In this document: one piece after another, positions 1-64,000 of the stretch
How positions within the stretch are numbered: position 1 is the stretch's first letter
How the letters are laid out: each line of letters begins with the position of its first letter
Origin: a virus
DNA length: 64,000 nt
IMG/VR virus record: IMGVR_UViG_3300033149_004284
Span: 22,288 to 86,287 of that record
Strand: one strand, 5' to 3'
Program-made: the position numbers and the translations under genes
The notes under the pieces: model-generated
The model's database searches: none
Told to the model about the DNA's origin: nothing
What the model saw: only the letters and a program-made list of their open reading frames with translations

Positions 1-40
1 ACCTGGGAAGTTTGCGATTGTTGTGAATCTATCACCTCGG

Positions 41-277
41 TCATGACTCATCCCACCTTTCTCTGTCTGCTCTGTTTTGCCATTCTGATACCCAGTTAGG
101 CATGGGTTCCAATTTCTCACCCCGCAGGCGAGCCTCCTCCTTGAGCCAAGTGTCCTCAGCCTCGTCGTCCAATTCAACAAAGGGACCTCGGAAGGGGCCT
201 TTGCGATTCTCTAGTTCTTGAAAGAAGGCTTGGTCCATAACCTCCTCTAACTCTTCAGACAATTCAGGCGTTCTCAC
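41..277 (-). CDS. hypothetical protein
   Basis: ORF 41..352 trimmed to a GTG at 277 that has an AAGGAGG RBS and overlaps the upstream stop (GTGA). Confidence 0.5.
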   Translation of the reverse strand: MRTPELSEELEEVMDQAFFQELENRKGPFRGPFVELDDEAEDTWLKEEARLRGEKLEPMPNWVSEWQNRADRERWDES

Positions 278-654
278 TTTGCCTCCTTTACCAAAGTAAC
301 ATCGACGGAAGAAATACTTACTCCGACTTGAAAGCGGGTTTTGTGCCTCCAAAACCGCATAATGCCGCTCGGATACTCACAGTCTGTTCGTAAAATGGGA
401 ATAAGGTTGAAGAGACTTTTGGGAACCGTCTCCTCAGTAAACTTCCAATTTACATCATCACAGTAGGCGGCTATCTCAGATATCCACTTTTCGCCTATTC
501 GTGTCACTCCCACGACTGCAATTTGCATGAAGCCGCTCTCATGCTTGCGACGTGTGGGGACAAGATATAGCCAGTCGTAAGTCGATACTTCGTCCCAAGG
601 CCTTTCAGGTAGGCTCAATAGGGCCTTATGGGTGATCTTACCTAGAACTTCCAT
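274..654 (-). CDS. hypothetical protein
   Basis: 126 aa ORF, GGAGG RBS, packed in operon. Confidence 0.6.
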   Translation of the reverse strand: MEVLGKITHKALLSLPERPWDEVSTYDWLYLVPTRRKHESGFMQIAVVGVTRIGEKWISEIAAYCDDVNWKFTEETVPKSLFNLIPILRTDCEYPSGIMRFWRHKTRFQVGVSISSVDVTLVKEAK

Positions 655-670
655 GATATACCTCCCCTAT

Positions 671-1420
671 TCAACAAATGTCTCGATAGCTACACCAACG
701 GCATAAGTAGGATTCTCTCCTGGGAAATCTGCCTGCCGAGACTCCTTCAACGAACTCTGGGATAATCACGGAGTCAAGTTCATCTAACTGTGCCTCACTA
801 CGGTGAACTTCAGCGATCTGCCACTGAACTGGGAGAGCCTTGGTGCCGATTACAAATAGGAATCTATGCCCAGGAATCTGTTTCATATAGCAAGTGGATT
901 GCAAATCCTCCTTGAGGCGTTTCTTGGGCCAAGGTCGAGAGGCAGTTTTGAAATCGTAGATAGCGTCTTCAGTCACTAGGTCAGGATGAGATATAAAGGG
1001 CAGATGACCGCCGTCTGGCAGTGAAACCTGTCTCCTCACTGTCATCTCCACGCCCACGATGGGAGAGAGGATAGATGGGGCTATCTCAGTCATGTAGGAG
1101 CGAACCATGGCGAGGCCTAAGGCCCGGAGATCGCTGGGATCGTTCCCAGACCAGTCGATCTGCTCTGTGAAAGTCACTACCCCATCTCGGAAGAAGTCAT
1201 CTGTGATCCCACAATCCCACTCTCTCTCGAATGCTGACAGAGCCCTGGTTTCCTCGTCTATCAGCCCAGCCGCTATGCCAGCATGCACACACCTACCAAA
1301 GTAAAGTGGCCATGGGCATGCTACTGGGATGGCTAGAACTTCCGAAAGATAGAACTTCCGAGGACACTGACGGTACTGGGATAGATATGTATAGGAGAGA
1401 GACTTAAGCTCGAAACTCAT
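671..1420 (-). CDS. PD-(D/E)XK exonuclease, Cas4/RecB-like
   Basis: LSYT..QCPRKFY, FGRCVH, PDLV..IYDFKT, DLQSTCY and C-terminal CRWCSYRDIC cysteine cluster. Confidence 0.85.
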   Translation of the reverse strand: MSFELKSLSYTYLSQYRQCPRKFYLSEVLAIPVACPWPLYFGRCVHAGIAAGLIDEETRALSAFEREWDCGITDDFFRDGVVTFTEQIDWSGNDPSDLRALGLAMVRSYMTEIAPSILSPIVGVEMTVRRQVSLPDGGHLPFISHPDLVTEDAIYDFKTASRPWPKKRLKEDLQSTCYMKQIPGHRFLFVIGTKALPVQWQIAEVHRSEAQLDELDSVIIPEFVEGVSAGRFPRRESYLCRWCSYRDIC

Positions 1421-1791
1421 ACCAGTCTCTCCTCACACTTGCTTGGTCTCTCCACATATCTCCCTACCCTTCCCATCTCATCATAGACGACTTCACATGG
1501 CAACTCGCCCTTTGTCCAGGCCAACCCGTTTATGATGATAGTTGTGCCCTCGTCATATTTACATAAGAGGCTATAAAGTAGAGATAATTCTTGTTCATAG
1601 CCTCTGATTTGACCCATAAGGCCATATCGAGGCAGGGCAACAACAGGAGTGACTTTGCCTGTTAGCCAATTCTTCCTTGCAGGCTTTAGAACCTCAGTTA
1701 ATGGCTCTTTGCGAAGATCATCTAGTTCCATCTGATACTTTTCAAGTATGGGCTCAATTACGGTCCTGAGGTCACTCTGTGGCTTACTCAT
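1417..1791 (-). CDS. hypothetical protein
   Basis: 124 aa ORF with ATGA overlaps on both sides. Confidence 0.6.
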   Translation of the reverse strand: MSKPQSDLRTVIEPILEKYQMELDDLRKEPLTEVLKPARKNWLTGKVTPVVALPRYGLMGQIRGYEQELSLLYSLLCKYDEGTTIIINGLAWTKGELPCEVVYDEMGRVGRYVERPSKCEERLV

Positions 1792-1985
1792 GCTAACTCC
1801 CCTGTGAACTCTAGGCTATCTCTGGGCTTGATCTCCACCCTGACTTTGGCTCCTCTCAATGCCTCAAACAAGTCCTGGCCGTAATGACGCTGTGCTGTTC
1901 TCAGAGTTAGCACCACTATGCTCTCCTGGCTAGATGCCGAACGACTTACTATTCTAACCAACTCACCGCTCAGAGTGATTTTCAT
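1788..1985 (-). CDS. hypothetical protein
   Basis: 65 aa, AGGAGG RBS, coupled to next gene. Confidence 0.55.
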   Translation of the reverse strand: MKITLSGELVRIVSRSASSQESIVVLTLRTAQRHYGQDLFEALRGAKVRVEIKPRDSLEFTGELA

Positions 1986-2001
1986 GGATGTCCTCCTGGA
2001 T

Positions 2002-2036
2002 GGTGGGCTAGGGCAAGAATGCTACTCTAGCCCACC
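2002..2036. terminator. intergenic stem-loop
   Basis: GGTGGGCTAG...CTAGCCCACC inverted repeat; no clear U tract on the coding strand. Confidence 0.45.
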
Positions 2037-2080
2037 TTCTCAAGGGAGATAAGCCTAAGGCAGACTTACTCCCCGCGACT

Positions 2081-2788
2081 CTAAAATCTCATCTCAAAGC
2101 TGTAGGCTCCGTTCTCCTCACTCACGCACTCGGCTGCTACTAGGCTGCTCAGAGCGCTGGCTCCTCTAGTGGCTATCGCGGCTTTGAGTCCCTTCTCGTG
2201 CTGATTGATGCTCAGCATCATCAAGGCAGGCCACTTGAGAGGGCCCTTGCCCGAAGCCTTGGCAGCTTCCAGAGTGTCCAGGAGAGCGTTCTGCACAGCT
2301 TCATCTGAGTCAGAGCCAGCAGAGCCAGTCTCCTCGGTCACGTCTCTCTTGCCCAAGTACTTGGTAGGGACCAGGATCATGGGCTCCCTATCACCGATCT
2401 TGATCTTGCGTCCTGATACCTCGGACATGGTCTTACGTTCCCAGTGGAAGGTCATACCCTCCCAAACTGAGGCCTCGTCCCCAGGAGGCAACTTAGCCTC
2501 ACACTTCAGAGCGGACTTAACCAGGAGGTCTATCTTGGAGTTCTCCTTGAACTGAGCTCCTCCTACTCTAAGCCCACCGTCCAGTACCACGAAGTCGCCC
2601 TTGCCAAGTGAGTACCAGGCAAGCTGATTCTCGCCTGCGTAGTCAGGGTCTAGGTTCTTGATCGAGAGAACCATCTGTACTCCGTAGTCGCCCTCTTGGA
2701 AGACGGCGGTCTCCACCACTCCATCGAACTTGTCCAGGAAGCCTGCAGGTTCAGGATTCCTGTTCCAACCAAACTCTCCTTTAGGCAT
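2081..2788 (-). CDS. hypothetical protein, possibly ssDNA-binding
   Basis: 235 aa, AAGGAG RBS, beta-rich aromatic N-terminal half, lies in the helicase/exonuclease module; function inferred from context only. Confidence 0.5.
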   Translation of the reverse strand: MPKGEFGWNRNPEPAGFLDKFDGVVETAVFQEGDYGVQMVLSIKNLDPDYAGENQLAWYSLGKGDFVVLDGGLRVGGAQFKENSKIDLLVKSALKCEAKLPPGDEASVWEGMTFHWERKTMSEVSGRKIKIGDREPMILVPTKYLGKRDVTEETGSAGSDSDEAVQNALLDTLEAAKASGKGPLKWPALMMLSINQHEKGLKAAIATRGASALSSLVAAECVSEENGAYSFEMRF

Positions 2789-2831
2789 GTCTTTCTCCTT
2801 TATGTAGATAAACGGCTAACCGATCTAGGCC

Positions 2832-3005
2832 TTATTCCCCTATTCTCCTCCTTTCGATTTTATCAGCTTGGCAGATGCGAGCAAGAACTGCCAGCAAGGA
2901 TGAACCACAGAAGACCGCAGTGGCAGTGGGGAGATCTCCGAGACACAACAGGATAGTAGCTGCAAATCCGCCAAGTGTCGCTAGGGCCATGAGGAAGTTG
3001 TCCAT
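2832..3005 (-). CDS. small membrane protein
   Basis: two hydrophobic segments; ATG at 3005 with GAGG RBS. Confidence 0.5.
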   Translation of the reverse strand: MDNFLMALATLGGFAATILLCLGDLPTATAVFCGSSLLAVLARICQADKIERRRIGE

Positions 3006-3234
3006 CGTTACCTCTTTTCTCCAATCGAGTCCTTGCATTGTGAATCTCCCTTTTCTGTTTTAGCCCGCTGCCGAGACCTCTTAAGTCAGCTCCTACTGCG
3101 ATGTGTGCTAAGGTAGCAAGACCTTCCTTTTTACTGTCTAGCATCAATCCTCTAGGTTAAAGCAAGTACTGCCAAGAGACAAGCACCAACGAGCACACCA
3201 GCAATAGATGACCAGCCAGGTCTCGCCATAGGCC

Positions 3235-3537
3235 TCATTCCATAGGTACCTCCTCATTGCCAGGAGCCTCGCGGGGCTTCATCTCGATCTCAACTACATT
3301 CTTCTTGGCCAGAAGAACACTCAATTTCCCGCCCCCCGATTCTCGGACTGTAAGTGAATTCTTGACGCCACGGGTCAGGAAGATCTTCCAACGAGGCCCT
3401 TTCCAATCCTCGCCCAGCATGTCTATAACTATGCCGCCGAGATCTTCGGTAAACCCCGTATCGCCTTCACTAACGATCTCCTCCCAGGCACCAGGACATT
3501 CACTGCCTTTGGGGAACTTAACCAAGTAAACCTTCAT
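3235..3537 (-). CDS. hypothetical protein
   Basis: 100 aa, AAGGAGG RBS. Confidence 0.6.
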   Translation of the reverse strand: MKVYLVKFPKGSECPGAWEEIVSEGDTGFTEDLGGIVIDMLGEDWKGPRWKIFLTRGVKNSLTVRESGGGKLSVLLAKKNVVEIEMKPREAPGNEEVPME

Positions 3538-3576
3538 TATCCCTCCTTTCCCTTGGACATACTTAGTTGTAACAGG

Positions 3577-5184
3577 CTAGCTACTTCCTTTTTTTCTCCA
3601 AACTATGGCATCTTTGAACCACTGGGGGAAATAGTCTCTATACTTATTGACCAGCCAACCCAGATGCCCGTCTAGCATGTAATTGACCGACCAGTCAGTG
3701 GGACTCCTAGTTGTACGCCCCGTAGTCTGCACGATGTTCATGCAGGTCTGATACTGATACCAACGCTTGCTCTCGTTTGCCCTCGCCCGAATCTGCGGAT
3801 CGGCTAGGGACGGAAAGGGCGTTTTGACCTGGATGGCGAATCTCGCTCTATCGTCATCGAAGGAGACCCCCTCGGACATAGATGGTGACACGAGAACCTT
3901 CGGTCCCTCTGCTGCCATGAACTCACCCAAGACCTCGCTCCTGTCCGCTCGGCCATGGGTTATCATGTACTCAGACCACCGCGAGTAGGCAAGTAGATAG
4001 TCTCGTATCTTGTAGCTCACGCTGTGAATGATACCCTTCTGGCCCTCGGCGAAATGCCTATCTAGTATCTTGTCGCATTCTTGGACTACTCTGGGAAGTT
4101 GGCTCTCCAGTGTCTTGCGATTCAACTTAACCACAGCCAGATTTATCAAAGGTCTACTTGCAACAGGAAAGGTAGATTGCACTTCAAGGCTACCATGCTC
4201 TCCTATTCCTAACACCTCAGGGAACGGTGGCGTTGCCGACATGAGCAGAAACTTCTGGCCATGCTTGAACAAGTACGGATAGGCATACTTGCTAACCCAC
4301 ACTGGCTTGAACTTGACAGACCAGGGTTTGTATTCCTCCAGCCAGGTCTCATTGAGCTCAGACAGCTTCCCGACTTCCTTGTAGACGCGGTCAAGTCTTT
4401 GGTAGTCTTTCATGAAGGACTTATCCCAATTGAATGATTGAGCCTGGGCAGCGAGCTTAGCCAGGACATCGCTGACCTTGGGCAGGATGGCCATTGCCCA
4501 TTCTTTCCACCTTGTAAAGCCTTTGAGACTGGGAACTTGGATGCCATACTTACCCAGGAGCTTCTTGTTGATAGAGATATTCACCCAGGACATGAGCTCC
4601 CGTTCTGTACGGTGAGACTCATCCAAGATCACAAAAGGCCGTCTCATCTTGCCAATATAGTTGAGCTCATTGAGAGCATAAGCGTAGGGCATCGCCACGA
4701 TGTCTGCTCCTAGCGCCCTCTTCTTAGCCAGGTAGTAGGGACATTTCGAGAACTTCACTGGGCACTGATCTCCCATAGTACATGGTGCGATGTCTGCAGT
4801 GAGATGCGGATAAACATAACAAGGATAATTACTCCTGCCTTTCATCACCACGACGCTTTCTGGGAAGGACATCTCATATTGAGAAGCCAGCTGCTTGGTG
4901 CCAACTAAGATGAGAGCTCTGAGCCTTAGCTCTTTTGCTACTGCGCAGCCAATCAACGACTTGCCCGTTCCGGTGGGTCCGCTCAGGCTTACAAGATTGT
5001 AAGAATCGCTAAGTTGTTTGGCGATTTCCCCAATGGCCTCGCGCTGATGGAGTCTCCAGTGCGGAAACCTTTCCCCTGGAAACCCCAAATCGGCAGGGGT
5101 GTCATAATTCATCGGCGCGTGGTCGGCGGGGAATCCTAGTTCTGATGGTCTAATCATCCAAGACCTCTGAGAGTACCTGGGCAT
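3577..5184 (-). CDS. DinG/XPD-family SF2 helicase with Fe-S cluster
   Basis: Q motif (RLHQ), GPTGTGKS, KGRSNYPC..C..C..CPYY, DESH, MSAT, SEGVSF, QTTGRTTR. Confidence 0.9.
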   Translation of the reverse strand: MPRYSQRSWMIRPSELGFPADHAPMNYDTPADLGFPGERFPHWRLHQREAIGEIAKQLSDSYNLVSLSGPTGTGKSLIGCAVAKELRLRALILVGTKQLASQYEMSFPESVVVMKGRSNYPCYVYPHLTADIAPCTMGDQCPVKFSKCPYYLAKKRALGADIVAMPYAYALNELNYIGKMRRPFVILDESHRTERELMSWVNISINKKLLGKYGIQVPSLKGFTRWKEWAMAILPKVSDVLAKLAAQAQSFNWDKSFMKDYQRLDRVYKEVGKLSELNETWLEEYKPWSVKFKPVWVSKYAYPYLFKHGQKFLLMSATPPFPEVLGIGEHGSLEVQSTFPVASRPLINLAVVKLNRKTLESQLPRVVQECDKILDRHFAEGQKGIIHSVSYKIRDYLLAYSRWSEYMITHGRADRSEVLGEFMAAEGPKVLVSPSMSEGVSFDDDRARFAIQVKTPFPSLADPQIRARANESKRWYQYQTCMNIVQTTGRTTRSPTDWSVNYMLDGHLGWLVNKYRDYFPQWFKDAIVWRKKGSS

Positions 5185-5500
5185 CTTTGGGCAGAACCAG
5201 GAACGGAAATCTCTGTTGCATAGCGGCCATCCTAGATAGAATAGTTTGGCTTCCTGTATTCCGCCAATCTGCTGCTAGACGTTGAAAGGTGGCCCTAATG
5301 TTCTCCCTGCGTCTAACAATCCGCCTAGATTGAATCAGGGAAAGCTCATCCTCAGTAAACCCCTGATCTTCCTCAATAGCTTTCTGAAGCTTCTCTCTTG
5401 CATACTCTGAGATGTTCCCGCCACGGCGGTTGGTGACTCTGATAAGACCATCCCAGGTCTCATCATCTAGGCGAACCCGAATCGTGTGATTGAGAGCCAA
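5150..5500 (-). CDS. ribbon-helix-helix DNA-binding protein
   Basis: TIRVRLDDE...NISEYARE pattern; TTG start with AGGAGG RBS. Confidence 0.75.
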   Translation of the reverse strand: MALNHTIRVRLDDETWDGLIRVTNRRGGNISEYAREKLQKAIEEDQGFTEDELSLIQSRRIVRRRENIRATFQRLAADWRNTGSQTILSRMAAMQQRFPFLVLPKDAQVLSEVLDD

Positions 5501-5858
5501 TGTTGTCTCCTCCTGTTCTTTTTCGGGTTACCTCGAGTGCCCTGACGACGGCAGGTTCCAGGCCTAAATTGGGATAAGTCTCGCGAAGACTCTGAATCGC
5601 TTCGAGGTGAGTAAAGTCACCCGTTTTAGTCCAAAGGCTATAGAGAGTCTTCACCTTCTCCTCAGCTAACTCAATGCTATGAAGTTGATGATAGAGGCTG
5701 GCAAGGGAACGTTCCCCCTCAGACGTTCCCCTAAGAATCTTCTCCTCAATCGCGGATCGCACATATTCAGAGAGCGAGGACCTGCCAGTCTCAAGAGCCT
5801 CACGGAGAGCAGCATATTCAACCCCGCTTAGACGGACCGAAATGACCTTCTCTTTCAT
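5463..5858 (-). CDS. ribbon-helix-helix DNA-binding protein, paralogue of 5150..5500
   Basis: VISVRLS...SLSEYVRSAI; shares C-terminal W..TG...(Y/F)P.L; ATG at 5858 after GGAGG. Confidence 0.75.
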   Translation of the reverse strand: MKEKVISVRLSGVEYAALREALETGRSSLSEYVRSAIEEKILRGTSEGERSLASLYHQLHSIELAEEKVKTLYSLWTKTGDFTHLEAIQSLRETYPNLGLEPAVVRALEVTRKRTGGDNIGSQSHDSGSPR

Positions 5859-6106
5859 TTCTCCTCCCTTTTGTATGACGGTAAGAACAGGGCGTTTACG
5901 TCCAAAACAGCCAAATCCTATAAAATCTCGCAATCAACAGTAACCAACCGCTATACATAACATGTGTAAACAATCATACGGCTTTTTGACTCTGGCCTAT
6001 TAAAGAATAGAGTAGATTTCTCGGTGGGACGGAGACAGAATCCTTGTAAACGCATAAACATCCTACGCCCCGTTGACGTATTATCGTGTGAATCTAGCCT
6101 AATTCT

Positions 6107-6135
6107 ACTATAGCACAAACGTACACGGTTGTCAA
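6107..6135 (-). promoter_or_regulatory. sigma70-type promoter for the RHH/helicase operon
   Basis: TTGACA-N17-TATAGT with TG extension. Confidence 0.85.
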
Positions 6136-6162
6136 GTCCCAATTTCACCCCCACCTATGGGC

Positions 6163-6252
6163 GTCGTTATGTCTAGTGGCTATGAGTGTCGTTATGTCTA
6201 GTGACTACCCTCGGACAGCTACCCGCGGACAGCTACCCTCGGATAACTATCT
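6163..6252. repeat. direct repeats upstream of promoter
   Basis: 2 x GTCGTTATGTCTAGTG (6163, 6188) then 3 x 14-bp CTACCC(T/G)CGGA(C/T)A(G/A) tandem (6205-6246). Confidence 0.9.
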
Positions 6253-6382
6253 ATGAAACCCTATCCAGGCCAGGCAACCGAGCAAGACCACTATTGCTAT
6301 CCCCGCCTCGACAGCCAGAATCTCCCAAATCAGTGTGGGCATGATTCACGTATCTCCCTTGGGCAATGTTTCATATGTCTCC

Positions 6383-6808
6383 CTATGGTTCACAGACCTC
6401 CTCTGGGCATGATTCACATGCCTCCCCTGGGTACACTTCACATACCTCTCTGGTGGGCCACCATGCCCAATTCTCACCAAGAGCATGGCAAGCTGCGAGA
6501 CTGCTCATCCAGGGACTCAAACGCGGATCGCCGTTCTTCTCCCAGTTCCATGTTACGCCCATATCGCGTAAGGCAACTCTGATGGATTCCTCATGCCACT
6601 GCCAAAGAGAAACAGCAGCCCCGTTATCGCCAACGGCATGTAGGTCCCAGTGCGACTCGTGCTCTACTATGCAGCAGGCCAGACTAGGGTCTACATGGTA
6701 GAGGCCCGCCGAGACTCTGACAACAGCCCTGAGATAGTCCTCTGGTGGCGGCTCAGATGCAGGGTGGATAGCCAATATGAGCAGGGCAGCCAGAATGCGA
6801 GGGTTCAA
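6383..6808 (-). CDS. secreted lytic transglycosylase-like protein
   Basis: signal-peptide-like N terminus; IVEHESHWDLHAVGD..AVSLWQW matches the SLT ES and GLxQ motifs. Confidence 0.65.
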   Translation of the reverse strand: MNPRILAALLILAIHPASEPPPEDYLRAVVRVSAGLYHVDPSLACCIVEHESHWDLHAVGDNGAAVSLWQWHEESIRVALRDMGVTWNWEKNGDPRLSPWMSSLAACHALGENWAWWPTREVCEVYPGEACESCPEEVCEP

Positions 6809-7158
6809 AATGGTGCCTCCTTGTCTCCTGTAGCAGCCTTGGCAGCTGCGATCCTGTCAGCTTGCATCAGGGCCGCCTCTTGAGCGTCCGCAATATGCCT
6901 ACCGAGGCTATATCCTTGCTCGTCTATTTCTGCCTGCGCTATCTGGTCATGTATCTCGGCGATCTCGTCAGGCAAGCGTCCTCCTGTGCAGTTCTCACAA
7001 GGCTCTTCTACGAATCCGCCAGCTTCTGGATAGTCTTCAAGAACATAGCCCGTGTCGAAACATTTTGTACAATTGTGCAACATGTCTATTGTCCTTAGAA
7101 ATACTTGATAGGAGCACCGAGATAGAGCATCTCTCCCTTTTTCGCCGTTCTCGAACAC
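6805..7158 (-). CDS. Zn-finger hypothetical protein
   Basis: CTKCFDTG...PCENC motif. Confidence 0.5.
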   Translation of the reverse strand: MFENGEKGRDALSRCSYQVFLRTIDMLHNCTKCFDTGYVLEDYPEAGGFVEEPCENCTGGRLPDEIAEIHDQIAQAEIDEQGYSLGRHIADAQEAALMQADRIAAAKAATGDKEAPF

Positions 7159-7175
7159 ATTCCTGATTGTTGAAG

Positions 7176-7532
7176 CTACAGCATTTGCCGGTCTACCAAC
7201 ATTTCTCCAACCCGCCAGTCACCAGGAAGCGCATCAGCCCGTCTTTGAGCAGCTTCTCTAGTACTCCACGCGGAGTCTACCTCCCAAGGATCGTGGTTAC
7301 TAAAGCATACCAGATATACAATAGACGGCTTCCTTCCCTCTATTATACCAGTGAAATCTTCTGGTGGATTGGTGACATCAACACCCTCACCAGTTACTGT
7401 ATGTCCTTCCCAGTCTCCCTTACGCATCATGTGTCCTCCTATAATCTCTCTAATATCCACAATCCTGCTTGGACGGCCAGTAACACTAGCACACAAAGAA
7501 CAGGTGGTTTCTCTTCTCTGTTCATGTTTCAC
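7176..7532 (-). CDS. hypothetical protein
   Basis: 118 aa ORF in operon. Confidence 0.45.
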   Translation of the reverse strand: MKHEQRRETTCSLCASVTGRPSRIVDIREIIGGHMMRKGDWEGHTVTGEGVDVTNPPEDFTGIIEGRKPSIVYLVCFSNHDPWEVDSAWSTREAAQRRADALPGDWRVGEMLVDRQML

Positions 7533-7977
7533 TATCCAGATATTGAGATAGGTCTTTGGCTATCACAACCCGTTGCCTCTTGATGTTGCTGACTGGTGCG
7601 TTAGCAAGGAAGGGAGCGGCTTCTAGGAACGCTGGCTTATCCAGTTTCACTAGGATGCCTCCGCGCCCACGACACCAGGCTAAAGCGTCATTCTCATCGA
7701 ACTCAACGGCCATGTGCTCCTCGATCTGCACCCCAGGCCAGGGATTCTTATTGCCAGTCTCTGCATAGACAGCCAGAGCTTTTTCTCGGATCCGTGCAGC
7801 AAGCCTATCTACTTCCCTTTGGCTTTCGCGTCGCCAGAATTGCGCATCGCGAAAATGGGTATATGCTGGGCTTTGTTCTACATCCGCCTGGCACTCTGCT
7901 TCAAACCGCTTCCGACTCTCCAGGCTCGCCCGTGCTTCAGCTAGTTGCTCCAATATCGCAAGTATCTCGTCATTCAT
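7522..7977 (-). CDS. coiled-coil phage protein
   Basis: AAGGAGG RBS; coiled coil followed by KNPWPGVQIEE. Confidence 0.6.
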   Translation of the reverse strand: MNDEILAILEQLAEARASLESRKRFEAECQADVEQSPAYTHFRDAQFWRRESQREVDRLAARIREKALAVYAETGNKNPWPGVQIEEHMAVEFDENDALAWCRGRGGILVKLDKPAFLEAAPFLANAPVSNIKRQRVVIAKDLSQYLDSET

Positions 7978-8398
7978 CTATCTCCTCCTTCGGCAAGTAT
8001 TGAGATAGGTCTTCCGCTATTGTAACCTGCGGCTCCTTAGCGATCGGGCTCTCCTCCTCGACCTGTACTCCAGGCCAAGGATTCTTGATGCTCCTCGTTG
8101 CATAGACGGTCAGAGCCGCAGCTCGGATTTGTGCGGCAAGCCTATCTACCTCCTTTTGGCTCATACGCCGTCGATATTGCGCCTTGGTAAGACAGGAATC
8201 TGCCAGGCGTTTTTCTTCCCGACTCTCTGCTTCGATCCTTTTCCAATTTTCCAGGTTTGCCCGCATCTTAGCTAGTCGCCGCAGCATCCAGGCCATGTCC
8301 CTCCCTTCCCTGCTCATTCTCCACTTGTTGGAAATAACGTTCTGCATTCTCCATAGCCTCCTTGTAATGCTTCTCGCAATAGTCATGCGAGACACCAC
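7970..8398 (-). CDS. shorter paralogue of 7522..7977
   Basis: shares EVDRLAA.IR..AL.VYA, KNPWPGVQ and IA.DLSQYL; true start uncertain. Confidence 0.6.
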   Translation of the reverse strand: MVSRMTIARSITRRLWRMQNVISNKWRMSREGRDMAWMLRRLAKMRANLENWKRIEAESREEKRLADSCLTKAQYRRRMSQKEVDRLAAQIRAAALTVYATRSIKNPWPGVQVEEESPIAKEPQVTIAEDLSQYLPKEEIDE

Positions 8399-8462
8399 CG
8401 CTTGGCGTCTCTATCCAGCGTAAGTGCTTCCCACAGACGCAGCACCGGACTTCTGTTCGCAT
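8268..8462 (-). CDS. small Zn-finger protein
   Basis: CCVCGKH...SHDYCEKH; GGAGG RBS. Confidence 0.5.
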   Translation of the reverse strand: MRTEVRCCVCGKHLRWIETPSGGVSHDYCEKHYKEAMENAERYFQQVENEQGREGHGLDAAATS

Positions 8463-8665
8463 ATCATAGCCTCCAGCATCTCGTCAACGGCCTCTGTCCA
8501 GTCAAGGCTCTCTCGCAAACGCTTCTCTAAGGAAGGCGCTGGCAATAGCTTGCCCGTCTCTATGTATGAGATAAATCTGTTATCTGTCATCGCCAAATCT
8601 GCCAATTTCTCTTGACTGTATCCTCTTGTGACTCGTAGGACCCGCATTCGCTTGCCAAAGTTCAT
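8411..8665 (-). CDS. XRE-family HTH regulator
   Basis: FGKRMRVLR..RGYSQEKLAD....ISYIETGK. Confidence 0.85.
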   Translation of the reverse strand: MNFGKRMRVLRVTRGYSQEKLADLAMTDNRFISYIETGKLLPAPSLEKRLRESLDWTEAVDEMLEAMICEQKSGAASVGSTYAG

Positions 8666-8943
8666 CCAGATGCCTCCCCTCTGTAGCAATGCACGGTTTT
8701 CATCAATTGTTCTTGTGTGGCCTTCCTAGCCTCGACTGCTATGTACTTGCGTTGTGATACTTTGCATAATAGCCATATCTCATTTGGGTGATTGATGATT
8801 AGCCAATAGCCTGGCCTGATTCTTTGTCATAGGGCCTCCTAAGGGGTGATCTGGGGGGCTGCAATGCTGACCAATGCTTTAGGCTGCTCCCCCCGCAGCA
8901 ATTCAATCAAGCGCTCTACAGTCATTGTCATGTTTGTCCTTTC

Positions 8944-9171
8944 TCAATGCTGACCGATGCTTCGGAACTCATTGAGAGTTTTGCTTACTGCTTGGGCCAT
9001 GGGTATAGGAAGACTGGCCGTAAGGCTAGTTCCATAACGCTCCTCAGTCCATGACAGGATGTCGCGACAAACGGAGTTGTTGCGCCTGAGGACTTCCCCG
9101 TAGACGAACAAGGCCCGTTTGAGGACTTGTAGTTCAGCGGGGGATACCTTGAGAACTACTTCTGCTTTCAT
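8944..9171 (-). CDS. hypothetical protein
   Basis: ATG at 9171 after AAGGAG. Confidence 0.5.
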   Translation of the reverse strand: MKAEVVLKVSPAELQVLKRALFVYGEVLRRNNSVCRDILSWTEERYGTSLTASLPIPMAQAVSKTLNEFRSIGQH

Positions 9172-9211
9172 TACGATCTCTCCTTTCTGCATGTTTGACT
9201 CATAGTGAGAT

Positions 9212-9418
9212 TCATCGGTCGCATGCATCATCAAGTATAGATTGTGCAATGCTGCCAAGATATGCTATCAGTCTAGTGAACGACAAGAGACTCCATCGCT
9301 CTGAGGCCAGAACAAGACGCAGCGCGCGACGTAAAGCCATCTGGCGAGAGTCAAATGGTTGTAAAGTGTCAGTTGCTTCATCCAGACACATTTCCAATTG
9401 TTCATCTACGGTGGTCAT
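9212..9418 (-). CDS. hypothetical protein
   Basis: ATG at 9418 after AGGAGG, within ORF 9212..9766. Confidence 0.45.
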   Translation of the reverse strand: MTTVDEQLEMCLDEATDTLQPFDSRQMALRRALRLVLASERWSLLSFTRLIAYLGSIAQSILDDACDR

Positions 9419-9584
9419 CGATCTTCCTCCTCTGGGGCACAAATAACTCCATATGGCAATCCCAGTGAGTTTTATCTGCCTGTTTACTTCCGCCAACGCC
9501 GCTGATGTAGTAGTCGAGTTGGTCACAAACAATGTACATGATGGACTCTGGCCTTGATACGCCGGAGGGCTTTGCCCTCCTCGA

Positions 9585-9851
9585 TTACGTGACCACTGGC
9601 GGGGCGTTGCCCGATTCTGTGATGCCGTCTGAGCTATCGAAAACCAGATCGAGCTTGCAACCGCCCGGTTGTGCCCCTTCTTGATAGTGCTTCTCGCAGA
9701 GGGCAAAAGTGGGCACCTTCTCGCCGGCTCGTGCAATGATGGTAGTGACACGCTCTCTACACCCACGGCAGTTGCAACGACGTAACCCCCAAGTGATAGC
9801 TAGTGCAGCTGTGTAGATGTTTGCTGTGTCTGGGTCTCGGATGATCTCCAT
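9585..9851 (-). CDS. Cys-rich hypothetical protein
   Basis: CNCRGC...LCEKH; AAGGAGG RBS. Confidence 0.55.
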   Translation of the reverse strand: MEIIRDPDTANIYTAALAITWGLRRCNCRGCRERVTTIIARAGEKVPTFALCEKHYQEGAQPGGCKLDLVFDSSDGITESGNAPPVVT

Positions 9852-9871
9852 TTGTTCCTCCTTGTCTACCG

Positions 9872-10102
9872 TCAGGGCGGGTCTGGCAACCCACTGAAAG
9901 GCATCCAGTGTGTAATCTCTGTGTAAGGAATTAAGCCCCGTGTGGGCCAGCGCATAAAGCTAGGGAGACCGAGAGATGTTGAGTGGCCCCAATAGCGAGC
10001 TAAAGCCACGATGCGCTCACCTTTACACAGACGCCGATAACAGATAAATACGTCACGGTCTCTAGGTACTGGGAAGTCTACTACCCGCTTCCACTCAGTC
10101 AT
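9872..10102 (-). CDS. DUF551-like phage protein
   Basis: MTEW...P start and ITHWMP..LPDPP end. Confidence 0.7.
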   Translation of the reverse strand: MTEWKRVVDFPVPRDRDVFICYRRLCKGERIVALARYWGHSTSLGLPSFMRWPTRGLIPYTEITHWMPFSGLPDPP

Positions 10103-10146
10103 TTGATTTCTCCTTCCTGCGGCTCGCTCTTCACTCGATACAGGCA

Positions 10147-11657
10147 TCACTTAGCATTGGGACCTCCTTCGCATAACATATTCAGCATCGGGCAATCATC
10201 TATCACCCGCTTTCTTGCCATCTTGCAATACTCCTCTGACAAGTCTATCCCAATCGCCCTCCTTCCTAGCCGCAGGGCCACCATGACGCTTGTCCCACTC
10301 CCAACAAAGGGGTCAAGAACTATGCAAGGAACTGGGTTATGCCCACATGAACACCCAGGCCGCCATTTGTCCGTTGCGCGACTGGTGAGAGCCCATCCCG
10401 TGCTATCAGTTTTCGTGGGTGCGTTGTTAGGTACGTGCGCTGGCTCTCGCTTGTTAATGTGGCCTGTCCGTTCGATGATTCTGTTCCATCCCTTCCCGCA
10501 CTCCGGGCAGCATCCGCGCTCGGAAGTTCCGAGGTGAATGCACCTCTCAGGAAGCACAGTGGGAAATACGGCGAAGTGCAGCCCTGGAAATCCGCTTGTG
10601 GGGAATCTCCAAACGTCTCTCAGGTTGGCTCCTCGCCTATCAGGCTCCCATCTCTTACCACTGTAGGTCGGATTCCCGTAGCCAGCTGCCTTCTCACCAC
10701 CGAACTTGATATTCAATCGCGGTCTGTCCATTGAGTGTACTGTCTGCCCAGGGACGCCGCGTGAGCGCTTATGGCTGTCGCTCACCCCGCGTTTGTACCT
10801 TGCTACTGAGGCTTCTTTCAAAGGCGTCCTTACAGCGTAGTTGTCATAGTAGTATCGGGCGCTTTTCGTAAGTAGCAGAATATGCTCGTAGCTGGATGTG
10901 CATCTGTCAGTGACACTTTCCGGCATCGGGTTCGGTTTGGCCCAGACTATTGACGACCTCAGCCACCATCCGTCTCTTTGCAGAGCCATGCCCAGCATCC
11001 AGGGGATAGGAACCCATTGTTTATCCTGGAATGAACCGGCTATGTTCAGCCACAGCGTGCCGTCATCCCTGAGCACCCTTTTCACTTCTCTGAATATCCC
11101 AACCAGATGGCAAATGTAGCAAGCTCCGCAAAGGCGCGGCCTGAAATACTTGGCTAGATGAGCAGGCACAGCGTATCTCGGTAGAGTTATCTCGGTTTGC
11201 ATCCTAGCCCTTTCGAGTTCTGACATGACATAGGCACGCTCTTTATCAGTCAGGTCTGGCCGCAATTCCTGGAATGGCCGCCCACAGTCTGGCGTTGGCT
11301 CCAGGCCCAGCGACCCGCGCCAGCAGCCACAGAGACGACAGAAGGCATGATTGTGCGGTTTATGTCGGCTTCCTGCATTACTATCCTGTTTTGCTGATGG
11401 CCCACCTGACATTCCTGGTCGTATCTGCTCGTCCCACTCATGCTTGCACTCATCCGAGCCGCCCCAGAGTAAGGGCGGCAAATTGTAGTCTCTTAATCCC
11501 CATGGAATCACCAGTAGGGTGGCGAGGTACAAACCGTCTGGACGCAAGCATCTGGCATAGTACGCAAGACATCCCTAACATCGCCCTGCACAACAGCCCA
11601 CTGCCGGCTTCCAGCCAATACCTCACTCAACCCTACTGGTTGTCTCTCTCCCTTCAT
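10147..11657 (-). CDS. beta-class N4-C/N6-A DNA methyltransferase, interrupted by an 11-nt insertion after SPPYW
   Basis: 5' segment 11657-11511 translates ...QGDVRDVLRTMPDACVQTVCTSPPYW then TGA; another frame continues GLRDY...WAKPNPMPESVTDR...HFAVFP...VLDPFVGSGT. Confidence 0.85.
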
Positions 11658-11830
11658 CTGATAAATTGCCTTTCATATTAGCCATGCTATGAACCCAGTG
11701 GTGACACTTACGCAAAGCAAAGTTAGATTGCCAAGGTCACAACGCAGCCATCTATCCTCGCCAAGACCTCCCTACAATCCCCCTGCACGATGGCCCACTT
11801 GCGCTGGCCTGATAATACTTCATCTATCAT
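11623..11830 (-). pseudogene. remnant: methyltransferase N terminus joined to an HNH C terminus
   Basis: MIDEVLSGQRKWAIVQGDCREVL, then in shifted frames LRCDLGNLTLLC and RKCHHWVHS. Confidence 0.65.
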
Positions 11831-12080
11831 TTGAGACTACCTCACCAGATATTTTGAGATTCAATTTAAGATATTCAGGGACACTCTCTCCTTCCTCGAA
11901 GAAGAGATACTCGGCGTCTTTACCTAGCCGTCGAATACACCGATCCCTGAATTCAGGCGTTACTGGCTCATGACCATGCTTGAGACGAGAGAGATGCTCG
12001 TAACTATAGCCTAACAGGTCAGCCATCTCTTTCATAGGTACTCTGTAGTCTTCGGCCCATCGAAACAGACTTGTCTGCAT
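11820..12080 (-). CDS. Cro/XRE-like HTH protein
   Basis: MKEMADLLGYSYEHLSRLKHG. Confidence 0.75.
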   Translation of the reverse strand: MQTSLFRWAEDYRVPMKEMADLLGYSYEHLSRLKHGHEPVTPEFRDRCIRRLGKDAEYLFFEEGESVPEYLKLNLKISGEVVSNDR

Positions 12081-12161
12081 AACAGTCTCCTTGCTAGTTG
12101 TTGTTAGTCATTGGTCACTTAGTCTCTTAGTCGCTCTAGGCTAGTATTCTCTCTAGCCTCT

Positions 12162-13076
12162 CTAACCTAGTATTCTCTCAAGATGGTTGCCAAAATTGCT
12201 ATGCCCTGCCCTCTTGAGATACTGTAAGCCGAGAACAGTCAGCTTGCGTCCCCGCCCTGTAATCTCAATAAGAGCCTTTCGCAGCAACAAGGGCTCATAG
12301 ATCTCCTTGATAGTTCTCGCGTTCTCGGCTAAGGCTCCTGCTAAGGTCGATGCGCCTGCTGGCCCTCCCCCAAACATTATACCAAGAACCATCAGGTACT
12401 TTCTCTCCTCAGGCCTAATTCCCAAGAAGTCTATCCCCAAACTAGACAGGATTTCGCCGATGTCAGAAGCCGATGCCTGGTTAGTCACGTCCCTGACACG
12501 TCTCAGCAGATGGTTCGCGATCCTCGGCGTGCCCCTGGCCCTTTCTGCCAAAGCCTCACTAGCACCTGGCTCCAGCGTCACGCCCAGTGCTGCTGCTGAG
12601 TTCTCGACAATCTCGGCTAAGTCCTCAGTCGGATAGAAGTCCAGTCTCAGTCTCAGAGGAAACCTGGTTCTGAGGGGGGCTGTTACCTCCGCAGGCCGCG
12701 TTGTGGCTGCTATGATAGTCCCTCGAGCGCTTCGATCCATTAGGTTTGCCAAACGCTCCTGGCTATCTATGTCCAGAGCATGAACCTCGTCTATGAAGAT
12801 GAACTGAACGGATTCAGGTTCCCTGCTTCCTAGTTCTCTAGTTAGGCCTGCTTCCAAGTCATCATAGTCTTGGCCTGTAACTCTGACAAGGTCCTGGCCT
12901 CCTACCAGCCTAGCCAGCGTCGTCTTGCCGAGCCCTGGTGGTCCAGTCAAGAGAAGGTGATCAAGAGGTTCTGACCTTCCCTCGGCTGCCCCCAGGGCCC
13001 TTCGCAAGACATCTTTGATTTGTTGCTGGCCAATAAAGTCCTGCCAGGCTTGGGGGCGGAGTTTACTATCGAGCAT
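12162..13076 (-). CDS. ruvB: RuvB-like AAA+ ATPase
   Basis: LRPQ..DFIGQ, LDHLLLTGPPGLGKTTLA, FIDEVH, AATTR, PLRTRF, RGTPRIA..LLRRVRD, YEP.L..ITGRGR. Confidence 0.9.
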   Translation of the reverse strand: MLDSKLRPQAWQDFIGQQQIKDVLRRALGAAEGRSEPLDHLLLTGPPGLGKTTLARLVGGQDLVRVTGQDYDDLEAGLTRELGSREPESVQFIFIDEVHALDIDSQERLANLMDRSARGTIIAATTRPAEVTAPLRTRFPLRLRLDFYPTEDLAEIVENSAAALGVTLEPGASEALAERARGTPRIANHLLRRVRDVTNQASASDIGEILSSLGIDFLGIRPEERKYLMVLGIMFGGGPAGASTLAGALAENARTIKEIYEPLLLRKALIEITGRGRKLTVLGLQYLKRAGHSNFGNHLERILG

Positions 13077-13114
13077 TGCTATTGACAATAGAGTGCAAGC
13101 CATCCACGTTTCCT

Positions 13115-13309
13115 CTACCTCCGAAAGTACGGGTTGACTAGCAGAGCCACTACAACCAAGAGCCAGCCCAGAACAAAGAAGACAACAAAGACACCAACCG
13201 CGACATCCAAGAGATTTCTCTTCATCACACCAACGCCTGGTTTGACCAACTGCCAGAACTTGGTCCACGTCATCATGGCCTTTTCCTCCTTCCTAGAATT
13301 ACCTCTCAT
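13115..13309 (-). CDS. small membrane protein
   Basis: one long hydrophobic segment. Confidence 0.5.
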   Translation of the reverse strand: MRGNSRKEEKAMMTWTKFWQLVKPGVGVMKRNLLDVAVGVFVVFFVLGWLLVVVALLVNPYFRR

Positions 13310-13321
13310 TGTCGCCTCCGT

Positions 13322-14287
13322 CTAAATGTGTGCATCAACCAGATAGACCCTCTGGTTAGGACTCGACTTCTCAAGCTCTCCCACGAAAGACCAGAAGGCT
13401 GCATCATAGCCTTCGTTTGGGTTGGTAGTCAGGGCCCAGTAACCCATCTGGGCTCGTTCTACCCATTCGCCATCCGAGGTCACAAAGGCAAAAGTCAGCG
13501 CCCTGGCCTTCTGCTTCAGGATGAACTCCTTTTCGGATAATGCCAGGAGACTATCGTCCCCCCAGAGAAAGATATTTTCCCTTTGCAGAACTCTCCCCAG
13601 TAGCCTCTGTTTAGTATACTCGTGAAGTGTGCCTTCCCAGTTCTTGTCTCTCTCAAGGAGACTCAGGAAGTCAGCTCTGAACTCGCCAAGGTGAGCCTGA
13701 ACATCCATCGCCTCAGCCTCTACCTGGCATGCCTTAACAGCACGGAAGCTCTCTAGGGCTTTCGTGAAATCTTTGCCTCGCATTCCTTCCCAGTCTATCC
13801 AGGATACAGGAGCCCAATCGCAACAGAGCGGGTCTCTCTGGGGCTTGCCAACGACGCCTGGCTCCCCGAACCCCACTGTACCGTCCGCAATACTCGCTGG
13901 ACTGGGCTTCCGCTTCATTCGCAAGTAGCCTGACCAGCGGCCTCCTATCTCCCACCAGTCGTACTTCGCGTTTTCGTTCTGCCAGTAGCCAATACGTCCC
14001 TTGAGTGGGTCTCGGTTGAGGCCCGCCCACTCATTGCAGAACTTGTCAAAGTCCCCCTGACCATAGTACTCCAACAGAGTCTGACCAACAGACTCAGGAT
14101 ACTGCCGACCTGTGTAGCTCTCCTCTGTGATGATCTCCTTGGCCTTCTCCTGGAGCTCGTCCTCTTTGTCAAAGAAAGACATGTAGTCGTAGGGAGGCTG
14201 GCTTACGCAGTTCTCCATGTAGGGTAACATCTTGTCTTCCAGGTCGTTCACGTCATCTGCGGGTATCAAGACACTAAAATGACTCAT
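13322..14287 (-). CDS. phage hypothetical protein
   Basis: MSHFSVLI start after AAGGAGG; NENAKYDWWEIGGRWSG; ends LVDAHI. Confidence 0.7.
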   Translation of the reverse strand: MSHFSVLIPADDVNDLEDKMLPYMENCVSQPPYDYMSFFDKEDELQEKAKEIITEESYTGRQYPESVGQTLLEYYGQGDFDKFCNEWAGLNRDPLKGRIGYWQNENAKYDWWEIGGRWSGYLRMKRKPSPASIADGTVGFGEPGVVGKPQRDPLCCDWAPVSWIDWEGMRGKDFTKALESFRAVKACQVEAEAMDVQAHLGEFRADFLSLLERDKNWEGTLHEYTKQRLLGRVLQRENIFLWGDDSLLALSEKEFILKQKARALTFAFVTSDGEWVERAQMGYWALTTNPNEGYDAAFWSFVGELEKSSPNQRVYLVDAHI

Positions 14288-14309
14288 CGAGATTCCTCCT
14301 TTTGTTGAT

Positions 14310-14762
14310 TCAGCCGCCGCCCCAGAGCAGAAACCCTCCCTGCTCAGCAACAACCAGTGGCTCCTTCTGAATATCCTTCTCGACTTGCTCCCGCAACGAA
14401 GCAAGGAGAATTGGATTCTTCACATGCTCGCCGATACTCTGCTCATACGCCTGAAACACTGCCCTCCGCGCTTCCTCAACATCACAAGCCAACGCAAACA
14501 CCACCCCGCTAGTCCAGTTGTAAAGAACATCCTCCCAGACGAACAGTTTGAGTTGATCTTGACCTCCCAACACCACAACTCTGTAAATAGACACATTCTC
14601 CTGATTCTCTGGACAGGGTGCATTCGTCCTGATGTAGACCTTCTCGCCGATGCTCTCCTTGTCCATGGCGTTATCCCAGTACCTAGAACCCGCCGTAGAG
14701 AAAAGGTCGCCTGGCTGTAAGTCTTTTCCCAGAACCGCCTCTGCGCGAGCCTTGACTGTCAT
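14310..14762 (-). CDS. hypothetical protein
   Basis: ATG at 14762 after AAGGAGG. Confidence 0.6.
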   Translation of the reverse strand: MTVKARAEAVLGKDLQPGDLFSTAGSRYWDNAMDKESIGEKVYIRTNAPCPENQENVSIYRVVVLGGQDQLKLFVWEDVLYNWTSGVVFALACDVEEARRAVFQAYEQSIGEHVKNPILLASLREQVEKDIQKEPLVVAEQGGFLLWGGG

Positions 14763-14849
14763 TTCTCCTCCTTTTGACATCAATTCCTTCATCGAGGAAG
14801 CCCCGCCATGACTATACTTCCGCCATCGAAGATTAGGGTTTGCATATTC

Positions 14850-15368
14850 TCACCCTCCCTTGCGGGCTCTCACAATCTGCGCTTCATACAGTAAGATAGC
14901 TTCTTTCCGAGTTGGCAGAGAACCCTTAGCGCAGAATATCATGCAGCGGTAGAAACAGCCGTCTGGGGACCTCGCAATTTCAGGTTTACCGCTAAAGTGG
15001 TCGGAGACTCGCCGATCAAATGGGCAGAAGTTCCTCAATGTATTGTACTTTGGAGCTACTCGCCCTCTCTTAATGAACTCGTCTGGCCACAGGTGATCTT
15101 CGGCATCTGGCCATGCTTCTGCGTCCCTACTACACTTACCCCAAGAGCAGTAGAACTCCTTGGCCCCGATCTCGTCACAGTTGTAGTATGAGAAATTCAA
15201 GCCTGCTTTCAATCGTTCCACCATCCGTTCAAGAAATACTACATAGCGTTCATTGGACAGTTCCATCTTCTTGTACCGACAGAGAATACAGATCGTCTCG
15301 GCCTCGACTGGGATAAACTCCTTGCCACAAGAATCACAAATGGCTGTCTTTCGCCTTCTTACTCGCAT
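14850..15368 (-). CDS. Cys-rich hypothetical protein
   Basis: CDSCG..CILC, CSWGKC, CPFD, GCFYRC. Confidence 0.6.
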   Translation of the reverse strand: MRVRRRKTAICDSCGKEFIPVEAETICILCRYKKMELSNERYVVFLERMVERLKAGLNFSYYNCDEIGAKEFYCSWGKCSRDAEAWPDAEDHLWPDEFIKRGRVAPKYNTLRNFCPFDRRVSDHFSGKPEIARSPDGCFYRCMIFCAKGSLPTRKEAILLYEAQIVRARKGG

Positions 15369-15742
15369 AGCCTTCTCGCCTCCGCAGTGTACCAATCCCA
15401 GGTATTCATCGAGGAAGCCTTACCTTTGTAAATTACTATCCCTCCACCACCGAAGTCGCCCACTCGCGGCTTAGAGCAGGTCCCTGCCCAGGAAAGACTC
15501 CAGGGCTCCTCTACCTCAAACCGTTCCTGGAAGGCGGCAACTGTGTCTGCCAGAGCGCCAATATCGCCTGAGTCTTCAGAGTGGACCCAAACATCCTTCC
15601 CCTCTGCTGCGAACTCGCACGGCGGATACGCTGTTCCGTCATCATCCTTGACTGCCCCTGTGAGTTTCTGTATCAGCCAGTCCTGCTGCTCCTTCGTCTT
15701 ACAAGGAACTATCTCCGAGAACAGGGTCCAATAGTCAGCCAT
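15359..15742 (-). CDS. hypothetical protein
   Basis: 127 aa, GGAGG RBS, CSKPRVGDFGGG motif. Confidence 0.7.
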   Translation of the reverse strand: MADYWTLFSEIVPCKTKEQQDWLIQKLTGAVKDDDGTAYPPCEFAAEGKDVWVHSEDSGDIGALADTVAAFQERFEVEEPWSLSWAGTCSKPRVGDFGGGGIVIYKGKASSMNTWDWYTAEARRLCE

Positions 15743-15745
15743 CAG

Positions 15746-16246
15746 TTACCTCCCAGGAGACTTTTCCGCTGTCGCCAAAGTCTTCAAGCTGCTGTCCTCG
15801 GGCAACTCCCCTTCCTCTGTGACGTAGGGCAGGACTCCCTCCAGGACATCCGCACTCTTGTAAGTAGGACCCGTCACAAACATATCCAGGAGATGGTGGT
15901 CAGGCGTAGTGATGATATAGCCATGCACGATACACCTGTCACCATTGTAGTGGAAGAGCTCTGAGACCCAGATGGAGTCCTTGCGCCCCGCTGTCAGTCT
16001 GATAACTGACTGCCGCACCGACGTAGGCATTGTGGGCCAGTTGCCCAGATCATAGTTGCGTAAGTAGCCTGGCTCATAGTCCGTTCGACTCCAGGTCTTG
16101 ACACACATCTCGCCTCGCACATAGAAGGCAGACTGAGTATTGGCTATAATGTTGCCTGTGCTGACGATGTTCGTCTGGCGGTCGAAAGTCTTATGCCCAG
16201 TCTCGACCAGCATACGATTAGGATTCTTCCAAACTTTCGCTTTCAT
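15746..16246 (-). CDS. hypothetical protein
   Basis: 166 aa, GGAGG RBS, ATGA overlap. Confidence 0.65.
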   Translation of the reverse strand: MKAKVWKNPNRMLVETGHKTFDRQTNIVSTGNIIANTQSAFYVRGEMCVKTWSRTDYEPGYLRNYDLGNWPTMPTSVRQSVIRLTAGRKDSIWVSELFHYNGDRCIVHGYIITTPDHHLLDMFVTGPTYKSADVLEGVLPYVTEEGELPEDSSLKTLATAEKSPGR

Positions 16247-16668
16247 GATCCCTCCCTTGAGACGCTAAAGAACCCGTTTTCGTCTCCGTACAGACCTCTC
16301 AACTCATCAAATATCTCCAGTAGCAAGGCTCGATCCTCGCCCTTCAACTCCCGACTAGCGCCATCAAACCAGTTGAGAAACCAGTACTCCACTCTCCAGG
16401 CATCATACCTCCCACCAGGATAGAAGCGAAACTCGTCCTGAGGGCCACCCCAGGAAATCTGATAACGATAGTAGCCCTGTTGCTGGTCCCTGAAAGTGCC
16501 CGCTTCCACATAGTCAAAACTCAGGCCATAGTCAAACAGATAGGACTCTACCTCTTCGCAGTACTCTTCGCTCCGCTGGTAGGAAGCCCAGAGCAACCTC
16601 AAATCCCTGAGCCTGGCCTCCATCTCCTCGTCAGTTCGCTCCTCACAAGTTCTCTGTTTCACAGTCAT
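16243..16668 (-). CDS. phage hypothetical protein
   Basis: YRYQISWGGPQDEFRF motif; AAGGAGG RBS. Confidence 0.7.
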   Translation of the reverse strand: MTVKQRTCEERTDEEMEARLRDLRLLWASYQRSEEYCEEVESYLFDYGLSFDYVEAGTFRDQQQGYYRYQISWGGPQDEFRFYPGGRYDAWRVEYWFLNWFDGASRELKGEDRALLLEIFDELRGLYGDENGFFSVSREGS

Positions 16669-16742
16669 ACTTCTCCCTCCTTAACAACTTAGTGAGATAC
16701 TACTGTCAATCCATTCGCTCCCTCAGCCTTGTGAGGGGGGTC

Positions 16743-16806
16743 AAAGGTGGGGGCGGGACTCGAACCCGCCCAGGCCTCATACCTGCCTGTTGCCATGCCC
16801 ACCTTT
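16743..16806 (-). ncRNA. tRNA-like element lacking a D arm
   Basis: AAAGGTGGG/CCCACCTTT stem, CAGGC/GCCTG stem, GGCGGG-TTCGAGT-CCCGCC T arm; intergenic, sense strand. Confidence 0.55.
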
Positions 16807-16819
16807 AACTGCCGTCTTC

Positions 16820-17146
16820 TCACGCCCTCGCCATGGCTTCTCGCCAGTCTCTTACCTTCTCTCGCCATAGTCCTGCGAACTCCCGCTGCTCGTCTGGGGT
16901 GACGTCTGCCACCTTGAACAGCCGCCTTAGGTTGGCCTCCCAGTCACTCAGGCTTCCAATGAAGTCGTTGCAGCCGATGTCTCCATCAATGCGAGCCAGC
17001 AGGCCACCATCGCAAGTGACATGCAGCTCCCGTATCTCAGGCTTTGTCCAGGACTGACCCAGAACATAACCCAGAATGGCTGACATCTTGCCACTCATAG
17101 CCGTGAACCTACTTGGGTGCAGCTTCTCACTTAGAGACATGTTCAC
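16820..17146 (-). CDS. hypothetical protein
   Basis: 108 aa, AAGGAGG RBS. Confidence 0.65.
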   Translation of the reverse strand: MNMSLSEKLHPSRFTAMSGKMSAILGYVLGQSWTKPEIRELHVTCDGGLLARIDGDIGCNDFIGSLSDWEANLRRLFKVADVTPDEQREFAGLWREKVRDWREAMARA

Positions 17147-17787
17147 TTCCTCCTTCTGCTATCCGCCCGTTGGCGGGGCTATTTTCTTGCCTGCCCACAA
17201 TGCACTCTCCTGGTAAGCTGGCACTCGCAAGAGCGCGGCCATCGCATATCTACGCTGTCACCCTCCCCACCCCGCGTCGCTGCTCTTATCCAGCGTTGCT
17301 ATGTTCACATGCACATCGCAGACTCGGCCAGGTCGCTTTGCCAGTTACGAGGCCACTGGCAGGGCACTGATTCTGCTCTCTGTGGTCATCTCGCCTTTTG
17401 GCAGACAGCACACCAGAGAGTTGCCGCCGAAGGGTGTTTACAGCGAATGCTGTACAAGTTGTGCCCACACTTCGGACACAGATAGCGAGTACGCCGCGAG
17501 CTGCTGACCCTCCAGGACGGCGTTCCTGGAAACGGCTGCCCTTTTCGGGGGATATATGGTGTATCCCTTGGGGTTGCCATCTCTCTTACTCCTTATCAGT
17601 CACGAGGCTACTGGTGAGCCGCACATCTACCTGCTTATCAATATTCCAGATAGTCCAGTAGCCAAAGCATCACTTGAAACCCAACTATGCCTAGCATCAG
17701 CCACAAGCCGCTCAGGTCAGGACGTCTCTTCTCAGGCTTCAGCCAGTCTTGACTCGCCCAGTCTCTCTTCATTTGCCTCTCTCCTGT

Positions 17788-18078
17788 CTACCTCACTATC
17801 TGATTGGCGATATATTCTTGTACAGCCACGAGAGCCCTCTCGCCTATCGAGCCTGTCTCTCCGCCCTTCATACGAGCCAGTGCGGGAATATCAGCACACA
17901 TCTGCAATGCCTCTCTCCTGTCCCAAGGCCCAAGGTCTTTAGCGACATCCAGGGCCAGATGCCAAGGGCTCCAAGAATTCCAGGAGTCAGGGCTCTCTTT
18001 CTGTCGGTACTTGGCCCACTCTTTGTGCTTGGCCCTGGCTTGCCTAACTATTCTCTCCAGTTTCTGTTTGCTGGTCAT
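17788..18078 (-). CDS. hypothetical protein
   Basis: 96 aa, AAGGAGG RBS. Confidence 0.6.
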   Translation of the reverse strand: MTSKQKLERIVRQARAKHKEWAKYRQKESPDSWNSWSPWHLALDVAKDLGPWDRREALQMCADIPALARMKGGETGSIGERALVAVQEYIANQIVR

Positions 18079-18106
18079 CCGAGTTCCTCCTTTTATGCTT
18101 GAGTTC

Positions 18107-18313
18107 CTATAACCATGGAAGAGTCTTTGCCTTACCTTCCTTTCTCCACTCCCACCCGCAAGTTAAGCAAAACCGTCTTTGCCTCTTTCTATGAATGTAC
18201 CGCCGCCTTGTCTCGCCACATACAGGACACTCCTCTCCAAGAGAGACTTTTCGCAGCGCCCCTTTGGAGATAACAATTCCTTTCGCTGCGAGGATTTCTC
18301 CTATCGTTGCCAT
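18107..18313 (-). CDS. Zn-ribbon protein
   Basis: CPVCG...CLTCGWEW. Confidence 0.6.
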   Translation of the reverse strand: MATIGEILAAKGIVISKGALRKVSLGEECPVCGETRRRYIHRKRQRRFCLTCGWEWRKEGKAKTLPWL

Positions 18314-18513
18314 CAGTCTGTGCCCCTCACTGCCGTCTGAGCAGCGATCTCCCTCTTCACTCCTACTAACGCCCTCTCAGCCCGGCTGGCTATCCATCGG
18401 GCCGTGTCAAGGCGATACCCTAGCCAAGGTTTCTCGGCAACGATTTTCTCCAAGCGATGTACTTCCGCCTTCGCCTTGGCTGCTGCGTCCTCAAAGTCAA
18501 CCAGGTTTGTCAT
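18313..18513 (-). CDS. hypothetical protein
   Basis: 66 aa, coupled to both neighbours. Confidence 0.5.
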   Translation of the reverse strand: MTNLVDFEDAAAKAKAEVHRLEKIVAEKPWLGYRLDTARWIASRAERALVGVKREIAAQTAVRGTD

Positions 18514-19049
18514 CTTGTGAATCTCTCTGGCCCAAAGCTCTCAAAAGGATAGTTTTGGACCAGCCTTCTTAGTATTGCCACAAAGTAGCGATTGTGCACT
18601 GAGCCTTTCCATCTCTCGTCTCTGTCCACCTGCAACACATGGGCAAACTCGTGCAGCACTACCCGCCAGACTCCCTCATATCCTCTTTTTACCCCACGCC
18701 AGACACACTCCTGTTCGAGCCTAGAGCCAACGCTGCCATACTGGTAGGCCCAGAGCAATCCTTCTCTGCCATAGGTGATGGCATGTGCCTGGCTTCGCTT
18801 GCCGCCACCTCGATGGCGACTACCTGTGCCTCTCACTACCTCAGTGTAGAAGTGCAAGCCAACTCGCTCCTTGCGATAGAGTTCCTCGGTCAGCGCAACT
18901 GCGTACCGTGCTAGGCTTACTTGCTCAAGGCTTACTTCCTCAGTGTATACTTGCTCCATATCTACCTGCCCCGCCGCTTGCGCCTTGGGCAAGTAGGCAA
19001 ATCTCGGTAGCAACATACCGCGCATCTCCATCGGAAAGCCTTCTGGCAA
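18510..19049 (-). CDS. SprT-like zinc metallopeptidase
   Basis: VVLHEFAHVLQ...HNRYF; start uncertain. Confidence 0.65.
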   Translation of the reverse strand: MPEGFPMEMRGMLLPRFAYLPKAQAAGQVDMEQVYTEEVSLEQVSLARYAVALTEELYRKERVGLHFYTEVVRGTGSRHRGGGKRSQAHAITYGREGLLWAYQYGSVGSRLEQECVWRGVKRGYEGVWRVVLHEFAHVLQVDRDERWKGSVHNRYFVAILRRLVQNYPFESFGPERFTR

Positions 19050-19229
19050 TCTTCTATCTCTCGCTTCCTAGCCATCTTCCGGTCCTTCGCCTCTAACCTC
19101 CTGGCAAGCCGCAGATACCGCATGGTGCCAGGCTTAGCGCCGCGTTCCTGGACACGAATGTCCAAGTCAGAATAATAGCCCACAATTCCCTCCTTTCGGC
19201 TACTTGCTCTTCTCTCTCCCACCTACTCC

Positions 19230-19442
19230 CTACTCTATCTTGTCCATTGCCGTAAAGTCCCCGCAAGATACCGTATACCTACCACGGCGCGCCTTGGGAT
19301 GCTCATCAAAGGCAAGATAATCCCACGTGTTCCAGTTCCCTCTACCCTGTTCGTATGCAGCAACTACGGCTTGCTCAGGTGAACAGGTGTACCAACGCTC
19401 CTCTCCCGTATCAAGATTCTTTACTCTCATCATCTCCATCAT
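19230..19442 (-). CDS. hypothetical protein
   Basis: 70 aa, coupled by ATGA. Confidence 0.55.
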   Translation of the reverse strand: MMEMMRVKNLDTGEERWYTCSPEQAVVAAYEQGRGNWNTWDYLAFDEHPKARRGRYTVSCGDFTAMDKIE

Positions 19443-19669
19443 ACCAGAGCCATCTCGCGCGTCTCTTCATCTTCCCGCATAGCCGACGCAATCAAGTCCA
19501 GTATCCATACCGACTCTTGGCCAAAGTCCACAATGCTCATTCCAGGATTCTCTGGATCGAAGATGAACCCGCAGGCCAGGCACTCCGTGTTGCCGTCGCC
19601 CAGTTCCTCCAACTCGTGCGCCCCGCACATAGCACAGGTGTGAGACGCATAACTCTCTCTCTGATACAT
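19439..19669 (-). CDS. Zn-ribbon protein
   Basis: CAMCG...CLACG; AAGGAGG RBS. Confidence 0.6.
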   Translation of the reverse strand: MYQRESYASHTCAMCGAHELEELGDGNTECLACGFIFDPENPGMSIVDFGQESVWILDLIASAMREDEETREMALV

Positions 19670-19693
19670 GGCTATCCTCCTTATACTCCACCC

Positions 19694-20110
19694 TTAATAT
19701 TGACGGAAGCCCATAGGCATCTCCTCTCTTCTCTCCCATGCCACTTGCTCTACTAGCTCCTCAGACCACTGAGGGTGTAGGATATGAAGCAACTCGTGTT
19801 CTAGGGTCGCTTGCCAATACCACTGACGCAAAGTCTCCGTTGGTATAAGTATGACCTTCGCCTTGCGATTAAGTGCCCTACCAGCAGACCGACACTGATA
19901 TTGCGGAGGAATTGTCATTCTGGCTCGTGCATATTCCTCTTTATACTGGGCAATCCACTCATCATCAAACAAGTTGAAAACGTCAGTGGGCATCACGACA
20001 ACTTTGACAGGAACCTGAAGGTCCGCGCATCGCGCTTCCCACCAGGCCTCTGCCCGCCGCCGCGCCGCACCAGTTCTACTGCCCCTGTCGAGAAACCTTA
20101 CTCCTCTCAT
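19694..20110 (-). CDS. HExxH metallopeptidase-like protein
   Basis: TLEHELLHILHP.WSE; ATG at 20110 after AAGGAGG. Confidence 0.6.
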   Translation of the reverse strand: MRGVRFLDRGSRTGAARRRAEAWWEARCADLQVPVKVVVMPTDVFNLFDDEWIAQYKEEYARARMTIPPQYQCRSAGRALNRKAKVILIPTETLRQWYWQATLEHELLHILHPQWSEELVEQVAWERREEMPMGFRQY

Positions 20111-20170
20111 CTGTCCCTCCTTAATATCTTGTGCCCCGCATATAGCGCAAGTGCGGGGCACACTTCCCCT

Positions 20171-20410
20171 CTACCTGCTCGCTGAATAGTTGCGTCGCAT
20201 ACTTGCAACTGCATCCTCCAAGGACTCATAGTCGAAGCCAACGTCCTCTGTCTCGAAACGCGAGCCTTCACTGTCGATACCATGATAGAAGTACCCGAAG
20301 CCCCCGTTCGCCTTGAAAATCGTTCCCCAAGTTCCCGCTTGGGGGGGCTCACCTTCTGTCTCGGCTCCATGTGGTCTTTTCTTGGACACCAGAATTGTGA
20401 TGTACGCCAT
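20171..20410 (-). CDS. hypothetical protein
   Basis: ATG at 20410 after GGAGG; in-frame alternative ATG at 20473. Confidence 0.55.
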   Translation of the reverse strand: MAYITILVSKKRPHGAETEGEPPQAGTWGTIFKANGGFGYFYHGIDSEGSRFETEDVGFDYESLEDAVASMRRNYSASR

Positions 20411-20481
20411 GTTCCCTCCCTTGTCCTTCCGAGTTATGCCAGTTCTTCTGCCGCTAAGTCCTACTCCTCTCATCTGTCCCT

Positions 20482-20721
20482 CCAGTTCCATAGTCGCTAA
20501 TCCAGTTCCCAGTTTCGCCTTTGACTGCCAGCCCTCAGTTCGACTATAGCCAGCAAATCGGCCAGTTCAGCTCGGCCAGTTCCTAGCCCCAGTTCGCCCC
20601 CTTGCCTAACTGCTGCTCGGTCTAGCAGTCGGACTGGCACGGGGGCTATAATAGCAGCCAGTTCAAAAGTGGCCAGTTCGGAGTGGCTAGCGGCCAGTTC
20701 CCAGTTCATAATGGCCAGTTT
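20482..20721. repeat. cluster of co-oriented CCAGTT(C/T) heptamers
   Basis: about 11 copies in 240 bp, irregular spacing. Confidence 0.85.
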
Positions 20722-20798
20722 CCGCCCGCCTGGTGTAGCCATGGTTGGCCAAGGCTATGACTATGATCGATCCCAGGCTAGGCCGCCGGCGAAATAGA

Positions 20799-21377
20799 CT
20801 ATGTTATGCTCGCGTACATTTCTGGTTTGTGTGTTTTTATCCAAGTGGCTGCGTTTGGTGGGTGTGTGCCCTCACCTCGCCAACTGATGCCGCCGCCGTT
20901 TGTGAGCTCGAGGATGTCGGCCATAGAAGCCCAACTGGAGTAGCTAACGCCCTCATAGGTGGGTTTGCGTATACCTCGACTGTCACCGTTGCCACGTGGT
21001 CCGCCCGTGGACCCCTTGCGCTTTTTTCCATAGACGGTTTCTATTCTGTCTATGGCAGCGGTGCCGTCCTCACGTCGGCCAATGCAGAAGCTAGTTATGG
21101 CGTCGGGTATGGCTACGCTGTTGACCCGTTCGAGGATCGCTTTGGCACATGGCGCGAAATCCGCCGATAGCTTCTCTATGAGCTCATCGTGAATAGACCG
21201 CTCCAAAGACCGAATCTCACGGGTTAGCGATCCGATAGTCCGAGCGAACATTATGGGATCTCTCTCCTCGAGATCGTAGCGCATGTCCTTCAAAGTTTCC
21301 AATTGTAACAGTGTTGCCGATGGCGTTTTGGTCGCTGCCACTTTACTAGTTATCGCCGTCGTCTTCTCATTAGGCAT
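20799..21377 (-). CDS. first gene of the leftward early operon, hypothetical protein
   Basis: 192 aa, GGAGG RBS, downstream of promoter 21516-21543. Confidence 0.7.
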   Translation of the reverse strand: MPNEKTTAITSKVAATKTPSATLLQLETLKDMRYDLEERDPIMFARTIGSLTREIRSLERSIHDELIEKLSADFAPCAKAILERVNSVAIPDAITSFCIGRREDGTAAIDRIETVYGKKRKGSTGGPRGNGDSRGIRKPTYEGVSYSSWASMADILELTNGGGISWRGEGTHPPNAATWIKTHKPEMYASIT

Positions 21378-21515
21378 GTCATTCCCTCCACATGCGTGAC
21401 GCCGGCGGCCTAGCCTAGAGTCGATCCATATGGAGGTTGATCGGTCGCGGAGGTTCCTCCCCTCCCCTCACCCTCGCCCAACACCTCATTTTTTAAGGTA
21501 CTCAAACCTACCCCC

Positions 21516-21543
21516 ATGATAGTCCTCGTGATGTAGATGTCAA
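21516..21543 (-). promoter_or_regulatory. sigma70-type early promoter
   Basis: TTGACA-N16-TATCAT. Confidence 0.7.
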
Positions 21544-21756
21544 ATCCGCTATTGTAGCGATGTGCGGTCGGTTGCTGTTTTCTATACCATAACACGACGA
21601 CTCAAAAGCAGGTTTTCCTGCTTTATGGGAACCCTGGCGCAGGAAAGTGAGATGGGGATGGATAGCCCCAGCCTCCATTTCCCCCATGTCTGAAACTTTT
21701 CCCTCTGCATAACAGCGTAAACGACTACAACCCGCTGCTAAGGACTAGGCTAGACC

Positions 21757-21831
21757 GTAGTTCACATAATGGTTATTAGCGGTTGGTTTACATAATGGCT
21801 ATCTGTCTGTGGGTAGTTTACATAACGGCTA
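21757..21831 (+). repeat. three direct repeats GTT(T/C)ACATAA(T/C)GG(C/T)TA
   Basis: ACATAAY cores at 21764, 21790 and 21820. Confidence 0.85.
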
Positions 21832-21856
21832 GATAACCACTAGCCAAAATTGGGCC

Positions 21857-21885
21857 TTGACAAGAGTGCCAATTAGGTGTATAAT
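21857..21885 (+). promoter_or_regulatory. consensus sigma70 promoter
   Basis: TTGACA-N17-TATAAT. Confidence 0.9.
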
Positions 21886-21912
21886 AGTAATTGCTAGGCT
21901 AAAGGGCAGGCT

Positions 21913-22044
21913 GGGCAATCTATGTAGTGGCATCCGAGAAGTCGGCTTTTTCTCTCAGGCAACCAGGAAGGAAGTTCATTCCTTCCCCCTGTTTGGATGC
22001 CCAGGGTTGCCCTTGGTTGCCTGAGAGAAGAGGGCGACTTCTCG
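21913..22044 (+). ncRNA. structured leader / long inverted repeat
   Basis: 21935-21967 pairs with 22011-22044 (perfect 10-bp and 16-bp helices); internal GAAGGAA/TTCCTTC hairpin. Confidence 0.55.
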
Positions 22045-22093
22045 TGTTATAGGCGATGCAAATAGGAGTAACCAGTAGATAAGCCGATTTGCT

Positions 22094-22834
22094 ATGAAGG
22101 AAATTCCCCTCACGCAGGACAAGGTGGCCCTGGTTGATGACCAGGACTACGAATGGCTTAATCAGTGGAAATGGACGTATACTTCTAGGGGCTGCACAGG
22201 CTATGCTTATCGGAATGTCTATCAAGGCTCCCGATATGTTAGGTGTGTCTTTATGCACCGTTTCATACTGAATCCACCTCCTGGCTTGGAGACAGATCAT
22301 ATCAATGGCAATGGCTTGGATAACCGCCGTTGCAATCTGCGTGCGTGCACACATATCCAGAATTCATGGAATAGCCGCAAGCAACAAGGCGCTACGAGTC
22401 AGTACAAAGGAGTCTCCTGGGCACGGAAAAACCAATGCTGGAGGGCGTTTATACATCAAGGTGGTCAGCAGATATCGTTAGGCAACTTTGACTCAGAGGA
22501 GGCCGCAGCGCTTGCCTACAACTATGCTGCGATCAAACTACGGGGTAGCCATACTCTTCTCAACCTTGTCCCTGACGGCCCTCCTCCATCCCGTCGACTA
22601 AAAAAGCGTCCAGGAAAGACTTCTCGCTATGTAGGAGTCTCCTGGTCTCGCCAACCGCAAGGTTGGCGAGCTGAGATTCGAGTTAAAGGCAAGCTCATAT
22701 ATCTGGGTTGCTTCACCTCAGAGGATGAGGCAGCGCGGGTCTGGAATGCGGCAGCGCTGAAGTGGAGAGGACCAGGAGCCAAGCAAAACATAGTACAAGG
22801 AGAAAGAGATGAATTTCTTGTTGAGCGAAGTTGA
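22094..22834 (+). CDS. HNH endonuclease with two AP2 domains
   Basis: MHRFI..TDHINGNGLDNRRCNLR; SQYKGVSW..LGNFDSEEAAALAYN; SRYVGVSW..LGCFTSEDEAARVWN. Confidence 0.92.
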   Translation: MKEIPLTQDKVALVDDQDYEWLNQWKWTYTSRGCTGYAYRNVYQGSRYVRCVFMHRFILNPPPGLETDHINGNGLDNRRCNLRACTHIQNSWNSRKQQGATSQYKGVSWARKNQCWRAFIHQGGQQISLGNFDSEEAAALAYNYAAIKLRGSHTLLNLVPDGPPPSRRLKKRPGKTSRYVGVSWSRQPQGWRAEIRVKGKLIYLGCFTSEDEAARVWNAAALKWRGPGAKQNIVQGERDEFLVERS

Positions 22835-23732
22835 GTTGTCAAGAAAGCCAAGGCTCTCTTTTTCATGGAGCGAGAAGCCTGTGCCTGTTCCCTATCACCG
22901 CCCACGAGACCCAGAGAGAAGGAAAAGATACTGTAATTTCTATTCTACTGAGATCGGTCTCTTAAGCGGTAGTCGGGTTTTCAAGCACGGGCCATGTGGA
23001 ATCTTTCAAGGACCCGACCCATGCCCTTCCTGCAGAGCAAGCCGCAAGCGAGAGATTCGCCTCGACTTGTCTTTGGCAAAGGAGATTTTCTATTTCTATG
23101 TACTTGCCCCCTCCAAAACAGAATGGGATACTCTCACCAAATACTGGAAGCGTCACAACATTCTCTTCAAGTGGTGCTATCAGGGCGAGAACTTGCTCCG
23201 ACTGGTCTTTCTCAGTGGATTCGACGAACGGATAGGCAAAAGAGGGGCCACTAGGGCGTCGAGTCTCAACTCTGTCTCACTTGACATGATAAGCCTCGAT
23301 ACAATCATGAATCAGATGCCGTTAGGGTCGAGTTTCCATGGAACATTGAGGGCCTCAAGGGGAGGAAGAGGGAAGCCAGAAGACGAGCAGACCGAGGATG
23401 TTCCCCCTGTACCTAAAGAGGCAATCCCCATAGAGGTCTTTTATGTTAAGGCTTCTCCTGGGGTCGAAGACGAAGCCTGGGATGCCGCCATGGAGAAGTC
23501 TTTGGATCTCAACCCGAAAACTAGGCAAGAGCTTATCCAGGGAGTCAGGAGACGCTGTGCTATTTATAAAGCGGAGCTGATTGCTAGGAATGCTGTTATT
23601 TCATATTCTCGCTGGGAGAAACGTTATGTCCAAATAGCCCTATTGGATTGGGAATCCTACAATTCTATCTGGACAGCTGCCCATGAGAGGGCATTTAGTT
23701 TTGCCCTACCTAGCCGTGCTTATGTCAATTGA
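22809..23732 (+). CDS. hypothetical protein with Cys cluster, possibly replication-related
   Basis: 307 aa; C..PCG..CPSC motif resembles the Zn-binding N terminus of some Rep proteins; no intact HUH motif. Confidence 0.5.
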   Translation: MNFLLSEVELSRKPRLSFSWSEKPVPVPYHRPRDPERRKRYCNFYSTEIGLLSGSRVFKHGPCGIFQGPDPCPSCRASRKREIRLDLSLAKEIFYFYVLAPSKTEWDTLTKYWKRHNILFKWCYQGENLLRLVFLSGFDERIGKRGATRASSLNSVSLDMISLDTIMNQMPLGSSFHGTLRASRGGRGKPEDEQTEDVPPVPKEAIPIEVFYVKASPGVEDEAWDAAMEKSLDLNPKTRQELIQGVRRRCAIYKAELIARNAVISYSRWEKRYVQIALLDWESYNSIWTAAHERAFSFALPSRAYVN

Positions 23733-23747
23733 CTAGCACGGCTGTTT
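23711..23747. terminator. hairpin at convergent gene ends
   Basis: AGCCGTGCT...GTCAATTGAC...AGCACGGCT followed by GTTT. Confidence 0.55.
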
Positions 23748-23948
23748 ACATAATCCACGATCTACTACATGGGCCTGAGCCACTAGAGTGGCCAGGTCTG
23801 AAAGGTGCTGTTTAAGAAATGTTTCTCTACTTCGCGCCAACACTCGGAAACTTCCTTCTCTGTCTGGTTTTTTTCCTGGCAGGTTGTCTCTACCTCTACA
23901 GTAAATGGTAGGCAGGGCCAGCAATCCATCTCAGTAGATACGACCTGC

Positions 23949-24476
23949 CTAGCTGCGTCTGGCCCCCCTCACTGCTGTCTTATGACCGATACCTATCTTC
24001 TCCTCAATCCAAATGCGTGTATCAGGATGCAGTTGCATCTTATCCTTATTCGCCTGGTACCAAGTCTTGGTATTGTCTTCGTAACCCTGTGCCTTGCCAG
24101 CTCCCCGCCAATCTGCCAACATCTCTTTTCGGTAGCGATCAGGCATAGGTAAGACCTTGATATCACCATCATCCTCTCGCAAAACCCACCATTGCCAGTG
24201 ATGCCTATTGCGATGGATGTGCTTGAGCCAAGCTAAGTCGAACTTGTCCTGCACCTCCTGTTTCGTCAGACCGAAGAGCCGCCCCTTGGTCCCTGGCGCG
24301 AATCTGTGCCAATCGGGATAGTTGCCGTAGAAGTATTTCGTATAGGGCCGCCATTCATCAGGCAGGAACTTGCTCCAATCATGCAAAAAGCCCAACCAAG
24401 GTATGCCTAACTTGCATGCCTCAACGAACACAAACCACTTATGTGCAATCATGTAGCGTAAATATTTCAGATACAT
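23949..24476 (-). CDS. DUF5662-like HD-domain protein
   Basis: HKWFV, LHDWSKF..EW, AWLKHIHRNRHHWQWW, MP..Y..EMLADW. Confidence 0.75.
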   Translation of the reverse strand: MYLKYLRYMIAHKWFVFVEACKLGIPWLGFLHDWSKFLPDEWRPYTKYFYGNYPDWHRFAPGTKGRLFGLTKQEVQDKFDLAWLKHIHRNRHHWQWWVLREDDGDIKVLPMPDRYRKEMLADWRGAGKAQGYEDNTKTWYQANKDKMQLHPDTRIWIEEKIGIGHKTAVRGARRS

Positions 24477-25046
24477 CTACTGCCTCCTTGCCCACCTCGC
24501 CGCTGGATCAACCCAGGCTCCCTTGTTATCCACTGCCAACTGACTCTTCAGTACAGCCAATATCTCGTCCCTCAGCGCAAACCTCTGCTCCACGGGCAAA
24601 TGTCTGGCCACTATCTCGGTTACTTTCTTGGCCATGGTTACAGCCACACTGACAGGAATCAGATAGCGTCGCTCTTGCTCGATCTTGTTCTTGGTCTGAA
24701 CTAGCTTCCGAATGGTGTCCAGCAGCAAGGCTAAGGTCCTCAAGTCTCCCTCTTTCTCAGCCTCAACCACCTTCTCCCTCGCTAGGGCAATCTCCCCCCT
24801 CAATTCCAACACCTCAGGGTCTTCGAGCTCCTGGCTTGACAGTTCTACCAAGTCCACAGGCTCGGCTACTGGCAATCGCTTGTCATGCAACCAGCAATAA
24901 CCGACCCCCTTGTGGTTAGTTCTGGCTCCTGCCCATCTGTGACAGATGCCGTCTTTGCCTTCTTTGCAAGGCGCACCACAGATTCTGCTCGGATCATTGC
25001 GGGCTTTGGCAAGCCCAATTCTCACTTTGTCTGTTATCATGGGCAT
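24477..25046 (-). CDS. terminase small subunit-like protein
   Basis: CGAPCK..C...AGARTNHKGVGYCWLH (HGGxSTG-like Zn finger), LRGEIALAR helix, adjacent to TerL. Confidence 0.65.
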   Translation of the reverse strand: MPMITDKVRIGLAKARNDPSRICGAPCKEGKDGICHRWAGARTNHKGVGYCWLHDKRLPVAEPVDLVELSSQELEDPEVLELRGEIALAREKVVEAEKEGDLRTLALLLDTIRKLVQTKNKIEQERRYLIPVSVAVTMAKKVTEIVARHLPVEQRFALRDEILAVLKSQLAVDNKGAWVDPAARWARRQ

Positions 25047-25099
25047 GGTTCTTCTCCTAGATAGTCCATGGGGAGGCTCTGGTACTGTCTTGTAAGTAG

Positions 25100-25128
25100 A
25101 TACTAGCCGTTATTTCGGAATTTGTCAA
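25100..25128 (-). promoter_or_regulatory. sigma70 promoter for the TerS-like operon
   Basis: TTGACA-N17-TAGTAT. Confidence 0.75.
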
Positions 25129-25134
25129 GCATAC

Positions 25135-25163
25135 TTGACAATTCAGAAGTTTGCTGCTAAGAT
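25135..25163 (+). promoter_or_regulatory. sigma70 promoter for the TerL/head operon
   Basis: TTGACA-N17-TAAGAT with TG extension; back-to-back with the leftward promoter. Confidence 0.8.
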
Positions 25164-25177
25164 AGAGACGAGAAAGA

Positions 25178-26038
25178 ATGGAGACTAAAGGCATGGAGAC
25201 ATCCTGGGACGCTAAAAGTCCACGCGCAGCCCTTGTTGAAACCTTCCTGACTGGCCTTGGCGAGGAGAAGACCAAGCCCAGGCGAGCTCGTCGGGACTTT
25301 GCATACTTCATAGAATATGTCTTTTCTGATCAGAGAGGAAAGCCCCTCAAGCTTCAGTGGTTCCACAGGCAAATGATCAAATATCTGATGTTTGAGAAGA
25401 GGGTGCTGGTACTCTTGCCGAGATCGTGGGGGAAAAGTACCATAGGCTCAGTAGCCTATCCGGCCTGGCGTCTTGGGGTAAACCGAGACCTCAGAATTAT
25501 CATAGCATCAAATACTATAACGCAAGCTAAGTGGTGGTTATCTGAGATCGAGAACTTGATGCTCAAGAATGATAACTTTCACGAGGTATTCGGCTTCATG
25601 GTTCCCAAGCCTAGGACGCTTCGCTGGACTGATACCGAGAAGCGAGTACTTGGGCGTTCTCCTTACGCTATGCACTCCTCACTTCTAGCCACGGGCATTG
25701 GTAGTGCATTGCTAGGAGCTAGAGCGGATGTTATCATTGCCGATGATTGTATCGGTGAAAGAGAGGCCATTTCACCTATCCAGCGCAAGCAAGCCTCGAC
25801 CTGGTTCTGGAAAGTTCTCCTCAACACGTTAGAGCCTGATGGCCAGGTGGTCGTCCTCGGCTCTCCCTGGGGGCCCAATGACCTCTACAAGGAAATCCAG
25901 GAGAGATGGAAGGATCTCCCGTCTGAGATGGCTACCTGGCAACGAGGCGACTTCGTTATGCCAGGGGATTATCCCAGCCAAAGTCAACTGCGTAAGATGG
26001 AGCGAGAAGGCAGCCTGGACCCACTGAGGAATGTTTGA
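25178..26038 (+). CDS. terL: terminase large subunit, ATPase part
   Basis: LPRSWGKST (Walker A), VIIADD (Walker B), VLGSPW..NDLY. Confidence 0.88.
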   Translation: METKGMETSWDAKSPRAALVETFLTGLGEEKTKPRRARRDFAYFIEYVFSDQRGKPLKLQWFHRQMIKYLMFEKRVLVLLPRSWGKSTIGSVAYPAWRLGVNRDLRIIIASNTITQAKWWLSEIENLMLKNDNFHEVFGFMVPKPRTLRWTDTEKRVLGRSPYAMHSSLLATGIGSALLGARADVIIADDCIGEREAISPIQRKQASTWFWKVLLNTLEPDGQVVVLGSPWGPNDLYKEIQERWKDLPSEMATWQRGDFVMPGDYPSQSQLRKMEREGSLDPLRNV

Positions 26039-26088
26039 TAACTTAGCCCCACTAGAACCTAGACCCACTAGAGAATGTTTGATAACTT
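26018..26088 (+). repeat. 27-bp imperfect direct repeat at the TerL break
   Basis: GACCCACT(GAG/AGA)GAATGTTTGATAACTT at 26018 and 26062. Confidence 0.9.
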
Positions 26089-26100
26089 TGAGGAGGGAAA

Positions 26101-26589
26101 ATGTTTGACGACGTGATAGTAACTGACAAGTATGGAGCTCCAACAATGAGAGGGGAAGTGACCAGATATGGTCTCGTAACAAAGAATCCTGATGATGTCA
26201 GAGGTGGCCTATACTGCTGGTATAAGCTAAAAAAGGCAGATGAATTTCTCCTCGCCTACAGGATCGAGGCAAGTAAAAAGCCCGTAGTTGAGCACACAGA
26301 TGTGGAGGAGTGGTATCCTGTTACGCTCAGAGAGTCTTTCAAGATAGCAGGAAAAGGGCGATTCATGTTCGAGGAAGGAGAAGGGCCCCATATCTGGTTC
26401 AGACTCTCGACGTTTACCACACCTAACAGGCTGAGGGCCAGGATAGCCGCAGTCAGGTCTGGCTGGCAACGATTCAGGCTTGCAGTTAAGTTTCTAAGAA
26501 GACGCCTTCGGGAAACCCTGGAGATTCTGAAGCCTGTCTATCGAAGAAGTGCCCGTCTCACTAATCCCCTCAGATGGCCTGGATATTAG
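26101..26589 (+). CDS. hypothetical protein between the TerL halves
   Basis: 162 aa, GAGGAGG RBS, no recognisable nuclease motif. Confidence 0.7.
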   Translation: MFDDVIVTDKYGAPTMRGEVTRYGLVTKNPDDVRGGLYCWYKLKKADEFLLAYRIEASKKPVVEHTDVEEWYPVTLRESFKIAGKGRFMFEEGEGPHIWFRLSTFTTPNRLRARIAAVRSGWQRFRLAVKFLRRRLRETLEILKPVYRRSARLTNPLRWPGY

Positions 26590-27506
26590 GGAGCATCGCC
26601 CCGATAGGCTGGGGGGAAGAGCATTGGAGGTTTATTATCGCTGGCATCTTGATCATACCTGCTCTAACGAACGACTCAGAAGGTAACCAGATCTCGAATT
26701 GGCCTGACCGCTGGCCTCTGAATCGTCTCCTGGCTAAGAAGCAGGAGATTGGTCCCATCCCTTTCTCTAGCCAGTTTATGCTTGATCCCGTTAACTTGGA
26801 ACACGCATTCCTCAAACGGGAATGGCTGCAATTCTACCTAGATGAAGACCTTCCTGACCTTATCAACTATATCGGAGTGGACCCGTCACCCTCAGGCAGG
26901 CAAGGTACTGACTACTTCGCCCTCGCTGTTCTAGGGGTAGATGTTGCCCATGTGGGATATCTCGAATCTGCCTACCGCATCCAAATCGATCCCCTGGAGC
27001 AGGCTCAGCGTATCCGCATTGAGGCGGGGGTCTGGCATCCAGCTTTAGTCATGGTAGAAGCCGTGGCAGCTCAAGCTCTCTTTACTCGCTATATGCTTCA
27101 GGACGTTACCTTTCCTCTCCGCGAGGGCACGACCAGATTTCCCAAGGAGCTTCGCTATGTCTCAATGTCTCGCTTATTCGCAAGTGGCAGAATCAAGATC
27201 AGAGGCAAGCGAAACAGTGACGGCGAGATCGTGCCTGCTGACTCTGTTGCCGACTTTGTTGAAGAGTGGGTAGGCTATGCGCCTAAGGGGCCTCGGGACG
27301 ACACTTTGGATGCTGTCGAGAAGGCTATTGAGGCCTCTCAGCTAATCTCAGGCAATCCTGTATTCCAGGCATCTCGCCCTGAAAATGTTCCTGTGGGTCG
27401 GGGGACGCATCCTGGACTTGCAAGTGGCGGCAACTTGCTGAGAGGGACCCGAACGCCATTTGGGAACAGGCAGCTGCGCTCGCGGCGATCCCTAGGGAGA
27501 CGATAG
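26574..27506 (+). CDS. terL: terminase large subunit, linker plus nuclease part
   Basis: IPAL..WPDRWPL..FSSQFMLDP, YIGVDPS, DYFA, VEAVAAQ, DDTLDA; start uncertain. Confidence 0.88.
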   Translation: MAWILGSIAPIGWGEEHWRFIIAGILIIPALTNDSEGNQISNWPDRWPLNRLLAKKQEIGPIPFSSQFMLDPVNLEHAFLKREWLQFYLDEDLPDLINYIGVDPSPSGRQGTDYFALAVLGVDVAHVGYLESAYRIQIDPLEQAQRIRIEAGVWHPALVMVEAVAAQALFTRYMLQDVTFPLREGTTRFPKELRYVSMSRLFASGRIKIRGKRNSDGEIVPADSVADFVEEWVGYAPKGPRDDTLDAVEKAIEASQLISGNPVFQASRPENVPVGRGTHPGLASGGNLLRGTRTPFGNRQLRSRRSLGRR

Positions 27507-27542
27507 GTTTAGCGAGATACACCTTCTACTGGGAGGAAGACA

Positions 27543-28121
27543 ATGACGAGAATACGTTCCTGGTTCCGAGACACAGTTGAACGAATAGTTGAAGACCATC
27601 TTGAGAGTCGCTTTGTTGAGATGCGTGGCGAGCTCTCCTCGAGTATCAGCCAGACCCAGAACGGCCTAGCTGCCGAGATCAAAGAGCGAGAAGACCGCAT
27701 TCTGGGCCAATTGAAGAATACCGAGAAGGCTATCCAGAGACGTCTCAAAGGCCAACTCACCTACTACCTTGAGAAGAAAATCAAGGCTCCTGATATCCTG
27801 GTTCAGGAGGAGCTCCAGCCTGAAATCGGAACTGACTATATCTTGGTAAACCTCGAGGTGAAAAACAACCAGCCTATCATGTTTGGGGGCAATCTGAATC
27901 TGGCCAATCTTGGGCGAGGGGACGCCGTGAATCTCGTCTGTCTTTATACCGATCATAAGGGTTCTGAGTCCACCTTCTTCAGACATGAAATCAGAGGCCC
28001 GCTTGATGACCCTTTCTACATTGTTGAGCCTCAAGTAGTAACTGCGGGAGCGAGAATAGTCTTCCGAGCTCTGCAGGGGCGCTCTCGACCTTTTACTTAC
28101 TGCTTTTATCGCTGGATATAG
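27543..28121 (+). CDS. hypothetical protein (coiled coil plus beta domain)
   Basis: 192 aa, GGAGG RBS. Confidence 0.65.
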   Translation: MTRIRSWFRDTVERIVEDHLESRFVEMRGELSSSISQTQNGLAAEIKEREDRILGQLKNTEKAIQRRLKGQLTYYLEKKIKAPDILVQEELQPEIGTDYILVNLEVKNNQPIMFGGNLNLANLGRGDAVNLVCLYTDHKGSESTFFRHEIRGPLDDPFYIVEPQVVTAGARIVFRALQGRSRPFTYCFYRWI

Positions 28122-28193
28122 TTGTTGCGAATAGACTGATGGCGCAGGGGGCTCTGCTAAGTTGTGATAAGCTGGTCTAAGGAGATATCCATT

Positions 28194-29624
28194 ATGCCGA
28201 TTTTAGGGCGAATTGCAAAGAGACGACTGGTTGAGGCAGCGGTTCCTGTTGACGATACGGCTTCCGATACCTCTCGATGGCGCCGATTGACCGAGAAGGC
28301 CCCCAGGAACCTTTCTGACTACGACCACAAGCGAATGTTAGATATCGCCTTGTATCTCTATCGCTTCAATCCATTAGCCCATCGAGGCGTTGAGATCATG
28401 CGAGATTTCGTAGTGGGCAGTGGCATTCGTATTGAGGCCAAGGACAAATCCATCCAGTCAGTCATAGATAGGTTCTGGAACAATCCCGTTCATAAGATGG
28501 ATCGCCTGCTGGCCAGGATAGCCTTCGAGCTCAGTCTCTATGGGGAATTCATATCTCCCGCACTGGTAAACAGGCATAACGGGGATGTCGAGCTGAGTTA
28601 TATTTCCCCCCTCCAGGTCAAGGATGTCACTCTCAATCGAGGAAACCTTCTCCTGTTTGATTCAGTCGAGATCATGCCCACTGACATCTCTACCGAATCA
28701 TCGAAGCTCAAGGTCATCAACCTAGAGACAGATGTTGAGGCCCACCTCGATCCTGAGGACCCAAACTCGCCCTCCACCTATGGCTATCGAACTGGAGACT
28801 GTTTCTACTTCTCGGTGAACCGAGTAGGGGATGCCAGCCGTGGCCTGAGCGATCTCCTGGCTGTTGCCGATTTCGTAGACAGCCTCGACCAACTTATCTT
28901 CAATTCATTGGAACGCATGACCCACGAGACAGGCTGGCTCTGGGATATCGAGATGCAGGGGGCCTCAAATGAGCAATGCCAGCAGAAAGTCGCGGAGTTA
29001 GAGGCCGCTCCTCCCCGACCGGGCTCCTTCCTAGTCCACAACGAATGGGTCAAGTGGAACCCCATGAAGATCGGTCTGGAAGCCGAGAACGTCACTGACG
29101 AGTCTCTTCTCATTCGGAACTATGCCCTGGGTGGCATGGGAGTTCCCGTTCACTTCTTCAGTGAACCGCAAGGAGCAGGTCGTGCTGTCGCTGAGTCCAT
29201 GGCTGCTCCAGCCTATCAATCTCTGGAGTCTCGCCAGTCTGAAGTTGAGGGCTTTGTTCGGGAGATTCTGGACTTCGTCATAGACCAGAAACTCGTTCGG
29301 AAGATGCTAGACAGCAACTTGGATCGAAGCTATGATGTGATCATGCCAAAGATTTCCCTCCGCAATCTCCAGCGTACAGGAGGGGCCATGAACAGGACGG
29401 CGCAGGCTCTCAAGACCGCCCAAGACGAAGGTTGGATCGATAGCGAGCAAGGAAAGAAAGTCTTTGTGGCCATGCTGGAGCAACTTGGGCTGGGTGTAGA
29501 CCTCACTCCTAGCCAAGAGTTGCCAGGTGTCGCTTCTAGCCAAAGGCTACCGTCTGATGTAGGTTTTAGCCAGGCAGATGTAGGTGTCGCTTCTAGCCAG
29601 GAACTGCCCAAGGAGCTGCGCTGA
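28194..29624 (+). CDS. portal protein
   Basis: position after TerL; YRFNPLAHRGVE..DFVVG, ELSLYGE, RGLSDL, GVPVHFF; ATG at 28194 after AAGGAG. Confidence 0.85.
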   Translation: MPILGRIAKRRLVEAAVPVDDTASDTSRWRRLTEKAPRNLSDYDHKRMLDIALYLYRFNPLAHRGVEIMRDFVVGSGIRIEAKDKSIQSVIDRFWNNPVHKMDRLLARIAFELSLYGEFISPALVNRHNGDVELSYISPLQVKDVTLNRGNLLLFDSVEIMPTDISTESSKLKVINLETDVEAHLDPEDPNSPSTYGYRTGDCFYFSVNRVGDASRGLSDLLAVADFVDSLDQLIFNSLERMTHETGWLWDIEMQGASNEQCQQKVAELEAAPPRPGSFLVHNEWVKWNPMKIGLEAENVTDESLLIRNYALGGMGVPVHFFSEPQGAGRAVAESMAAPAYQSLESRQSEVEGFVREILDFVIDQKLVRKMLDSNLDRSYDVIMPKISLRNLQRTGGAMNRTAQALKTAQDEGWIDSEQGKKVFVAMLEQLGLGVDLTPSQELPGVASSQRLPSDVGFSQADVGVASSQELPKELR

Positions 29625-31102
29625 TGCAAATTGGTCTTTTGCTTAGCTCCAAACACCATGCTGAGATGTTAGCATCTGGTAACAAGACCATGCTCATCAG
29701 AGCGAGGCGTTTCTACCGCTATGTCCGCATACCAGTCTACCTGCTGGCTGATCAGAAGTGTTATGCCAAGATGGTTCTTGGGTCTCCCCAAAAAATAGAC
29801 CTGAGTGGGTTTAGAGCATTGCGGAGTCAACACAGAGTAACTGAAAAGGAAAGGGAGCAACAGTGGCCTGACGAACTAGACTTCTACAGCTATAAAGTCC
29901 AGGTTCTCGAAACTTACGATCCGCCTAAGAAGGTTAAGTTCCCTCCCACCTCTCAGGCTTGGGTACGCCATTGGGAATGGTTAGACCGCCCTCCCAAGGA
30001 GCTCCATCTTGAGAAGGTGGCTGACCTAGAACACTATCATCCGTCCAAGATTCCTGACACAGCACGCGGCAGTGCTATCCTCAGGGACGACGCTCGGCTA
30101 CTCTTGGCCTACTGGTCGTCAAAACGGTCAGGCAAGGATGTCAAATATACCTACGACCTCTTGGAGCAGAAGTACACAGCCATCCTCCGTGAACTCGTTC
30201 GCAGGAGAGCAGCTCAGTTCAGTCCTCAGAACTATAAGCCTCATGCTAGAGATCTATTTGACAGAGCTGCGCGAACCCTCCAGTTGGAAGGTATTACTGT
30301 CCCACTCAGAAAGAGCTCGCATCTGAAAGGACTCACAGCCCTCCAGAATATGACGGATAAGGAACTCCTGGCTCACCATGACCACTTGCATCAAATGTAT
30401 GCTGAGGGCAAAGTGACTAAGGAGAGCATCGTCAATGCTCATATCTTTGCAGTCCAGGCAATGAGACATAGGGGCCTATCTCACAAGATCGAGGATGACC
30501 TTGACAGGGAGCTCCAGGGATCTGCTGCATCACGCCTCGTCCCCTTCGTCATCATAGACTCAATGGTTTGTCAAACTGGCTCTTCTGTCTACGACATCAG
30601 GCCCCCTCACGACTGCGACTTAGTGATACGCAGCGATGAGGAAGACTCCAAGATGACCGCAGCTATCCTTAAGGCCGTTAACCTCCCTCCATCAACCATC
30701 CACCGTATTTATGAACCCAGAGGCCCCTCCTTTGACTATGTGGCCCTCCTGGATTATGTAGCAGTGCCAGTAGCCTGGAAAGGTACCTGGACGAAGAAGA
30801 GCATCCGCCCCGAGGACATCCCCGAACACTCTTGGGCTATCTATCGGCAGTTGCCTCCTGCCGTCTTAGTCCACGACCCCTTCGTCACTCAAAGCAACAA
30901 TACTTTCTACGTCCGAGATGCTCGCCGCAACACTGGCATTGAGATCAAGCTCACCAGGCTGTTAGCGGCTAACCTCTCCTTCCGATGGCGCGGGGAGGAC
31001 GAAGCCATGGCAGGAACGCCGCTCTTTAAGTCTTTCCTGATTCCACATATACCTCTGAGGAGGGCCAAAGTCGATGAGCCTTTCTTCCGAAGATACTACT
31101 GA
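29624..31102 (+). CDS. multidomain protein: ASCH/PUA-like, helical His-rich, nucleotidyltransferase-like
   Basis: HAEMLASGNKTMLIR (ASCH-like); ELLAHHDHLHQ..IVNAH..MRHRGLSH; QTGSSV..HDCDLVIR (Pol-beta GS..DxD). Confidence 0.6.
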   Translation: MQIGLLLSSKHHAEMLASGNKTMLIRARRFYRYVRIPVYLLADQKCYAKMVLGSPQKIDLSGFRALRSQHRVTEKEREQQWPDELDFYSYKVQVLETYDPPKKVKFPPTSQAWVRHWEWLDRPPKELHLEKVADLEHYHPSKIPDTARGSAILRDDARLLLAYWSSKRSGKDVKYTYDLLEQKYTAILRELVRRRAAQFSPQNYKPHARDLFDRAARTLQLEGITVPLRKSSHLKGLTALQNMTDKELLAHHDHLHQMYAEGKVTKESIVNAHIFAVQAMRHRGLSHKIEDDLDRELQGSAASRLVPFVIIDSMVCQTGSSVYDIRPPHDCDLVIRSDEEDSKMTAAILKAVNLPPSTIHRIYEPRGPSFDYVALLDYVAVPVAWKGTWTKKSIRPEDIPEHSWAIYRQLPPAVLVHDPFVTQSNNTFYVRDARRNTGIEIKLTRLLAANLSFRWRGEDEAMAGTPLFKSFLIPHIPLRRAKVDEPFFRRYY

Positions 31103-32186
31103 GATTCGTGGTCTCCTGTATCGAGATAGGCAGACTAAGGTGGCATTAAGGTTTCTCAAAAGGATAAATGTATCCCTAGAAGCCATTAGGCGAAACCTCG
31201 CAAGAGCAGAGGAGGCCCTTGCGGATGAGCCTCTATCTAGCAATGTGAGACTTCTAGCCGGCAAGTTTCTGCTAGCGGAGGAAGACATCCCTCTGGAGGA
31301 TTTGGGTATTCTGACAAAGACTCCAAATCTAGCCAGCATCATCATTCTGAACTACAATACTCTCAAGATCACCTCTGACTGTATCAAAAGCGTTCTAGCC
31401 TTGACTGAATACCCTGCGGAGATGATAGTAGTTGATAACGGCAGCACGGATGGCAGTGTGGCCTGGCTCAAGAAACAGAATTACCTAACTTTGATATCTA
31501 ACAAGAATAACCGTGGCTGGACTGCCGCAAACAATCAGGGCATCAGAGTCTCCAAAGGGGCCTACTGCCTGTTACTTAACAGCGATACCATTGTGAGGAC
31601 AAGGGGCTGGCTCAAAGCCATGATTCGCCTCGCTCAGCCCCCTGACGTGGCGACGGTCGGGGCCAAGCTTCTTTACCAAGATGGTACCATTCAGCATATA
31701 GGGGGCAGCATCCACGACGTCAATCCCTTCCATCCCTTTGACGGAGCGCCTGCCGACATTCCCGAATCACTTAAAGTCAGAGAAGTCCCTTTCAACACGG
31801 GGGCCTGTCTCCTTATCAAGAAATCCGTCATCGAGCGGGTGGGCTTACTTGACGAGAAATATGTGTTCGGTTATGGTGATGTGGACTATGGCTTGAGGTG
31901 TCTTGAGGCAGGATTTAGGAATCTCTACTGTCCATCGTCTATCCTAACTCATCTCTGGGCTTACACTCAGCGAAAAACAGGCAAGTGGATTCCATCTGAG
32001 AGCTTTGCCAGGTACAAACAGAAGTGGACTGACAAGACGCCCGCTCTCTCTAAAAAGGTTGACATGGATTTCAGGTGGCCTGATTCTGCACAGTATATCA
32101 GAAGGACTGGTCCGGGCAGTCATATAGCAACTATTCGCAAGAAGGAGAGCGCTATGACCTGGGGGGCATTAAATGAAAACCAATGA
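31074..32186 (+). CDS. GT2 glycosyltransferase
   Basis: SIIILNYN, VVDNGSTDGS, NRGWTAANNQG, LLNSDT, TGACLLI, DVDYGLR. Confidence 0.92.
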   Translation: MSLSSEDTTEIRGLLYRDRQTKVALRFLKRINVSLEAIRRNLARAEEALADEPLSSNVRLLAGKFLLAEEDIPLEDLGILTKTPNLASIIILNYNTLKITSDCIKSVLALTEYPAEMIVVDNGSTDGSVAWLKKQNYLTLISNKNNRGWTAANNQGIRVSKGAYCLLLNSDTIVRTRGWLKAMIRLAQPPDVATVGAKLLYQDGTIQHIGGSIHDVNPFHPFDGAPADIPESLKVREVPFNTGACLLIKKSVIERVGLLDEKYVFGYGDVDYGLRCLEAGFRNLYCPSSILTHLWAYTQRKTGKWIPSESFARYKQKWTDKTPALSKKVDMDFRWPDSAQYIRRTGPGSHIATIRKKESAMTWGALNENQ

Positions 32187-33024
32187 GTTTGAGCCTAAAG
32201 TCTTTGTCAAGAACGCAAAGGAATCTGGGCAGCAGGTATCTCTAACCATGGTCACCTTTAATCGGTGGAATCTCACTCAGCAGAGTCTCTCTTCCATTTT
32301 CGAGCACACTCATCTGCCATACATTCTGACTGTTGTCGATAACGGGAGCTGGGACGAGACGAGGGAAAACCTACAGGAACTCAGGCGGTCTGGTAAGATT
32401 AACAGATTGATTCTTCTCCCCGAGAACCGAGGCATTGACATGGGGAAGAACTTCGGCCTGCGAGCTACCCAGGGCCAGGCTAGCTGGTACTGCTGTATCG
32501 ACAACGATATCAGAGTCAGTCCCTACTGGCTCAGCTACCTCTGCTATACATCTACTCTCCCTCGCCTTGGCATAATCGGCTGCAATGTTCAGGGATTTGG
32601 CACTCCTGGAGGCCCGAGCTGGTTTACACCCACGCACTGGAAAACTGTGAAAGGAGTTGTCCTAGACAACTGCCCTAATCCAGGTGGAATCTATGTCATC
32701 AGTGCAACTACATTCGAGAAGCTAGGCTTCTTCGTTGAGAGGGGCCTCTACGGTCTAGGGGACAGCCAATACTACTCACGGGAGTTTCAACATGGCCTCA
32801 GAAGCGTCTATGTGAGAAATGTCGATTGCAGAGAGATACCTGATGAGGACTTTGTGATGGCAGACGGTACGTCGTATAGGACTTTCAAGGCGACTTCTCA
32901 CAACTCTATGCGTCAGAAGGTCAGAGAAATGGCATCTCAAGGCATTGATATCCACCCAAAGCATTACGAGACTAGAGTAACGGCCCAAGAAGTTGAGAAG
33001 TATACCTGGACGCCAGAATCATGA
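32173..33024 (+). CDS. GT2 glycosyltransferase
   Basis: VTFNR, VVDNGSWD, ENRGI, CIDND. Confidence 0.88.
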   Translation: MKTNEFEPKVFVKNAKESGQQVSLTMVTFNRWNLTQQSLSSIFEHTHLPYILTVVDNGSWDETRENLQELRRSGKINRLILLPENRGIDMGKNFGLRATQGQASWYCCIDNDIRVSPYWLSYLCYTSTLPRLGIIGCNVQGFGTPGGPSWFTPTHWKTVKGVVLDNCPNPGGIYVISATTFEKLGFFVERGLYGLGDSQYYSREFQHGLRSVYVRNVDCREIPDEDFVMADGTSYRTFKATSHNSMRQKVREMASQGIDIHPKHYETRVTAQEVEKYTWTPES

Positions 33025-33050
33025 CCTTAGATACTTAGGGGTCCCCAACT

Positions 33051-33527
33051 ATGATTTTAGATGCAGGATCAGGCATGGCATCGAACCCAAGAGCCAACAT
33101 ACTCATGGACAAATATCTTCAAGGAGACAGTACCTCTCGTATAACGGGCACTCTTATGATTCGCAAAGGACAGACTATGATTTGTGGTGACCTTGAGGCC
33201 ATGCCATTTCTGGATAAGTCCTTCGACATTGTTATTTGCTCTCAGACGCTCGAACATGTTGATAATCCTGAGAAAGCCTGTGCTGAGTTGGTGCGGGTAG
33301 GAAGGAGTGGTTTCATAACTGCGCCAAACGAGACAGTAGAAAGGCGTCGATATGAGCGTCGCGAGAAGCTCTATCACAAGTGGCTTATCAAGCAACGGGG
33401 CACTCACCTCGACTTCTATCTCAGAAGTCTCGTTCCAAGCCTCCCGATGATGGAGCATCCTAGCCAGGGCGTGGATATGGCTTGGAAAGGGAGCTTCACT
33501 TGGTCAGTGTTCAGAGAATCGCCATGA
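33051..33527 (+). CDS. class I SAM methyltransferase
   Basis: ILDAGSG, MPFLDKSFD..CSQTLEHVDNP..ELVRVG. Confidence 0.88.
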   Translation: MILDAGSGMASNPRANILMDKYLQGDSTSRITGTLMIRKGQTMICGDLEAMPFLDKSFDIVICSQTLEHVDNPEKACAELVRVGRSGFITAPNETVERRRYERREKLYHKWLIKQRGTHLDFYLRSLVPSLPMMEHPSQGVDMAWKGSFTWSVFRESP

Positions 33528-34516
33528 CAAGACTCCCCAGAGTCCTATTCGTTAGCATAGCTCCGTCTCTCCACACGGAGTTCTGGGCTGCTGGCTTTAT
33601 GAAGGCCCTTCGCAAAGTTGCCGTTCCACTGGCTTTCCCTTTCAGGAAAATGGCTCATGACCACGGGGCAGCCTACATGAACGAGACGCTAGTGGAAACT
33701 GCTCTGGAGTTTCGTCCTGACCTGATCTTTATTAGGAAGGGGGAAAGCATTCTCGGCTCTAGCATTAAGACGCTCAGGGATTCCCTGCCTGCTTATATCA
33801 TCTACTATTGTGGGGACTTCCGTCTCAATCCAGTCTCCTTCATCGTCGATATTGGACGATACGCAGATTGTACCATTTTCAACAACGAGGACGAGAAGGT
33901 TGCTGATAGATATCAGGTTGCGGGTGTGAGACATGTGGGTCCTTGGTGGGACGGTGGAATTGACCCAGAAGTCTTTTGCCCGCAAGACGTACCCAGAGCC
34001 TGGGACCTAGCCTTCATGGGCACTAACGTCCCCTTGCCTCACAGGGGCTATCAGGTACGTCGCCAACTACTGGAGGCTATCGTCGAGAGTAACTACTCTC
34101 TTCACATCTTCGGTGGGGCTGAAGGCTGGAAGTACCTCCACACGAATACCCACCCGTTCGTTTATGGCCCTGCTTTCGCTAAGGCCTGTTCTCAATCGCG
34201 TATCACTCTGGGCGTCAATGGAGTGAACGACATGTATCTGTATGCTTCCTGGCAACGTACTTTCAAGTCAATGGCCAGTGGAGCGTTTCACCTTACTCAC
34301 TATGTCCCTGGACTGGAGACGTTCTTTGAGAACCGCAAGCATCTGGTCTGGTTCATCTCCATACCTGAGGCGATGAGTCTCATTGCTTACTATCTCACTC
34401 ACGACGAGGAACGTGAAGAAATAGCCATGGCAGGCCGACAGGAGGTTCTTGCTCACTTCACTTGGGACGATGCTGTCGCAAGGCTTATGAGGATTTGGCA
34501 AAGTGACTGCTGTTGA
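33524..34516 (+). CDS. CgeB-like GT-B glycosyltransferase
   Basis: FRPDLIF..KG, DLAFMG, SRITLG.N, RTF..MASGAF.LT, YYLTHDEEREEIA..G..HFTW. Confidence 0.88.
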   Translation: MTRLPRVLFVSIAPSLHTEFWAAGFMKALRKVAVPLAFPFRKMAHDHGAAYMNETLVETALEFRPDLIFIRKGESILGSSIKTLRDSLPAYIIYYCGDFRLNPVSFIVDIGRYADCTIFNNEDEKVADRYQVAGVRHVGPWWDGGIDPEVFCPQDVPRAWDLAFMGTNVPLPHRGYQVRRQLLEAIVESNYSLHIFGGAEGWKYLHTNTHPFVYGPAFAKACSQSRITLGVNGVNDMYLYASWQRTFKSMASGAFHLTHYVPGLETFFENRKHLVWFISIPEAMSLIAYYLTHDEEREEIAMAGRQEVLAHFTWDDAVARLMRIWQSDCC

Positions 34517-35186
34517 ACAATACCGTAGGGACTTCGCCACGTACATGAGCCTTCCTGGAGCTGAGAGGTGTAGACTCCAAATGTATCCTCGTCTTGAGGA
34601 TAAGACCGCATCAACTCCCCTGGATGCCTATTACTTTCGACAAGATACCTGGGCGTTCAAGCGGATAGTAGACCTCAAGCCTAGCAGCATAGTAGATGTA
34701 GGATCGACTGCGCTCCTCGTGGGAATTCTTGCCCAGATGTTTCCTACAACGAGTATCGATATAAGGCCCATTCCAGTATCTCTTCCTGGATTAACATGTA
34801 GGCAAGGCTCGATCACTAATCTCCCCTTCAAAGACGCCTCAGTTGAGCTCCTGAGCAGCCTATGTGTGATAGAGCATATAGGTCTAGGTCGATACGGCGA
34901 CAAGCTCGATCCGCTCGGTAGCATCAAAGCCTGCAAGGAGATCTCGAGGGTGCTCAAGCCTGGTGGACATTTCATAATGAGCACTCAAGTGAGTCATACC
35001 CCTGCCCTCTGCTTCAATGCGCACCGAATCTTCACGCAGGCCCAAGTTCTGGATATGTTGCCAGCCTTCTCGGTAACGGATGAGGCGTTCTTCTTCCCTC
35101 GGCCTGGCAATGCAGAAGACATAGAGGCACTCACGGGTTTCAGGTTCTGCTTCTGGTGCGTAGACTTGGTTAAGGAGTCAGCATGA
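34503..35186 (+). CDS. SAM methyltransferase-fold protein (DUF268-like)
   Basis: YFRQDTWA, VDVGS, SLCVIEHIGLGRYGDKLDP, FNAHRIF. Confidence 0.82.
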   Translation: MTAVEQYRRDFATYMSLPGAERCRLQMYPRLEDKTASTPLDAYYFRQDTWAFKRIVDLKPSSIVDVGSTALLVGILAQMFPTTSIDIRPIPVSLPGLTCRQGSITNLPFKDASVELLSSLCVIEHIGLGRYGDKLDPLGSIKACKEISRVLKPGGHFIMSTQVSHTPALCFNAHRIFTQAQVLDMLPAFSVTDEAFFFPRPGNAEDIEALTGFRFCFWCVDLVKESA

Positions 35187-35986
35187 CGCTCTCGGTTGTA
35201 ACTCCTAGCTACATTAACAACCAGCAACGAGCTGATTGGGCCAGAGACTCTCTGGCTTCCCTCAGGGAAACTATCGGCGACGGCTACTTACATGTTGTGG
35301 TGCTTGACAAATCCCTTGAATGGAATATTATTGCTCAGGCAATCTATAACCAGCCTAATGTAATGCTCATGCAGCGTCCCAAGCCTCTTGGCAATACTTC
35401 AGCTTTGCTAAAGGCCGTGAAGGAATCTCGCAAGTTGGGAGCAGATCTCTGTTTTGTCCATATGGACGATAACATCTATGTCCCCGAATTCGGACCTCTT
35501 CTCAGATATGCCCAGGACGCTTTCAGCAACGATAGGGAGTTGCAAGAAGTGCTCTTTGTTGGCTACCCGATCCTTATAAAGAGGCATAGCAAACCACTTC
35601 TTGGCAATCGCACAGGCCTAACTATCGAGGAGAATCAAGTCTCTTTCGATACCATACAGTTGCACCCTACTCGCTGTACGGATTATACTCTCTGGTGGTC
35701 TTATTTTCATGACCGAATGGTGGACGGGCGATTTTGGGCAGTTGTCATGTGGATGGCTCTCTACCGAGCTGAGTTCTTGGAGAGTGTCCTTACACTTGCC
35801 CCTACGGGCCGGACGCTTGGTCAGGTTGAATCTTACTACAGAAACAGAAGCAACTGGGAGAGACTATCCCATCGCTTTCCAGGAAAGCTCGGTTACATAA
35901 ACATGCAGTTCGGCGGTTTGGAGATGCACCATCATAGTCAGGAATGGTGTGAGATGATCCGTTTTCCTAATACGCCTGTGAGGTGA
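35183..35986 (+). CDS. putative GT-A fold glycosyltransferase
   Basis: LSVVTPSY, VVLDKS, FVHMDDN; cluster context. Confidence 0.55.
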   Translation: MTLSVVTPSYINNQQRADWARDSLASLRETIGDGYLHVVVLDKSLEWNIIAQAIYNQPNVMLMQRPKPLGNTSALLKAVKESRKLGADLCFVHMDDNIYVPEFGPLLRYAQDAFSNDRELQEVLFVGYPILIKRHSKPLLGNRTGLTIEENQVSFDTIQLHPTRCTDYTLWWSYFHDRMVDGRFWAVVMWMALYRAEFLESVLTLAPTGRTLGQVESYYRNRSNWERLSHRFPGKLGYINMQFGGLEMHHHSQEWCEMIRFPNTPVR

Positions 35987-36022
35987 GACATATAGGAGAA
36001 GACTTACCTGTGAGGTGAAGGA

Positions 36023-36661
36023 ATGACTTACAGAGAGAATCCAGAACTAGGTCAGGACATGGTTAAGTTTGCCTTTCATCGTTGGCAGCAAGGAGAATAT
36101 CTCTTAGAGCCTCCTCAGCGTCAAATCTACGAGAATATTGCGGTCAGAGCGAAAGGCAAGACGGTCTGTGATATAGGCTCTGGAGCGGGACTGGGAACTA
36201 CTATCCTAGCACAAAGGGCTCAGTCAGTTATTGGCATCGAGAAGGTTGCGTCTTCCGTCAGGTTCTCTAGGAAATGTCATCCCCTAACAAATGTGCAGTT
36301 TCTGAATGAGGATATAGGGAAGTGCTCTCTTTCTGACAACAGTTTCGATGTAGTGGTGGCGGTTGAGGTGATAGAGCATATCGCAAACTACCAGGCAGCA
36401 CTGGATCAGATGGCTCGAATTCTGAAAGAGTCTGGAACCCTATACATCTCGTCTCCTAACAGGAATCAAGATATTAGAGGAGGAGCGTCAGGCGCAGGCC
36501 CGCCAAGGAACAAGTATCATGTTCGAGAGTGGACAGCCGAGGAGTTTCGGCATATTCTTCTCTCGCGCTTCAGTCAGGTTAGGCTTTCTGACTATACCCT
36601 TGACCCTTGCCTAGACTCCTGTACGCGAGTCTCGCCAGTTATCGCGATCTGTCGAATATGA
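36023..36661 (+). CDS. class I SAM methyltransferase
   Basis: VCDIGSGAGLG, FDVVVAVEVIEH, SSPN, HVREW. Confidence 0.9.
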   Translation: MTYRENPELGQDMVKFAFHRWQQGEYLLEPPQRQIYENIAVRAKGKTVCDIGSGAGLGTTILAQRAQSVIGIEKVASSVRFSRKCHPLTNVQFLNEDIGKCSLSDNSFDVVVAVEVIEHIANYQAALDQMARILKESGTLYISSPNRNQDIRGGASGAGPPRNKYHVREWTAEEFRHILLSRFSQVRLSDYTLDPCLDSCTRVSPVIAICRI

Positions 36662-37326
36662 GAACTCTGTGGATCGTTATTCCAGCAAAAGATGAGGCTG
36701 CTACTATTGCAGACCTAGTTGCCGAAGCCGCCCACTACGGAACGGTGTTAGTAGTTACCAGTGGGCCTTCAGACGATACTGGCCCAAGAGCTGCCAGCGC
36801 GGGAGCCCAGGTAATCTACAACGGCCAGAGCATTGCAGGAAAGATAGTCACTGGCTGGCAGAGAGCCCTCGACAACAATGCGACACGAGTCATAGTCATG
36901 GATGCAGGCGGATCGCATAGGCCATCAGATATCCCCCGTCTCCTGGCAGCAGAGGCTGACATCGTAATAGGCAGTCGGTTTGTGGCTGGAGGCCAATATC
37001 ATGGCAGATCGTGGCGCAGGGTATGCAGTCAAGTCATGGCTCTGCTCTGCAACCTAGCCCAACCAGGTAAACAGGTCCATGACTGGTCTAGCGGCTTCAG
37101 GTGTTATTCGGTAGAAGCAATTGGGCAGCTACTAGCCGTCCATTATAAATCTGATATGCACGCTTGGCAAATCGAGGTGCTAGGCTGGGCTAGGCGCTTG
37201 CACCTTTCAGTTGAGGAAGTCCCTATACAGTATACTGCTGGGCACTCGTCTCTCTCCTGGGATGGGGCTCTCAGGGCTCTCAATATATTGTTAGACATCT
37301 TGCTCCGCAGGTGGGTAGTCGGATGA
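36658..37326 (+). CDS. GT2, DPM1-like glycosyltransferase
   Basis: VIPAKDEA, VMDAGGSH.P, VIGSRFV.GG, DWSSGFRCY, EEVPI. Confidence 0.85.
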   Translation: MRTLWIVIPAKDEAATIADLVAEAAHYGTVLVVTSGPSDDTGPRAASAGAQVIYNGQSIAGKIVTGWQRALDNNATRVIVMDAGGSHRPSDIPRLLAAEADIVIGSRFVAGGQYHGRSWRRVCSQVMALLCNLAQPGKQVHDWSSGFRCYSVEAIGQLLAVHYKSDMHAWQIEVLGWARRLHLSVEEVPIQYTAGHSSLSWDGALRALNILLDILLRRWVVG

Positions 37327-38396
37327 TATTCTACCTTGATACATACATTACTGACGAGCCTCTCCATCCTGCGTTTGTTTGGCCAAACAGGGAGATCAGG
37401 AACTCCTGTCCCCAGTATAAGATGCCACGGAGAATAGATATCACAAAGTACACGCTTGCGAGTTATAAGATGATTCCGTGGACACATGTTGTCATCGCAT
37501 ACGATGTTGCTGATAAGGATGATGAAAGCACGTTCCTGGACTTTGTGCAAGAAGTTTTCCCAGACGCAGATGTTAGTCGGCCTCGCTCCTCTAACCAGAA
37601 GACGTACAGGGCAAGAGTGGAGCAAGTTTGCAGTTTTGAGGATGACTTCATCTTTTATGCACCTAACAACGATCATCCCCTCATAGCAAGCAATCTCAAT
37701 CACCTGCCCAAGTTACTCAAAAAGGCTTCAAGGTTCTCACAAAACTACCCATTTGTCTCCGTTGTCTACTCGCACTTCAGTGAGTTCGTCAACGCGCCTG
37801 TCGTTGGGAGTCCTTTCTACAGACAGTTCTCTAGCGACTCACGCATAGTAGAAGACGACGAGATTGCTACGAGCTTTGTGAGATTCAATGGCGACAACTC
37901 TTCTATCCAGATCGTCAATAGGAATCTCCTGCAACACTGGTTTTGCTCACATGATCTCGGTGATGCCAGAATCATCAGAGCAGAAGATGTTCGCAGGTTT
38001 CTTCCAACTCCTAACCAGTTGATGATAGTGCCCAAGAAGGAGCTCTGTGCGCACTTTGACGGCTACTCGCATACAACTGGTATCACTAAGATCAGTCCTG
38101 ACCAGATTCCTCCTCTATTCATTCCAACAGGGTTCTTCGACAGCTCGATTCGGATCGCCTACGGATATCCAGAATACCGAGATGGCTGGGTAAACATAAA
38201 CCCTTCTGCGAGGGATTTCAGTTTCCGCGACCGAAAGACGGGCACAGATCTGAAAATTGGTCTTCAGGACATACCTCTTTTCTGGAAGAGCAGAATCGCA
38301 GAAATAGACATCAATGTGAATGCCGACCTCGAGCGAATTAAGGAGGGCAGAGAGAAATACTTTGAGACAGTTCGTAACCCCTGGAGGAAAGCCTAG
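37323..38396 (+). CDS. hypothetical protein, possibly GT-A fold
   Basis: 357 aa; IFYAPNNDH at a DxD-like position, ELCAHFDGY; cluster context. Confidence 0.5.
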   Translation: MIFYLDTYITDEPLHPAFVWPNREIRNSCPQYKMPRRIDITKYTLASYKMIPWTHVVIAYDVADKDDESTFLDFVQEVFPDADVSRPRSSNQKTYRARVEQVCSFEDDFIFYAPNNDHPLIASNLNHLPKLLKKASRFSQNYPFVSVVYSHFSEFVNAPVVGSPFYRQFSSDSRIVEDDEIATSFVRFNGDNSSIQIVNRNLLQHWFCSHDLGDARIIRAEDVRRFLPTPNQLMIVPKKELCAHFDGYSHTTGITKISPDQIPPLFIPTGFFDSSIRIAYGYPEYRDGWVNINPSARDFSFRDRKTGTDLKIGLQDIPLFWKSRIAEIDINVNADLERIKEGREKYFETVRNPWRKA

Positions 38397-38971
38397 TGAT
38401 CAAGTTGCATATAGGCTGTGGCCCCAGAGTGCTAAAGGGATGGATAAATATCGATCTCAAGTTCACTCCTTACCAGGCGTACCTGAAATACTACACTGAC
38501 AAGTACTACCCAGAGTCCGCTAGGGGCGACAAGTCAGATTTTCTTGCACTAGATGTGTCTAGGCAGCCTTTGCCCTTTCCTGACAATTCGGTAGATGTCG
38601 TCTTCCATGAGGACTTCCTTGAGCACCTGAACCAGCGTAGCCAAGTTCTCTTCCTAGCTGATTCTCTCCGAGTCTTGAAGCCAGACTCCATTCATCGAAT
38701 TGATACGCCTAACCTGTTAGCATCGATGCGCGATCACTCTAATTTCTCCCTTGGCTTTCAGGGTGTCTATGTCCATGAGTGGGATAAGTCCAAGCATCTC
38801 AATGTATTGACCCCTAGCTCGCTTGAAGAGATGGCTCTTATGGTTGGATATTCAACAGTAGTCTTCACAGGTAGAAACCAAAGTGCGTCGCCTCTGATTC
38901 CGCCTGAGTATCGCCCTGATCCAAGAGATCGGCCCGAGAACGGAAACATCTTTGCAGATTTGGTTGCTTAG
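38396..38971 (+). CDS. class I SAM methyltransferase
   Basis: KLHIGCG..GWINID, LPFPDNSVD..EDFLEH, RVLKP..RIDTP. Confidence 0.88.
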   Translation: MIKLHIGCGPRVLKGWINIDLKFTPYQAYLKYYTDKYYPESARGDKSDFLALDVSRQPLPFPDNSVDVVFHEDFLEHLNQRSQVLFLADSLRVLKPDSIHRIDTPNLLASMRDHSNFSLGFQGVYVHEWDKSKHLNVLTPSSLEEMALMVGYSTVVFTGRNQSASPLIPPEYRPDPRDRPENGNIFADLVA

Positions 38972-38981
38972 GAGTAGCGCC

Positions 38982-39860
38982 TTGAGGATATTTGTTCTTC
39001 CTGTGTCGTCTCAGTTTCAACCTCCTCCCATGAAGATTCTCTATCCTCCTCACAACAAGCGAGACTACGGCATTGAGCAAGACTTCGCTCAGCATCTCAC
39101 AGAGCCTTCTAGTGACTGGACGATCGCAGAGTCTTCTGACGTTGCTGATTGGCATTACCTTCCTATCTACTGGACACGTTACCATGTGACACATAACTAT
39201 GCCAAGACTGGCCTAGAAGCACTTCAGCGTGAAGTTGCCCGAAGAATCATTGACGACAAAAGGACCTTTACAATTTGCCAGTATGATGATGGGCCTTTGG
39301 TAGACCTTGGTAGAACTGTGCAGTTTCTAGGGTCTCGCAAAGGGGAAGAAGGCATCGACGTCCCTCTTCTTTCCTATCCTCATAAGCTCCCTGCAGTTGA
39401 TCCCCCTAAACAGTGGTTAGCGTCTTTTGCAGGGAGACTCCGAACGCACGAGGTTCGCGCAGACATGCAGCGTGTTCTGGGGCCTCGCCAGGACATTGAC
39501 ATTCAGGACACACGCAAAACCAGTAGATTCTTTGTAGACTTGATCCTTCGGTCGTATGTTTCCCTCTGTCCCAGGGGATGGGGTGGCTCGTCTTTTAGGT
39601 TTTATGAATCTATGCAACTGGGAGTAGTGCCCCTTCTCATTGGCAGCATAGACACCCGCCCCTTCAAACGTTTCCTGAACTGGAGTATAATGAGTCTCTA
39701 TGCTCGCACGGCCGAGGAAGCAAATGTGTCCCTCGACTCCCACACTCTGACAGAATTGCTAGAGATGGGGCGATGTGCCAAGAAAGCCTGGCATCAAGAT
39801 CTATCGTTTGGGCACTGGCACAAGTATGTGTTTCAGGAATTGGAGGCTCTATGGCATTAA
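38982..39860 (+). CDS. exostosin-family (GT47-like) glycosyltransferase
   Basis: LASFAG...H.VR, SLCPRGWGGSSFRFYESMQLGVVP; TTG start after AGGAG. Confidence 0.85.
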   Translation: MRIFVLPVSSQFQPPPMKILYPPHNKRDYGIEQDFAQHLTEPSSDWTIAESSDVADWHYLPIYWTRYHVTHNYAKTGLEALQREVARRIIDDKRTFTICQYDDGPLVDLGRTVQFLGSRKGEEGIDVPLLSYPHKLPAVDPPKQWLASFAGRLRTHEVRADMQRVLGPRQDIDIQDTRKTSRFFVDLILRSYVSLCPRGWGGSSFRFYESMQLGVVPLLIGSIDTRPFKRFLNWSIMSLYARTAEEANVSLDSHTLTELLEMGRCAKKAWHQDLSFGHWHKYVFQELEALWH

Positions 39861-41305
39861 AGCACCATCAGCACTCTCTACAGGCCGAGGCGGTATGGGG
39901 GAAAGCCTACGGCGTGTTTGATCGAATTGTTCAGTTGAGAGGTTTCAGGACTGGCGTCGAGGTTGGCGTTGCTTTTGGAGGGCACATAGAAGCACTTCTC
40001 AACATCCCCACTATTGAGAAGGTCTATGGAGTTGATCCCTATCAGCAAACAGGAACTAGCAGCTCCTTGGGCCTCTCGCAGTCTGAGATGGATACCCTCT
40101 ATCTCTTCGTTCTGAACAGACTTGCCCCGTTTGGCGATCGTTACCAGCCTGTACGAAAAAGCTCGGTAGAGGCATCGTCTATCATCCCGCAGGAGATTGA
40201 TTTCGTCTACATAGACGCTGACCATTCCTACCAGGAAGTTATGGCGGATCTCTGTGCTTGGTTTCCCAAAGTACGCGAAGGCGGGATAATTGGCGGCCAT
40301 GACTATTCTCATCCTGACTTGCCAGGAGTTAAGAAAGCCGTGGATAGATTCTTCAGTCGGTTTGCTCAGCGCGTTCACTCACTAGGCGAATATGTCTGGT
40401 GGATAGAGAAGAAGATGCCCAGCATCAGCTTCGTATTGCCTGCATACAACTGCGCTGAGTTCGTCGAGGAGTCTGTGAAGTCTATTCAGAAGGGGAACTT
40501 TGAAGATGGCGACGAGCTCATCATTGTTGACGATGGCTCATCTGACAATACCCTGATGATTTTGCAGAGACTGGCCGCGTACTATCCCTCAATAAGGCTT
40601 CTCAAACACGACAGTAATAGGGGCGCATCAGCAGCCAGGAATACAGCGATAGCCAGTGCCAAGAACTCCCTACTCTTCAACCTAGACTCAGATAATATCC
40701 TAGTGCCAGGCAGCATCCCCAAACTCAAAACATATTTGATTAGCTCCAATGCTGATATAGCAGTGTTCGAGGAGACGCGTTTCTTTAGAAACGGAACTGG
40801 CCAGATAACACACAGCTGGAAGTATGGCCCAGGTCTGTTGACTCTATCCGACTGCTTGGCTGGCCAAATAACTCCTGGGGCTAGTGGGAACTATATGTTC
40901 ACTAAGGAGTCCTGGGCCAAAGCTGAAGGTTACCCTGAGTTCGCAAAGACCTATGAAACCTGGGGATTCGCCTTCAGGCAGCTAGCCACAGGCTCCAAAA
41001 TGATGGCAATGCCCGACTCTTTCTATCTCCATAGGTATGGCCATTCGTCACTCTGGGTGCGAGAAGGAGGAAATCGGAACGCTTCTCGGAAAACTCTAAA
41101 GATGATTCTGCCCTTTCTTGGCCTGCTTGACTACAAGGACGTTGAATACATAATGAGCCACAAGGAGACCTGGCTTACTAACTTATCTCAGCACCCAATA
41201 CGAGTCAAGGGGAGCGCTCCTGGGAATTCGGGCAGCATCAAACTCCAGAGCCCTCCACTTGACTATATGGAGCTTTTGTGTCAGAATATAGACGAGGAGA
41301 CATAA
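39851..41305 (+). CDS. SAM methyltransferase-GT2 fusion
   Basis: GVEVGVAFG, DFVYIDADHSY, GGIIGGHDY; then SFVLPAYN, VDDGSSD, GASAARN, LDSDN. Confidence 0.92.
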   Translation: MALKHHQHSLQAEAVWGKAYGVFDRIVQLRGFRTGVEVGVAFGGHIEALLNIPTIEKVYGVDPYQQTGTSSSLGLSQSEMDTLYLFVLNRLAPFGDRYQPVRKSSVEASSIIPQEIDFVYIDADHSYQEVMADLCAWFPKVREGGIIGGHDYSHPDLPGVKKAVDRFFSRFAQRVHSLGEYVWWIEKKMPSISFVLPAYNCAEFVEESVKSIQKGNFEDGDELIIVDDGSSDNTLMILQRLAAYYPSIRLLKHDSNRGASAARNTAIASAKNSLLFNLDSDNILVPGSIPKLKTYLISSNADIAVFEETRFFRNGTGQITHSWKYGPGLLTLSDCLAGQITPGASGNYMFTKESWAKAEGYPEFAKTYETWGFAFRQLATGSKMMAMPDSFYLHRYGHSSLWVREGGNRNASRKTLKMILPFLGLLDYKDVEYIMSHKETWLTNLSQHPIRVKGSAPGNSGSIKLQSPPLDYMELLCQNIDEET

Positions 41306-41892
41306 TGATTGACTACAAGACAACCGCTGGTTTCTCCCTGACACTTGAGGAGCGTGAGTTCCTCAAAGACTCTGCTGAGGGCTCTGGCTCCATTGTCAGT
41401 ATCGAGTCTGGCCCCTGCGCTGCGCTATGGTGCTTCAGGGCAGGCGCGCCTGAGTCTTCCATCTACAGCGTGAAGGAGCAAGGATCGATCATAGATGGTG
41501 ATCCAGGAGTAACTATCCTTAGTGGCTTTTCTGACTTCCCTGGAAACTCTGTAGACCTGCTCTTCATAGATGGCTCACATGCTTTCAAGGATGTTCTACT
41601 CGACTTAGTTACTTGGCAAGATAGCATCCCGCTGAAAGGCTTAGTGGTCCTTCACGACTATGAGCACAACAATATGCCTGAAGTTAAGCTGGCTACTGAG
41701 TTCTGGCTCAAGAACGTCACCAGGAAAACCTGGCAGCCGATTGAGGCTCCTGGCTCTCTCTTTGCCCTCAGGCGTATTGCTCGTGGGAGGAAGCCAGCTG
41801 TTGTCCCCGTAGAGGCCCTCAAGGAACAGCACGCTGAGCAAGAGAGCGTATCAGAGAAGGCAACCGGCCAAGTGGACCCTAGACAGGACTGA
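41305..41892 (+). CDS. SAM methyltransferase (Methyltransf_24-like), degenerate motif I
   Basis: VDLLFIDGSH, GLVVLHDY. Confidence 0.75.
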   Translation: MIDYKTTAGFSLTLEEREFLKDSAEGSGSIVSIESGPCAALWCFRAGAPESSIYSVKEQGSIIDGDPGVTILSGFSDFPGNSVDLLFIDGSHAFKDVLLDLVTWQDSIPLKGLVVLHDYEHNNMPEVKLATEFWLKNVTRKTWQPIEAPGSLFALRRIARGRKPAVVPVEALKEQHAEQESVSEKATGQVDPRQD

Positions 41893-41903
41893 GGAGGGAA
41901 TAG

Positions 41904-42233
41904 ATGAGGTACTGCCCCATGTGCGACATCGCTTTGGGCTCACCTGAAGCCCACAAGACCGAATGGTTCTATCATTCAAGGGCAGTTACTATCGTTGAAG
42001 ACCTTGATCCCAAGGGCTATGTCCTAAGGCTCTTGGGCGTACCTCGCAAACATTTCGACTGTGAGGCTACAGGGGAGCTTATAGCAGCGATCCGCCAACA
42101 GACCATTGAGATAGCCTTAGGTGTAGCGCGGGCAATATGTCTGGAGCGAGGGCTAGCAATTGCCCAGATCGATACTGAGCATCATTCATTCAGAGATCAC
42201 TGGCATCTCCAGGTCTGTCTGAGTTTGAGGTGA
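41904..42233 (+). CDS. HIT-like nucleotide hydrolase/transferase
   Basis: CPMC, VPRKH, HWHLQ (HxHxQ). Confidence 0.6.
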   Translation: MRYCPMCDIALGSPEAHKTEWFYHSRAVTIVEDLDPKGYVLRLLGVPRKHFDCEATGELIAAIRQQTIEIALGVARAICLERGLAIAQIDTEHHSFRDHWHLQVCLSLR

Positions 42234-42239
42234 AAACCT

Positions 42240-45200
42240 ATGTCTGAGCTTCTGATTCGCAAGGTCGGCAACATCTGCTTTGTGCTGGACGAGAAGGGCA
42301 AAGATGTCTCAGGTGACTATGCAGACAGCCTTAACCAGTACAGAGATCTCGGGTTGTCCTCATTCTCCCTGTCAGCGCTGGGCTATGAGAATTCTCTCTA
42401 TCCTACTGACTGCCTGGAACTATCAGGGGAGAGCCTGGCTGAGCTCTCCCATCAGGAACGGGTAGACTTGTTCCTCACGGCTCTTCCCCAAGACCAGGAT
42501 ATCTCCTTCCGGCAATCGAAGCAAGTAGAGCTATTCAAACCCTTCACTCCGCTGAAGGCCCGCACTGGCTATGGTCTCTATGAGTTCAATAACAAACAAG
42601 ACCTCTGGGAGATGTGGGCCAAGGAGCGCATAGAGGCCAAGCGACCGATTGCTGTTCAGGCCAAGTTTGACGGTATCCGGCTTATCGTATTCAGGAAGGG
42701 CGACAGAGTTCAGATGCTCACCGAGGATAAGAAACGAGACCGTGCTTCTATTCTCCCTGAAGTCGTAGCAGAGATTAAATCTCTGCCAGGCGACTCCTGC
42801 ATACTGGATGTGGAAGCTGTCATTTGGCAGGAGAATCAGCCCATTCCTCGTCGTGAGATGATAAAGATGGTTGTGGGCAAAACACCTCTCAGGGGTGAGG
42901 ATATCCACATTAATGTCCACGATTGTCTGCTAGTAGATGGTAAGCCTCTTAACACTGAGCCCTACTCGGTGCGATTGGCAGCTCTTGACGAACTTCTCCC
43001 TAAGGATAAGAAGTTTCTCAGAAAGGCTCAAACTTGGGTAGCTAAGACTAAAAGCGAGTTCCTGTCTGCCCTCGACAAGGCATCTGCTTATCCTGGCTCA
43101 GAAGGAGCTATGGTCAAAACCTTGGATAGCGACTATCCTATTCGGGGTCGTACCCGAGAAGAGACTGCTGACTGGGGAAAGTTAAAGTTGGCGGTGGAGC
43201 TGCATTGCAAAGTCATAGGGCGTACTCGCAAGCCTAATCCCTGGCCTCCTGACGAACGCCCCAAACGCAATCTCCAGGGTGATGAGGCCCTTAAAGCCTT
43301 TCGTAAGTTGCAGAAAGGCTCCAAGACTTTCTACTATCGCTGTGCCCTTCGGGACGGTAAGAAGCTCATCCCTATCGACTCTGAGCACAAGCTGACTCCT
43401 GGAAACCTCTCCCTCAAGTGGGACGCCGAACACGAGGGCGGAGTCTGGAAAGGCACTGACGACCCTGAAATCTGGGAGATGGCTAAGGGTTTTGAGAACA
43501 GGCCCCGAGGCGACTGGGCTTATGGCAATACCTACGCCGTTAAGTACGACCCTCCGCCGAAACTGGGCGATATCATCACAGTGGCTCCCATCCTGATGCG
43601 AGCCTGGAAGGACAACAGCACTACTCACTACTCCTGGACTTTTCCTAGATGCAAAGAGTTTGATCCTACCCGTACACAGCCTGACACCGTCCAGGACGCA
43701 GAGCGCATCGTGGCAAAGTCTCCCAAGTCCATCCGCAAGCATGTTCGTCCTGGGCCTTTTGGGCATCCTGGAGGCAAAACCGTCTTGCTGAAGCATATCC
43801 TGCCTAGGATACCTGCCCATGAGACTTATTGTGAGCCTTATGTCGGATCAGGGGCTGTATTCTTCGCCAAGCCCAAAGCCCACAAGTCAGTTCTAGGGGA
43901 TACAGACCCTGAGATAATAGCAGCCCTCCGCTTTGTTCGGGACGCCTCAGCAGAGGATATCGAATGGCTGCGCAAGCAGAACTGGCAGCCGTCCAAGGGT
44001 CGCTGGCAGTTCCTCAAGGATCAAAAGCCAGTCCGCAAACGAGAGCGCTTCTATCGCTTTAGATACCTGGATATCAACTCCTGGGCTCACTCGCCTGCTA
44101 AAGGCTTCGCCCGTAGCAACCAGCCCGCATCCATGAAAGCCGAAATGGATAAGATCAGGGCAGGCCAGCAGAAACTACGTGGCAATGTCTCTATCGTCCA
44201 GCAAGACGCCTTCAAGACTATGCGGGAGAATGACTCACTGTCTACTTTCCACTACATTGATCCGCCCTATTGGGGCAGTGGTGACCTTCAGCCCTATGGT
44301 GGTAAGGCCCCTGACCCCGAAGCCCTTGTTAAGTTCCTCAAAGGACTACGCGGCAAGTGGCTACTATCCATGGCAGACAAACCTAGAACGCGCAAGGCCT
44401 TCAAGGATTTCAATATCAAGTCAGTCTCTCGTCAAATGACTTATACAGTTTACTCGCGTAAGACTAAGGCTGGTCAGCCAACACGCACTCGCCGTGAGCT
44501 CCTAATTGCTAACTACGACTTCGCCGATCTCCACGAAGCCGTAGTTCCTCCTGGCGAAGGCGAGAAACCCACCCACAAGAAGCAGCGTGCTGAGGCTGAG
44601 CGCAAGTTCGGCGATCCCTACATGGTTCACCAACCTCCCGACAAAACCTTTCCCTTTGTCTATATGCACCATGAGCGGGGTATCTGGACTCAGGCTGAGC
44701 TTGTGGGCCTACGCGCCGCACTCAAGAACGCCAGACGATATCCTGATCTTATTCCTGACATCTGGAAACGTTACAAGCCTGTCGTCCTAACGACTAGCCT
44801 AGAGTCTCTCAGGCGAGACGCAGAGGCAACCTCCGAGAAGCGGGGTGATGTCACTGCTGCTGTCCACAAGCACCTTGACGAGAAACCTCCCAAAGTTCTT
44901 CCTTCCAACAACAAGATACTCAATGTGGGCAATGTCCATGGTGACTGGCGAATGCGCTCTCCAGAGGGCGAGTTCCTCATTGGGTGGACCCTCTCTACCC
45001 CGTCGGTTGTACTCCAGTTTGCCGACGGCAAAACCGTCTATCCTATCAGGGACAGATTCCTTGAGAACAAGGAGGGCGACAAGATAGTAGCCTACCGCAA
45101 GTGTCCTAATCCACTCTGTGACGAGGAGCGCTATTTACGCCTAGTTGAATCCAATCCTCATGAGAGCGTGTCCCAGATGTTCGCCAGCGAGGAGGGCGAA

Positions 45201-46271
45201 ATAATTCTCGGTTCCCAACGTCCGTTAGCTATGCGATTGGCAGAATCAGGTGCAATCCAACTCTTGGCAGGCTTGCCAGAGAATCTTACTCAGGAATCGG
45301 TTCAGCCGATGGTATGGCTCACTATCGTCAATCCTAAGCGTCTCGTCTATCAGGTCTCAGCTGGAGGCGTAGGTGCAACGGCGAAGACTGGCGCTAGGTT
45401 CATCTTTCGGGATGCTGGGAAAGTGGCATATGGTTGCCAAAAGTCGGATTTCCATGAGGGGTTTTTCTGGTTCAACCGCCACAAAAATCTCTCAGGCCGC
45501 TGGGGAGTCCAGGAGCTAGCAGGTAGGCCTGAGTACACAAAGCTCGGAACTGAGGGTAACTGGTGGATGGTCAATCATGTCGTCAAAGACCCTCGGCCCT
45601 ACATCCTCCGCTACTCCCGTGATGCTAAGGAGCGGCAGGCTAAAAAGGAACATCTCAAACACATCATCTGGAACGCCGATGTCCTCAAAGTTCTCAAGGC
45701 TGACCCTCATGGCCGCAAATGGCTAGGGCTAACCTCCCAGAAGAAACTAGACGAGAAGTGGGCTGAGTTCTCTGCTGGCAATGGAGAGTTTCGCCTTCGC
45801 AAATCGCTCAGCTTCAGCTCGAAGCTCTTTCACTCACCGGCCGCCGAAAAGCAACTGTTTGTCTATGGGGCAATTCTCATCCCAGGCAAAACTGACGCTC
45901 AGGGCCACCATGTTACAGCAATAGAGGTCGCTAAGGCCATTCGCACAATGGGGGACATTGGTTTCGATATTGAGCATTCTGAGAAAGTCTCTCCCAACGA
46001 TCTTAGGCTTACCCAAATCTTCCAAGCCCCAGTTGGGTTCAAGATTGGCAGCCAGCATTTCAAGAAAGGCACTGCTATTGCCGAGATCGCTGTTCTGTCG
46101 CCCGCGATTCGCAAGCGTGTTCTCTCAGGTGAGATCAGGGGCTTCTCGATCTCCGGGAAAGGGGTTATGGACAACTCGGCAGGCCTGTACGACATTAAGA
46201 TTCAGAAGATCTCCCTTGTTGGGAGCCCTGCTATCAAAGAGGATTTCATAATAAAGGTTGAGGACGTGTAA
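42240..46271 (+). CDS. polyprotein: ATP-dependent DNA ligase, Dam-like adenine methyltransferase, LigD-type phosphoesterase, XkdF-like protease
   Basis: QAKFDGIR, ILDVE, EGAMVK, WGKLK; HPGGK, EPYVGSGAVFF, IDPPY, ELLIANY; FVYMHHERG..HGDWR..LIGWT; VYGAILIP..DAQG..IEH..GEIRGFSISG..ISLVGSPA. Confidence 0.85.
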   Translation: MSELLIRKVGNICFVLDEKGKDVSGDYADSLNQYRDLGLSSFSLSALGYENSLYPTDCLELSGESLAELSHQERVDLFLTALPQDQDISFRQSKQVELFKPFTPLKARTGYGLYEFNNKQDLWEMWAKERIEAKRPIAVQAKFDGIRLIVFRKGDRVQMLTEDKKRDRASILPEVVAEIKSLPGDSCILDVEAVIWQENQPIPRREMIKMVVGKTPLRGEDIHINVHDCLLVDGKPLNTEPYSVRLAALDELLPKDKKFLRKAQTWVAKTKSEFLSALDKASAYPGSEGAMVKTLDSDYPIRGRTREETADWGKLKLAVELHCKVIGRTRKPNPWPPDERPKRNLQGDEALKAFRKLQKGSKTFYYRCALRDGKKLIPIDSEHKLTPGNLSLKWDAEHEGGVWKGTDDPEIWEMAKGFENRPRGDWAYGNTYAVKYDPPPKLGDIITVAPILMRAWKDNSTTHYSWTFPRCKEFDPTRTQPDTVQDAERIVAKSPKSIRKHVRPGPFGHPGGKTVLLKHILPRIPAHETYCEPYVGSGAVFFAKPKAHKSVLGDTDPEIIAALRFVRDASAEDIEWLRKQNWQPSKGRWQFLKDQKPVRKRERFYRFRYLDINSWAHSPAKGFARSNQPASMKAEMDKIRAGQQKLRGNVSIVQQDAFKTMRENDSLSTFHYIDPPYWGSGDLQPYGGKAPDPEALVKFLKGLRGKWLLSMADKPRTRKAFKDFNIKSVSRQMTYTVYSRKTKAGQPTRTRRELLIANYDFADLHEAVVPPGEGEKPTHKKQRAEAERKFGDPYMVHQPPDKTFPFVYMHHERGIWTQAELVGLRAALKNARRYPDLIPDIWKRYKPVVLTTSLESLRRDAEATSEKRGDVTAAVHKHLDEKPPKVLPSNNKILNVGNVHGDWRMRSPEGEFLIGWTLSTPSVVLQFADGKTVYPIRDRFLENKEGDKIVAYRKCPNPLCDEERYLRLVESNPHESVSQMFASEEGEIILGSQRPLAMRLAESGAIQLLAGLPENLTQESVQPMVWLTIVNPKRLVYQVSAGGVGATAKTGARFIFRDAGKVAYGCQKSDFHEGFFWFNRHKNLSGRWGVQELAGRPEYTKLGTEGNWWMVNHVVKDPRPYILRYSRDAKERQAKKEHLKHIIWNADVLKVLKADPHGRKWLGLTSQKKLDEKWAEFSAGNGEFRLRKSLSFSSKLFHSPAAEKQLFVYGAILIPGKTDAQGHHVTAIEVAKAIRTMGDIGFDIEHSEKVSPNDLRLTQIFQAPVGFKIGSQHFKKGTAIAEIAVLSPAIRKRVLSGEIRGFSISGKGVMDNSAGLYDIKIQKISLVGSPAIKEDFIIKVEDV

Positions 46272-46351
46272 GGAAAAGGAGACCTTCGCCTTAGCCATCA
46301 TCTGGGAACTTGAATGAGGAAAAGACATGGCCTTAGATTCCTTCCTAGGAC

Positions 46352-46380
46352 TTGACAAGCGCAGCATAACCGGTTATAAT
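46352..46380 (+). promoter_or_regulatory. consensus sigma70 promoter upstream of the capsid gene
   Basis: TTGACA-N17-TATAAT. Confidence 0.9.
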
Positions 46381-46634
46381 GAAGATAACAAAGCTCATCC
46401 CATAGTGCGGGCCTGGATTAGCCAACTAATTCAGTCTAAAGAGCTAGCCCTGGTCCTAGACAGGTATGAGTTTCGGCGTATCGATGTGACGCTCTCAGCT
46501 AGTGGAGGTAAGGCGGTACTCAAACCGACGATCTCGTTTCGCTAATCACATAACCGCTCGCAATAGGCGGAGCAACTGTTTTGTAGTGAGGAGGAGACTA
46601 CAGCCTCCTCTCTTTCATTCTAAGGGAGGTAACA

Positions 46635-49313
46635 ATGGGTTTCACATTAAAGGTGAAAGGTTGGATTGAGGACTTCGTGAAGGCGGCTGAGGCGTCCAAA
46701 GAGGAGATTCCCAAGGCGGCCCAGGGTAGCTTCACTCGCCTGAAACTACTCTCGGCCCAGAAGCCTGTCAAGGATGTGGAGTCTAGCCGCAACTCCGAGG
46801 GTCTGGAGAAGCTTCAGGCATTCCTGAAGAGTGTGAAGGGCAAAGCCAAGTTGGAGACTGTTGCCAAGAAAGCCATTGACAACCTGACCGAATACTTTGG
46901 GAAGGACTATGGGGCAAAAGGGGAGGTCGCAAAAGCTTCCACTTATGTCTGCCCAAAGTGCGGCTACAAGGGCAAGCCTGACAAAGACGGCAACTGTCCC
47001 AAGTGTGGCACTAAGATGAAGGTGGATTACGGGAAAGCCTACGGCGACTACGGCAAGACCAAGTATGAGGATTATGGCAAGACCGAAGTTGCCAAATCTG
47101 AGCCCCATCCCCACGGCAAGCATGTCGTCTATTGCCCTAAATGTGGCTATGAGGAGACAGTCGAGGCTGGCGTCAAGGCTAAGGACAAGAAGTGTCCCAA
47201 GTGCGGAACTCGGATGCGGGCTAGGGAAATAGGTGAGCGGCGCGAGGCTGTCCACTTCAGGACCCTAACTGGCCGACTTCTTGAAGCTGTTGAAGGCACA
47301 GAGGGTAGCCAGTGGGAAGTCACTCTCATCGAGGCAGGCGTCTCTGAGAATCGCACCAAGTACAGTCTCCCTGTTCTTGAAAAAGCGCTTCCCCTCTTCG
47401 ATGGTGCTAAGTGCTTCGCTGACCATTCAACTGCCTCTGAGCGTCGCGAGCGCCCTGGACGCTCTATCAGAGACATCGTAGGCTGGTTTGAAAGCCCGAA
47501 AGTTCTCGGCGACGGAGTCAAAGGAATTGGGGCTGTCTTCAACATCCTAGAATCAGAACGATGGTTTCGAGATAAAGTCGTAGAGGCCTGGGAGCGAGGC
47601 AAACGAGACCTCATTGGCTTCTCGATCAGCGCCATCGGCAGACAGAAACTGATTCGCGAGGAGGACAAACTCCTCAAGGAAGTCGTTTCGATTGACAAAG
47701 TACAATCTGTAGATGCTGTCACTGAGCCTGCAGCTGGTGGCAAATTCGTGAAAATGCTAGAAGGGAAGGAGGCAGAAGAAGTGAGCCAACTAGATATTCT
47801 GAACACCATCACACTGGAGAATCTGAGAGAGGTGAGGCCAGACTTGTTCCCTGAGCCTGCTTCTGAGCCAGAGCCTGATTTGGAGCCTACGCCTGAGCCA
47901 GAGACTGAACCATCTCCTGATCTTTCTCACCTCACTGAGGCGGTCAAAGAGATCGAGAGCCTAAAGGCTACCCTGGCTGAAATGCAGGATACGTCTCGGA
48001 AGACGGATCTCAAGGCGCAGCTTGACTCGGCGCTTCAGTCCAGCGGTCTTCCCAAGCCTGTCCAGGATAAACTTGGGCGACGCTTCTCTTCTCTCGAATT
48101 CACCTCGGAGACTCTCACTGAGGCGATTCGCGAGGAGAAGGAAGTCTTAGCCCAAATTCTGCCACCAGAGCGTCGTTACTTCCCATCAATCAAGATGGGC
48201 GAGAGCGAGCGGGACAAGATTGACAAGGCTATGGATGGTCTCCTGGAGGGCGAAGATATCGACGGGATTCCTCGCTTCAGGAATCTGCGTGAAGCCTACT
48301 CGATAGTCACTGGTACACCGATTCTGGATGTCAGAGCTCAGCATATCCTGAATGCGTCGTCAGCCTTTGACTCGTCAGTTGGTTTCTTGCGAGAGGAGAT
48401 ATCGACAAGCACTTGGACGAACGTCTTCGGAACCAGCATGACCAGGAGACTGCTTAAGGAATACCGCAAACCTGGCTATGATGACTGGAAGAAGATTTGC
48501 TCCAGCGTCGAGACTCTCGACAACATGAAGTCCCAGGAGCGAGTCCGCATAGGTGGCTATGTTGCCCTCAGCTCGGTTTCCGAGGGAAGCACCTACACAG
48601 AGCAGTCGTATGATCCTCCAAATGAGATGCAGAACTACACCCCGACCAAAAAGGGTAACTTGGAGAGTATCACACTGAAAGCTATCGCCAACGACGACCT
48701 TGGTGCTCTACGGCGAATTCCCAAGGCTATGGCCTTTGCAGCCAAGGTGGGTGTCTACAAGGCAGTTTTCGACGTTCTGACCACGAACGCTGCAATGAAC
48801 TATGATTCAGTGGCTCTGTTCAACGCGGCCAGTCACGGGAACTATGGGACAACTGCTCTTAGCTATGAAGAGCTCACAAGTGCCAAGAATGCTATGCTGG
48901 AGCAGATGGAGCCAGTAGGGTCTGGTGGAACTGAGCTCACCTATCTGGACGTGGAGCCCAAGTACTTGCTGGTTCCACTAGAGCTCCGAGGCACAGCCTG
49001 GGACCTCATCAATTCGCCAGTTAGGGCACTTGCCAGTTCCTTCAACGCAACTCAGCCCAACATGCACTATAAGACGCTTGAGCTGATTGTAGTGAGGCAC
49101 TGGACTGATTCTAACAACTGGTACTTGATCGCAGACCCTTCATTGATTGCAACCATCGAGGTTGGTTTCTATGGTTCTCAGGAGCCCGAAATCTTTACCG
49201 AGTTGGCCAATGCTGGGTCGAATTTCACTGCTGATAAGCTCCGCTACAAGATTCGTCATATCTATGGGGTAGCAGCTCTTGAGCATCGTGGAATGTACGC
49301 CGAGATCGTGTGA
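46635..49313 (+). CDS. Zn ribbons, prohead protease, scaffold and Mu gpT-like major capsid protein fusion
   Basis: two CPKCG..CPKCG ribbons; FADH, RSIRDIVG, IGFSI, SVDAVTEPAAGG; ANDDLG, PKYLLVP.EL, WYLIADP, IEVGF, YKIRHIYG. Confidence 0.9.
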   Translation: MGFTLKVKGWIEDFVKAAEASKEEIPKAAQGSFTRLKLLSAQKPVKDVESSRNSEGLEKLQAFLKSVKGKAKLETVAKKAIDNLTEYFGKDYGAKGEVAKASTYVCPKCGYKGKPDKDGNCPKCGTKMKVDYGKAYGDYGKTKYEDYGKTEVAKSEPHPHGKHVVYCPKCGYEETVEAGVKAKDKKCPKCGTRMRAREIGERREAVHFRTLTGRLLEAVEGTEGSQWEVTLIEAGVSENRTKYSLPVLEKALPLFDGAKCFADHSTASERRERPGRSIRDIVGWFESPKVLGDGVKGIGAVFNILESERWFRDKVVEAWERGKRDLIGFSISAIGRQKLIREEDKLLKEVVSIDKVQSVDAVTEPAAGGKFVKMLEGKEAEEVSQLDILNTITLENLREVRPDLFPEPASEPEPDLEPTPEPETEPSPDLSHLTEAVKEIESLKATLAEMQDTSRKTDLKAQLDSALQSSGLPKPVQDKLGRRFSSLEFTSETLTEAIREEKEVLAQILPPERRYFPSIKMGESERDKIDKAMDGLLEGEDIDGIPRFRNLREAYSIVTGTPILDVRAQHILNASSAFDSSVGFLREEISTSTWTNVFGTSMTRRLLKEYRKPGYDDWKKICSSVETLDNMKSQERVRIGGYVALSSVSEGSTYTEQSYDPPNEMQNYTPTKKGNLESITLKAIANDDLGALRRIPKAMAFAAKVGVYKAVFDVLTTNAAMNYDSVALFNAASHGNYGTTALSYEELTSAKNAMLEQMEPVGSGGTELTYLDVEPKYLLVPLELRGTAWDLINSPVRALASSFNATQPNMHYKTLELIVVRHWTDSNNWYLIADPSLIATIEVGFYGSQEPEIFTELANAGSNFTADKLRYKIRHIYGVAALEHRGMYAEIV

Positions 49314-49332
49314 TATCCTTTCTCTCTCGCCT

Positions 49333-49365
49333 GGAGAGTCAGTCTTGCCCAGGGGCTGACTCTCC
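49333..49365 (+). terminator. strong hairpin after the capsid gene
   Basis: GGAGAGTCAG.../...CTGACTCTCC; no U tract, so possibly an mRNA stabiliser or partial terminator. Confidence 0.6.
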
Positions 49366-49389
49366 CAAACCCTATATCAGGAGCAGAAC

Positions 49390-50088
49390 TTGACAAAGTA
49401 TCTGAGCTCCTACGTTGATGCTGTGCGTAATCGGCTTCAGGAGGTTGAGGCCAGTGAGGAAATCAGCACTACTGAGATCAACGACTCCATAGAGCTCGCC
49501 GTGCGGTATCACAGTCGTTTCAGGCCACAGATCATCGTAGACGATATCGCAGGCTCTGGAGTCTATGACCTCACTCTGCCTGACACTTGGGAAAAGGACT
49601 TCTCGGTTATCCTGGCTGTGGAGTGTCCTCAGGGCAGCAGGACGCCCACTTACCTTGAGCCCAAGGATTGGATGCTTTATCGGGGTACAAGCGGCAATCC
49701 TTCCTTAAGGCTCCTCAGCTTCACTCCGAGCGCCAGCCAGACTGTACGTATAACCTTTACCCATACTCATTTAGTAACTGCCTCTACTACTACCATCCAG
49801 GATGAGGATTACTGGGCTGTGGGTAACTTAGCTGCCTCGATGGCAGCTCGCCTGCTTGCTGCCCGCTACGCTCGCGTGTGGGGGCCAGTTCTTAATGTAG
49901 ATGTTGTGAACTATCCTAACAAATCGGAACAGTATCTAGCTTTGGCCAAGGAATGTGAGAATATCTGGAGGCTCCATCTTGGGCTTCCTCCTGAGGGAGC
50001 GCCTAGCCCCTCGTTCCAATATGGGGACTGGGATATGACATATTCTTGGAATAGAGGGCTTCTGGTTCACAAGCCTGAATATAGATAA
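49390..50088 (+). CDS. head-tail adaptor-like protein
   Basis: position after capsid gene; TTG start with AGGAG. Confidence 0.6.
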   Translation: MTKYLSSYVDAVRNRLQEVEASEEISTTEINDSIELAVRYHSRFRPQIIVDDIAGSGVYDLTLPDTWEKDFSVILAVECPQGSRTPTYLEPKDWMLYRGTSGNPSLRLLSFTPSASQTVRITFTHTHLVTASTTTIQDEDYWAVGNLAASMAARLLAARYARVWGPVLNVDVVNYPNKSEQYLALAKECENIWRLHLGLPPEGAPSPSFQYGDWDMTYSWNRGLLVHKPEYR

Positions 50089-50100
50089 TGGCTGAGGATA

Positions 50101-50589
50101 ATGGCTTCCACCCGTAAGCAGATTTCAACTGCCATCAAAGGCATTCTAGAAACCGTCAGTGGTGTAGGGGTAGTTCAGGAGTATCACCGCTATACCCGCT
50201 CCCCTGAAGGGTTCAAAGAGTACTTTACTAAGTTGGTAGATCAGTACTCACGGGAAGCCAATGCTTGGCTAGTCTGCCGAGACAGCTTCTCACAGACCAC
50301 GGCAGGAATGCCGATTCCTCAGGAGATGCGAGAGCATCAGTGGACTATTGTGGGCTATGTCGGGCTGAAAGATTCAACAGGTTCTGAGGAGACGTTCCAG
50401 GACTTGGTCGATGAAATCGTGAACGCTTTTGAGGCTCGCAAGCAGTTAGGGCTTCCTACCATAGTCGAATATGTCAGGCCGCCCCAGGTTCCAACAATCG
50501 ACCACGCCTGGTTTGGGCCAGTTCTATGTCATCATTGTGTGATTCAGTTGGCAGTTCTCGAAAGGCGTACTATAGTATATGCGTCCTAG
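50101..50589 (+). CDS. tail terminator/completion-like protein
   Basis: size and position; FQDLVDEI, FGPVLCHH. Confidence 0.6.
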   Translation: MASTRKQISTAIKGILETVSGVGVVQEYHRYTRSPEGFKEYFTKLVDQYSREANAWLVCRDSFSQTTAGMPIPQEMREHQWTIVGYVGLKDSTGSEETFQDLVDEIVNAFEARKQLGLPTIVEYVRPPQVPTIDHAWFGPVLCHHCVIQLAVLERRTIVYAS

Positions 50590-50644
50590 CAAGCAACGAA
50601 TTGGTGTATCCTAAGTAAGTGGTGGCCCTAGTTGAGGATAAGCA

Positions 50645-51808
50645 ATGGCCCGCTATGGGAGAGTTCTTCAGTCCAGACGTCAGCAACCTTTAAGGGTGAT
50701 AGCTCCTTGCTATGAACTAGCAGCTAGTGGCTATTATCGGGTTCTGCTACCGCTCAAGGTCTTGCTCGACAGGGGGGCTATCGAGGCAGTTTGGAAGGGG
50801 ATGTTACCCTGCAAGCCAGGGGAGAAGCCTGAGCGCGGCTCTCGACTTGCTAATTTGATGGCTCAACTCCTCAATTGGGCTAACGTCTACTTCCTAGAGA
50901 GAGAGGAACGAGAGAACCTTATTCCCATACTTGAGAAAGCCAAACGACTCGGCAAGGCTATCGTGATGGACATAGATGACCATGTAGTTGCCTTTCCTGA
51001 TATTCCTCAAAGGCAGGTATCGGATTTTTGGAAGGAGCGAGTGCCCTATTTCCTGAAGATCCTCCAGCAGGTTGATTTGTTGATTACCACTACCGACAGA
51101 CTAGCAAGGAGTTATAAGGAGTACCTGGGCGATGGTGCCGAGACAGTTAGTATTCCAAACTTCATCGATACGAGGCATCCTCGCTGGCAAGTTCAGCCTA
51201 GCGAAAAGACTGACGGGACAATCACTATTGGCTGGATGGGCGGCCCGACTCACATAGATGATCTGGAACTCCTCCGAGAGCCGCTCTCTATTATTCTGAA
51301 CCGATACCCCAAGGCTGTCTTCAAGTGTGTAGGGCTGATTCCAGAGTGGTTGGACAGTTTGCCTTCCGGCCAGGTCGTCAGGAGTGAGGGCTATTCTGGC
51401 CTTGCTGACTATCCAAAGCGCTTCGCAGATTTCGATATAGGACTTATCCCACTCACTGACAATGAGTTCAATCGGAAGGGTAAATCAGCGTTAAAGTATC
51501 TCGAATATTCGATGTTCGGAATTGCCTCAGTTGTCAGCAAAGTGCCCGCTTATTGGGGAGCGGTTAGCAGGAAGCGAGGCTTTCTAACGCCCAATACGAC
51601 CGAAGATTGGATCAAGTCCATAGAAACACTTATCACCAGGGAAGCCCTTCGCAAATCCCTGGGCAATGCGGCCAAAGACTATGTTCTCAAGCAGCGTTCT
51701 ATCGATGGCAACGCCTATCGTTGGGCTGCTGCCTTTGAGCAAGCTCGTCGAATCAGACGGAGCCGGAATCAAATCCTAGTGCCTGCACTAGAAGGAGTAG
51801 CAATATGA
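50645..51808 (+). CDS. GT4-like (GT-B) glycosyltransferase within the tail operon
   Basis: GYYRVLLP, MDIDD, IGWMGGPTH..DL, DIGLIPL.DN.FN..KSALKYLEYS. Confidence 0.9.
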   Translation: MARYGRVLQSRRQQPLRVIAPCYELAASGYYRVLLPLKVLLDRGAIEAVWKGMLPCKPGEKPERGSRLANLMAQLLNWANVYFLEREERENLIPILEKAKRLGKAIVMDIDDHVVAFPDIPQRQVSDFWKERVPYFLKILQQVDLLITTTDRLARSYKEYLGDGAETVSIPNFIDTRHPRWQVQPSEKTDGTITIGWMGGPTHIDDLELLREPLSIILNRYPKAVFKCVGLIPEWLDSLPSGQVVRSEGYSGLADYPKRFADFDIGLIPLTDNEFNRKGKSALKYLEYSMFGIASVVSKVPAYWGAVSRKRGFLTPNTTEDWIKSIETLITREALRKSLGNAAKDYVLKQRSIDGNAYRWAAAFEQARRIRRSRNQILVPALEGVAI

Positions 51809-52761
51809 CCATATCACGATTGACCAAGATTGGTGTTGCGCGCGAAAGCTCCTGGGGAGCCGCTGATGCTCCACAGGTACTTCTGCCTGTCGAGCCGCCT
51901 AGTATAACAGAGCCTTATGAGCAGATTCTGGACAATCTACAGCGTGGCCTCTATGCTGCGGACTTCGGCGCATATCAGGGCGCAGGCCATGTGGAAATGT
52001 CGCTTTCTGGGCAATTCTACCCAGAGGAAGTGGGCTTTCTACTTACAGCTATGATAGGCTCACCCTCTAGCGGTACGAGTGTACCCTATGAGCATGACTT
52101 CACCATGGCGACTTCTCAGCCGCCTAGTCTCGCTATCCAGGACGAAGGCGCTGTCTATAAATCAGGGGCCACCAAGCGACGCTACACAGGGATGCTGCCA
52201 TCTAGCCTCGTTTTCAGCTTTAGCTCAGCTGAGGGAGTGCTTGCCTGGTCTGCTGACCTAACAGGCAAACTAGGAACTGCGCCAGGCAGCGGAGCTATCC
52301 CTAGTGCTGTAGGTACGTCTCCCTTCCTTGGCTGGCAAGGAGCCCTCACTATTGGGAGTGCTAACACTCGCCTCATTGACGCTGAGATTACTCTTGAGCG
52401 AGAGGTTGAGATGCGGCATGGCTCAGACGGAACTCAGTATGCAGTCGCGGGTTACTCTGGAGCCTTAACTGCCACAGCCACCATGACACTTGATGCAATA
52501 GACAACACAGAGCTTGACTACGTTCTTGGTCACTCTTCCAACACAGTTGTGCTCACTTTCTCCTATGGAGCTGGCAATGCTGAGCGTAGCATCGCCTTCA
52601 CTATGACTAAATTCAACTGGGGGGAGGCACCAGCAGAACTAGACCGCAGCGGGGTCTTCGTCACTTTGGGAATCAGCGGCAGAGCTCTCTACAATGATAC
52701 GGATGCTGGGCCTATCGCAGTTACGCTCAAAAACGCTAGGTCTAGTTACGCAGCTGCCTGA
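51805..52761 (+). CDS. major tail tube protein
   Basis: IGVARESSWG start, HDFT, ends VTLKNARSSY; no sheath gene seen. Confidence 0.85.
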   Translation: MTISRLTKIGVARESSWGAADAPQVLLPVEPPSITEPYEQILDNLQRGLYAADFGAYQGAGHVEMSLSGQFYPEEVGFLLTAMIGSPSSGTSVPYEHDFTMATSQPPSLAIQDEGAVYKSGATKRRYTGMLPSSLVFSFSSAEGVLAWSADLTGKLGTAPGSGAIPSAVGTSPFLGWQGALTIGSANTRLIDAEITLEREVEMRHGSDGTQYAVAGYSGALTATATMTLDAIDNTELDYVLGHSSNTVVLTFSYGAGNAERSIAFTMTKFNWGEAPAELDRSGVFVTLGISGRALYNDTDAGPIAVTLKNARSSYAAA

Positions 52762-52810
52762 TAAGGGAGTATGGGCTGTCAGCGATGTCCTTGCCTCTCT
52801 TTCAGTTCAC

Positions 52811-52839
52811 TTGACATCTTGGCTCGTTTCTGCTAGAAT
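52811..52839 (+). promoter_or_regulatory. internal sigma70 promoter
   Basis: TTGACA-N17-TAGAAT with TG extension. Confidence 0.8.
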
Positions 52840-52857
52840 AAGAAGCAGGAGGTTAGG

Positions 52858-53472
52858 ATGCCAAAGGGAGTCTATGCCAGGGTTCAAGAAACCCAGGGCT
52901 ATCGCGATAGGAGCTACTGGGCGAAGAAGATTAAGGCGCAGGCTGGTTTCGTCTGCCAGAGATGTGGCAGGTATCAGCCTGCTTCCCTGTTAAGGGTTAG
53001 GCCCCTCTCGGAGAAACTCACTCTCGATGCTGGAGAGGTGCTGTGCTTCCGATGCCTAGCTGAGGAAGAATTCGGTGGAGATGTTGTTCTTCTTGCCGAC
53101 TTCCTGCTATGGGTTTCGGATGCTGGTGTATCTCTCACTTCAAATCTCCTCAAACAGTGGACTAGGGAGGGGCTACTCCCCAAGCCCCTCTATGGATTTC
53201 TTCCGATGTCGCTTCGCCCAAAAGTGGCTCTCCTGTTCCATAACCGCTCCCTTCCTACAGAATCCCTGAGGGAACTTCTCTCCAGGCAGAAGGTCGAAAC
53301 CCTGATTATGCGTAACCTCAAAACAGGCAAAACTGAAATCCTAACCGTTATAGAAGAATTTCCTGCCATCAGTCTTGATGGCCATAGATACTATTGTCGC
53401 AGACTTCTCAACGGAGATATCCTTACAAGATCAGAGAGGAGGAAAAAAGATGAGCGGCTGGTTCAATCCTGA
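52858..53472 (+). CDS. degenerate HNH-like Zn finger plus MerR-like HTH protein
   Basis: CQRCG...LCFRC with no HNH histidines; LLKQWTREGLLPKP. Confidence 0.55.
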   Translation: MPKGVYARVQETQGYRDRSYWAKKIKAQAGFVCQRCGRYQPASLLRVRPLSEKLTLDAGEVLCFRCLAEEEFGGDVVLLADFLLWVSDAGVSLTSNLLKQWTREGLLPKPLYGFLPMSLRPKVALLFHNRSLPTESLRELLSRQKVETLIMRNLKTGKTEILTVIEEFPAISLDGHRYYCRRLLNGDILTRSERRKKDERLVQS

Positions 53473-53845
53473 GACGATCAAAGTCGATTTTGAGGATTTA
53501 GGCTATTCCCAGTTCTGGGTGGATGTTAAGAAGCCTGGCTCTTTGCTCTATGGTGAGATGTTGGGCCTCGATAAGTTAGGCGAGGACAGTCCTCCCAAGG
53601 AGGTAATGGGAGCCTTAGCCCTGATGATTCAGGACTGGAACTTGACTGATCCTGTGACAGAGGAGGCTCTGTCAGTCCCAACTCAGAAAGACCCAACTCC
53701 TCTCTATCGGCTGCCAAACGCCTTTTTGAGGTTACTCCAGCAACGTATCACTGCTGAGTCAGAGGCCTTTGCAGGGCCTGAGGGTGTGCTAAAAAAAGCC
53801 AAAGAGATGCCGCTCGAAGCTATTTCAGAGGAATCAAGGGAGTGA
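53450..53845 (+). CDS. tail assembly chaperone (gpG-like)
   Basis: IQDWNLTD motif, GGAGG RBS, position. Confidence 0.8.
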   Translation: MSGWFNPETIKVDFEDLGYSQFWVDVKKPGSLLYGEMLGLDKLGEDSPPKEVMGALALMIQDWNLTDPVTEEALSVPTQKDPTPLYRLPNAFLRLLQQRITAESEAFAGPEGVLKKAKEMPLEAISEESRE

Positions 53846-53994
53846 AAGCCCCAGGCTGGGTAGTGGAGATAGCCATCATGGAGCGATTTGGATGGACTGA
53901 GCGGCAGCTCTATGAAGAGAACTCTGTCAAGCGCATCTTTACAATTGTCGAGGAGATGAATCTGAGAGGGCAGGCCGAGAAGTCGAGGAGATAG
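53791..53994 (+). CDS. gpGT-like extension via -1 frameshift
   Basis: slippery A AAA AAA at 53791-53797; -1 frame reads SQRDAA..APGWVV..MERFGWTERQL to TAG at 53994. Confidence 0.8.
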   Translation, partial: KKSQRDAARSYFRGIKGVKAPGWVVEIAIMERFGWTERQLYEENSVKRIFTIVEEMNLRGQAEKSRR

Positions 53995-53995
53995 C

Positions 53996-54694
53996 ATGGC
54001 AGAGAGCTTCCAGGTGAGAATAGACATTCTGACTAGGAAAGACGGCTGGGTTGAGAGCCTTATTGCCGATGGTCTGCAAAACAAGGCAGGTCGCCAGATA
54101 CTCCTGGAAAGGCTTGGGCCTCAGCTCAAGCCCATCCTCGACGAATGCACTAGGAGAACTAAAGAGATTGTCTTGGAGGCGTACCGAACTCCAGGTTTCG
54201 TCCCAGGCGATACTCTCCGAATGGCTTTCTTGGGCGGCTATGGTGAAAGCGTCCAGCGGCGCTTCCGAGCTCAGACAACTCAGACCTGGCCCTGGGCCTA
54301 TGTAGGTCTTTATCCCCAGCCAGGAGCAGATACGCTCCAATCTCGCAATCCTGCTATCTACATTCCCTCGATAGAGACAGGGATGACGCCTGCGGGCTGG
54401 ACAGACTTTCAACATGATGGCTCTGGGAGACGCAAATCCACAGGCACTGGTGGCTGGATGATGTTTCAGCGATTGGCTTATTGGGCCAGGAAGAAGCTTG
54501 GGGTTGATGAGGGAACTCGCAGGGGACATACTTTCGTTTGGTTGCTCTATAAGAAGATTCTTGAGAGAGGCACGAGAGCTAAGTATCTCTTTCGTCAGGT
54601 CGAGGACACACCTGAGTTTCAGAAGTTCCTTCAGGAGAAACAGAAACGAGTCTTTAATGCAATTCGGAGAGCGTTCCTGCCCTTTCGGAGATAG
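53996..54694 (+). CDS. HK97 gp10-like tail completion protein
   Basis: IETG, WARKKLG, ILERGTRAKYLF. Confidence 0.55.
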   Translation: MAESFQVRIDILTRKDGWVESLIADGLQNKAGRQILLERLGPQLKPILDECTRRTKEIVLEAYRTPGFVPGDTLRMAFLGGYGESVQRRFRAQTTQTWPWAYVGLYPQPGADTLQSRNPAIYIPSIETGMTPAGWTDFQHDGSGRRKSTGTGGWMMFQRLAYWARKKLGVDEGTRRGHTFVWLLYKKILERGTRAKYLFRQVEDTPEFQKFLQEKQKRVFNAIRRAFLPFRR

Positions 54695-54696
54695 CA

Positions 54697-57600
54697 ATGC
54701 CAACTGATGTCTTCACCACAGTATTTGATTTCAAGTCCCGCAACGACAAAGTTGTAAGCAAGGTTGCTGCCGACCTTGCTCGGTTGAGCAAGGCTGCCCA
54801 ATCTGCTGGCCAGCAGGCAATTCCGCCTATGGTGAAGTCCGTTAACCAGATGGTGGCCGCCTTCCCGAAAGTCTCTCCCCGTATCATGGATATCTCCAAA
54901 GCCCTTCAGCGAATCTCCGAGCCAGCGAAAGTTACAGGGAACCTGATCACCGCCCTCCGCGCGGACATTATGAATGTCAAAAAGGCAGGGGGTCCTTTTT
55001 CCGCTACAGCTAGAGATATCGACAAAGTCCTGAGGAAGATGAGTGGGACTCTCCTAGTCCTCACATCAGGTACGCAAGTTGCTGAAGAAGGTGCCAAAAG
55101 ATTTCTAAGCGTACTTACAAAGGACGCTCCCCCGAAAATCATAGCCTTACGAGAAGAGGTTGCAAGACTTGAGGAGGAGCTCGAGGCTGAGCAGGCCATA
55201 ATAAAAGAAACGGGGTCTCTTGAGGAATTTGCGGGTGTACACAAGGCGGCTTCGATTAATGTTAAAGATCTCAAGGAAAAACTGAAAGGAGTCAAAGGTG
55301 AGCTGAAAGCAGTAGAGACTCCCTACAAACGTGCAATTGCTCCTATAATTTCCACTATGGAAAAACTTGCTTCAGGAGGCCGAGTTACATCGGGCAAAAT
55401 TACAGAATTAATGAGCAGAGTACGCCGTTTGGGTAAGGACTTTGGCTATGCAGCAGGATGGGCCCGGCCCTTGGTTCGAAGACTCTCCGATATGCAGCGA
55501 GCCTTAGTTGATACCGAGAGGGCAGCTAAGTCTCAAGTCTCTGATGCCCTTAGGCCCTGGTCGAAGACCCTCCAGAACGTCATTGCTCAGTTTGGAACCG
55601 TCCCCGCGCCCATGCAACGTATCCAAAAGGGGATGACAGATCTCCAGGCATCTTTCCAGGCGGGCAGCCTTAGCGCCAAGCAAGTTCAGCGGGCGATCAA
55701 CTTGGTCAGGGTAGCTGGCGGAGAGCTCTCTGCCCAGCAACGCGCCATGATTCCCAAAACTCTGGTTTCAGACCTTGAGAAGCTCTTTAGCGTTCTCAAG
55801 AAGAATGAGGCGGTACAGAGAGAGCTTGGGCGGGCTATGGCTTTCGGCTTTGATCGAGGAGAAAAAGAGATAAAGTCTCTCCGTAGAATGCAGTCGGTTG
55901 CCTCAGGTGTGATGATGGGAACATCGTTGCTCCAGGGCAATATCAGGTCGCTGGCCTTCTCTTTCGTCTTCCTCAGGTTTGCACAGAAGAAAGCCGTCTT
56001 TCAAGCAGCGGCTCTCACTGTTGCATTTGGACTCCTGGCTAAAGCCGTGAAGCTAGTTATCTCCACTCTCTTGTCTCTTATCAAGGGTTTCCTCTCAATC
56101 ATTGTCAAGGCTATCAAAGGAGCTGTCTCACTCATAACTAGGCTCGTCAAGGGTATTTGCTCCCTTGTGGTCAAACTCGTCAAGGGAGCTATGAGTCTCG
56201 CAGTCAAGGTTCTGAAAGGCGCTCTGGGGGCAGCAGGAGGATTGCTAACAAGTTTTCTCGATCTTGTTAATAGGATATTCAGCAAAGTTGCTGAGATAAT
56301 AGTGAGGAGTGTTCAGAGAGCTTCTACCGCCTTACAGGGATTAGGTAAGGCTATCTTGGAAGCGACAAGGAAGATACCCCAGATAGGAGAGCCATACGAA
56401 AAGGCATCTGCTTCTATTCGGGAATCAATTCAGAAGCTGCTGGCTGTTATCGGTCAGCCCTTTGTCAGGGATGTCATTCTTCCCCTGTTAGAAATCCTTG
56501 CGAGATTAGCAAATGAGGTCTTTTCACTTGCCAGATCGTTTATGACCTGGGTTCAGAAGTCTGGCCTGTGGGCGGCGGCTCTCCAGGTCTGGAAGGATGC
56601 CATCCAGGATTTCATGCCCACCTTAAGGGAGATGTGGATTGGCATCAAGATCATACTCATTGGAGCCATTTACCTCAGCATAGCAGCTTTCAAGGCCCTG
56701 GGTTTCATCATTGGCAGAGTTATGAAGGCAGTGGCTGGACTCTGGGCCTGGTTCAAGAAGTGGCTCAAAACCATGAAGCCCCTCTGGGACTCTCTCAGAA
56801 TGATGTCTCAAGCCCTCAAGGAGATGGACTGGCGAGCCTTCCTGCAAGGAGCCAAAGATTTCATTACTAACTTGCCTCCCCAGCTTTACTCTGCTCTTCT
56901 TGCAGCCATTGGGCTGATTGCCCTCTTCTTTGGCGCGAAACTAGCTAGCGCGATTGCCACAAGTCTAGGAGGGCAAGCATGGGGAATGGCAGTCAATGCT
57001 ATCTTTATAGGATTGGCCGCTGCCCTTTTAGCAGGGATTATTGACTTTGAGAAGAACCCTGATTTTGTAACAGCTTGGCACAAGCTCCTTGGCGCAATCG
57101 CGAAGGCATTAGCGTCAGGCGAATACTCAGATGCTTTCATGATGGTTGGGGGAGCCCTCTTAGCAGGGATAGCAAGAGGGCTAACCATGTTTATTATGCC
57201 TAAGGGAGCACAGGGTGAATTATCAGATAGGGTTACCAAAGGAATCAACGAAGCCCTCGGAATGGTTGCTGATAAAGATGTCAAAGGAGGAGTAGGGAAA
57301 TTAGGCGAGGTACTTGAAGATGTTGTGAGCACAGAATGGCTTCGTGTTCTCATAATAGGACTCGCTGCTGCTTTGGCCACGGCCTTCGGCAGCCCCGCCC
57401 TGGGTGTCGCGATGGCCGCTGGGGTTGGCTTGATGTTACGAAATGTCCCAGAGGGGAAACTGAAGGAGGAGCTAGTCAGTTGGACAAAGGACACCTTCGG
57501 GCCTGCGCTTGCAGGTGCACTAGCGGCACTTGTAGTTCCTCCACCAAAGCATGTATTTCGATATCCGAGTGAAGTGGAGCCAGACACGTCTTTTCTGAAA

Positions 57601-59130
57601 AGACTCGCGACATTCGCGGTGGAGCTTGTCAAGGCTATTGGGAAAAAGATCCAAGCGGCATTCGAAACCCCTGAGGGCAAGGCCACAATCAAGACCGTCC
57701 TGGAGGCCTTTGGGGCCGCCATAATTGGAGGCCTCGAATTCCTGACCCAGTTTCTGGAAAAACATAAATCTGACATTGTTGGCTGTATCACAGACACCCT
57801 GAACGCAATTACAGATGCAATCACGAGTGGCCCAGAAACCCCTCCTCGACCCTCGTGGATGATACCAGATATCCCACCGCCGGTTCCTCCTAAGAAATCT
57901 GACCTCTCAGGAGTTGCTGGTGCGTTTGCGAGGTTCTTTACTACGGTACTAGAGATAGTACAGGCGTCCTTGATAGATTCAGGAGCCCTTGCAAATCTCG
58001 CTGGTGCGCTTATAAACGAACTTGTGAAGTTCTTCGATCCAAAGAGTGGGCCAGGGGGCAAGCTAGTCACGGCTCTTACTGAGCTCTTTGTCTCTAGTCT
58101 CAGGTCTGCCATTGATACGCTCCTAGAAGCAGAGGAGGGGGAGGAGAACCGTCTTGTCAAGATTGGCAAGGCCATTGGGGGTGGAATAATAGCAGGGGTA
58201 GAAGAGAGCCTTAAGGGAACTCCTTTATCTGAAGCGTATGACCTTGAGGTAACCCCTGAAGGTGAAAGAAAGGCCAGAACCTTTGGGGGCTTGCTAGCTG
58301 CCATAGTCACTAATGCCTTTGCTCCGAAAGAGCTCGCGACCTCCCCTGCCAAATTGATCAAAGCATACTTCAGGCCTCAGGACGTTGAAGTGGTAAAGGC
58401 CGAAGCCGAGGCGGAGAGCGCAGGCATACGGCTCCGCGATAAGTATTTCACGCCCTGGTATGTCCCCTGGGCAGGAGCTGCCAATCTTATCAAATGGATC
58501 AGGCTCTGGCTACTTCCTAATAAGACCGCAGATGCAGAAAGCGCTGCTCAAGCCGCTGGCAAGCGTCTCCTAGCTGGGGGCTCTCCTGGATTCCTACCTG
58601 GTGTTGAAGCAGGTTGGACTGAGTCTCTGCGTCCCTATCTCGAAGAAACTGTTGTTGGGGGGATTACCGATCTGCTCACAGTTGGACTCCCCTCTGAGGA
58701 ATGGGGTTCTGACTTCACCGAGCACTTTAAAACAGGTGTTCAGTCTAAGTTAGAAAATCTTCTAAAGGAGATTAAGTCAATCGGAAAGAAGATTCGGGAT
58801 TCCTTGTATGATGGGATTGGAGAGATAGTGGTTCATGTGAAAGTGGTCTATCATGGATCTCTGCCTCCTTCTCCCCCTGTTAATGAACTTCAACATGGTG
58901 GTATTGTCACCAGACCGACCCTAGCGCTAATTGGCGAGCGGGGGCCCGAAGCCGTAGTTCCCCTTAGCGGAGGTAGAGGGCGGGTAGGGGTTGCCCCTGT
59001 GAACGTTTACGTAACTGGCAACTACATCCTTGACGATATGGCCGCTGGCCGCCTGGCTGACAAGGTAGGTCAGGCAGTAGTCAAGAAGATCAATCGCCAC
59101 TATCAGATCGGCTTCGTAGGAGTGGGCTGA
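54697..59130 (+). CDS. tape measure protein
   Basis: 1477 aa, helical Ala/Leu/Lys-rich with 11-residue periodicity; C-terminal LQHGGIVTRPTLALIGERGPEAVVPL. Confidence 0.92.
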   Translation: MPTDVFTTVFDFKSRNDKVVSKVAADLARLSKAAQSAGQQAIPPMVKSVNQMVAAFPKVSPRIMDISKALQRISEPAKVTGNLITALRADIMNVKKAGGPFSATARDIDKVLRKMSGTLLVLTSGTQVAEEGAKRFLSVLTKDAPPKIIALREEVARLEEELEAEQAIIKETGSLEEFAGVHKAASINVKDLKEKLKGVKGELKAVETPYKRAIAPIISTMEKLASGGRVTSGKITELMSRVRRLGKDFGYAAGWARPLVRRLSDMQRALVDTERAAKSQVSDALRPWSKTLQNVIAQFGTVPAPMQRIQKGMTDLQASFQAGSLSAKQVQRAINLVRVAGGELSAQQRAMIPKTLVSDLEKLFSVLKKNEAVQRELGRAMAFGFDRGEKEIKSLRRMQSVASGVMMGTSLLQGNIRSLAFSFVFLRFAQKKAVFQAAALTVAFGLLAKAVKLVISTLLSLIKGFLSIIVKAIKGAVSLITRLVKGICSLVVKLVKGAMSLAVKVLKGALGAAGGLLTSFLDLVNRIFSKVAEIIVRSVQRASTALQGLGKAILEATRKIPQIGEPYEKASASIRESIQKLLAVIGQPFVRDVILPLLEILARLANEVFSLARSFMTWVQKSGLWAAALQVWKDAIQDFMPTLREMWIGIKIILIGAIYLSIAAFKALGFIIGRVMKAVAGLWAWFKKWLKTMKPLWDSLRMMSQALKEMDWRAFLQGAKDFITNLPPQLYSALLAAIGLIALFFGAKLASAIATSLGGQAWGMAVNAIFIGLAAALLAGIIDFEKNPDFVTAWHKLLGAIAKALASGEYSDAFMMVGGALLAGIARGLTMFIMPKGAQGELSDRVTKGINEALGMVADKDVKGGVGKLGEVLEDVVSTEWLRVLIIGLAAALATAFGSPALGVAMAAGVGLMLRNVPEGKLKEELVSWTKDTFGPALAGALAALVVPPPKHVFRYPSEVEPDTSFLKRLATFAVELVKAIGKKIQAAFETPEGKATIKTVLEAFGAAIIGGLEFLTQFLEKHKSDIVGCITDTLNAITDAITSGPETPPRPSWMIPDIPPPVPPKKSDLSGVAGAFARFFTTVLEIVQASLIDSGALANLAGALINELVKFFDPKSGPGGKLVTALTELFVSSLRSAIDTLLEAEEGEENRLVKIGKAIGGGIIAGVEESLKGTPLSEAYDLEVTPEGERKARTFGGLLAAIVTNAFAPKELATSPAKLIKAYFRPQDVEVVKAEAEAESAGIRLRDKYFTPWYVPWAGAANLIKWIRLWLLPNKTADAESAAQAAGKRLLAGGSPGFLPGVEAGWTESLRPYLEETVVGGITDLLTVGLPSEEWGSDFTEHFKTGVQSKLENLLKEIKSIGKKIRDSLYDGIGEIVVHVKVVYHGSLPPSPPVNELQHGGIVTRPTLALIGERGPEAVVPLSGGRGRVGVAPVNVYVTGNYILDDMAAGRLADKVGQAVVKKINRHYQIGFVGVG

Positions 59131-59164
59131 TGCGAGGTCCCAAACTTAACTTAGGAGTCTGCTG

Positions 59165-60616
59165 ATGGCCTTCACCTTCACCATAGACGGCTACGACCGA
59201 AACGACTACCTGATTCTATCGAGCCTGGAAGTAACCGAGGGGTCGGGGCCCCATGGCGACACTTGCAGTTTCGTAATAGAGATACCCAACGCTCTAGTGC
59301 CTGACACCGTAGACAGACCAACAAGCGGCAACCCAGTTGAGATCACAATAGATAAAAATCTTCCAACTGAAGTTGTCCATTTCAAAGGCATTGTAGCTGA
59401 AGTAACTGAAGAGCCTTTCAATCCAGATGTGACTCGATACAGTTGCTCATGCACTGACTATACGCGATGGCTGGACCGAGTGCTGATTACTACCGAGCGC
59501 CCAGCAGAGCTGGCAGGGGACAGAATCAAGGCTTTGGTCACCTGGATACTTAATGAGCTTGAGGGAGCCCCCTTCCCCTTTGGGACCTCGCATGTCGAGA
59601 ACGGCTATACAGTTGAAGCCGAGAGTTACGACTACGTCACTCTTAGCTCAATTCTGAGTTCATTAGCGGAAACCTGTATCTATCATTGGTACGTTGACTT
59701 TGACAAAGAGATTTACTTCTACGAAATTGAGTCTGCTGACAATGTATCGCCCTTAGACACGAGCTACAGCAACATCCTAGACTTGGACGATTCAGATACC
59801 AACCTCGTCATTGGGGACATAGTAATATCTGAGGATTCTACTCAGATCAAGAACCGTATTTATATCAAAGGATACTCTGAAAAAGATTCTAATGCTCGTC
59901 CTGAAACCCACACTGCAGAGGCAGATAAGAGTTTCTACAAACTCTTCCAGGCTCCCTGGGACGCAGAATCTACTACTGTTACCGTCGATGGGACACCAAG
60001 GACTGTGGTAATTGACCCCCTGGATGGAGCCCAGGTGACCCTAGACGGCAAAGAGGGATTGGCCTACATTTGCACATTCAACATGGGCTTAAGGTTCCCT
60101 CTAACTGATTTGCCAACTGCTGGTCAGGCAATCGCGATAACCTACCATTCTGAATTGCCTGATAGAATTTCCATGTTCGAGGACAAAGCCAGTATTGACT
60201 TTTTCGCCGACAGAGAAAGCTACGGAACTGCTTCCGTTAATCAGTCCTCAGGCGTGCATTCGTTTATGGTATCTGTGCCAAATGTGAAGGTTACCTCCAT
60301 TGATCCAATCGAGGCTATGGGGGAGTACCTCCTAGCTAGGTATGCCTGGCCTTTGAGGTCAGGGTCTTTCACGACTTATAGTCTCACAGGTTGGAAATCT
60401 GGCCAATATTTCAATCTCACAAGCGACTCCGCCCACCGAGACATCTATGACTACGAGAGTTATTGGAAATCGGGAGACGACGAAACCAAGAACCCTGTCG
60501 TCATGTACGTCCATCAAGTGAGAAAGACCTTCCAGGTAGTTAGCGATGGGGCAGGCGGTACTGAGGAGTTAGTCCGAGAGGAAGTCGAGTTCTCCAATCA
60601 GCCATATCTTTCTTGA
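59165..60616 (+). CDS. tail tip/hub protein
   Basis: follows TMP; FKGIV, CTDYT..LD, WYVDFDK, IKNRIYIKG. Confidence 0.7.
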   Translation: MAFTFTIDGYDRNDYLILSSLEVTEGSGPHGDTCSFVIEIPNALVPDTVDRPTSGNPVEITIDKNLPTEVVHFKGIVAEVTEEPFNPDVTRYSCSCTDYTRWLDRVLITTERPAELAGDRIKALVTWILNELEGAPFPFGTSHVENGYTVEAESYDYVTLSSILSSLAETCIYHWYVDFDKEIYFYEIESADNVSPLDTSYSNILDLDDSDTNLVIGDIVISEDSTQIKNRIYIKGYSEKDSNARPETHTAEADKSFYKLFQAPWDAESTTVTVDGTPRTVVIDPLDGAQVTLDGKEGLAYICTFNMGLRFPLTDLPTAGQAIAITYHSELPDRISMFEDKASIDFFADRESYGTASVNQSSGVHSFMVSVPNVKVTSIDPIEAMGEYLLARYAWPLRSGSFTTYSLTGWKSGQYFNLTSDSAHRDIYDYESYWKSGDDETKNPVVMYVHQVRKTFQVVSDGAGGTEELVREEVEFSNQPYLS

Positions 60617-60625
60617 GGTTAGCCA

Positions 60626-60871
60626 ATGGACCTTTCGTCTTTCATAGGCCAGTTGTTCGGCAAGGCAATGAGAATTGCTCCACCTAAGAGTGCTCATAGG
60701 CTTCTAACTACCTTCTTGGGACTGTACGAGGACGTTAACCTTGGGCAGCCTGAGGTGATAGAAGTAAGGGCCTGTCCTACAGAGGTTGCAGATGGCTATT
60801 GGGCTGATAGCGAAGGCGCTTGGAGCGAAACAGTCAATCTGCGCTGGGATGAAGGTGCTTGGGGTGAATAG
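60626..60871 (+). CDS. small tail protein
   Basis: KSAHRLLTTFLG.YE, Trp/Asp-rich C terminus. Confidence 0.65.
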   Translation: MDLSSFIGQLFGKAMRIAPPKSAHRLLTTFLGLYEDVNLGQPEVIEVRACPTEVADGYWADSEGAWSETVNLRWDEGAWGE

Positions 60872-61166
60872 GCTGGCATCGATTCTGGGTAGGCTCTACA
60901 GGGTCCTAGACCAGAGAGTGGCTAAAAGTGCTCACAGGATACTCACGACCTTCCTTGGTATCTATGAGGAGGTTGGTCTGAGCCAGCCTGCGGCAATCGA
61001 AGTTCGCAGTCCACCCTATGTAGCATATTGGGCCGACAGCGAGGAGAGTTTTGACTCTGACAAGAATATCTACTGGGATGAGGGGCAGCATGGCTTCTAC
61101 CCCGGCGGAGGCTTCTGGGATGACGGTGTATCAAAGTGGGACGATGCGGTAACAAAGTGGGGATGA
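60864..61166 (+). CDS. small tail protein, paralogue of 60626..60871
   Basis: GTG at 60864; KSAHRILTTFLGIYE, YWADSE, WDEG. Confidence 0.65.
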   Translation: MNRLASILGRLYRVLDQRVAKSAHRILTTFLGIYEEVGLSQPAAIEVRSPPYVAYWADSEESFDSDKNIYWDEGQHGFYPGGGFWDDGVSKWDDAVTKWG

Positions 61167-61171
61167 CATAG

Positions 61172-64000
61172 ATGGCATATCCTGAATCTTCTGACATATC
61201 TCCAGGCAATGACCTGCTCTCAGCTCAATACAATAATTTGAGAAGCGATCTCCTGCATGCGACCTCTGGGCATGACCACACCGGCGCAGTTGACCATGGA
61301 ACAAGGATACCTCTTGGACCTGGGCTAGAGTGGAGCGGAGGTGCTTATCGACTCTCAGCCTATGTGCAGCTGACTGGCCTGGGTATTGGCACGGCGGCTG
61401 GGGTAGCCAATCAAATCACAATGGTGGATGGAGGCACTATTGGTCAGACATCTGGAGCACTCCTCACTTTCAATGATTCGGATAGTAGCTTCCAGGTAGA
61501 TGTGGGAGGGAAGACAGCACTTTACCTAGATGACACTGATACCAATGTTCTCTTTGGGGCTGATGCCGGCGCTACGGTTGACGCAGACGGAGATAATACC
61601 TTTCTTGGGCACTCGGCAGGCTATAGCACTACGAGCGGAGGTGATAATGTTTATGTCGGCCACCAGGCAGGTTACACAGGCATTAGCGAAGATTGGAATG
61701 TTGCCATCGGTGTGGATGCAATGCAATTGGCCAAAGCAAGTGCAAATGTAGCCATAGGTTACAAGGCATTAGAGGATGCCGGAACGACGAGTGATGGTGA
61801 TTCCAATGTCGCAGTAGGTGCTTGGGCGATGGAGGAAATGGATACTGGTTCACTTAACGTAGCAATTGGTCAATCTGCTATGGAGAACTTCGTCAGTGGT
61901 GATTGCAATGTGGCTATTGGCGAAGAGGCCATGGAGTCCGCAGCAGGCAGTGGCGAGTATAACGTCGCCGTTGGCTATCTGGCTATGGAGGCCATCACAT
62001 CTGGAGGGGATAATGTCGCCGTTGGCTCATTTGCATTGGTCTACATCACAGAGGGCAACCGAAACATTGCGATAGGTCGGGAGGCCTTAACAGATCTTAC
62101 AACAGCTTCCGATATGATAGGGATTGGCTACCATGCAGGTCACAGTACGACGACTGCCACTGATAGCATTCTTATTGGGAAGGAGGCGGGGTATACATTG
62201 ACGACCGGCAGCAGTAATGTTGCTGTCGGTTACCAGGCTATGCAACTCACTGGAGTTGGCGTCTCATACAGTGTGGCCATGGGCTATCAGGCCCTACAAG
62301 ACGCAGGCACAACTAGCGATGGTGATTATAACACTGCCATTGGCTACGCTGCTATGTTGCAGGCCGACCAGGGCGAGTACAACGTCGCAGTGGGCGCAAG
62401 TGCTTTGCAAAATGCCACTGACGGCGACTTCAACACTGCCATAGGCATGGAGGCGATGGCAAGTGGTGTAGGTACTCCAGTGAGCAATGTAGCTGTTGGT
62501 TATCAGGCGATGTATGGAGGGGGAACTTCACCGACAGGGAACGTAGCCGTAGGGAATTCCGCAGGACTGGCACTGGACACGGGTAACTACAATGTGCTGA
62601 TTGGTTTCGAAGCGGGCATCGCTCTCACCGAGGGCACTGAAAATATCATAATAGGCCCTGAGGCTGGCCTTTCTCTTACGACTGGTAACTACAATATCTT
62701 AATTGGCGACGAAGCTGGCTACAATCTCGTAGATGGCGGCTGGAACACAGCAGTTGGCGATTTGGCCATGGAGAAGTGTGGGACAGGCGCAAATTTCAAC
62801 ACTGCCATTGGCGAGAATGCTTTACGGGATGTAGGGAAAACGAGCGACGGCGAATGCAACACTGCTGTCGGGGGTGAAGCCCTATATGATATGGACACTG
62901 GTGAGTATAATGTGGCGGTGGGGTACGCTGCCATGGTCTGGGCTGTTGCTGGGGATTACAATACTGCGGTTGGTGCCCACGCAATGGAAGGTCATTCTGA
63001 ATCAACAGGAAGTTACAATATCGGAATAGGCTATGAGGCGTTGTATTATGGGCCAGGCACAGGAGATCACAACATTGGAATAGGAATGTTAGCAGCTGCA
63101 CGTCTTGGGGCAGGTGCAGGCGCTCACAATGTTGCCATCGGTTATCGTGCAATGTACGAGAATGAGGAGGCAAGTAACAATGTTGTAATCGGTTCTGAGG
63201 CGGGGAGAGGGGTTGCCGCGACTGACTTCGCGGATAGTGTGGTCATTGGCTATCAGGCAGGATTCGCATTGACCTCTGGGAGCAATAATGTATTGGCTGG
63301 TTATCAATCGGGCCTTGCGCTTACTACGGGCGAAGCCAACGTTTTCCTCGGCTATCAGGCCGGATACAGTGAGACGGGTTCTAACAAGCTCTATATCGAA
63401 AACTCGGACTCAGCAGAGCCCCTCATCTATGGAGAGTTCGATAACGATCTGGTAAAGGTCAATGGTACTGTAGAATCGTCTGTGGGCTTCATCGTCGAGC
63501 AGGTTGATGCCTCGACGTATAAGTATCTGCAAGATTGGATGAATACCACCCAAAGTGCTGGTGCTATCTCTGGTGGAGCGATTACAGCGACAACCTACGC
63601 CATCACTGACGCCGACGATGTGGCAAACACATTCAAAGTCGCTGACGACATGACGGCATATTTCACTGACGGAGTGGAGTTCACAGTTTCTGGGTCTACT
63701 GGCAATGATGGTGATTATACGACTGTTGGCGATGCAACCTTTGCTGCTGGTGAAACCACGATAACGGTAGCGAACGTACCCGATGGAACAGATGATGGTG
63801 ATATTGCTGATGGGCGTGTGGATGTTGATTTCGGCGCAGGAATGGTCAAGAAGACGGATGATGATATAGACGGTGTTACGGCTTTTATGGACTGGCCCAA
63901 AACTGAACACATCTTGTTGGTTGATGCTACGCGAAATGTTATCTATGTTGATTACAATGCTGGAACCCCACTTGTCAAGGCTACGGATGACCCTGGTACA
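61172..64000 (+). CDS. tail fibre/adhesin with YadA-head-like repeats, partial
   Basis: absent from the ORF track, apparently because it runs off the window; MAYPESSD..QYNNLRSD..GHDH, then many N(V/T)A(I/V)GxxA repeats. Confidence 0.85.
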   Translation, partial: MAYPESSDISPGNDLLSAQYNNLRSDLLHATSGHDHTGAVDHGTRIPLGPGLEWSGGAYRLSAYVQLTGLGIGTAAGVANQITMVDGGTIGQTSGALLTFNDSDSSFQVDVGGKTALYLDDTDTNVLFGADAGATVDADGDNTFLGHSAGYSTTSGGDNVYVGHQAGYTGISEDWNVAIGVDAMQLAKASANVAIGYKALEDAGTTSDGDSNVAVGAWAMEEMDTGSLNVAIGQSAMENFVSGDCNVAIGEEAMESAAGSGEYNVAVGYLAMEAITSGGDNVAVGSFALVYITEGNRNIAIGREALTDLTTASDMIGIGYHAGHSTTTATDSILIGKEAGYTLTTGSSNVAVGYQAMQLTGVGVSYSVAMGYQALQDAGTTSDGDYNTAIGYAAMLQADQGEYNVAVGASALQNATDGDFNTAIGMEAMASGVGTPVSNVAVGYQAMYGGGTSPTGNVAVGNSAGLALDTGNYNVLIGFEAGIALTEGTENIIIGPEAGLSLTTGNYNILIGDEAGYNLVDGGWNTAVGDLAMEKCGTGANFNTAIGENALRDVGKTSDGECNTAVGGEALYDMDTGEYNVAVGYAAMVWAVAGDYNTAVGAHAMEGHSESTGSYNIGIGYEALYYGPGTGDHNIGIGMLAAARLGAGAGAHNVAIGYRAMYENEEASNNVVIGSEAGRGVAATDFADSVVIGYQAGFALTSGSNNVLAGYQSGLALTTGEANVFLGYQAGYSETGSNKLYIENSDSAEPLIYGEFDNDLVKVNGTVESSVGFIVEQVDASTYKYLQDWMNTTQSAGAISGGAITATTYAITDADDVANTFKVADDMTAYFTDGVEFTVSGSTGNDGDYTTVGDATFAAGETTITVANVPDGTDDGDIADGRVDVDFGAGMVKKTDDDIDGVTAFMDWPKTEHILLVDATRNVIYVDYNAGTPLVKATDDPGT

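Follow-up and report, generated by a model that had tools for sequence, protein, structure and literature searches.

A candidate short bypass over a stop codon in a phage DNA methyltransferase gene and its recurrence among SPPYW methylases

Background

Programmed translational bypassing is so far known almost wholly from gene 60 of phage T4, with few special cases besides. The gene 60 bypass and the mobA homing-endonuclease cassette have been treated repeatedly (PMC5462505; PMC7026636; Manning & Atkins, bioRxiv 10.1101/2022.08.31.505936; Wills et al., bioRxiv 10.1101/2024.12.09.627546). Coding gaps of 10 nt are present in the terminase of Streptomyces phage phiHau3, for which mass spectrometry demonstrated the bypass in E. 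coli (PMC10732093). A natural in-frame stop hop was not known to a recoding review of 2016 (PMC5009743), and a mycobacteriophage paper merely wonders whether the segments of split C5 methylases involve a hop. Our literature search found no description of natural short stop-hops in phage methylases.

The present study concerns a stretch of 64,000 nt, hereafter the window (positions 22,288 to 86,287 of IMG/VR record IMGVR_UViG_3300033149_004284). It sits on an 87-kb contig of a metagenome-assembled genome (MAG) of 411 contigs and represents a tailed phage with genes for a portal, a protease/major-head fusion, a tape measure and a helicase. A prediction made from the letters alone had proposed that ribosomes hop from a Trp codon over an adjacent stop codon to an identical codon in a methyltransferase gene. 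Coordinates are window positions, and the features of the methylase locus lie on the minus strand.

Results and discussion

Anatomy of the interrupted gene

On the minus strand the site reads ACC TCG CCA CCC TAC TGG TGA TTC CA TGG GGA TTA AGA GAC TAC. An upstream open reading frame (ORF) of 49 codons, the N-module (11511-11657), runs from ATG to TSPPYW, carries the catalytic motif IV (SPPY) and is closed by a stop right after SPPYW. Its last codon, TGG for Trp49 (11511-11513), is the candidate take-off codon and is followed directly 3' by the in-frame TGA (11508-11510). This stop, the spacer TTCCA (11503-11507) and a second TGG (11500-11502), the same codon again and the putative landing site, make up a gap of 11 nt. 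Both the matched codon pair and the stop or slow codon at take-off that mark programmed bypassing are therewith present in the window. Reading would resume at GGA (11497-11499), identified from the sequence and from the alignment to the unbroken homologue P0010 as the Gly of GLRDY. The C-part of 450 codons (10150-11499, stop 10147-10149) extends from GLRDY through DPFVGSGTS (motif I) to the C-terminus, as delimited by the ORF list, the PF01555 profile and the P0010 alignment. The N-module aligned to residues 3-51 of P0010 (E 1e-14) and the C-part begins at residue 52; with exactly 11 nt removed, the methylase is thus colinear with the unbroken protein. The arrangement TGG-TGA-TTCCA-TGG described in the original prediction was confirmed, and so was the statement that skipping 11 nt restores SPPYWGLRDY between open flanks of 49 and 450 codons.

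The C-part matched PF01555 (N6_N4_Mtase) in the profile search with an E-value of 2.9e-36. Together with SPPY as motif IV in the N-module and the SAM motif I of FxGxG type in the C-part, this places the gene by sequence in the beta-class of DNA methyltransferases. The SPPY form of motif IV presumably indicates a putative specificity for N4-cytosine. TGA closes 30 of the 50 long ORFs of this phage and is therefore an ordinary stop; a reassignment of TGA was ruled out on these grounds, and the frames of the N-module and the C-part differ anyway.

Just upstream of the methylase operon lies a gene for a RuvB-like AAA+ protein with RuvB_N, lid and C-terminal winged-helix domains (12162-13268, minus strand). 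Further observations concern the plus strand. An ORF of 1343 aa in the structural module (42240-46271) has PHROG matches to DNA methyltransferases, an ATP-dependent ligase and a head maturation protease, and by these matches it is an unusual multi-domain fusion. The 892-aa ORF at 46635-49313 matches head maturation protease and major head protein families and is apparently a fusion of protease and capsid protein. The region 31074-41305, located between the portal gene and the capsid gene, holds glycosyltransferase- and methyltransferase-like ORFs (31074-32186, 39773-41305).

Recurrence of the break

DNA pattern scans revealed SPPYW-TGA-gap-GLRDY at 93 viral and metagenomic loci, plus a few cut by contig ends; a first loose scan had yielded mostly chance matches, which were filtered before counting. 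By source, IMG/VR contributed 14-15 true cases and the JGI/ENA metagenomes about 80. A directed scan for the other stop codons obtained eight loci with TAA, all eight of them true, and none with TAG. The whole pattern, SPPYW followed by TGA or TAA, 0-10 nt and GLRDY, comprises about 100 loci. The break was also encountered where no stop-based search had been used: of 120 homologous proteins, six (P0004, P0091, P0080, P0097, P0105, P0051) were given an N-terminus by the gene caller that results from reading SPPY(W)+TGA out of frame. Of 120 CVTSPPYW loci sampled without bias, 119 continued in frame and unbroken, and the sole exception, TGG TAA CG TGG GGC, had the architecture of the window. Given this sample, the break in the window is far more than chance. 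A scan of 185,579 species genomes (GTDB) for VTSPPYW-TGA gave 12 matches, all due to chance and outside methylase genes.

A class with a Tyr codon at take-off was represented by ten IMG/VR loci (L380-L389) reading SPPY-TGA-C-TGG, SPPY-TGA-AT-TGG or SPPY-TGA-TTAG-TGG, thus broken one codon earlier. Their landing triplets GAC, AAT and TAG match TAY at two of three positions, and in this small sample the upstream helices, treated below, were weaker than in the Trp class. Four loci (L284, L301, L351, L290) read SPPYW-TGA-AAATGC-GLR, or -ATGT-G, and then turn into unrelated sequence; they look like shortened remnants with the C-part of the methylase deleted or replaced. The interrupted methylase L048 from IMG/VR has a C-part ORF of 1150 aa, where 280-560 aa are usual, and may contain a large insertion or fusion.

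Gap lengths and landing triplets

The loci held 49 distinct gaps of 3-13 nt, counted with the stop included. Lengths fell into all three classes modulo 3, with 15, 21 and 13 gaps for remainders 0, 1 and 2. In 48 of the 49, the gap ended in TGN directly 5' of the Gly codon (TGG 16, TGC 15, TGA 13, TGT 4; the remaining one AGG). Given the number of loci, the insertion is not a lesion private to one genome. The exceptions to the TGN rule were L373, which lands on AGG, and P0004, which seems to land on CGN. Gaps of 4 and 5 nt were absent among the 49, being too short for a TGN that does not overlap the stop. For gaps that are in frame, e.g., TGATGA or a bare TGA, a frameshift offers no rescue. Re-pairing of peptidyl-tRNA-Trp in the P site would predict a stop combined with a landing triplet that agrees with the take-off codon at the first two bases.

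The base 5' of the landing TGN was A in 29 of the 46 gaps of at least 7 nt, and the base 3' of the stop was most often C (21 of the 49 distinct gaps). Context effects on landing and on termination are possible reasons.

An RNA helix at the take-off codon

A helix search and folding located a pairing between the take-off region and a segment within the N-module. The 5' strand is ACCAGTAGGGT (11630-11640) and the 3' strand ACCCTACTGGT (11510-11520), the latter covering the last Pro codon, the Tyr codon, the Trp take-off codon and the first base of the stop. The helix has 11 bp, 10 bp of which were returned as perfect by the helix search, and with its loop of 109 nt it closes a hairpin of 138 nt. 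The fold of 11645-11508 had a minimum free energy of -66.1 kcal/mol (z -5.34), and none of 200 shuffles was as stable. The loop is longer than in the commonest class of the family, 19-35 nt.

Among 82 interrupted genes, 62 had a perfect helix of at least 8 bp ending in the take-off codon, compared with 3 of the 100 unbroken genes (p 7e-23); relative to the final base of that codon, the 3' end of the helix lies at -3 to +1. At equal GC content, the 60 nt ending at the take-off codon folded with a z of -2.16 in interrupted and +0.56 in unbroken genes, a difference that goes back to the pairing of the take-off region with the upstream segment. Conservation of ...VTSPPYW, which might otherwise hint at a nascent-peptide signal in the exit tunnel, is expected anyway for the catalytic motif. 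The 5' strand of the helix follows the synonymous codons of TCN CCN CCN TAY, e.g., CCAGTATGGAGG/CCTCCATACTGG and CCAGTAGGGGGG/CCCCCCTACTGG. In a MAFFT alignment of 45 short-loop members, 30 double-change cells were counted versus 13.7 after shuffling (0 of 500 shuffles as high), and covariation in the true register exceeded that of all slid registers. The many G-U pairs point to pairing of RNA rather than DNA. Both in the window and in the family, the pairing is located 5' of the take-off codon and can form as the mRNA exits the ribosome.

Folding of spans with 0-30 nt ahead of take-off and 20-50 nt beyond it was no better than in controls, and the gap is too short to contain an A-site take-off stem-loop. 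The local hairpin of the original prediction, CCCUA(C)UGG-UGAUU-CCAUGGGG, had a z of -1.09, was equalled by 25 of 200 shuffles and is mutually exclusive with the upstream helix; this element of the prediction was given up. A Shine-Dalgarno-like role of GGUGA was considered as well, but the motif is missing in the TAA variants.

Selection on both halves of the gene

The closest relative of the window gene shares 54 % identity. Close relatives were found neither in IMG/VR nor in 12 genomes of the same family, a search of the INPHARED phages with the gene returned no match, and the exact 49-aa N-module peptide was absent from the protein collection searched. Because of this lack of close relatives, selection after the insertion is not measurable for the window copy, which could be a recently dead gene.

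Selection was assessed in a clade of nine loci sharing the 11-nt gap TGAACGAATGA, identical in all of them. Pairs of C-ORFs had an omega of 0.08-0.27 at a dS of 0.27-1.6, and in the N-modules pN was well under pS (e.g., 0.064 vs. 0.277). N-modules had diverged by 0.2-0.45 per synonymous site with gaps and ORFs still intact. Judged by these rates, both halves of the gene appear to be under purifying selection while the gap is kept in gap-sharing clades. The two halves differ in their histories, as seen in L322/L323 (N-modules 91 % identical at the nucleotide level, C-parts about 50 %) and L341/L315 (74 % and 92 %). Part of the C-part divergence thus predates the arrival of the cassette: for a part of the divergence between genes with the same gap, the reason is the transfer of cassettes to different genes and not a long vertical descent, which weakens the evidence from pairs of high dS.

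The length of the C-ORF served as measure of intactness; a regular expression for motif I under-called intact C-termini. Leaving out genes cut by contig ends, 38 of 46 interrupted genes had a C-ORF of at least 250 aa, compared with 84 of 87 unbroken genes. Most interrupted genes thus seem to be maintained and some to be decaying.

Homing-endonuclease cassettes and a proposed origin of the gap

A duplicate of the N-module, situated some hundreds of bases upstream, was present at 12 of 59 interrupted loci versus none of 91 controls, and about a quarter of the interrupted loci showed an HNH or LAGLIDADG gene together with the old 5' module just upstream. The order in these loci is old module ending in SPPYW(G), endonuclease gene, new N-module, gap. 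An HNH gene lies between the modules in L278, L285, L300, L309 and L349 (E 1e-8 to 1e-11), a LAGLIDADG gene in L269 (E 1.3e-5), weakly in L263, and by motif only in L372 and L178. Upstream of 54 interrupted loci there were 78 ORFs, nine of which matched PF01844 (HNH); among the 133 ORFs of 88 controls this family was not among the best 25 of 60 families, and one HNH_3 was present. When all ORFs up to 1.5 kb away on either side were screened (E 1e-5), the only endonuclease matches were two HNH and one GIY-YIG; the signal emerged when the upstream side was considered alone.

Upstream of the current N-module the window contains a decayed older 5' module of the methylase, a 35-codon ORF (11723-11830, minus strand; MIDEVLSGQRKWAIVQGDCREVLARIDGCVVTLAI, followed by a stop) that is about 70-75 % identical in nucleotides to the N-module as far as the SPPY region (tblastn E 1e-7). 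The ATG of this remnant overlaps with the stop codon that ends an upstream 86-aa HTH-like ORF (11820-12080), which suggests that the original methylase was translationally coupled to this ORF before the new 5' module was inserted. An endonuclease gene was not found near the window methylase, where the remnant of the old N-module alone is present; the arrangement is consistent with a cassette that later lost its endonuclease and left the remnant behind.

In the scenario that we propose, HNH or LAGLIDADG endonucleases would cut the conserved coding sequence of SPPYWGLRDY, and the inserted cassette would consist of the endonuclease gene, a new N-module and the gap. The gap would destroy the target site at the new junction and so confer immunity against the endonuclease, while hopping would keep the methylase alive. 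By the sequence comparisons, the best explanation of the gap is that it belongs to a selfish homing-endonuclease cassette. The original prediction had assumed a hop that limits methylase output; the evidence points to a selfish-element origin instead of such a purpose.

Proposed mechanism and alternative explanations

The window gene probably encodes one beta-class N6/N4 DNA methyltransferase made via a short programmed bypass, a stop-hop. The ribosome would translate the 49-codon N-module up to Trp49 (UGG), with UGA then in the A site. The peptidyl-tRNA-Trp would release the take-off UGG, the mRNA would slide by 11 nt and the tRNA would re-pair with the second UGG; decoding would resume at GGA to give ...TSPPYW-GLRDY..., with neither extra nor missing residues. 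The likely motor of the slide is the long hairpin that re-zips behind the ribosome, its 3' strand (11520-11510) pairing with the 5' strand (11640-11630), so that helix formation would drag the P-site codon out of the ribosome. The maximum gap of 13 nt may correspond to the order of the mRNA path from the P site to the exit. What the sequences show is the anatomy of the site, the landing rule of the family, selection, covariation of the helix and the association with endonucleases; the hop and its efficiency, the role of the hairpin and that of immunity to the endonuclease are inferred. Of the original prediction, the hop from UGG over the stop to UGG stood and gained family-wide comparative support from the landing rule, the gaps in three frames, selection, the covarying helix and the cassettes, and the local hairpin fell. 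Bypass appears well supported by comparison for the family; for the window the support comes from the sequence signals, all of which agree. The synthetic stop-hops that Weiss and colleagues constructed in E. coli in 1987 are said to be inefficient, which counts against a hop in the window.

A dead or dying gene, in which the 11-nt insert is the inactivating scar of a cassette invasion or its repair and the ORFs are open merely since the event is recent, is unlikely, yet it is the alternative with most in its favor: the window copy has no close relatives that could reveal selection after the insertion, its endonuclease gene is already lost and its old N-module decayed, and the C-ORF is shortened in about 17 % of the interrupted relatives compared with 3 % of the controls. 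It leaves unexplained, however, why 48 of 49 gaps end in TGN with a free third base while 4- and 5-nt gaps are absent, why a covarying helix is specific to interrupted genes (z -5.3 in the window), and why purifying selection acts on both halves in clades with a retained gap. Against the selection data, the inactivating footprint, named in the original prediction as an alternative, fails as a general explanation. An assembly or sequencing artefact could be suspected in a MAG of 411 contigs; we regard it as hardly credible, as the 11-nt insertion follows a rule common to about 100 independent assemblies from many studies, and the neighboring 35-aa ORF is recorded on three contigs.

Two further explanations invoke translation in another frame. 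Termination at UGA with a restart at the overlapping GUG (G-GUG-A, 11511-11509) would yield M-IPWGLRDY, with the 49-aa SPPYW peptide joining non-covalently. Stop/start overlaps of the GUGA type are a common form of coupling in phage operons, and the -1 frame from this GUG is open into the C-part in the window. Such a split enzyme is nevertheless improbable: gaps of 3n and 3n+1 nt have no in-frame start, the 3n+2 gaps TGAACGAATGA, TGACGTGA, TGACATGA and TGATTTGA have a stop right after GUG in the -1 frame, neither the TGN rule nor the upstream helix would have a reason, and a catalytic loop severed after W, with its first part on a peptide of 49 aa, would hardly assemble. Reinitiation at the NTG preceding the landing base was rejected as well, being out of frame with GLRDY. 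The -1 frameshift at UGG-UGA, giving SPPYW-VIPW-GLRDY, was the other alternative of the original prediction. The C-part lies in the -1 frame, which is open through the gap, but CCA CCC TAC TGG TGA lacks a slippery X XXY YYZ heptamer, tRNA-Trp is unable to re-pair on CUG, and four residues would be added to the most conserved loop of the enzyme. As the family has gaps in every frame, including in-frame double stops, the shift fails as a general explanation and is very improbable for the window.

For the family, we lean towards the view that SPPYW methylases host a large natural group of stop-hops over 3-13 nt, in which a hairpin pulls tRNA-Trp off its codon and re-pairing needs two bases, and which has spread in HNH/LAGLIDADG cassettes with the gap as immunity. 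If so, a minimal element (stop, 0-10 nt, two-base landing match) with a covarying helix as puller is at hand in about 100 natural versions, and the forward driver of the ribosome, the codon-anticodon pairing needed for landing and the distance of mRNA drag become testable. Homing endonucleases could enter a catalytic motif and still leave the gene alive. Annotation is affected too: such methylases are split or shortened by gene callers (P0001, P0004), thus the methylomes and the anti-restriction capacity of phages are under-called.

Comparison with known bypass systems

The phiHau3 terminase (PMC10732093) likewise has a short coding gap in a phage gene, and a flanking structure and a landing codon have been proposed for it. 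There the trigger is the rare 'hungry' codon UUA and not a stop, few phages are concerned, and neither an endonuclease cassette nor a covarying take-off helix is described. The byps of Magnusiomyces mitochondria, as far as the accounts cited in PMC5009743 and PMC10732093 go, resemble the methylase gaps as many short non-coding inserts bypassed within genes, but they are mobile GC-rich inserts of 27-55 nt in a eukaryotic organelle with other signals. In the synthetic E. coli stop-hops (Weiss et al. 1987, as summarized in PMC5009743), a peptidyl-tRNA leaves a stop-adjacent codon for a matching codon few bases downstream, as is proposed here; according to that summary those hops were engineered and of low level, whereas the methylase family would be natural, conserved and equipped with an additional RNA element.

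The closest counterpart is T4 gene 60. Matched take-off and landing codons, a stop directly 3' of take-off and about 45-50 codons ahead of it are common to both, and for both a pairing of the mRNA behind the ribosome has been proposed as forward driver. The methylase helix would fit the model for gene 60 in which exiting mRNA drives the ribosome forward by pairing (bioRxiv 10.1101/2024.12.09.627546), with the P-site codon itself as the strand that would be reeled in here. As with mobA and gene 60, an HNH homing endonuclease accompanies the gap and interrupts the gene of a conserved enzyme, and there are signs of 'hit and run' loss of the endonuclease. The logic is also alike in that the most conserved coding sequence is targeted, a replacement 5' module is carried along and the target is broken by the gap (bioRxiv 10.1101/2022.08.31.505936). 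In contrast to the 50 nt of T4, the methylase gap has 3-13 nt (11 in the window), which leaves no room for an A-site take-off stem-loop. Take-off involves tRNA-Trp (or tRNA-Tyr) and not tRNA-Gly, the landing codon needs the first two bases only, the host gene is a DNA methylase and two unrelated endonuclease families are involved. The 5' stem-loop of T4 is poorly conserved (bioRxiv 10.1101/2022.08.31.505936), whereas the methylase helix is strongly conserved and includes the take-off codon. If the hop is real, the SPPYW methylases offer a compact and experimentally tractable counterpart of gene 60, and ribosome hopping would be a recurrent solution of phages.

What the first reader, a model, noticed from the sequence alone, without database searches (positions are those of the whole stretch)
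28194..49313. Two head proteases and two candidate cleavage codes (Lys and Glu) at domain junctions
Seen: two different maturation-type proteases, the XkdF-like one at 45850-46271 and another fused into the capsid ORF. Glu motifs recur: LVE-A (portal N terminus), LHE-A (right after the MTase domain), LVE-S, LAE-S, RRE-A and LLE-A (before the capsid protease), LTE-A twice, LRE-A, and LREE (likely mature capsid start). Lys motifs recur: LRK-S in 29624..31102, VAK-S (ligase/MTase junction), LRK-S (before XkdF), and FVK-A, FLK-S, VAK-A, VAK-S in the first 160 aa of the capsid ORF. Known: T4 gp21 cuts after (I/L)xE and HK97 protease cuts K/S. Inference: a chimeric head in which two proteases process structural and cargo polyproteins; the MTase would need one cut of each type to be freed.
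Basis: partly seen in the sequence, partly recalled or inferred. Interest (0 to 1): 0.8.

Follow-up and report, generated by a model that had tools for sequence, protein, structure and literature searches.

The report
Phage head with two protease cut-codes
An uncultured ~87-kb phage seems to build its head with two different self-cleaving proteases, one fused to the capsid protein that probably cuts after glutamate and one fused to a DNA-repair and methylase cargo protein that probably cuts after lysine; no cleavage has been shown.

Summary
The capsid ORF (46635-49313) reads Zn-ribbon extension, serine protease, linker/scaffold, HK97-fold capsid protein. The 1343-aa ORF (42240-46271) reads ATP-dependent DNA ligase, Dam methylase, LigD-type 3'-phosphoesterase, C-terminal XkdF-type protease with a T4 gp21/herpes assemblin fold. 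Both proteases keep their conserved His and Ser.

Within the window alone, enrichment is modest and comes mainly from the capsid ORF. The stronger evidence comes from relatives, with this phage excluded.
- Capsid-fused protease family: hydrophobic-x-Glu-[Ala/Ser] is 4.8-5.5 times over-represented ahead of the mature capsid domain. Reversed motif 1.1-1.3 times, Lys version 0.8-0.95, mature shell 0.75.
- XkdF-cargo family: hydrophobic-x-Lys-[Ala/Ser] is 2.4 times over-represented in cargo and 7 times just upstream of the protease. Reversed motif 1.1, Glu version no higher than its own reversed control.

Only 1 of 80 related capsid loci, the closest relative, also carries an XkdF domain, so the two-protease head is specific to this lineage.

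Several listed sites lie inside folded elements or are not conserved. No cleavage is demonstrated. This scan has already noted a lysine motif for XkdF-type proteases on other DNA. Verdict: a new variant of known kinds, of moderate to high interest.

The parts
28194..29624 (+). Portal protein. The likely true start is the ATG at 28194. It carries a hydrophobic-x-Glu-Ala site (LVE|A, nt 28227-28238) about 12 aa from the N-terminus.
   Evidence: phrog_10963 portal, 1e-34. The 66%-identical relative in L005 starts at the equivalent Met and keeps LLE|A at that position.
29624..31102 (+). Post-portal 492-aa protein with no family match, a possible head cargo. It carries V-P-L-R-K|S (LRKS at nt 30305-30316).
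   Evidence: No Pfam or PHROG hit. The relative in L005 has I-P-I-K-K|S at the same place. The site resembles the motif found upstream of XkdF domains. The protein as a whole is not enriched.
42618..43712 (+). poly1343, ATP-dependent DNA ligase part (aa 127-491).
   Evidence: PF01068 6e-22 and phrog_114.
43710..43721 (+). Candidate Lys site VAK|S (aa 491-494) at the ligase/methylase junction.
   Evidence: P1 is Lys, or Arg in the three closest homologues.
43746..44528 (+). poly1343, Dam-type (D12 class) N6-adenine DNA methyltransferase (aa 503-763). It has no site of either type inside it.
   Evidence: PF02086 1e-17 and phrog_56 1e-37. Zero Glu or Lys sites in aa 495-763.
44529..44540 (+). Candidate Glu site LHE|A (aa 764-767) at the methylase/phosphoesterase junction.
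   Evidence: Glu-[Ala/Ser] is kept at this otherwise variable junction in 5 of 8 homologues: LHE|A, AFE|S twice, LKE|A and LLE|A.
44637..45779 (+). poly1343, LigD-type 3'-phosphoesterase-like domain (aa about 800-1180). A disordered insert spans aa 957-1030 (nt 45108-45329) and carries LVE|S 968, LAE|S 1000 and QE|S 1019.
   Evidence: VIA-align gives 3p4h Z 8.4 (116 of 118 residues, rmsd 2.9) and 3n9b Z 7.7. pLDDT is below 50 over model residues 182-251. The Glu-[Ala/Ser]-x-Gln-Pro at the end of the insert is kept in 5 of 5 homologues that have the insert.
45795..45806 (+). Candidate Lys site LRK|S (aa 1186-1189) in the linker before the XkdF domain. It is the probable self-release site.
   Evidence: It lies in a low-confidence linker, aa 1181-1199. 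Across the family, hydrophobic-x-Lys-[Ala/Ser] is 7.2 times enriched 8-35 aa before the first core strand.
45837..46271 (+). poly1343, C-terminal XkdF-type (Peptidase_S78_2) protease domain with an assemblin/gp21 fold. Conserved residues are Asp1219, His1246 and Ser1303.
   Evidence: PF14550 above cut-off. T4 gp21 5jbl Z 10.3, rmsd 2.6 over 115 residues; VZV protease Z 9.8 (Foldseek). Asp, His, Ser and Gly are invariant in 104 family members.
46635..47285 (+). Capsid ORF, N-terminal extension (aa 1-217) with two Zn ribbons (Cys 106/109/121/124 and 167/170/187/190). It has five hydrophobic-x-Lys-[Ala/Ser] sites and ends in LLE|A (nt 47277-47288).
   Evidence: DUF7129 and Zn-ribbon hits. Lys sites are 5 against 0.84 expected. 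V-x-K-[A/S/G] precedes all 5 ribbons in the window and L004, but not in L003. The LLE|A column is Glu in 30 of 37 homologues and the next residue is Ala or Ser in 32 of 37; this motif ends nearly every N-terminal extension.
47286..47759 (+). Capsid ORF, fused serine protease domain (aa 218-375) with His264 and Ser330.
   Evidence: phrog_15531 2e-22. Ser330, Gly368 and Gly369 are invariant and Asp360 is nearly invariant. A His is present in the loop of nearly all 37 homologues. Nearest ESM Atlas clusters are Peptidase_S77. No Pfam hit even at E 10.
47760..48395 (+). Capsid ORF, Pro/Glu-rich linker plus helical scaffold-like segment (aa 376-587). Glu sites are at 433, 494, 521 and 551, and LRE|E at 585-588 (nt 48387-48398).
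   Evidence: Low-pLDDT stretches with long helices. The family linker is 4.8 times and 5.5 times enriched in hydrophobic-x-Glu-[Ala/Ser]. Columns 551-554 and 585-588 are conserved.
48396..49313 (+). Predicted mature HK97-fold major capsid protein (aa 588-892).
   Evidence: PF25209 8e-36. Foldseek and VIA match HK97-fold capsids and encapsulins, including HK97 and D3, with Z up to 15.5. The junction consensus is hydrophobic-x-Glu|[Ser/Ala] followed by a Ser/Thr-rich stretch ending in Trp or Phe.

Best explanation
This is the head module of an uncultured tailed phage that carries two serine proteases of the assemblin/gp21 superfamily with different predicted specificities.

(1) The capsid protein is made as a polyprotein: Zn-ribbon extension, protease, Pro/Glu linker and helical scaffold-like segment, then HK97-fold capsid domain. 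After assembly the fused protease, which looks most like the T4 gp21 (S77) type, is inferred to cut after Glu in hydrophobic-x-Glu|[Ala/Ser]. That would detach the N-terminal extension at Glu217|Ala218. It would chop the linker and scaffold at several sites. It would leave a mature capsid protein starting at about residue 588.

(2) A 1343-aa polyvalent cargo protein holds a DNA ligase, a Dam methylase and a LigD-type 3'-phosphoesterase, and ends in an XkdF-type protease. That domain is inferred to carry the cargo into the procapsid and to cut after Lys in hydrophobic-x-Lys|[Ala/Ser]. Its likeliest site is Lys1188|Ser1189, just upstream of itself.

The three domain junctions of the cargo carry a Lys, a Glu and a Lys site. 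Release of the methylase may therefore need both enzymes.

Shown here: the domain architecture, the conserved catalytic residues, the fold of the XkdF domain, and the family-level motif enrichment with controls. Inferred: that the motifs are cleavage sites, which enzyme cuts which site, and that the cargo is packaged and injected.
For: Architecture and folds.

Catalytic residues:
- Ser330 is invariant and a His is present in the loop (His264 in this protein) across 37 capsid-fusion homologues.
- Asp, His and Ser are invariant in 104 XkdF-family members and present in this protein.
- hhalign lines up the His and Ser of the two proteases, though weakly.

Glu code, with the window's protein excluded:
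- Linker 201 against 41.7 expected, N-terminal extension 50 against 15, mature capsid domain 20 against 24.
- Reversed motif 1.06 times and Lys version 0.95 times.
- Replicated in 62 non-redundant IMG/VR ORFs: linker 364 against 66.6, reversed 1.27 times, Lys 0.79 times, capsid domain 0.75 times.
- A Glu-centred profile with no preset motif picks out only P3 (Leu, Phe, Val, Ile) and P1' (Ser, Ala).
- Conserved columns sit at 215-218, 551-554 and 585-588.
- The nearest Atlas neighbours are Peptidase_S77. T4 gp21 and its phiKZ-type relatives cut after Glu (PMC9026906).

Lys code, with the window and its 3 close relatives excluded:
- Cargo 223 against 93 expected, with reversed and permuted controls at 0.8-1.1 times. 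The Glu version is 1.25 times, equal to its own reversed control.
- 73 of 97 proteins are above expectation, Wilcoxon 3e-10.
- The stretch just upstream of the protease has 84 against 11.7.
- Two phages whose annotated head modules show no other protease fit the pattern. In Dulem virus 37 the capsid protein has IIK|A at aa 7-10 and the XkdF protein has 9 Lys sites. In Limnohabitans phage DC31 the scaffold-like protein has 12 Lys sites against 1 Glu site.

Lineage specificity: the relative L004 has the same gene pair side by side. Only 1 of 80 capsid-fusion loci has an XkdF domain.
Against: - No cleavage product has been observed.
- Within the window, poly1343, portal and orf492 are not enriched in either motif.
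- The capsid extension's Lys sites are kept in 3-4 of 5 positions in L004 but in 0 of 5 in L003, where two have changed Lys to Gln. Homologues of the capsid ORF in general have no Lys enrichment in their extensions.
- The motif upstream of XkdF domains also occurs in stand-alone 129-135-aa proteins. It could therefore be part of the domain or a docking motif rather than a cut site.
- The fold of the capsid-fused protease was not tested on its own. It has no Pfam hit, and the S77 link rests on language-model and predicted-structure neighbours, which are leads only.
- Family members are related, so the z-scores overstate independence.
Confidence: 0.6

Rival explanations
1. Only the Glu system acts in this head. 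The XkdF domain on poly1343 serves mainly as a capsid-targeting anchor, with at most self-release. The Lys motifs elsewhere in the window, in the capsid extension and orf492, are chance products of Lys-rich sequence and an internal duplication.
For: poly1343 and orf492 are at chance for Lys sites. Two of the five Lys sites in the capsid extension belong to one duplicated Zn-ribbon unit, and none is kept in L003. Homologous extensions show no Lys enrichment. Iyer et al. 2017 propose only a general processing role for C-terminal assemblin-like peptidases.
Against: Five sites against 0.84 expected in the extension. V-x-K-[A/S/G] precedes 5 of 5 Zn ribbons in the window and L004. The XkdF family keeps its Asp, His and Ser, and its cargo is 2.4 times enriched in the Lys motif.
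Confidence: 0.2
2. The conserved hydrophobic-x-Lys motif upstream of XkdF domains is a docking or structural element, for example an edge strand or a peptide that binds the capsid interior. It is not a scissile bond, and the cargo stays uncut by the XkdF domain.
For: The motif is present in stand-alone 129-135-aa family members that have no cargo to release. Within the XkdF domain a conserved I-x-K-A-A-H segment also scores as a 'site' while clearly being structural.
Against: In this protein the motif lies in a low-confidence linker and not in the fold. The same motif is enriched throughout unrelated cargo regions, and in the scaffold and capsid N-termini of two phages with an N-terminal XkdF gene. 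A docking element next to the domain would not explain that.
Confidence: 0.1
3. The motifs are by-products of amphipathic helices or coiled coils in scaffold-like segments and have nothing to do with proteolysis.
For: Several sites lie in predicted helices, for example 494, 14 and 63. The linker is rich in Leu, Glu, Lys and Ala.
Against: Reversed and register-shifted motifs of the same composition are not enriched, at 0.4-1.5 times against 4.8 times for Glu and 0.8-1.1 times against 2.4 times for Lys. Each family shows only its own residue at P1. The mature capsid domain is not enriched.
Confidence: 0.05

Closest known systems
T4 prohead protease gp21 (Peptidase S77) with its substrates, including scaffold gp22 and internal proteins IPI-III and Alt (review PMC9026906)
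   Same: A serine protease inside the procapsid that cuts after Glu in a short L/I-x-E motif. It degrades the scaffold at many sites, trims the capsid protein's N-terminus, and has a matching site near its own N-terminus. It also releases packaged cargo. The capsid-fused protease here shows the same motif pattern, and its nearest Atlas neighbours are S77.
   Different: Here the protease is covalently fused between an N-terminal extension and the scaffold-like segment and capsid protein. It has no PF03420 hit at sequence level. The cargo is fused to a second protease instead of carrying a short targeting peptide.
HK97 maturation protease gp4 (Peptidase S78), which removes the capsid protein's delta domain at Lys103|Ser104 (from my own knowledge)
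   Same: An assemblin-fold His/Ser protease with a Lys|Ser-type cut. This is like the hydrophobic-x-Lys|[Ala/Ser] pattern tied to the XkdF-type domain.
   Different: The XkdF domain belongs to a separate Pfam family, PF14550. Here it sits at the C-terminus of a 1343-aa enzyme cargo and is probably not the enzyme that matures the capsid protein.
Phage polyvalent proteins with a C-terminal assemblin-like peptidase (Iyer, Burroughs, Anand, de Souza, Aravind 2017, PMC5512222)
   Same: Several nucleic-acid enzymes in one polypeptide with the assemblin-like peptidase always at the C-terminus, predicted to be processed during virion assembly. Cargo partners found here match that paper's inventory: D12 methylase, InPase, 2H phosphoesterase and ligase.
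   Different: That work gives no cleavage motif and does not describe a second, capsid-fused protease in the same head. The ligase + Dam + LigD-phosphoesterase combination and the Lys-motif statistics are additions made here.
Prohead protease/major capsid protein fusion proteins (NCBI name; PHROGs 4523 and 29592; closest isolate Microcystis phage Mae-JY22, PP438414)
   Same: The same protease, linker and HK97-fold capsid order. Identity to the Mae-JY22 ORF is 32% over aa 223-892.
   Different: The Mae-JY22 head region examined shows no relative of poly1343, and 79 of 80 related loci have no XkdF domain. The window adds a Zn-ribbon extension rich in Lys sites.
PBSX XkdF-type protease-scaffold proteins (PF14550), for example in Dulem virus 37
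   Same: The same protease family and the same Lys motif in the scaffold part and at the capsid N-terminus.
   Different: There the protease domain is N-terminal, is followed by a scaffold, and is the only protease annotated in the head module. Here it is C-terminal on enzyme cargo and is the second protease.

Membership tests
Peptidase_S78_2 / XkdF (PF14550) | Profile match above Pfam's gathering score | tested here: met
   32.6-37.2 bits against a cut-off of 24, aa 1200-1308. The match is also found in the whole-genome search.
Peptidase_S78_2 / XkdF (PF14550) | Conserved Asp, His and Ser of the family | tested here: met
   Asp, His, Ser and Gly are invariant in 104 members. The window has Asp1219, His1246 and Ser1303.
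Peptidase_S78_2 / XkdF (PF14550) | Assemblin/gp21 fold | tested here: met
   5jbl Z 10.3 (rmsd 2.6, 115 aligned) and 1vzv Z 9.8. Foldseek's top hits are herpesvirus proteases and gp21.
Peptidase_S78_2 / XkdF (PF14550) | Proteolytic activity and its specificity | not testable with these tools
   Only motif statistics are available.
Peptidase S77 (T4 gp21 type), for the capsid-fused protease | Sequence profile match (PF03420) | tested here: not met
   No Pfam family at E up to 10 for aa 215-380. I therefore do not file it as a member by sequence.
Peptidase S77 (T4 gp21 type), for the capsid-fused protease | gp21-like fold | tested here: inconclusive
   In the ESM Atlas, 26 of 30 named neighbours are S77 (score 0.95, 178-179 shared features), and one structural neighbour cluster with S77 has TM 0.75. 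My own fold searches of the whole model were filled by capsid hits. The order of strands and helices matches that of the XkdF model.
Peptidase S77 (T4 gp21 type), for the capsid-fused protease | Catalytic His and Ser | tested here: met
   Ser330 is invariant and a His is present in the loop of nearly all 37 homologues.
Peptidase S77 (T4 gp21 type), for the capsid-fused protease | Cleavage after Glu in L/I-x-E | tested here: inconclusive
   The motif is 4.8-5.5 times enriched, directional, and absent from the mature capsid domain. Cleavage itself was not observed.
HK97-fold major capsid protein (PF25209 Phage_capsid_4) | Profile match and HK97 fold | tested here: met
   8e-36. Foldseek matches HK97, D3 and phiXacJX1 capsids. 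VIA Z reaches 15.5.
Phage polyvalent protein (Iyer et al. 2017) | Several unrelated enzymatic domains in one polypeptide with a C-terminal assemblin-like peptidase | tested here: met
   Ligase, Dam methylase, phosphoesterase and XkdF domains. In 142 of 154 family representatives the XkdF domain is at the extreme C-terminus.
Phage polyvalent protein (Iyer et al. 2017) | Packaged in the virion and delivered with the DNA | not testable with these tools
   Only the gene's position in the head module, directly upstream of the capsid gene, speaks to this.
LigD 3'-phosphoesterase domain | Fold and conserved His/Asp/Arg motifs | tested here: met
   3p4h Z 8.4 (116 of 118 aligned) and 3n9b Z 7.7. His811, Arg813, His900, Asp902 and Arg904 are invariant in 8 homologues. 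There is no Pfam hit, so this is a divergent member.
D12-class Dam methyltransferase / ATP-dependent DNA ligase | Profile matches above cut-off | tested here: met
   PF02086 65.3 bits and PF01068 78.7 bits.

The most novel reading that the evidence does not exclude
The cargo-XkdF gene is a portable, self-loading and self-cleaving cassette with its own Lys cut-code. That code is orthogonal to the Glu code of the resident capsid-fused protease. A phage could then add packaged enzymes, here a DNA end-repair and methylation kit, to a head matured by an unrelated protease. The two codes together would set which pieces are freed, and perhaps in what order. If so, cut-codes could be read from sequence to predict injected phage proteins across metagenomes.
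Probability: 0.3. Interest if true: 0.8.

Novelty: new variant of a known kind. Interest (0 to 1): 0.62.

Why it matters
Head-maturation proteases decide which proteins stay in a phage capsid and are injected with the DNA. If protease families carry cut-codes that can be read from sequence, packaged cargo and mature protein ends could be predicted for uncultured phages. On present evidence the codes are Glu for the gp21-like capsid-fused type and Lys for the XkdF type.

A head with two orthogonal codes would be a natural test case. It would show how cargo modules move between phages and how processing is partitioned. The cargo itself is a ligase, a Dam methylase and a 3'-phosphoesterase. This suggests a delivered kit that repairs and protects incoming phage DNA from host nucleases.

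The system could also be used to load foreign proteins into capsids, as was done with the T4 targeting sequence.

Tried and rejected
- A profile of the XkdF family against PDB sequences gave no match at E up to 10.
- Pfam gave no match at E up to 10 for the capsid-fused protease domain, for the phosphoesterase-like domain, or for the 72-aa ORF at 46327-46545.
- Foldseek and VIA-align searches with the whole capsid model were filled by HK97-fold capsids, so they do not test the protease domain.
Gene neighbourhoods of most protein-database homologues could therefore not be fetched, and IMG/VR loci were used instead.
- The search for related loci with the 37-sequence alignment failed for lack of a conserved stretch. 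An 8-sequence alignment worked.
- The 304-aa ORF upstream of the capsid gene in Mae-JY22 is not related to poly1343. The 542-aa ORF further upstream, which I took for its portal, is not related to the window's portal.
- Literature searches for an experimentally determined XkdF-type specificity found nothing in the held library.
- hhalign between the two protease families was weak (E 0.007, probability 5.6%). I use it only to note that the His and Ser line up.
The numbers were taken from earlier alignments instead.

Full report
**What is there**

The window is part of contig C244 of a 2.57-Mb, 411-contig metagenome-assembled genome. The contig is about 87 kb. From about 22 kb onward it reads as a phage structural operon on the + strand.

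The genes run in this order:
- a terminase nuclease half;
- the portal (28164/28194-29624, phrog_10963 1e-34);
- a 492-aa protein with no family match;
- an island of about 11 kb of glycosyltransferase and methyltransferase genes;
- a 1343-aa ORF (42240-46271);
- a 72-aa ORF;
- an 892-aa capsid ORF (46635-49313);
- neck and tail genes.

The closest isolated phage is Microcystis phage Mae-JY22. Its 771-aa capsid ORF is 32% identical over aa 223-892. An IMG/VR contig of 91 kb (L004, L005) is a much closer relative, with 64-66% identity. It has the same pair of genes side by side, a 1507-aa ORF followed by a 913-aa capsid ORF.

**The two proteases**

The first is on the 1343-aa protein.
- Its C-terminus matches Pfam Peptidase_S78_2 (XkdF) above the curated cut-off.
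- An AlphaFold model of aa 780-1343 (mean pLDDT 76) places this domain closest to T4 gp21 (5jbl, Z 10.3, rmsd 2.6 over 115 residues). Herpesvirus assemblins come next, with the VZV protease at Z 9.8.
- In 104 family members Asp, His, Ser and Gly are invariant. This protein has Asp1219, His1246 and Ser1303.

The second lies between aa 218 and 375 of the capsid ORF.
- It matches 'head maturation protease' and 'major head and protease protein' PHROGs. It matches no Pfam family even at E 10.
- In 37 homologues Ser330 is invariant, Asp360 is nearly invariant, and a Pro-Ala-Ala-Gly-Gly segment is conserved, with Gly368 and Gly369 invariant. Nearly every sequence has a His in the loop that holds His264.
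- The order of strands and helices in the model is the same as in the XkdF model. A weak profile-profile alignment puts the His and Ser of the two domains in register.
- In the ESM Atlas its nearest named neighbours are Peptidase_S77, the T4 gp21 family. That is 26 of 30 hits at score 0.95 with 178-179 shared features. One structural neighbour cluster carries S77 at TM 0.75. I treat this as a lead, because the domain could not be folded and searched on its own.

**The rest of the two polyproteins**

The 1343-aa protein also holds three enzyme domains.
- An ATP-dependent DNA ligase (PF01068, 6e-22).
- A D12-class Dam methylase (PF02086, 1e-17).
- A domain at aa about 800-1180 with the LigD 3'-phosphoesterase fold. 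It matches 3p4h at Z 8.4 with 116 of 118 residues aligned, and 3n9b at Z 7.7. It is interrupted by a disordered insert at aa 957-1030.

The capsid ORF starts with a 217-aa extension carrying two Zn ribbons. After the protease come a Pro/Glu-rich low-confidence stretch and long helices (aa 376-587). Then comes an HK97-fold capsid domain.

**Are the motifs more than chance in the window?**

All listed motifs exist. Against composition-preserving shuffles:
- the four head proteins together hold 9 LxE[AS] against 3.1 expected (P 0.006);
- they hold 14 [VLF]xK[SA] against 6.8 (P 0.014);
- Asp, Arg and Gln versions are at chance.

These patterns were defined after looking, so the values are optimistic. 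By region, the signal is in the capsid ORF only. Its extension has 5 Lys sites against 0.84 expected (P 0.002). Its linker has 4 Glu sites against 1.2 (P 0.03). Its mature capsid domain has no Glu site. Portal, orf492 and the whole 1343-aa protein are at chance.

**The Glu code at family level**

I left the window's own protein out and counted hydrophobic-x-Glu-[Ala/Ser] in 36 homologues.
- Linker: 201 against 41.7 expected.
- N-terminal extension: 50 against 15.
- Protease: 61 against 16.7.
- Mature capsid domain: 20 against 24.
- The Asp, Gln, Lys, Arg, Asn, Ser and Thr versions showed at most 1.7-fold excess in the extension, protease and linker, against 3.3-4.8-fold for Glu.

The reversed motif ([Ala/Ser]-Glu-x-hydrophobic) is at 1.06 times. 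Other registers are at 0.4-1.5 times. This argues against a helix or coiled-coil artefact.

A second set of 62 non-redundant ORFs from IMG/VR gave the same result:
- linker 364 against 66.6 (5.5 times), reversed 1.27 times, Lys version 0.79 times;
- capsid domain 0.75 times;
- upstream extension 4.5 times.

A Glu-centred residue profile with no preset motif singles out P3 (Leu 2.0 times; Phe, Val and Ile 1.5 times) and P1' (Ser 1.85 times, Ala 1.7 times).

Three aligned columns are conserved.
- Columns 215-218 are Glu in 30 of 37 sequences, followed by Ala or Ser in 32 of 37. This motif ends almost every N-terminal extension, even ones only 5-12 aa long.
- Columns 551-554 are conserved as Arg/Lys-Glu-Ala.
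- Columns 585-588 are Glu in 31 of 37, followed by Ser or Ala in 32 of 37. They sit directly before the capsid domain.

The window is the only sequence with Glu at P1' of that last site. Its two closest relatives have LRE|A. This pattern is what T4 gp21 and its phiKZ-type relatives do (PMC9026906):
- they cut after Glu in L/I-x-E;
- they cut scaffold proteins at many sites;
- they cut once at the capsid protein's N-terminus;
- gp21 has a matching site near its own N-terminus.

**The Lys code at family level**

A search of 1.84 billion representative proteins with the XkdF domain found 596 relatives. In 142 of the 154 best, the domain is at the extreme C-terminus behind 0-1906 aa of other sequence.

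The partners include D12 methylase, InPase, ChaB, DNA ligase, 2H phosphoesterases, UDG and a DUF7129 Zn ribbon. This is the phage 'polyvalent protein' design of Iyer et al. 2017. [quoted passage not shown]

I excluded the window and its three close relatives and counted hydrophobic-x-Lys-[Ala/Ser].
- Cargo: 223 against 93 expected (2.4 times).
- The 27 residues just upstream of the first core strand: 84 against 11.7 (7.2 times).
- The Glu version: 1.25 times, no higher than its own reversed control.
- Reversed and shifted Lys motifs: 0.8-1.1 times.
- The excess is broad. 73 of 97 proteins are above expectation, Wilcoxon 3e-10.
- A Lys-centred profile again picks out P3 and P1'.

Two annotated phages with XkdF-type proteases, and no other protease annotated in the head region shown, fit the pattern.
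- In Dulem virus 37 the XkdF-scaffold protein has 9 Lys sites. The capsid protein has IIK|A at aa 7-10. The portal has Lys sites at both ends.
- In Limnohabitans phage DC31 the scaffold-like protein next to the XkdF gene has 12 Lys sites and 1 Glu site. The capsid protein has VAK|S at aa 68.

I found no experimental report of XkdF-type specificity in the held library. Earlier notes of this scan on other genomes record the same lysine motif. Those are unverified AI notes. The family-wide test here is my own.

**Back to this phage**

In the 1343-aa protein the three domain junctions each carry a site.
- VAK|S at 491 lies between ligase and methylase. P1 is Lys or Arg in close homologues.
- LHE|A at 764 lies between methylase and phosphoesterase. 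Glu-[Ala/Ser] is kept there in 5 of 8 homologues, although the junction is otherwise variable.
- LRK|S at 1186 lies in a low-confidence linker before the XkdF domain.

The methylase domain itself holds no site of either kind. Two relatives have two extra small Cys-containing modules inserted after the methylase. The linkers around these hold both Glu sites (FNE|A, VRE|A) and Lys sites (VPK|S, IPK|S). LVE|S 968 and the Glu-Ser at 1019 flank the disordered insert inside the phosphoesterase domain, so a cut there would nick a loop and would not separate domains. LAE|S 1000 is not conserved.

In the capsid ORF, the model places some sites in or at the edge of low-confidence linkers: LLE|A 215, LTE|A 433, GE|S 521, VAK|A 98 and VAK|S 152. 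LRE|A 551 and LRE|E 585 are at the starts of structural elements. In contrast, 231, 315, 494, 14, 63, 695 and 707 are inside strands or helices.

V-x-K-[A/S/G] precedes all five Zn ribbons of the window and L004. It is absent in L003, where two Lys have become Gln.

Two further sites are kept in the relative:
- the portal's LVE|A, as LLE|A;
- orf492's V-P-L-R-K|S, as I-P-I-K-K|S.

**How unusual is the pair?**

Of 80 IMG/VR loci with a capsid-fusion homologue and up to 10 kb of flank, only L004 contains an XkdF-like domain. The normal state of this capsid family is therefore one protease, the Glu type. The cargo-XkdF gene looks like an addition in this lineage. Flanks were incomplete for many loci, so this figure is only a lower bound on co-occurrence.

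**Most likely mechanism**

The capsid polyprotein assembles into procapsids. Its fused gp21-like protease then cuts after Glu. This frees the N-terminal Zn-ribbon piece, degrades the linker and scaffold, and leaves a capsid protein of about 305 aa.

The cargo polyprotein enters the procapsid through its XkdF domain, which cuts after Lys, at least just upstream of itself. The Glu site after the methylase would be cut by the capsid-borne enzyme.

I put about 0.85 on the Glu code and about 0.65-0.7 on the Lys code as a property of XkdF-type enzymes. I put about 0.35-0.4 on the specific claim that the methylase is freed by one cut of each kind. The overall confidence of 0.6 is for two active proteases with different specificities in one head. 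None of the cleavages, nor the packaging or injection of the cargo, has been observed.

**Comparison and novelty**

Each component is known:
- Glu-specific prohead proteases;
- protease-capsid fusions;
- polyvalent cargo with a C-terminal assemblin-like peptidase;
- XkdF as a head protease.

What appears new is threefold. First, there is quantitative, controlled evidence that the two protease families carry different sequence cut-codes. Second, both occur in one head in this lineage. Third, the cargo is a specific DNA end-repair and methylation set. I class it as a new variant of a known kind.

Noticed in passing
window 31074-41892: About 11 kb of glycosyltransferase and SAM-methyltransferase-like ORFs sit inside the head operon, between the post-portal gene and the cargo polyprotein. 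A further glycosyltransferase (50645-51808, phrog_7162) sits just before the tail tube gene.
   Followed up: no
window 44637-45779: The middle domain of the 1343-aa protein has the LigD 3'-phosphoesterase fold (3p4h Z 8.4, 3n9b Z 7.7). With the ligase, it suggests a packaged DNA end-healing and sealing kit. No Pfam model detects it.
   Followed up: partly
P0079 aa 757-942, P0080 aa 756-937 (relatives; P0080 probably equals L004:5169-9692): Two relatives carry two tandem modules of about 75 aa each, containing Cys, Trp and Cys, inserted between the methylase and the phosphoesterase. They have no family match, and their linkers hold both Glu-type and Lys-type sites.
   Followed up: partly
capsid-fusion and XkdF-cargo families: The same small domains turn up N-terminal to both kinds of head protease in different phages: ChaB, HIPIP, DUF6582 and the DUF7129 Zn ribbon. 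This hints at a shared pool of 'passenger' domains.
   Followed up: no
window 28164-28194: The longest portal ORF starts at GTG 28164, but the 66%-identical relative starts at the Met equivalent to 28194. That is probably the true start.
   Followed up: partly
window 46327-46545: A 72-aa ORF with no family match lies between the cargo gene and the capsid gene. Mae-JY22 has a 75-aa ORF in the same position. Their similarity was not tested.
   Followed up: no
window 26574-27506 and 25178-26038: Only the nuclease half of the large terminase is recognisable in 26574-27506 (phrog_38, aa 468-705 of the profile). A separate ORF upstream may be the ATPase half, so the terminase may be split.
   Followed up: no
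L007 (Limnohabitans phage DC31, Pakpunavirus) 1329-3340: The XkdF domain is at the C-terminus of a 264-aa protein. The next gene, of 405 aa, has 12 hydrophobic-x-Lys-[Ala/Ser] sites. This is a convenient cultured system for testing the Lys code.
   Followed up: partly

Follow-up and report, generated by a model that had tools for sequence, protein, structure and literature searches.

Soluble glycosyltransferase and methyltransferase genes in the head operon of an uncultured tailed phage: a probable virion glycosylation cluster

Why should a tailed phage devote 11 kb of its head-assembly operon to soluble enzymes that transfer and methylate sugars? The question is raised by an uncultured phage represented by an 86-kb contig, of which a 64,000-nt stretch (the window) was analysed. 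At 31074–42233 it carries 14 plus-strand ORFs, with the portal gene on one side and protease and capsid genes on the other (Table 1). Pfam and fold assignments identify a HIT-fold protein together with eight domains of glycosyltransferase (GT) type and six of SAM methyltransferase (MT) type. An earlier note, made before any database search, had arrived at exactly this tally (six clear GT domains plus two proteins of putative GT-A type, six MT domains and a HIT-like enzyme), and its flanking portal and capsid genes are likewise borne out by the profile matches. Successive genes overlap by 4 nt or 1 nt where the likely starts are 33524 and 36658 (ATG codons of the 33482 and 36607 genes, each giving a 4-nt overlap), 35183, 37323 and 41305 (ATG codons of the 37311 and 41278 genes) and 38396, and the widest intergenic space is 36 nt. 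These internal overlaps of 1–4 nt leave the cluster no space for a promoter and terminator of its own, and its ends lie close to both neighbouring genes.

Table 1. Features of the cluster and of its surroundings (positions in the window)
Feature	Position	Strand	Evidence
Portal protein (left slot boundary)	28164..29624	+	phrog_10963, E 1.3e-34; 66% identity with relative's portal
492-aa basic protein	29624..31102	+	3′ end overlaps first GT gene by 29 nt
GT2 glycosyltransferase	31074..32186	+	PF00535, E 8.8e-24
GT2 glycosyltransferase	32173..33024	+	PF00535, E 2.2e-17; relative's orthologue 63% identity
Small SAM methyltransferase, 158 aa	33051..33527	+	Methyltransf_11, E 4e-13
CgeB-like GT-B glycosyltransferase	33482..34516	+	Glyco_trans_1_2, E 2.2e-25
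DUF268-type SAM methyltransferase	34503..35186	+	DUF268, E 1.6e-12; Methyltransf_11, E 1.6e-8
Divergent GT2-like (GT-A) glycosyltransferase	35183..35986	+	Homologues with PF00535
Class I SAM methyltransferase	36023..36661	+	Methyltransf_31, E 2e-20; Methyltransf_11, E 1.6e-18
DPM1/PpgS-like GT2	36607..37326	+	PF00535 exactly at cut-off; phrog_841 GtrB-like, E 4e-5
GT-A-fold protein, family without Pfam model	37311..38396	+	AF2 pLDDT 94.8
SAM methyltransferase	38396..38971	+	Methyltransf_11, E 1.4e-7; 31% identity with relative's 166-aa MT
Exostosin/GT47-like GT-B glycosyltransferase	38952..39860	+	PF03016, E 2.6e-17
MT-GT2 fusion (Methyltransf_24, then GT2 domain)	39773..41305	+	PF13578, E 4e-13, residues 63–178; PF00535, E 7e-27, residues 219–358
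Methyltransf_24 methyltransferase	41278..41892	+	PF13578, E 2.4e-9
HIT-fold protein, 109 aa	41904..42233	+	Atlas predicted-structure match to HIT-family cluster
1343-aa DNA ligase + Dam methyltransferase + XkdF-type prohead protease (right slot boundary)	42240..46271	+	PF01068, PF02086, PF14550; 6 nt from cluster; 64–71% identity in relative
Perfect sigma-70 consensus promoter, 5′ of capsid gene	46352..46380	+	TTGACA-17-TATAAT, 12/12 matches
Major capsid protein ORF, 892 aa	46635..49313	+	Phage_capsid_4, E 8e-36; capsid domain at residues 586–888; 64% identity in relative
Ninth glycosyltransferase, GT-B, GT1/GT4/CgeB-like	50645..51808	+	phrog_7162 glycosyltransferase, E 4e-31
Tail tube protein, candidate acceptor	51805..52761	+	Phage_tube_2, E 4e-21; 67% identity with relative

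Some assignments required evidence beyond the cluster proteins' own Pfam matches. The 35183 protein itself has no Pfam match; homologues at 46–54% identity carry PF00535, one of them being named a GT2 family protein, and an H-x-DD motif is invariant in the homologue alignment. The predicted model of the 37311 protein resembles GnT-I, POMGnT1, Mimivirus R699 and chlorovirus hyaluronan synthase (VIA Z 10–11), matches that span GT13, GT16, GT27 and GT2 enzymes; its family comprises 536 clusters at 50% identity, some members being fused to Methyltransf_11. Both proteins, which the earlier note had called putative GT-A enzymes, are thus upheld, the former through its homologues and the latter through its predicted fold. 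The HIT-like protein has no match in Pfam, NCBIfam or PDB sequences, and its fold is supported by the predicted structure (TM 0.78 over 101 residues with a HIT-family cluster); its sequence shows CxxC at the N-terminus and H-x-H-x-Q at the C-terminus. Among the methyltransferases, the 33051 protein carries an LDAGSG motif resembling SAM motif I at residues 3–8. The 492-aa protein upstream of the cluster matches nothing in Pfam or PHROG, is conserved (57% identity in the relative described below, 50% in L098) and may be ASCH-like over its N-terminal ~125 aa, a resemblance seen only in a poor-quality Atlas model.

The reading that we favour, in our judgement a probable one, is that the cluster attaches an O-methylated glycan to virion proteins in the cytoplasm, late in infection. 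A soluble glycan-building line, co-expressed with the head and tail genes, would glycosylate virion proteins directly. Priming of Ser/Thr residues on structural proteins, either assembled or in assembly, may fall to the CgeB-type GTs 33482 and, next to the tube gene, 50645; the GT-A/GT2 and GT47 enzymes would then lengthen the chain using host nucleotide sugars, and the six MT domains would O-methylate the sugars. Capsid and/or tail would thereby acquire a coat of methylated glycan that is hydrophobic and resists hydrolases, presumably of some benefit to the phage. At the core of this reading lies an inferred step, the use of virion proteins as acceptor; late expression is suggested by position. 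The MTs presumably act on sugar hydroxyls. One of them (39773) is fused to a GT2 domain, and further GT–MT fusions occur in L100 and among relatives of the 37311 protein; such fusions link the MTs to the glycan.

Several observations bear on this claim. No membrane helix was found in the 14 cluster proteins (Kyte–Doolittle mean ≤1.67 over every 19 residues), in keeping with the earlier note's remark that no flippase, polymerase or multi-pass membrane gene was evident. Outside the interval that the note had delimited, the ninth GT (50645; Pfam Glyco_trans_1_2 and Glyco_trans_1_4) shares 4 nt with the start of the tail-tube gene, as does its orthologue in the relative (62.5% identity). Solubility, coupling, synteny, the core-enzyme homologues found near capsid or tail genes of unrelated phages, the tube-linked GT and the slot shared with phage Corndog (see below) thus all speak for the virion-directed pathway proposed in the note, whereas a search of the virion proteins for an acceptor motif gave nothing: neither capsid nor tube protein has a Ser/Thr-rich C-terminal extension, and virion proteins show no tripeptide or sequon enrichment. 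The consensus promoter 5′ of the capsid gene also counts against this reading, as it shows that the capsid gene can be transcribed separately from the cluster, and so does the lack of significant sequence similarity to the mycobacteriophage enzymes discussed below.

Synteny in related phages had been proposed as a check. The only close relative, IMGVR_UViG_3300029813_000617 (a 91-kb IMG/VR contig), carries the cluster in the identical slot and retains about 8–9 orthologues at 47–74% identity, a range that includes the values for portal, capsid and tube; the remaining genes have been exchanged. The relative has a 609-aa protein with two GT2 domains, the second of which corresponds to the 31074 protein (74% identity), and the CgeB-like enzyme 33482 is 53% identical to its counterpart there and 49% to that of L100. 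A conserved core with a variable periphery is the typical pattern of surface-glycan loci. The relative's exchanged genes include a PglD-like acetyltransferase, two DegT aminotransferases and a GNAT, and are thus in part predicted amino-sugar tailoring enzymes. This qualifies the earlier note's suggestion that the glycan is built from host sugar nucleotides: it holds for the present 86-kb contig, on which no sugar-nucleotide synthesis gene and no Pfam match to Epimerase, NTP_transferase or Bac_transf was found, but the relative does encode sugar-nucleotide tailoring enzymes of the aminotransferase and acetyltransferase kinds. Three contigs of unrelated phages also have core-enzyme homologues next to their capsid or tail genes. 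In L100 they lie immediately 3′ of a phrog_212 capsid gene and a fibre-like gene, and one is a 1192-aa fusion of a GT2, two CgeB-like domains and an MT; in L105 a CgeB-like gene and a DUF268-MT gene lie immediately upstream of a PF05065 capsid gene; in L103 the homologues lie downstream of a Sipho_Gp37-like tail gene. Identities reach 62–68% for the DUF268 enzyme 34503 (L099, L100, L103), 56–57% for 36023 (L099, L100), and 54% and 53% for the exostosin-like enzyme 38952 (L099 and L103, respectively).

Alternatively, the enzymes may build or modify a surface polysaccharide of the host (lipopolysaccharide, capsule or S-layer glycan) during infection, which could block superinfection or stop progeny from adhering to debris. 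Serotype-converting Gtr cassettes of temperate phages comprise the flippase GtrA, the bactoprenol glucosyltransferase GtrB and GtrC, and one cluster gene, 36607, is GtrB/DPM1-like: its product can be aligned over its full length with NCBIfam models of polyprenyl-phosphate sugar synthases (PpgS, AglJ and the DPM1 type), albeit with scores far below the family cut-offs. This likeness would point to a lipid-linked, envelope-directed step, the polyprenyl-phosphate sugar supplying host membrane transferases. Moreover, polysaccharide loci commonly contain GT2, GT47 and GT4-type enzymes, and among PDB sequences the 39773 GT2 domain best matches chondroitin and heparosan synthases. Nevertheless, we regard such envelope remodelling as unlikely. 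The whole 86-kb contig, in contrast to Gtr cassettes, encodes no GtrA or GtrC, nor does it encode a GT-C, Wzx/Wzy, ABC transporter or initiating phosphoglycosyl transferase, a multi-pass membrane protein other than the tape measure, or a tyrosine integrase that would suggest lysogenic conversion. The 36607 gene belongs to the variable part of the cluster, having no orthologue in the relative, and host-directed remodelling leaves unexplained both the placement in the head operon and the adjacency to capsid genes in other lineages.

It is likewise improbable that the glycan stays off the particle, as a free methylated oligo- or polysaccharide, on a small molecule, or on host cytoplasmic proteins as part of takeover. 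The solubility of every enzyme and the lack of an acceptor motif in virion proteins would fit such a target, and a weak NCBIfam similarity to the mycofactocin GT/MT pair indicates that such sets can act on small molecules; however, the mycofactocin similarities are far below cut-offs, takeover functions are usually encoded by early genes, and a soluble target gives no reason for the conserved tail-tube coupling or the recurrent adjacency to capsid genes.

T-even and other phages have glycosylated hydroxymethyl pyrimidines, and (methylated) sugars on modified bases could evade restriction. Phage GTs classically modify DNA (reviewed in PMC12619734, in a statement citing Pyle 2024), and the neighbouring ligase–Dam protein indicates that DNA-acting enzymes occur in the operon; yet hypermodification is very improbable, as no ThyA-like hydroxymethylase was found anywhere in the assembly, the phage contig included, known DNA glycosylation makes do with far fewer than eight GT and six MT domains, the cluster lies in the late structural operon and not among the replication genes on the opposite strand, other phages have its core enzymes next to capsid genes, and the phage appears to depend on DNA methylases instead.

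Coating of virions with a methylated glycan, as favoured here, has so far been proven only in a few mycobacteriophages and in giant algal viruses. The closest known system is that of the cluster O mycobacteriophage Corndog, in which gp35–gp38 (an O-MT, two GTs and a GlcNAc-transferase) lie between portal and capsid protease (PMC4351075), and whose virions are reported as glycosylated in a statement of PMC12363180 citing Freeman et al. 2023. The two share the order portal, cassette, protease and capsid, the mixture of soluble GTs with O-methyltransferase, and a proposed target of capsid and tail tube; the Corndog enzymes are not virion components. In contrast, Corndog has four genes with three GT domains and one MT domain, while the present phage, whose host is not an actinobacterium, has 14 genes plus one at the tail tube, with nine GT and six MT domains, and its CgeB-like, GT47, new GT-A family and HIT-fold proteins are not described for Corndog. 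In the cluster F mycobacteriophage Che8, gp108–110 are cited as glycosylating the C-termini of capsid and tail-tube proteins (statements in PMC12619734 and PMC11256854). These too are phage-encoded soluble GTs acting on capsid and tube, as would fit the tube-coupled GT and the main block by the capsid genes here; they differ in lying at the right genome end rather than in the head operon, and the present capsid and tube proteins show no obvious Ser/Thr-rich extension at the C-terminus. No significant sequence homology to Corndog gp35–38 (phmmer E > 0.09) or to Che8 gp108–110 was detected.

Two further likenesses concern function. Chlorovirus PBCV-1 A064R, with two rhamnosyltransferase domains and a 2-O-methyltransferase domain, acts on the capsid glycan in the cytoplasm, where A111/114R is also involved (PMC7826918). 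Compared by description only, it offers a virus-encoded, organelle-independent methylated glycan on the major capsid protein, such as is proposed here, and multidomain GT–MT proteins comparable to 39773 and the L100 fusion, but it belongs to a eukaryotic giant virus with dispersed genes and a glycan N-linked at atypical sites. In the spore crust of Bacillus subtilis, CgeB attaches sugar to Thr112 of CgeA (PMC13577073). With its soluble CgeB-family (PF13524) and SpsA-type GT2 enzymes serving a self-assembling protein shell in the cytoplasm, this crust is the closest functional parallel to the proposed priming on a capsid lattice, although it is a cellular system for which no methyltransferases are described, and only the Pfam family is common to both (33482, E 2e-25). 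As to scale, the earlier note had considered the cluster much larger than known phage systems. This holds for virion-linked cassettes, as the comparison with Corndog shows; it does not hold for the number of GTs per phage genome, because 13 are reported in cyanophage S-SCSM2R (PMC12801897).

The interval 31074-42233 is filled by 14 plus-strand ORFs, whose domains are listed in the table together with the neighbouring features. The tally of glycosyltransferase (GT), GT-A, SAM methyltransferase (MT) and HIT-like domains given in an earlier note, made from sequence alone, proved exact when set against Pfam, the homologues of the 35183 protein and the structures of the 37311 and 41904 products. 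The 33482 protein scores 89.7 bits against PF13524 Glyco_trans_1_2, for which the gathering cut-off is 25. The 35183 protein has no Pfam match, while its homologues at 46-54% identity carry PF00535 and one of them is named a GT2 protein. The product of 39773-41305 joins Methyltransf_24 to GT2 and is thus a multidomain GT-MT enzyme. Transmembrane prediction, which the earlier note had proposed, yielded no convincing membrane helix in any cluster protein, and none of these proteins has two or more hydrophobic segments. Once the likeliest starts are chosen, the junctions between genes are overlaps of 4 nt or 1 nt, and no gap is wider than 36 nt. At its left end the cluster shares 29 nt with the upstream gene, which encodes a 492-aa protein, and its last gene stops 6 nt before the ligase-Dam-protease gene; owing to this arrangement, a reading of the cluster as a 'moron' with its own promoter and terminator was rejected. 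We refer to the slot as 'portal to protease' because the right-hand neighbour of the cluster carries an XkdF-type protease domain.

Features of the glycan cluster and its surroundings in the phage genome (window positions; cluster genes named by ORF start)
Feature	Position	Strand	Basis
Large terminase, apparently split	25178-27506	+	
Terminase nuclease half, own ORF	26574-27506	+	Terminase_6C, phrog_38
Portal	28164-29624	+	
Basic 492-aa protein	29624-31102		
Cluster, 14 ORFs	31074-42233	+	
GT2	31074, 32173, C-terminal half of 39773	+	Pfam
GT2, borderline	36607	+	Pfam
Glyco_trans_1_2 (CgeB-like)	33482	+	Pfam
Exostosin/GT47	38952	+	Pfam
SAM methyltransferase domains	33051, 34503 (also DUF268), 36023, 38396, N-terminal half of 39773, 41278	+	Pfam
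Ligase-Dam-protease protein	42240-46271		
Part of the 360-bp spacer before capsid gene, with promoter and hairpin	46327-46611		
Promoter in spacer	46352-46380		TTGACA-17-TATAAT
Terminator-like hairpin in spacer	46590-46611		
Capsid ORF	46635-49313	+	
Tube-linked GT	50645-51808		phrog_7162 (E 4e-31), Glyco_trans_1_2, Glyco_trans_1_4
Tail-tube gene	51805-52761	+	Phage_tube_2
Last ORF, running past the window end	61172-64000		

A ninth GT is encoded outside the cluster, by a gene whose 3' end overlaps the beginning of the tail-tube gene. Its match to PF13524 Glyco_trans_1_2 is borderline (25.3 bits, cut-off 25). The gene is retained at 62.5% identity, with an identical overlap, in a related 91-kb IMG/VR contig, IMGVR_UViG_3300029813_000617 (hereafter the relative). 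The sole phage match to this GT is gp6 of Streptomyces phage KimJongPhill (E 1e-23), which stands with an epimerase and an MT directly upstream of the terminase gene. Together, the cluster and the tube-linked gene comprise nine GT and six MT domains, and the phage gives 13% of its genome to such enzymes, which are encoded within the head operon and next to the tail-tube gene.

The earlier note had proposed a late, cytoplasmic pathway that builds an O-methylated glycan on the virion. In our judgement the cluster probably does glycosylate virion proteins, and from gene position only we infer that it would be expressed late. The CgeB-like GT-B enzymes would prime Ser/Thr residues of virion proteins, the GT-A and GT47 enzymes would then lengthen the chain using host nucleotide sugars, and the six MTs would O-methylate the glycan. 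This mechanism is modelled on three published precedents: CgeB, which primes the spore-crust protein CgeA at Thr112 (PMC13577073); the cassette of phage Corndog (PMC4351075), whose virion glycosylation is cited in PMC12363180 and PMC12619734; and chlorovirus A064R, a precedent for a GT-MT glycan enzyme (PMC7826918). The MTs are placed on the glycan chiefly on account of GT-MT fusions, found in the 39773 protein, in the 37311 family and in the IMG/VR locus L100. As to C-terminal acceptor extensions of the Corndog/Che8 type, neither the capsid nor the tube protein has a Ser/Thr-rich C-terminal tail; acceptor sites could lie in internal loops. No tripeptide or N-x-S/T sequon is enriched in the virion proteins beyond repeat-derived motifs.

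The last ORF (>942 aa) contains five to eight repeats matching tail-spike and virion structural PHROGs and is rich in motifs of the N-V-A-(V/I)-G type, like the head repeats of trimeric adhesins. All three copies of Asp-Thr-Gly among the virion proteins are in this last tail protein.

Alternatively, the enzymes might belong to an envelope pathway of the Und-P or Gtr type. One discordant gene speaks for this: the 36607 product can be aligned from end to end with PpgS and AglJ, which are polyprenyl-phosphate sugar synthases. However, it scores only 59-66 bits against their cut-offs of 325-370 and is not kept in the relative. In contrast to a Gtr cassette, neither a GtrA flippase nor a GtrC membrane GT accompanies the GtrB-like gene, and the phage contig as assembled lacks the integrase of a temperate phage, all matches to the tyrosine integrase PF00589 being on other contigs of the metagenome-assembled genome (MAG). 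Unlike the Wzx/Wzy and ABC Und-P pathways, the phage contig has no initiating phosphoglycosyl transferase, flippase or polymerase; the single Bac_transf match in the assembly is on contig C286. Genes of the Epimerase and NTP_transferase families are likewise missing from the phage contig, and its only multi-pass membrane proteins are the tape measure, small two-helix ORFs and one antisense artefact. Profile and hydrophobicity scans of the contig thereby bear out the earlier statement that nucleotide-sugar synthesis, flippase, polymerase and multi-pass membrane genes are not evident. DNA glycosylation of the T-even type would call for a ThyA-like hydroxymethylase, and no thymidylate-synthase-like protein (PF00303) was matched anywhere in the assembly. 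Taken together, these absences argue against both alternatives.

The window corresponds to bases 22288-86287 of contig C244 (86,287 bp), the longest of the 411 contigs of a 2.57-Mb MAG that is 85.5% complete. In its layout the contig resembles a phage: replication-type genes occupy the minus strand of roughly the first 21 kb, and a long plus-strand block beyond them contains the large terminase (split), portal, capsid, tail tube, tape measure and tail spike-like genes. A terminal repeat is absent, and about 1 kb may be missing. The nuclease half of the terminase, which follows a 162-aa ORF, is also a separate ORF in the relative (62% identity). Since the RpoB of the MAG reaches no more than 63% identity with its counterparts in Ignavibacteria, KSB1, Calditrichales and Gemmatimonadota MAGs, and its order comprises only 16 species-level MAGs, the host is a deep-branching, uncultured bacterium, known from the MAG only and linked to the phage by binning alone. 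The phage contig has no nucleotide matches to the rest of the MAG, hence no spacer hits, and its portal was absent from all 15 other genomes of the order. Recent capture of the cluster from the binned host was rejected, its proteins being just 24-44% identical to MAG genes.

The combination of soluble, phage-encoded GTs with or without an O-methyltransferase recalls Corndog and Che8, here enlarged to nine GT and six MT domains, all without membrane helices. As in Corndog, where we checked the layout (PMC4351075), the cassette is found in the interval from the portal gene to the capsid protease gene. In contrast, the lowest E that phmmer --max obtained in comparisons with Corndog gp35-38 and Che8 gp108-110 was 0.095, for gp35 and the 36023 MT, and every GT pair exceeded 0.2; the similarity is one of fold only. 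A Megablast search of the cluster against GenBank phages returned no match. The cluster is analogous to a known type of system, though much larger and not homologous to it, and belongs to a phage whose host is far from Actinobacteria. In domain make-up, the 39773-41305 protein and the fusion of L100 resemble the virus-encoded cytoplasmic multidomain GT-MT enzymes of chloroviruses. Larger numbers of GTs occur in published phage genomes, with 13 in that of cyanophage S-SCSM2R (PMC12801897), though outside the head operon.

The relative (loci L001, L003 and L099) is the only close one found; in addition there are fragments L002 and L098, and a portal-based scan of JGI metagenomes returned a single 3.4-kb fragment only. 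The synteny comparison suggested earlier placed its cluster in the same portal-to-protease slot, where it is longer and takes up about 13.5 kb. Orthologues with 47-74% identity exist for eight genes: both GT2 genes, the CgeB-like GT, the DUF268 MT, the 267-aa GT2-like gene, the class I MT, the GT47 and, as a more distant case, the small MT. The same range of identity holds for portal, capsid, tube and tape measure. Missing from the relative are 36607, 37311, the MT24-GT2 fusion, 41278 and the HIT-fold gene. Conversely, it alone has an extra GT2 domain, a second CgeB-like gene, a Methyltransf_24 gene and another GT2, as well as a PglD-like hexapeptide acetyltransferase, two DegT-family aminotransferases and a GNAT. 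Surface-glycan loci typically look like this, with a core that is kept and a periphery that is exchanged. The amino-sugar tailoring genes of the relative show, as far as gene content can tell, that the cassette serves to build a specific glycan.

When IMG/VR was scanned with alignments of the 35183, 34503 and 37311 families, the same enzymes came up in other phages. Locus L100 (57.9 kb) has a capsid of another family (phrog_212), followed by a fibre-like gene, a gene for a 1192-aa protein in which GT2, two CgeB-like domains and an MT are fused, a small MT, a GT2-like gene, a DUF268 MT and a class I MT; these glycan genes are 46-63% identical to their counterparts in the cluster. In L105, a CgeB-like gene and a DUF268 MT lie immediately upstream of a PF05065 capsid gene. 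L103 (IMGVR_UViG_3300009499_000008) is a complete genome of 79.7 kb with terminal repeats, in which a Sipho_Gp37-like tail gene is followed by a glycan block (L103:8865-17069) of DegT, DUF268 MT, GT2, a protein resembling reversibly glycosylated polypeptides (RGP), a B12-binding radical-SAM enzyme, GT47 and GT2. The RGP-like and radical-SAM proteins hint at C-methylated or furanose sugars. On a 205-kb contig (L004), a 37311 homologue stands among GDP-mannose dehydratase, epimerase, nucleotidyltransferase, GT4, GT2 and GT47 genes. Judged by gene order in L100, L105, L103 and the present phage, the toolkit of mid-sized phages recurs within structural modules and does so in four or more independent contexts. 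It is possible, if still tentative, that a portable virion-glycan kit circulates among unrelated uncultured tailed phages, always in structural modules, with a core of a CgeB-like priming GT, a divergent GT2, a DUF268-type MT, other class I SAM MTs and the GT-A family without a Pfam model; that it has grown here to a 15-gene line covering head and tail with a heavily O-methylated heteroglycan; and that its variable half diversifies like an O-antigen locus. Sugar-coated virions would then be a general phage trait beyond Actinobacteria.

A by-product of the analysis is what the models suggest to be a new GT-A family, represented by the 37311 protein. Its AlphaFold model (pLDDT 94.8) has a GT-A fold and matches GnT-I, POMGnT1, Mimivirus R699, chlorovirus hyaluronan synthase, GnT-II and GalNAc-transferases with VIA Z of 10-11 over about 190-210 residues; Foldseek TM scores are low, indicating that only the catalytic core is common. 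A tblastn search of GenBank phages gave no match. Pfam has no model for the family, which falls into 536 clusters when grouped at 50% identity; 260 of these have E <= 1e-30 (alignment A1). Members share 40-70% identity among hits that are labelled CPR (Candidate Phyla Radiation) bacteria, DPANN archaea or metagenome contigs. The motifs Y-x-P-N-N-D-H-P and C-A-H-F-D-G-Y-S-H are near-invariant, and many members are fusions of 560-800 aa, some with Methyltransf_11. The 41904 product (109 aa) matches a HIT-family cluster in predicted structure (TM 0.78) and has CxxC at its N terminus and, at its C terminus, H-x-H-x-Q, an ending that we take to be GalT-like; conceivably it handles a sugar nucleotide. 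PDB sequence searches with the 41904, 37311, 34503 and 41278 proteins returned nothing useful.

To our knowledge, phage-encoded virion glycosylation has been shown experimentally for a few mycobacteriophages only, in which it shields particles from antibodies, while glycosylation of giant algal virus particles is textbook knowledge. That 13% of its genome should be devoted to such enzymes in a phage of a deep-branching uncultured host suggests that glycans on virus particles are widespread and of rich chemistry. In that case they would bear on phage adsorption, resistance to proteases and hydrolases, persistence in the environment and evasion of grazing or immune recognition, as well as on virion proteomics, where modified peptides go missing. 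The enzymes on offer include the GT-A family of 536 clusters, DUF268-type sugar MT candidates and natural GT-MT fusions.

Upstream of the cluster, the basic 492-aa protein occupies the position usually held by MuF-like head proteins and is conserved in all three relatives that reach this region; it has no family match, and a weak ASCH-like N-terminal domain appears only in a poor Atlas model. On the other side, a single 1343-aa ORF (1507 aa in the relative) combines an ATP-dependent DNA ligase, a Dam-type N6-adenine MT and a C-terminal XkdF-type prohead protease. This protein may be delivered into the capsid via its protease/scaffold part and ejected with the DNA for anti-restriction or repair. 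The capsid gene follows behind a perfect sigma-70 promoter and probably has its own strong transcription start; promoter and hairpin fall within a 72-aa ORF that is possibly no real gene. In the 892-aa capsid ORF, the HK97-type domain is confined to residues 586-888, preceded by four CPxCG zinc-ribbon motifs, a protease- or scaffold-like region and a Pro/Glu-rich linker, and the whole arrangement is kept in the relative (913 aa) and in fragment L002.
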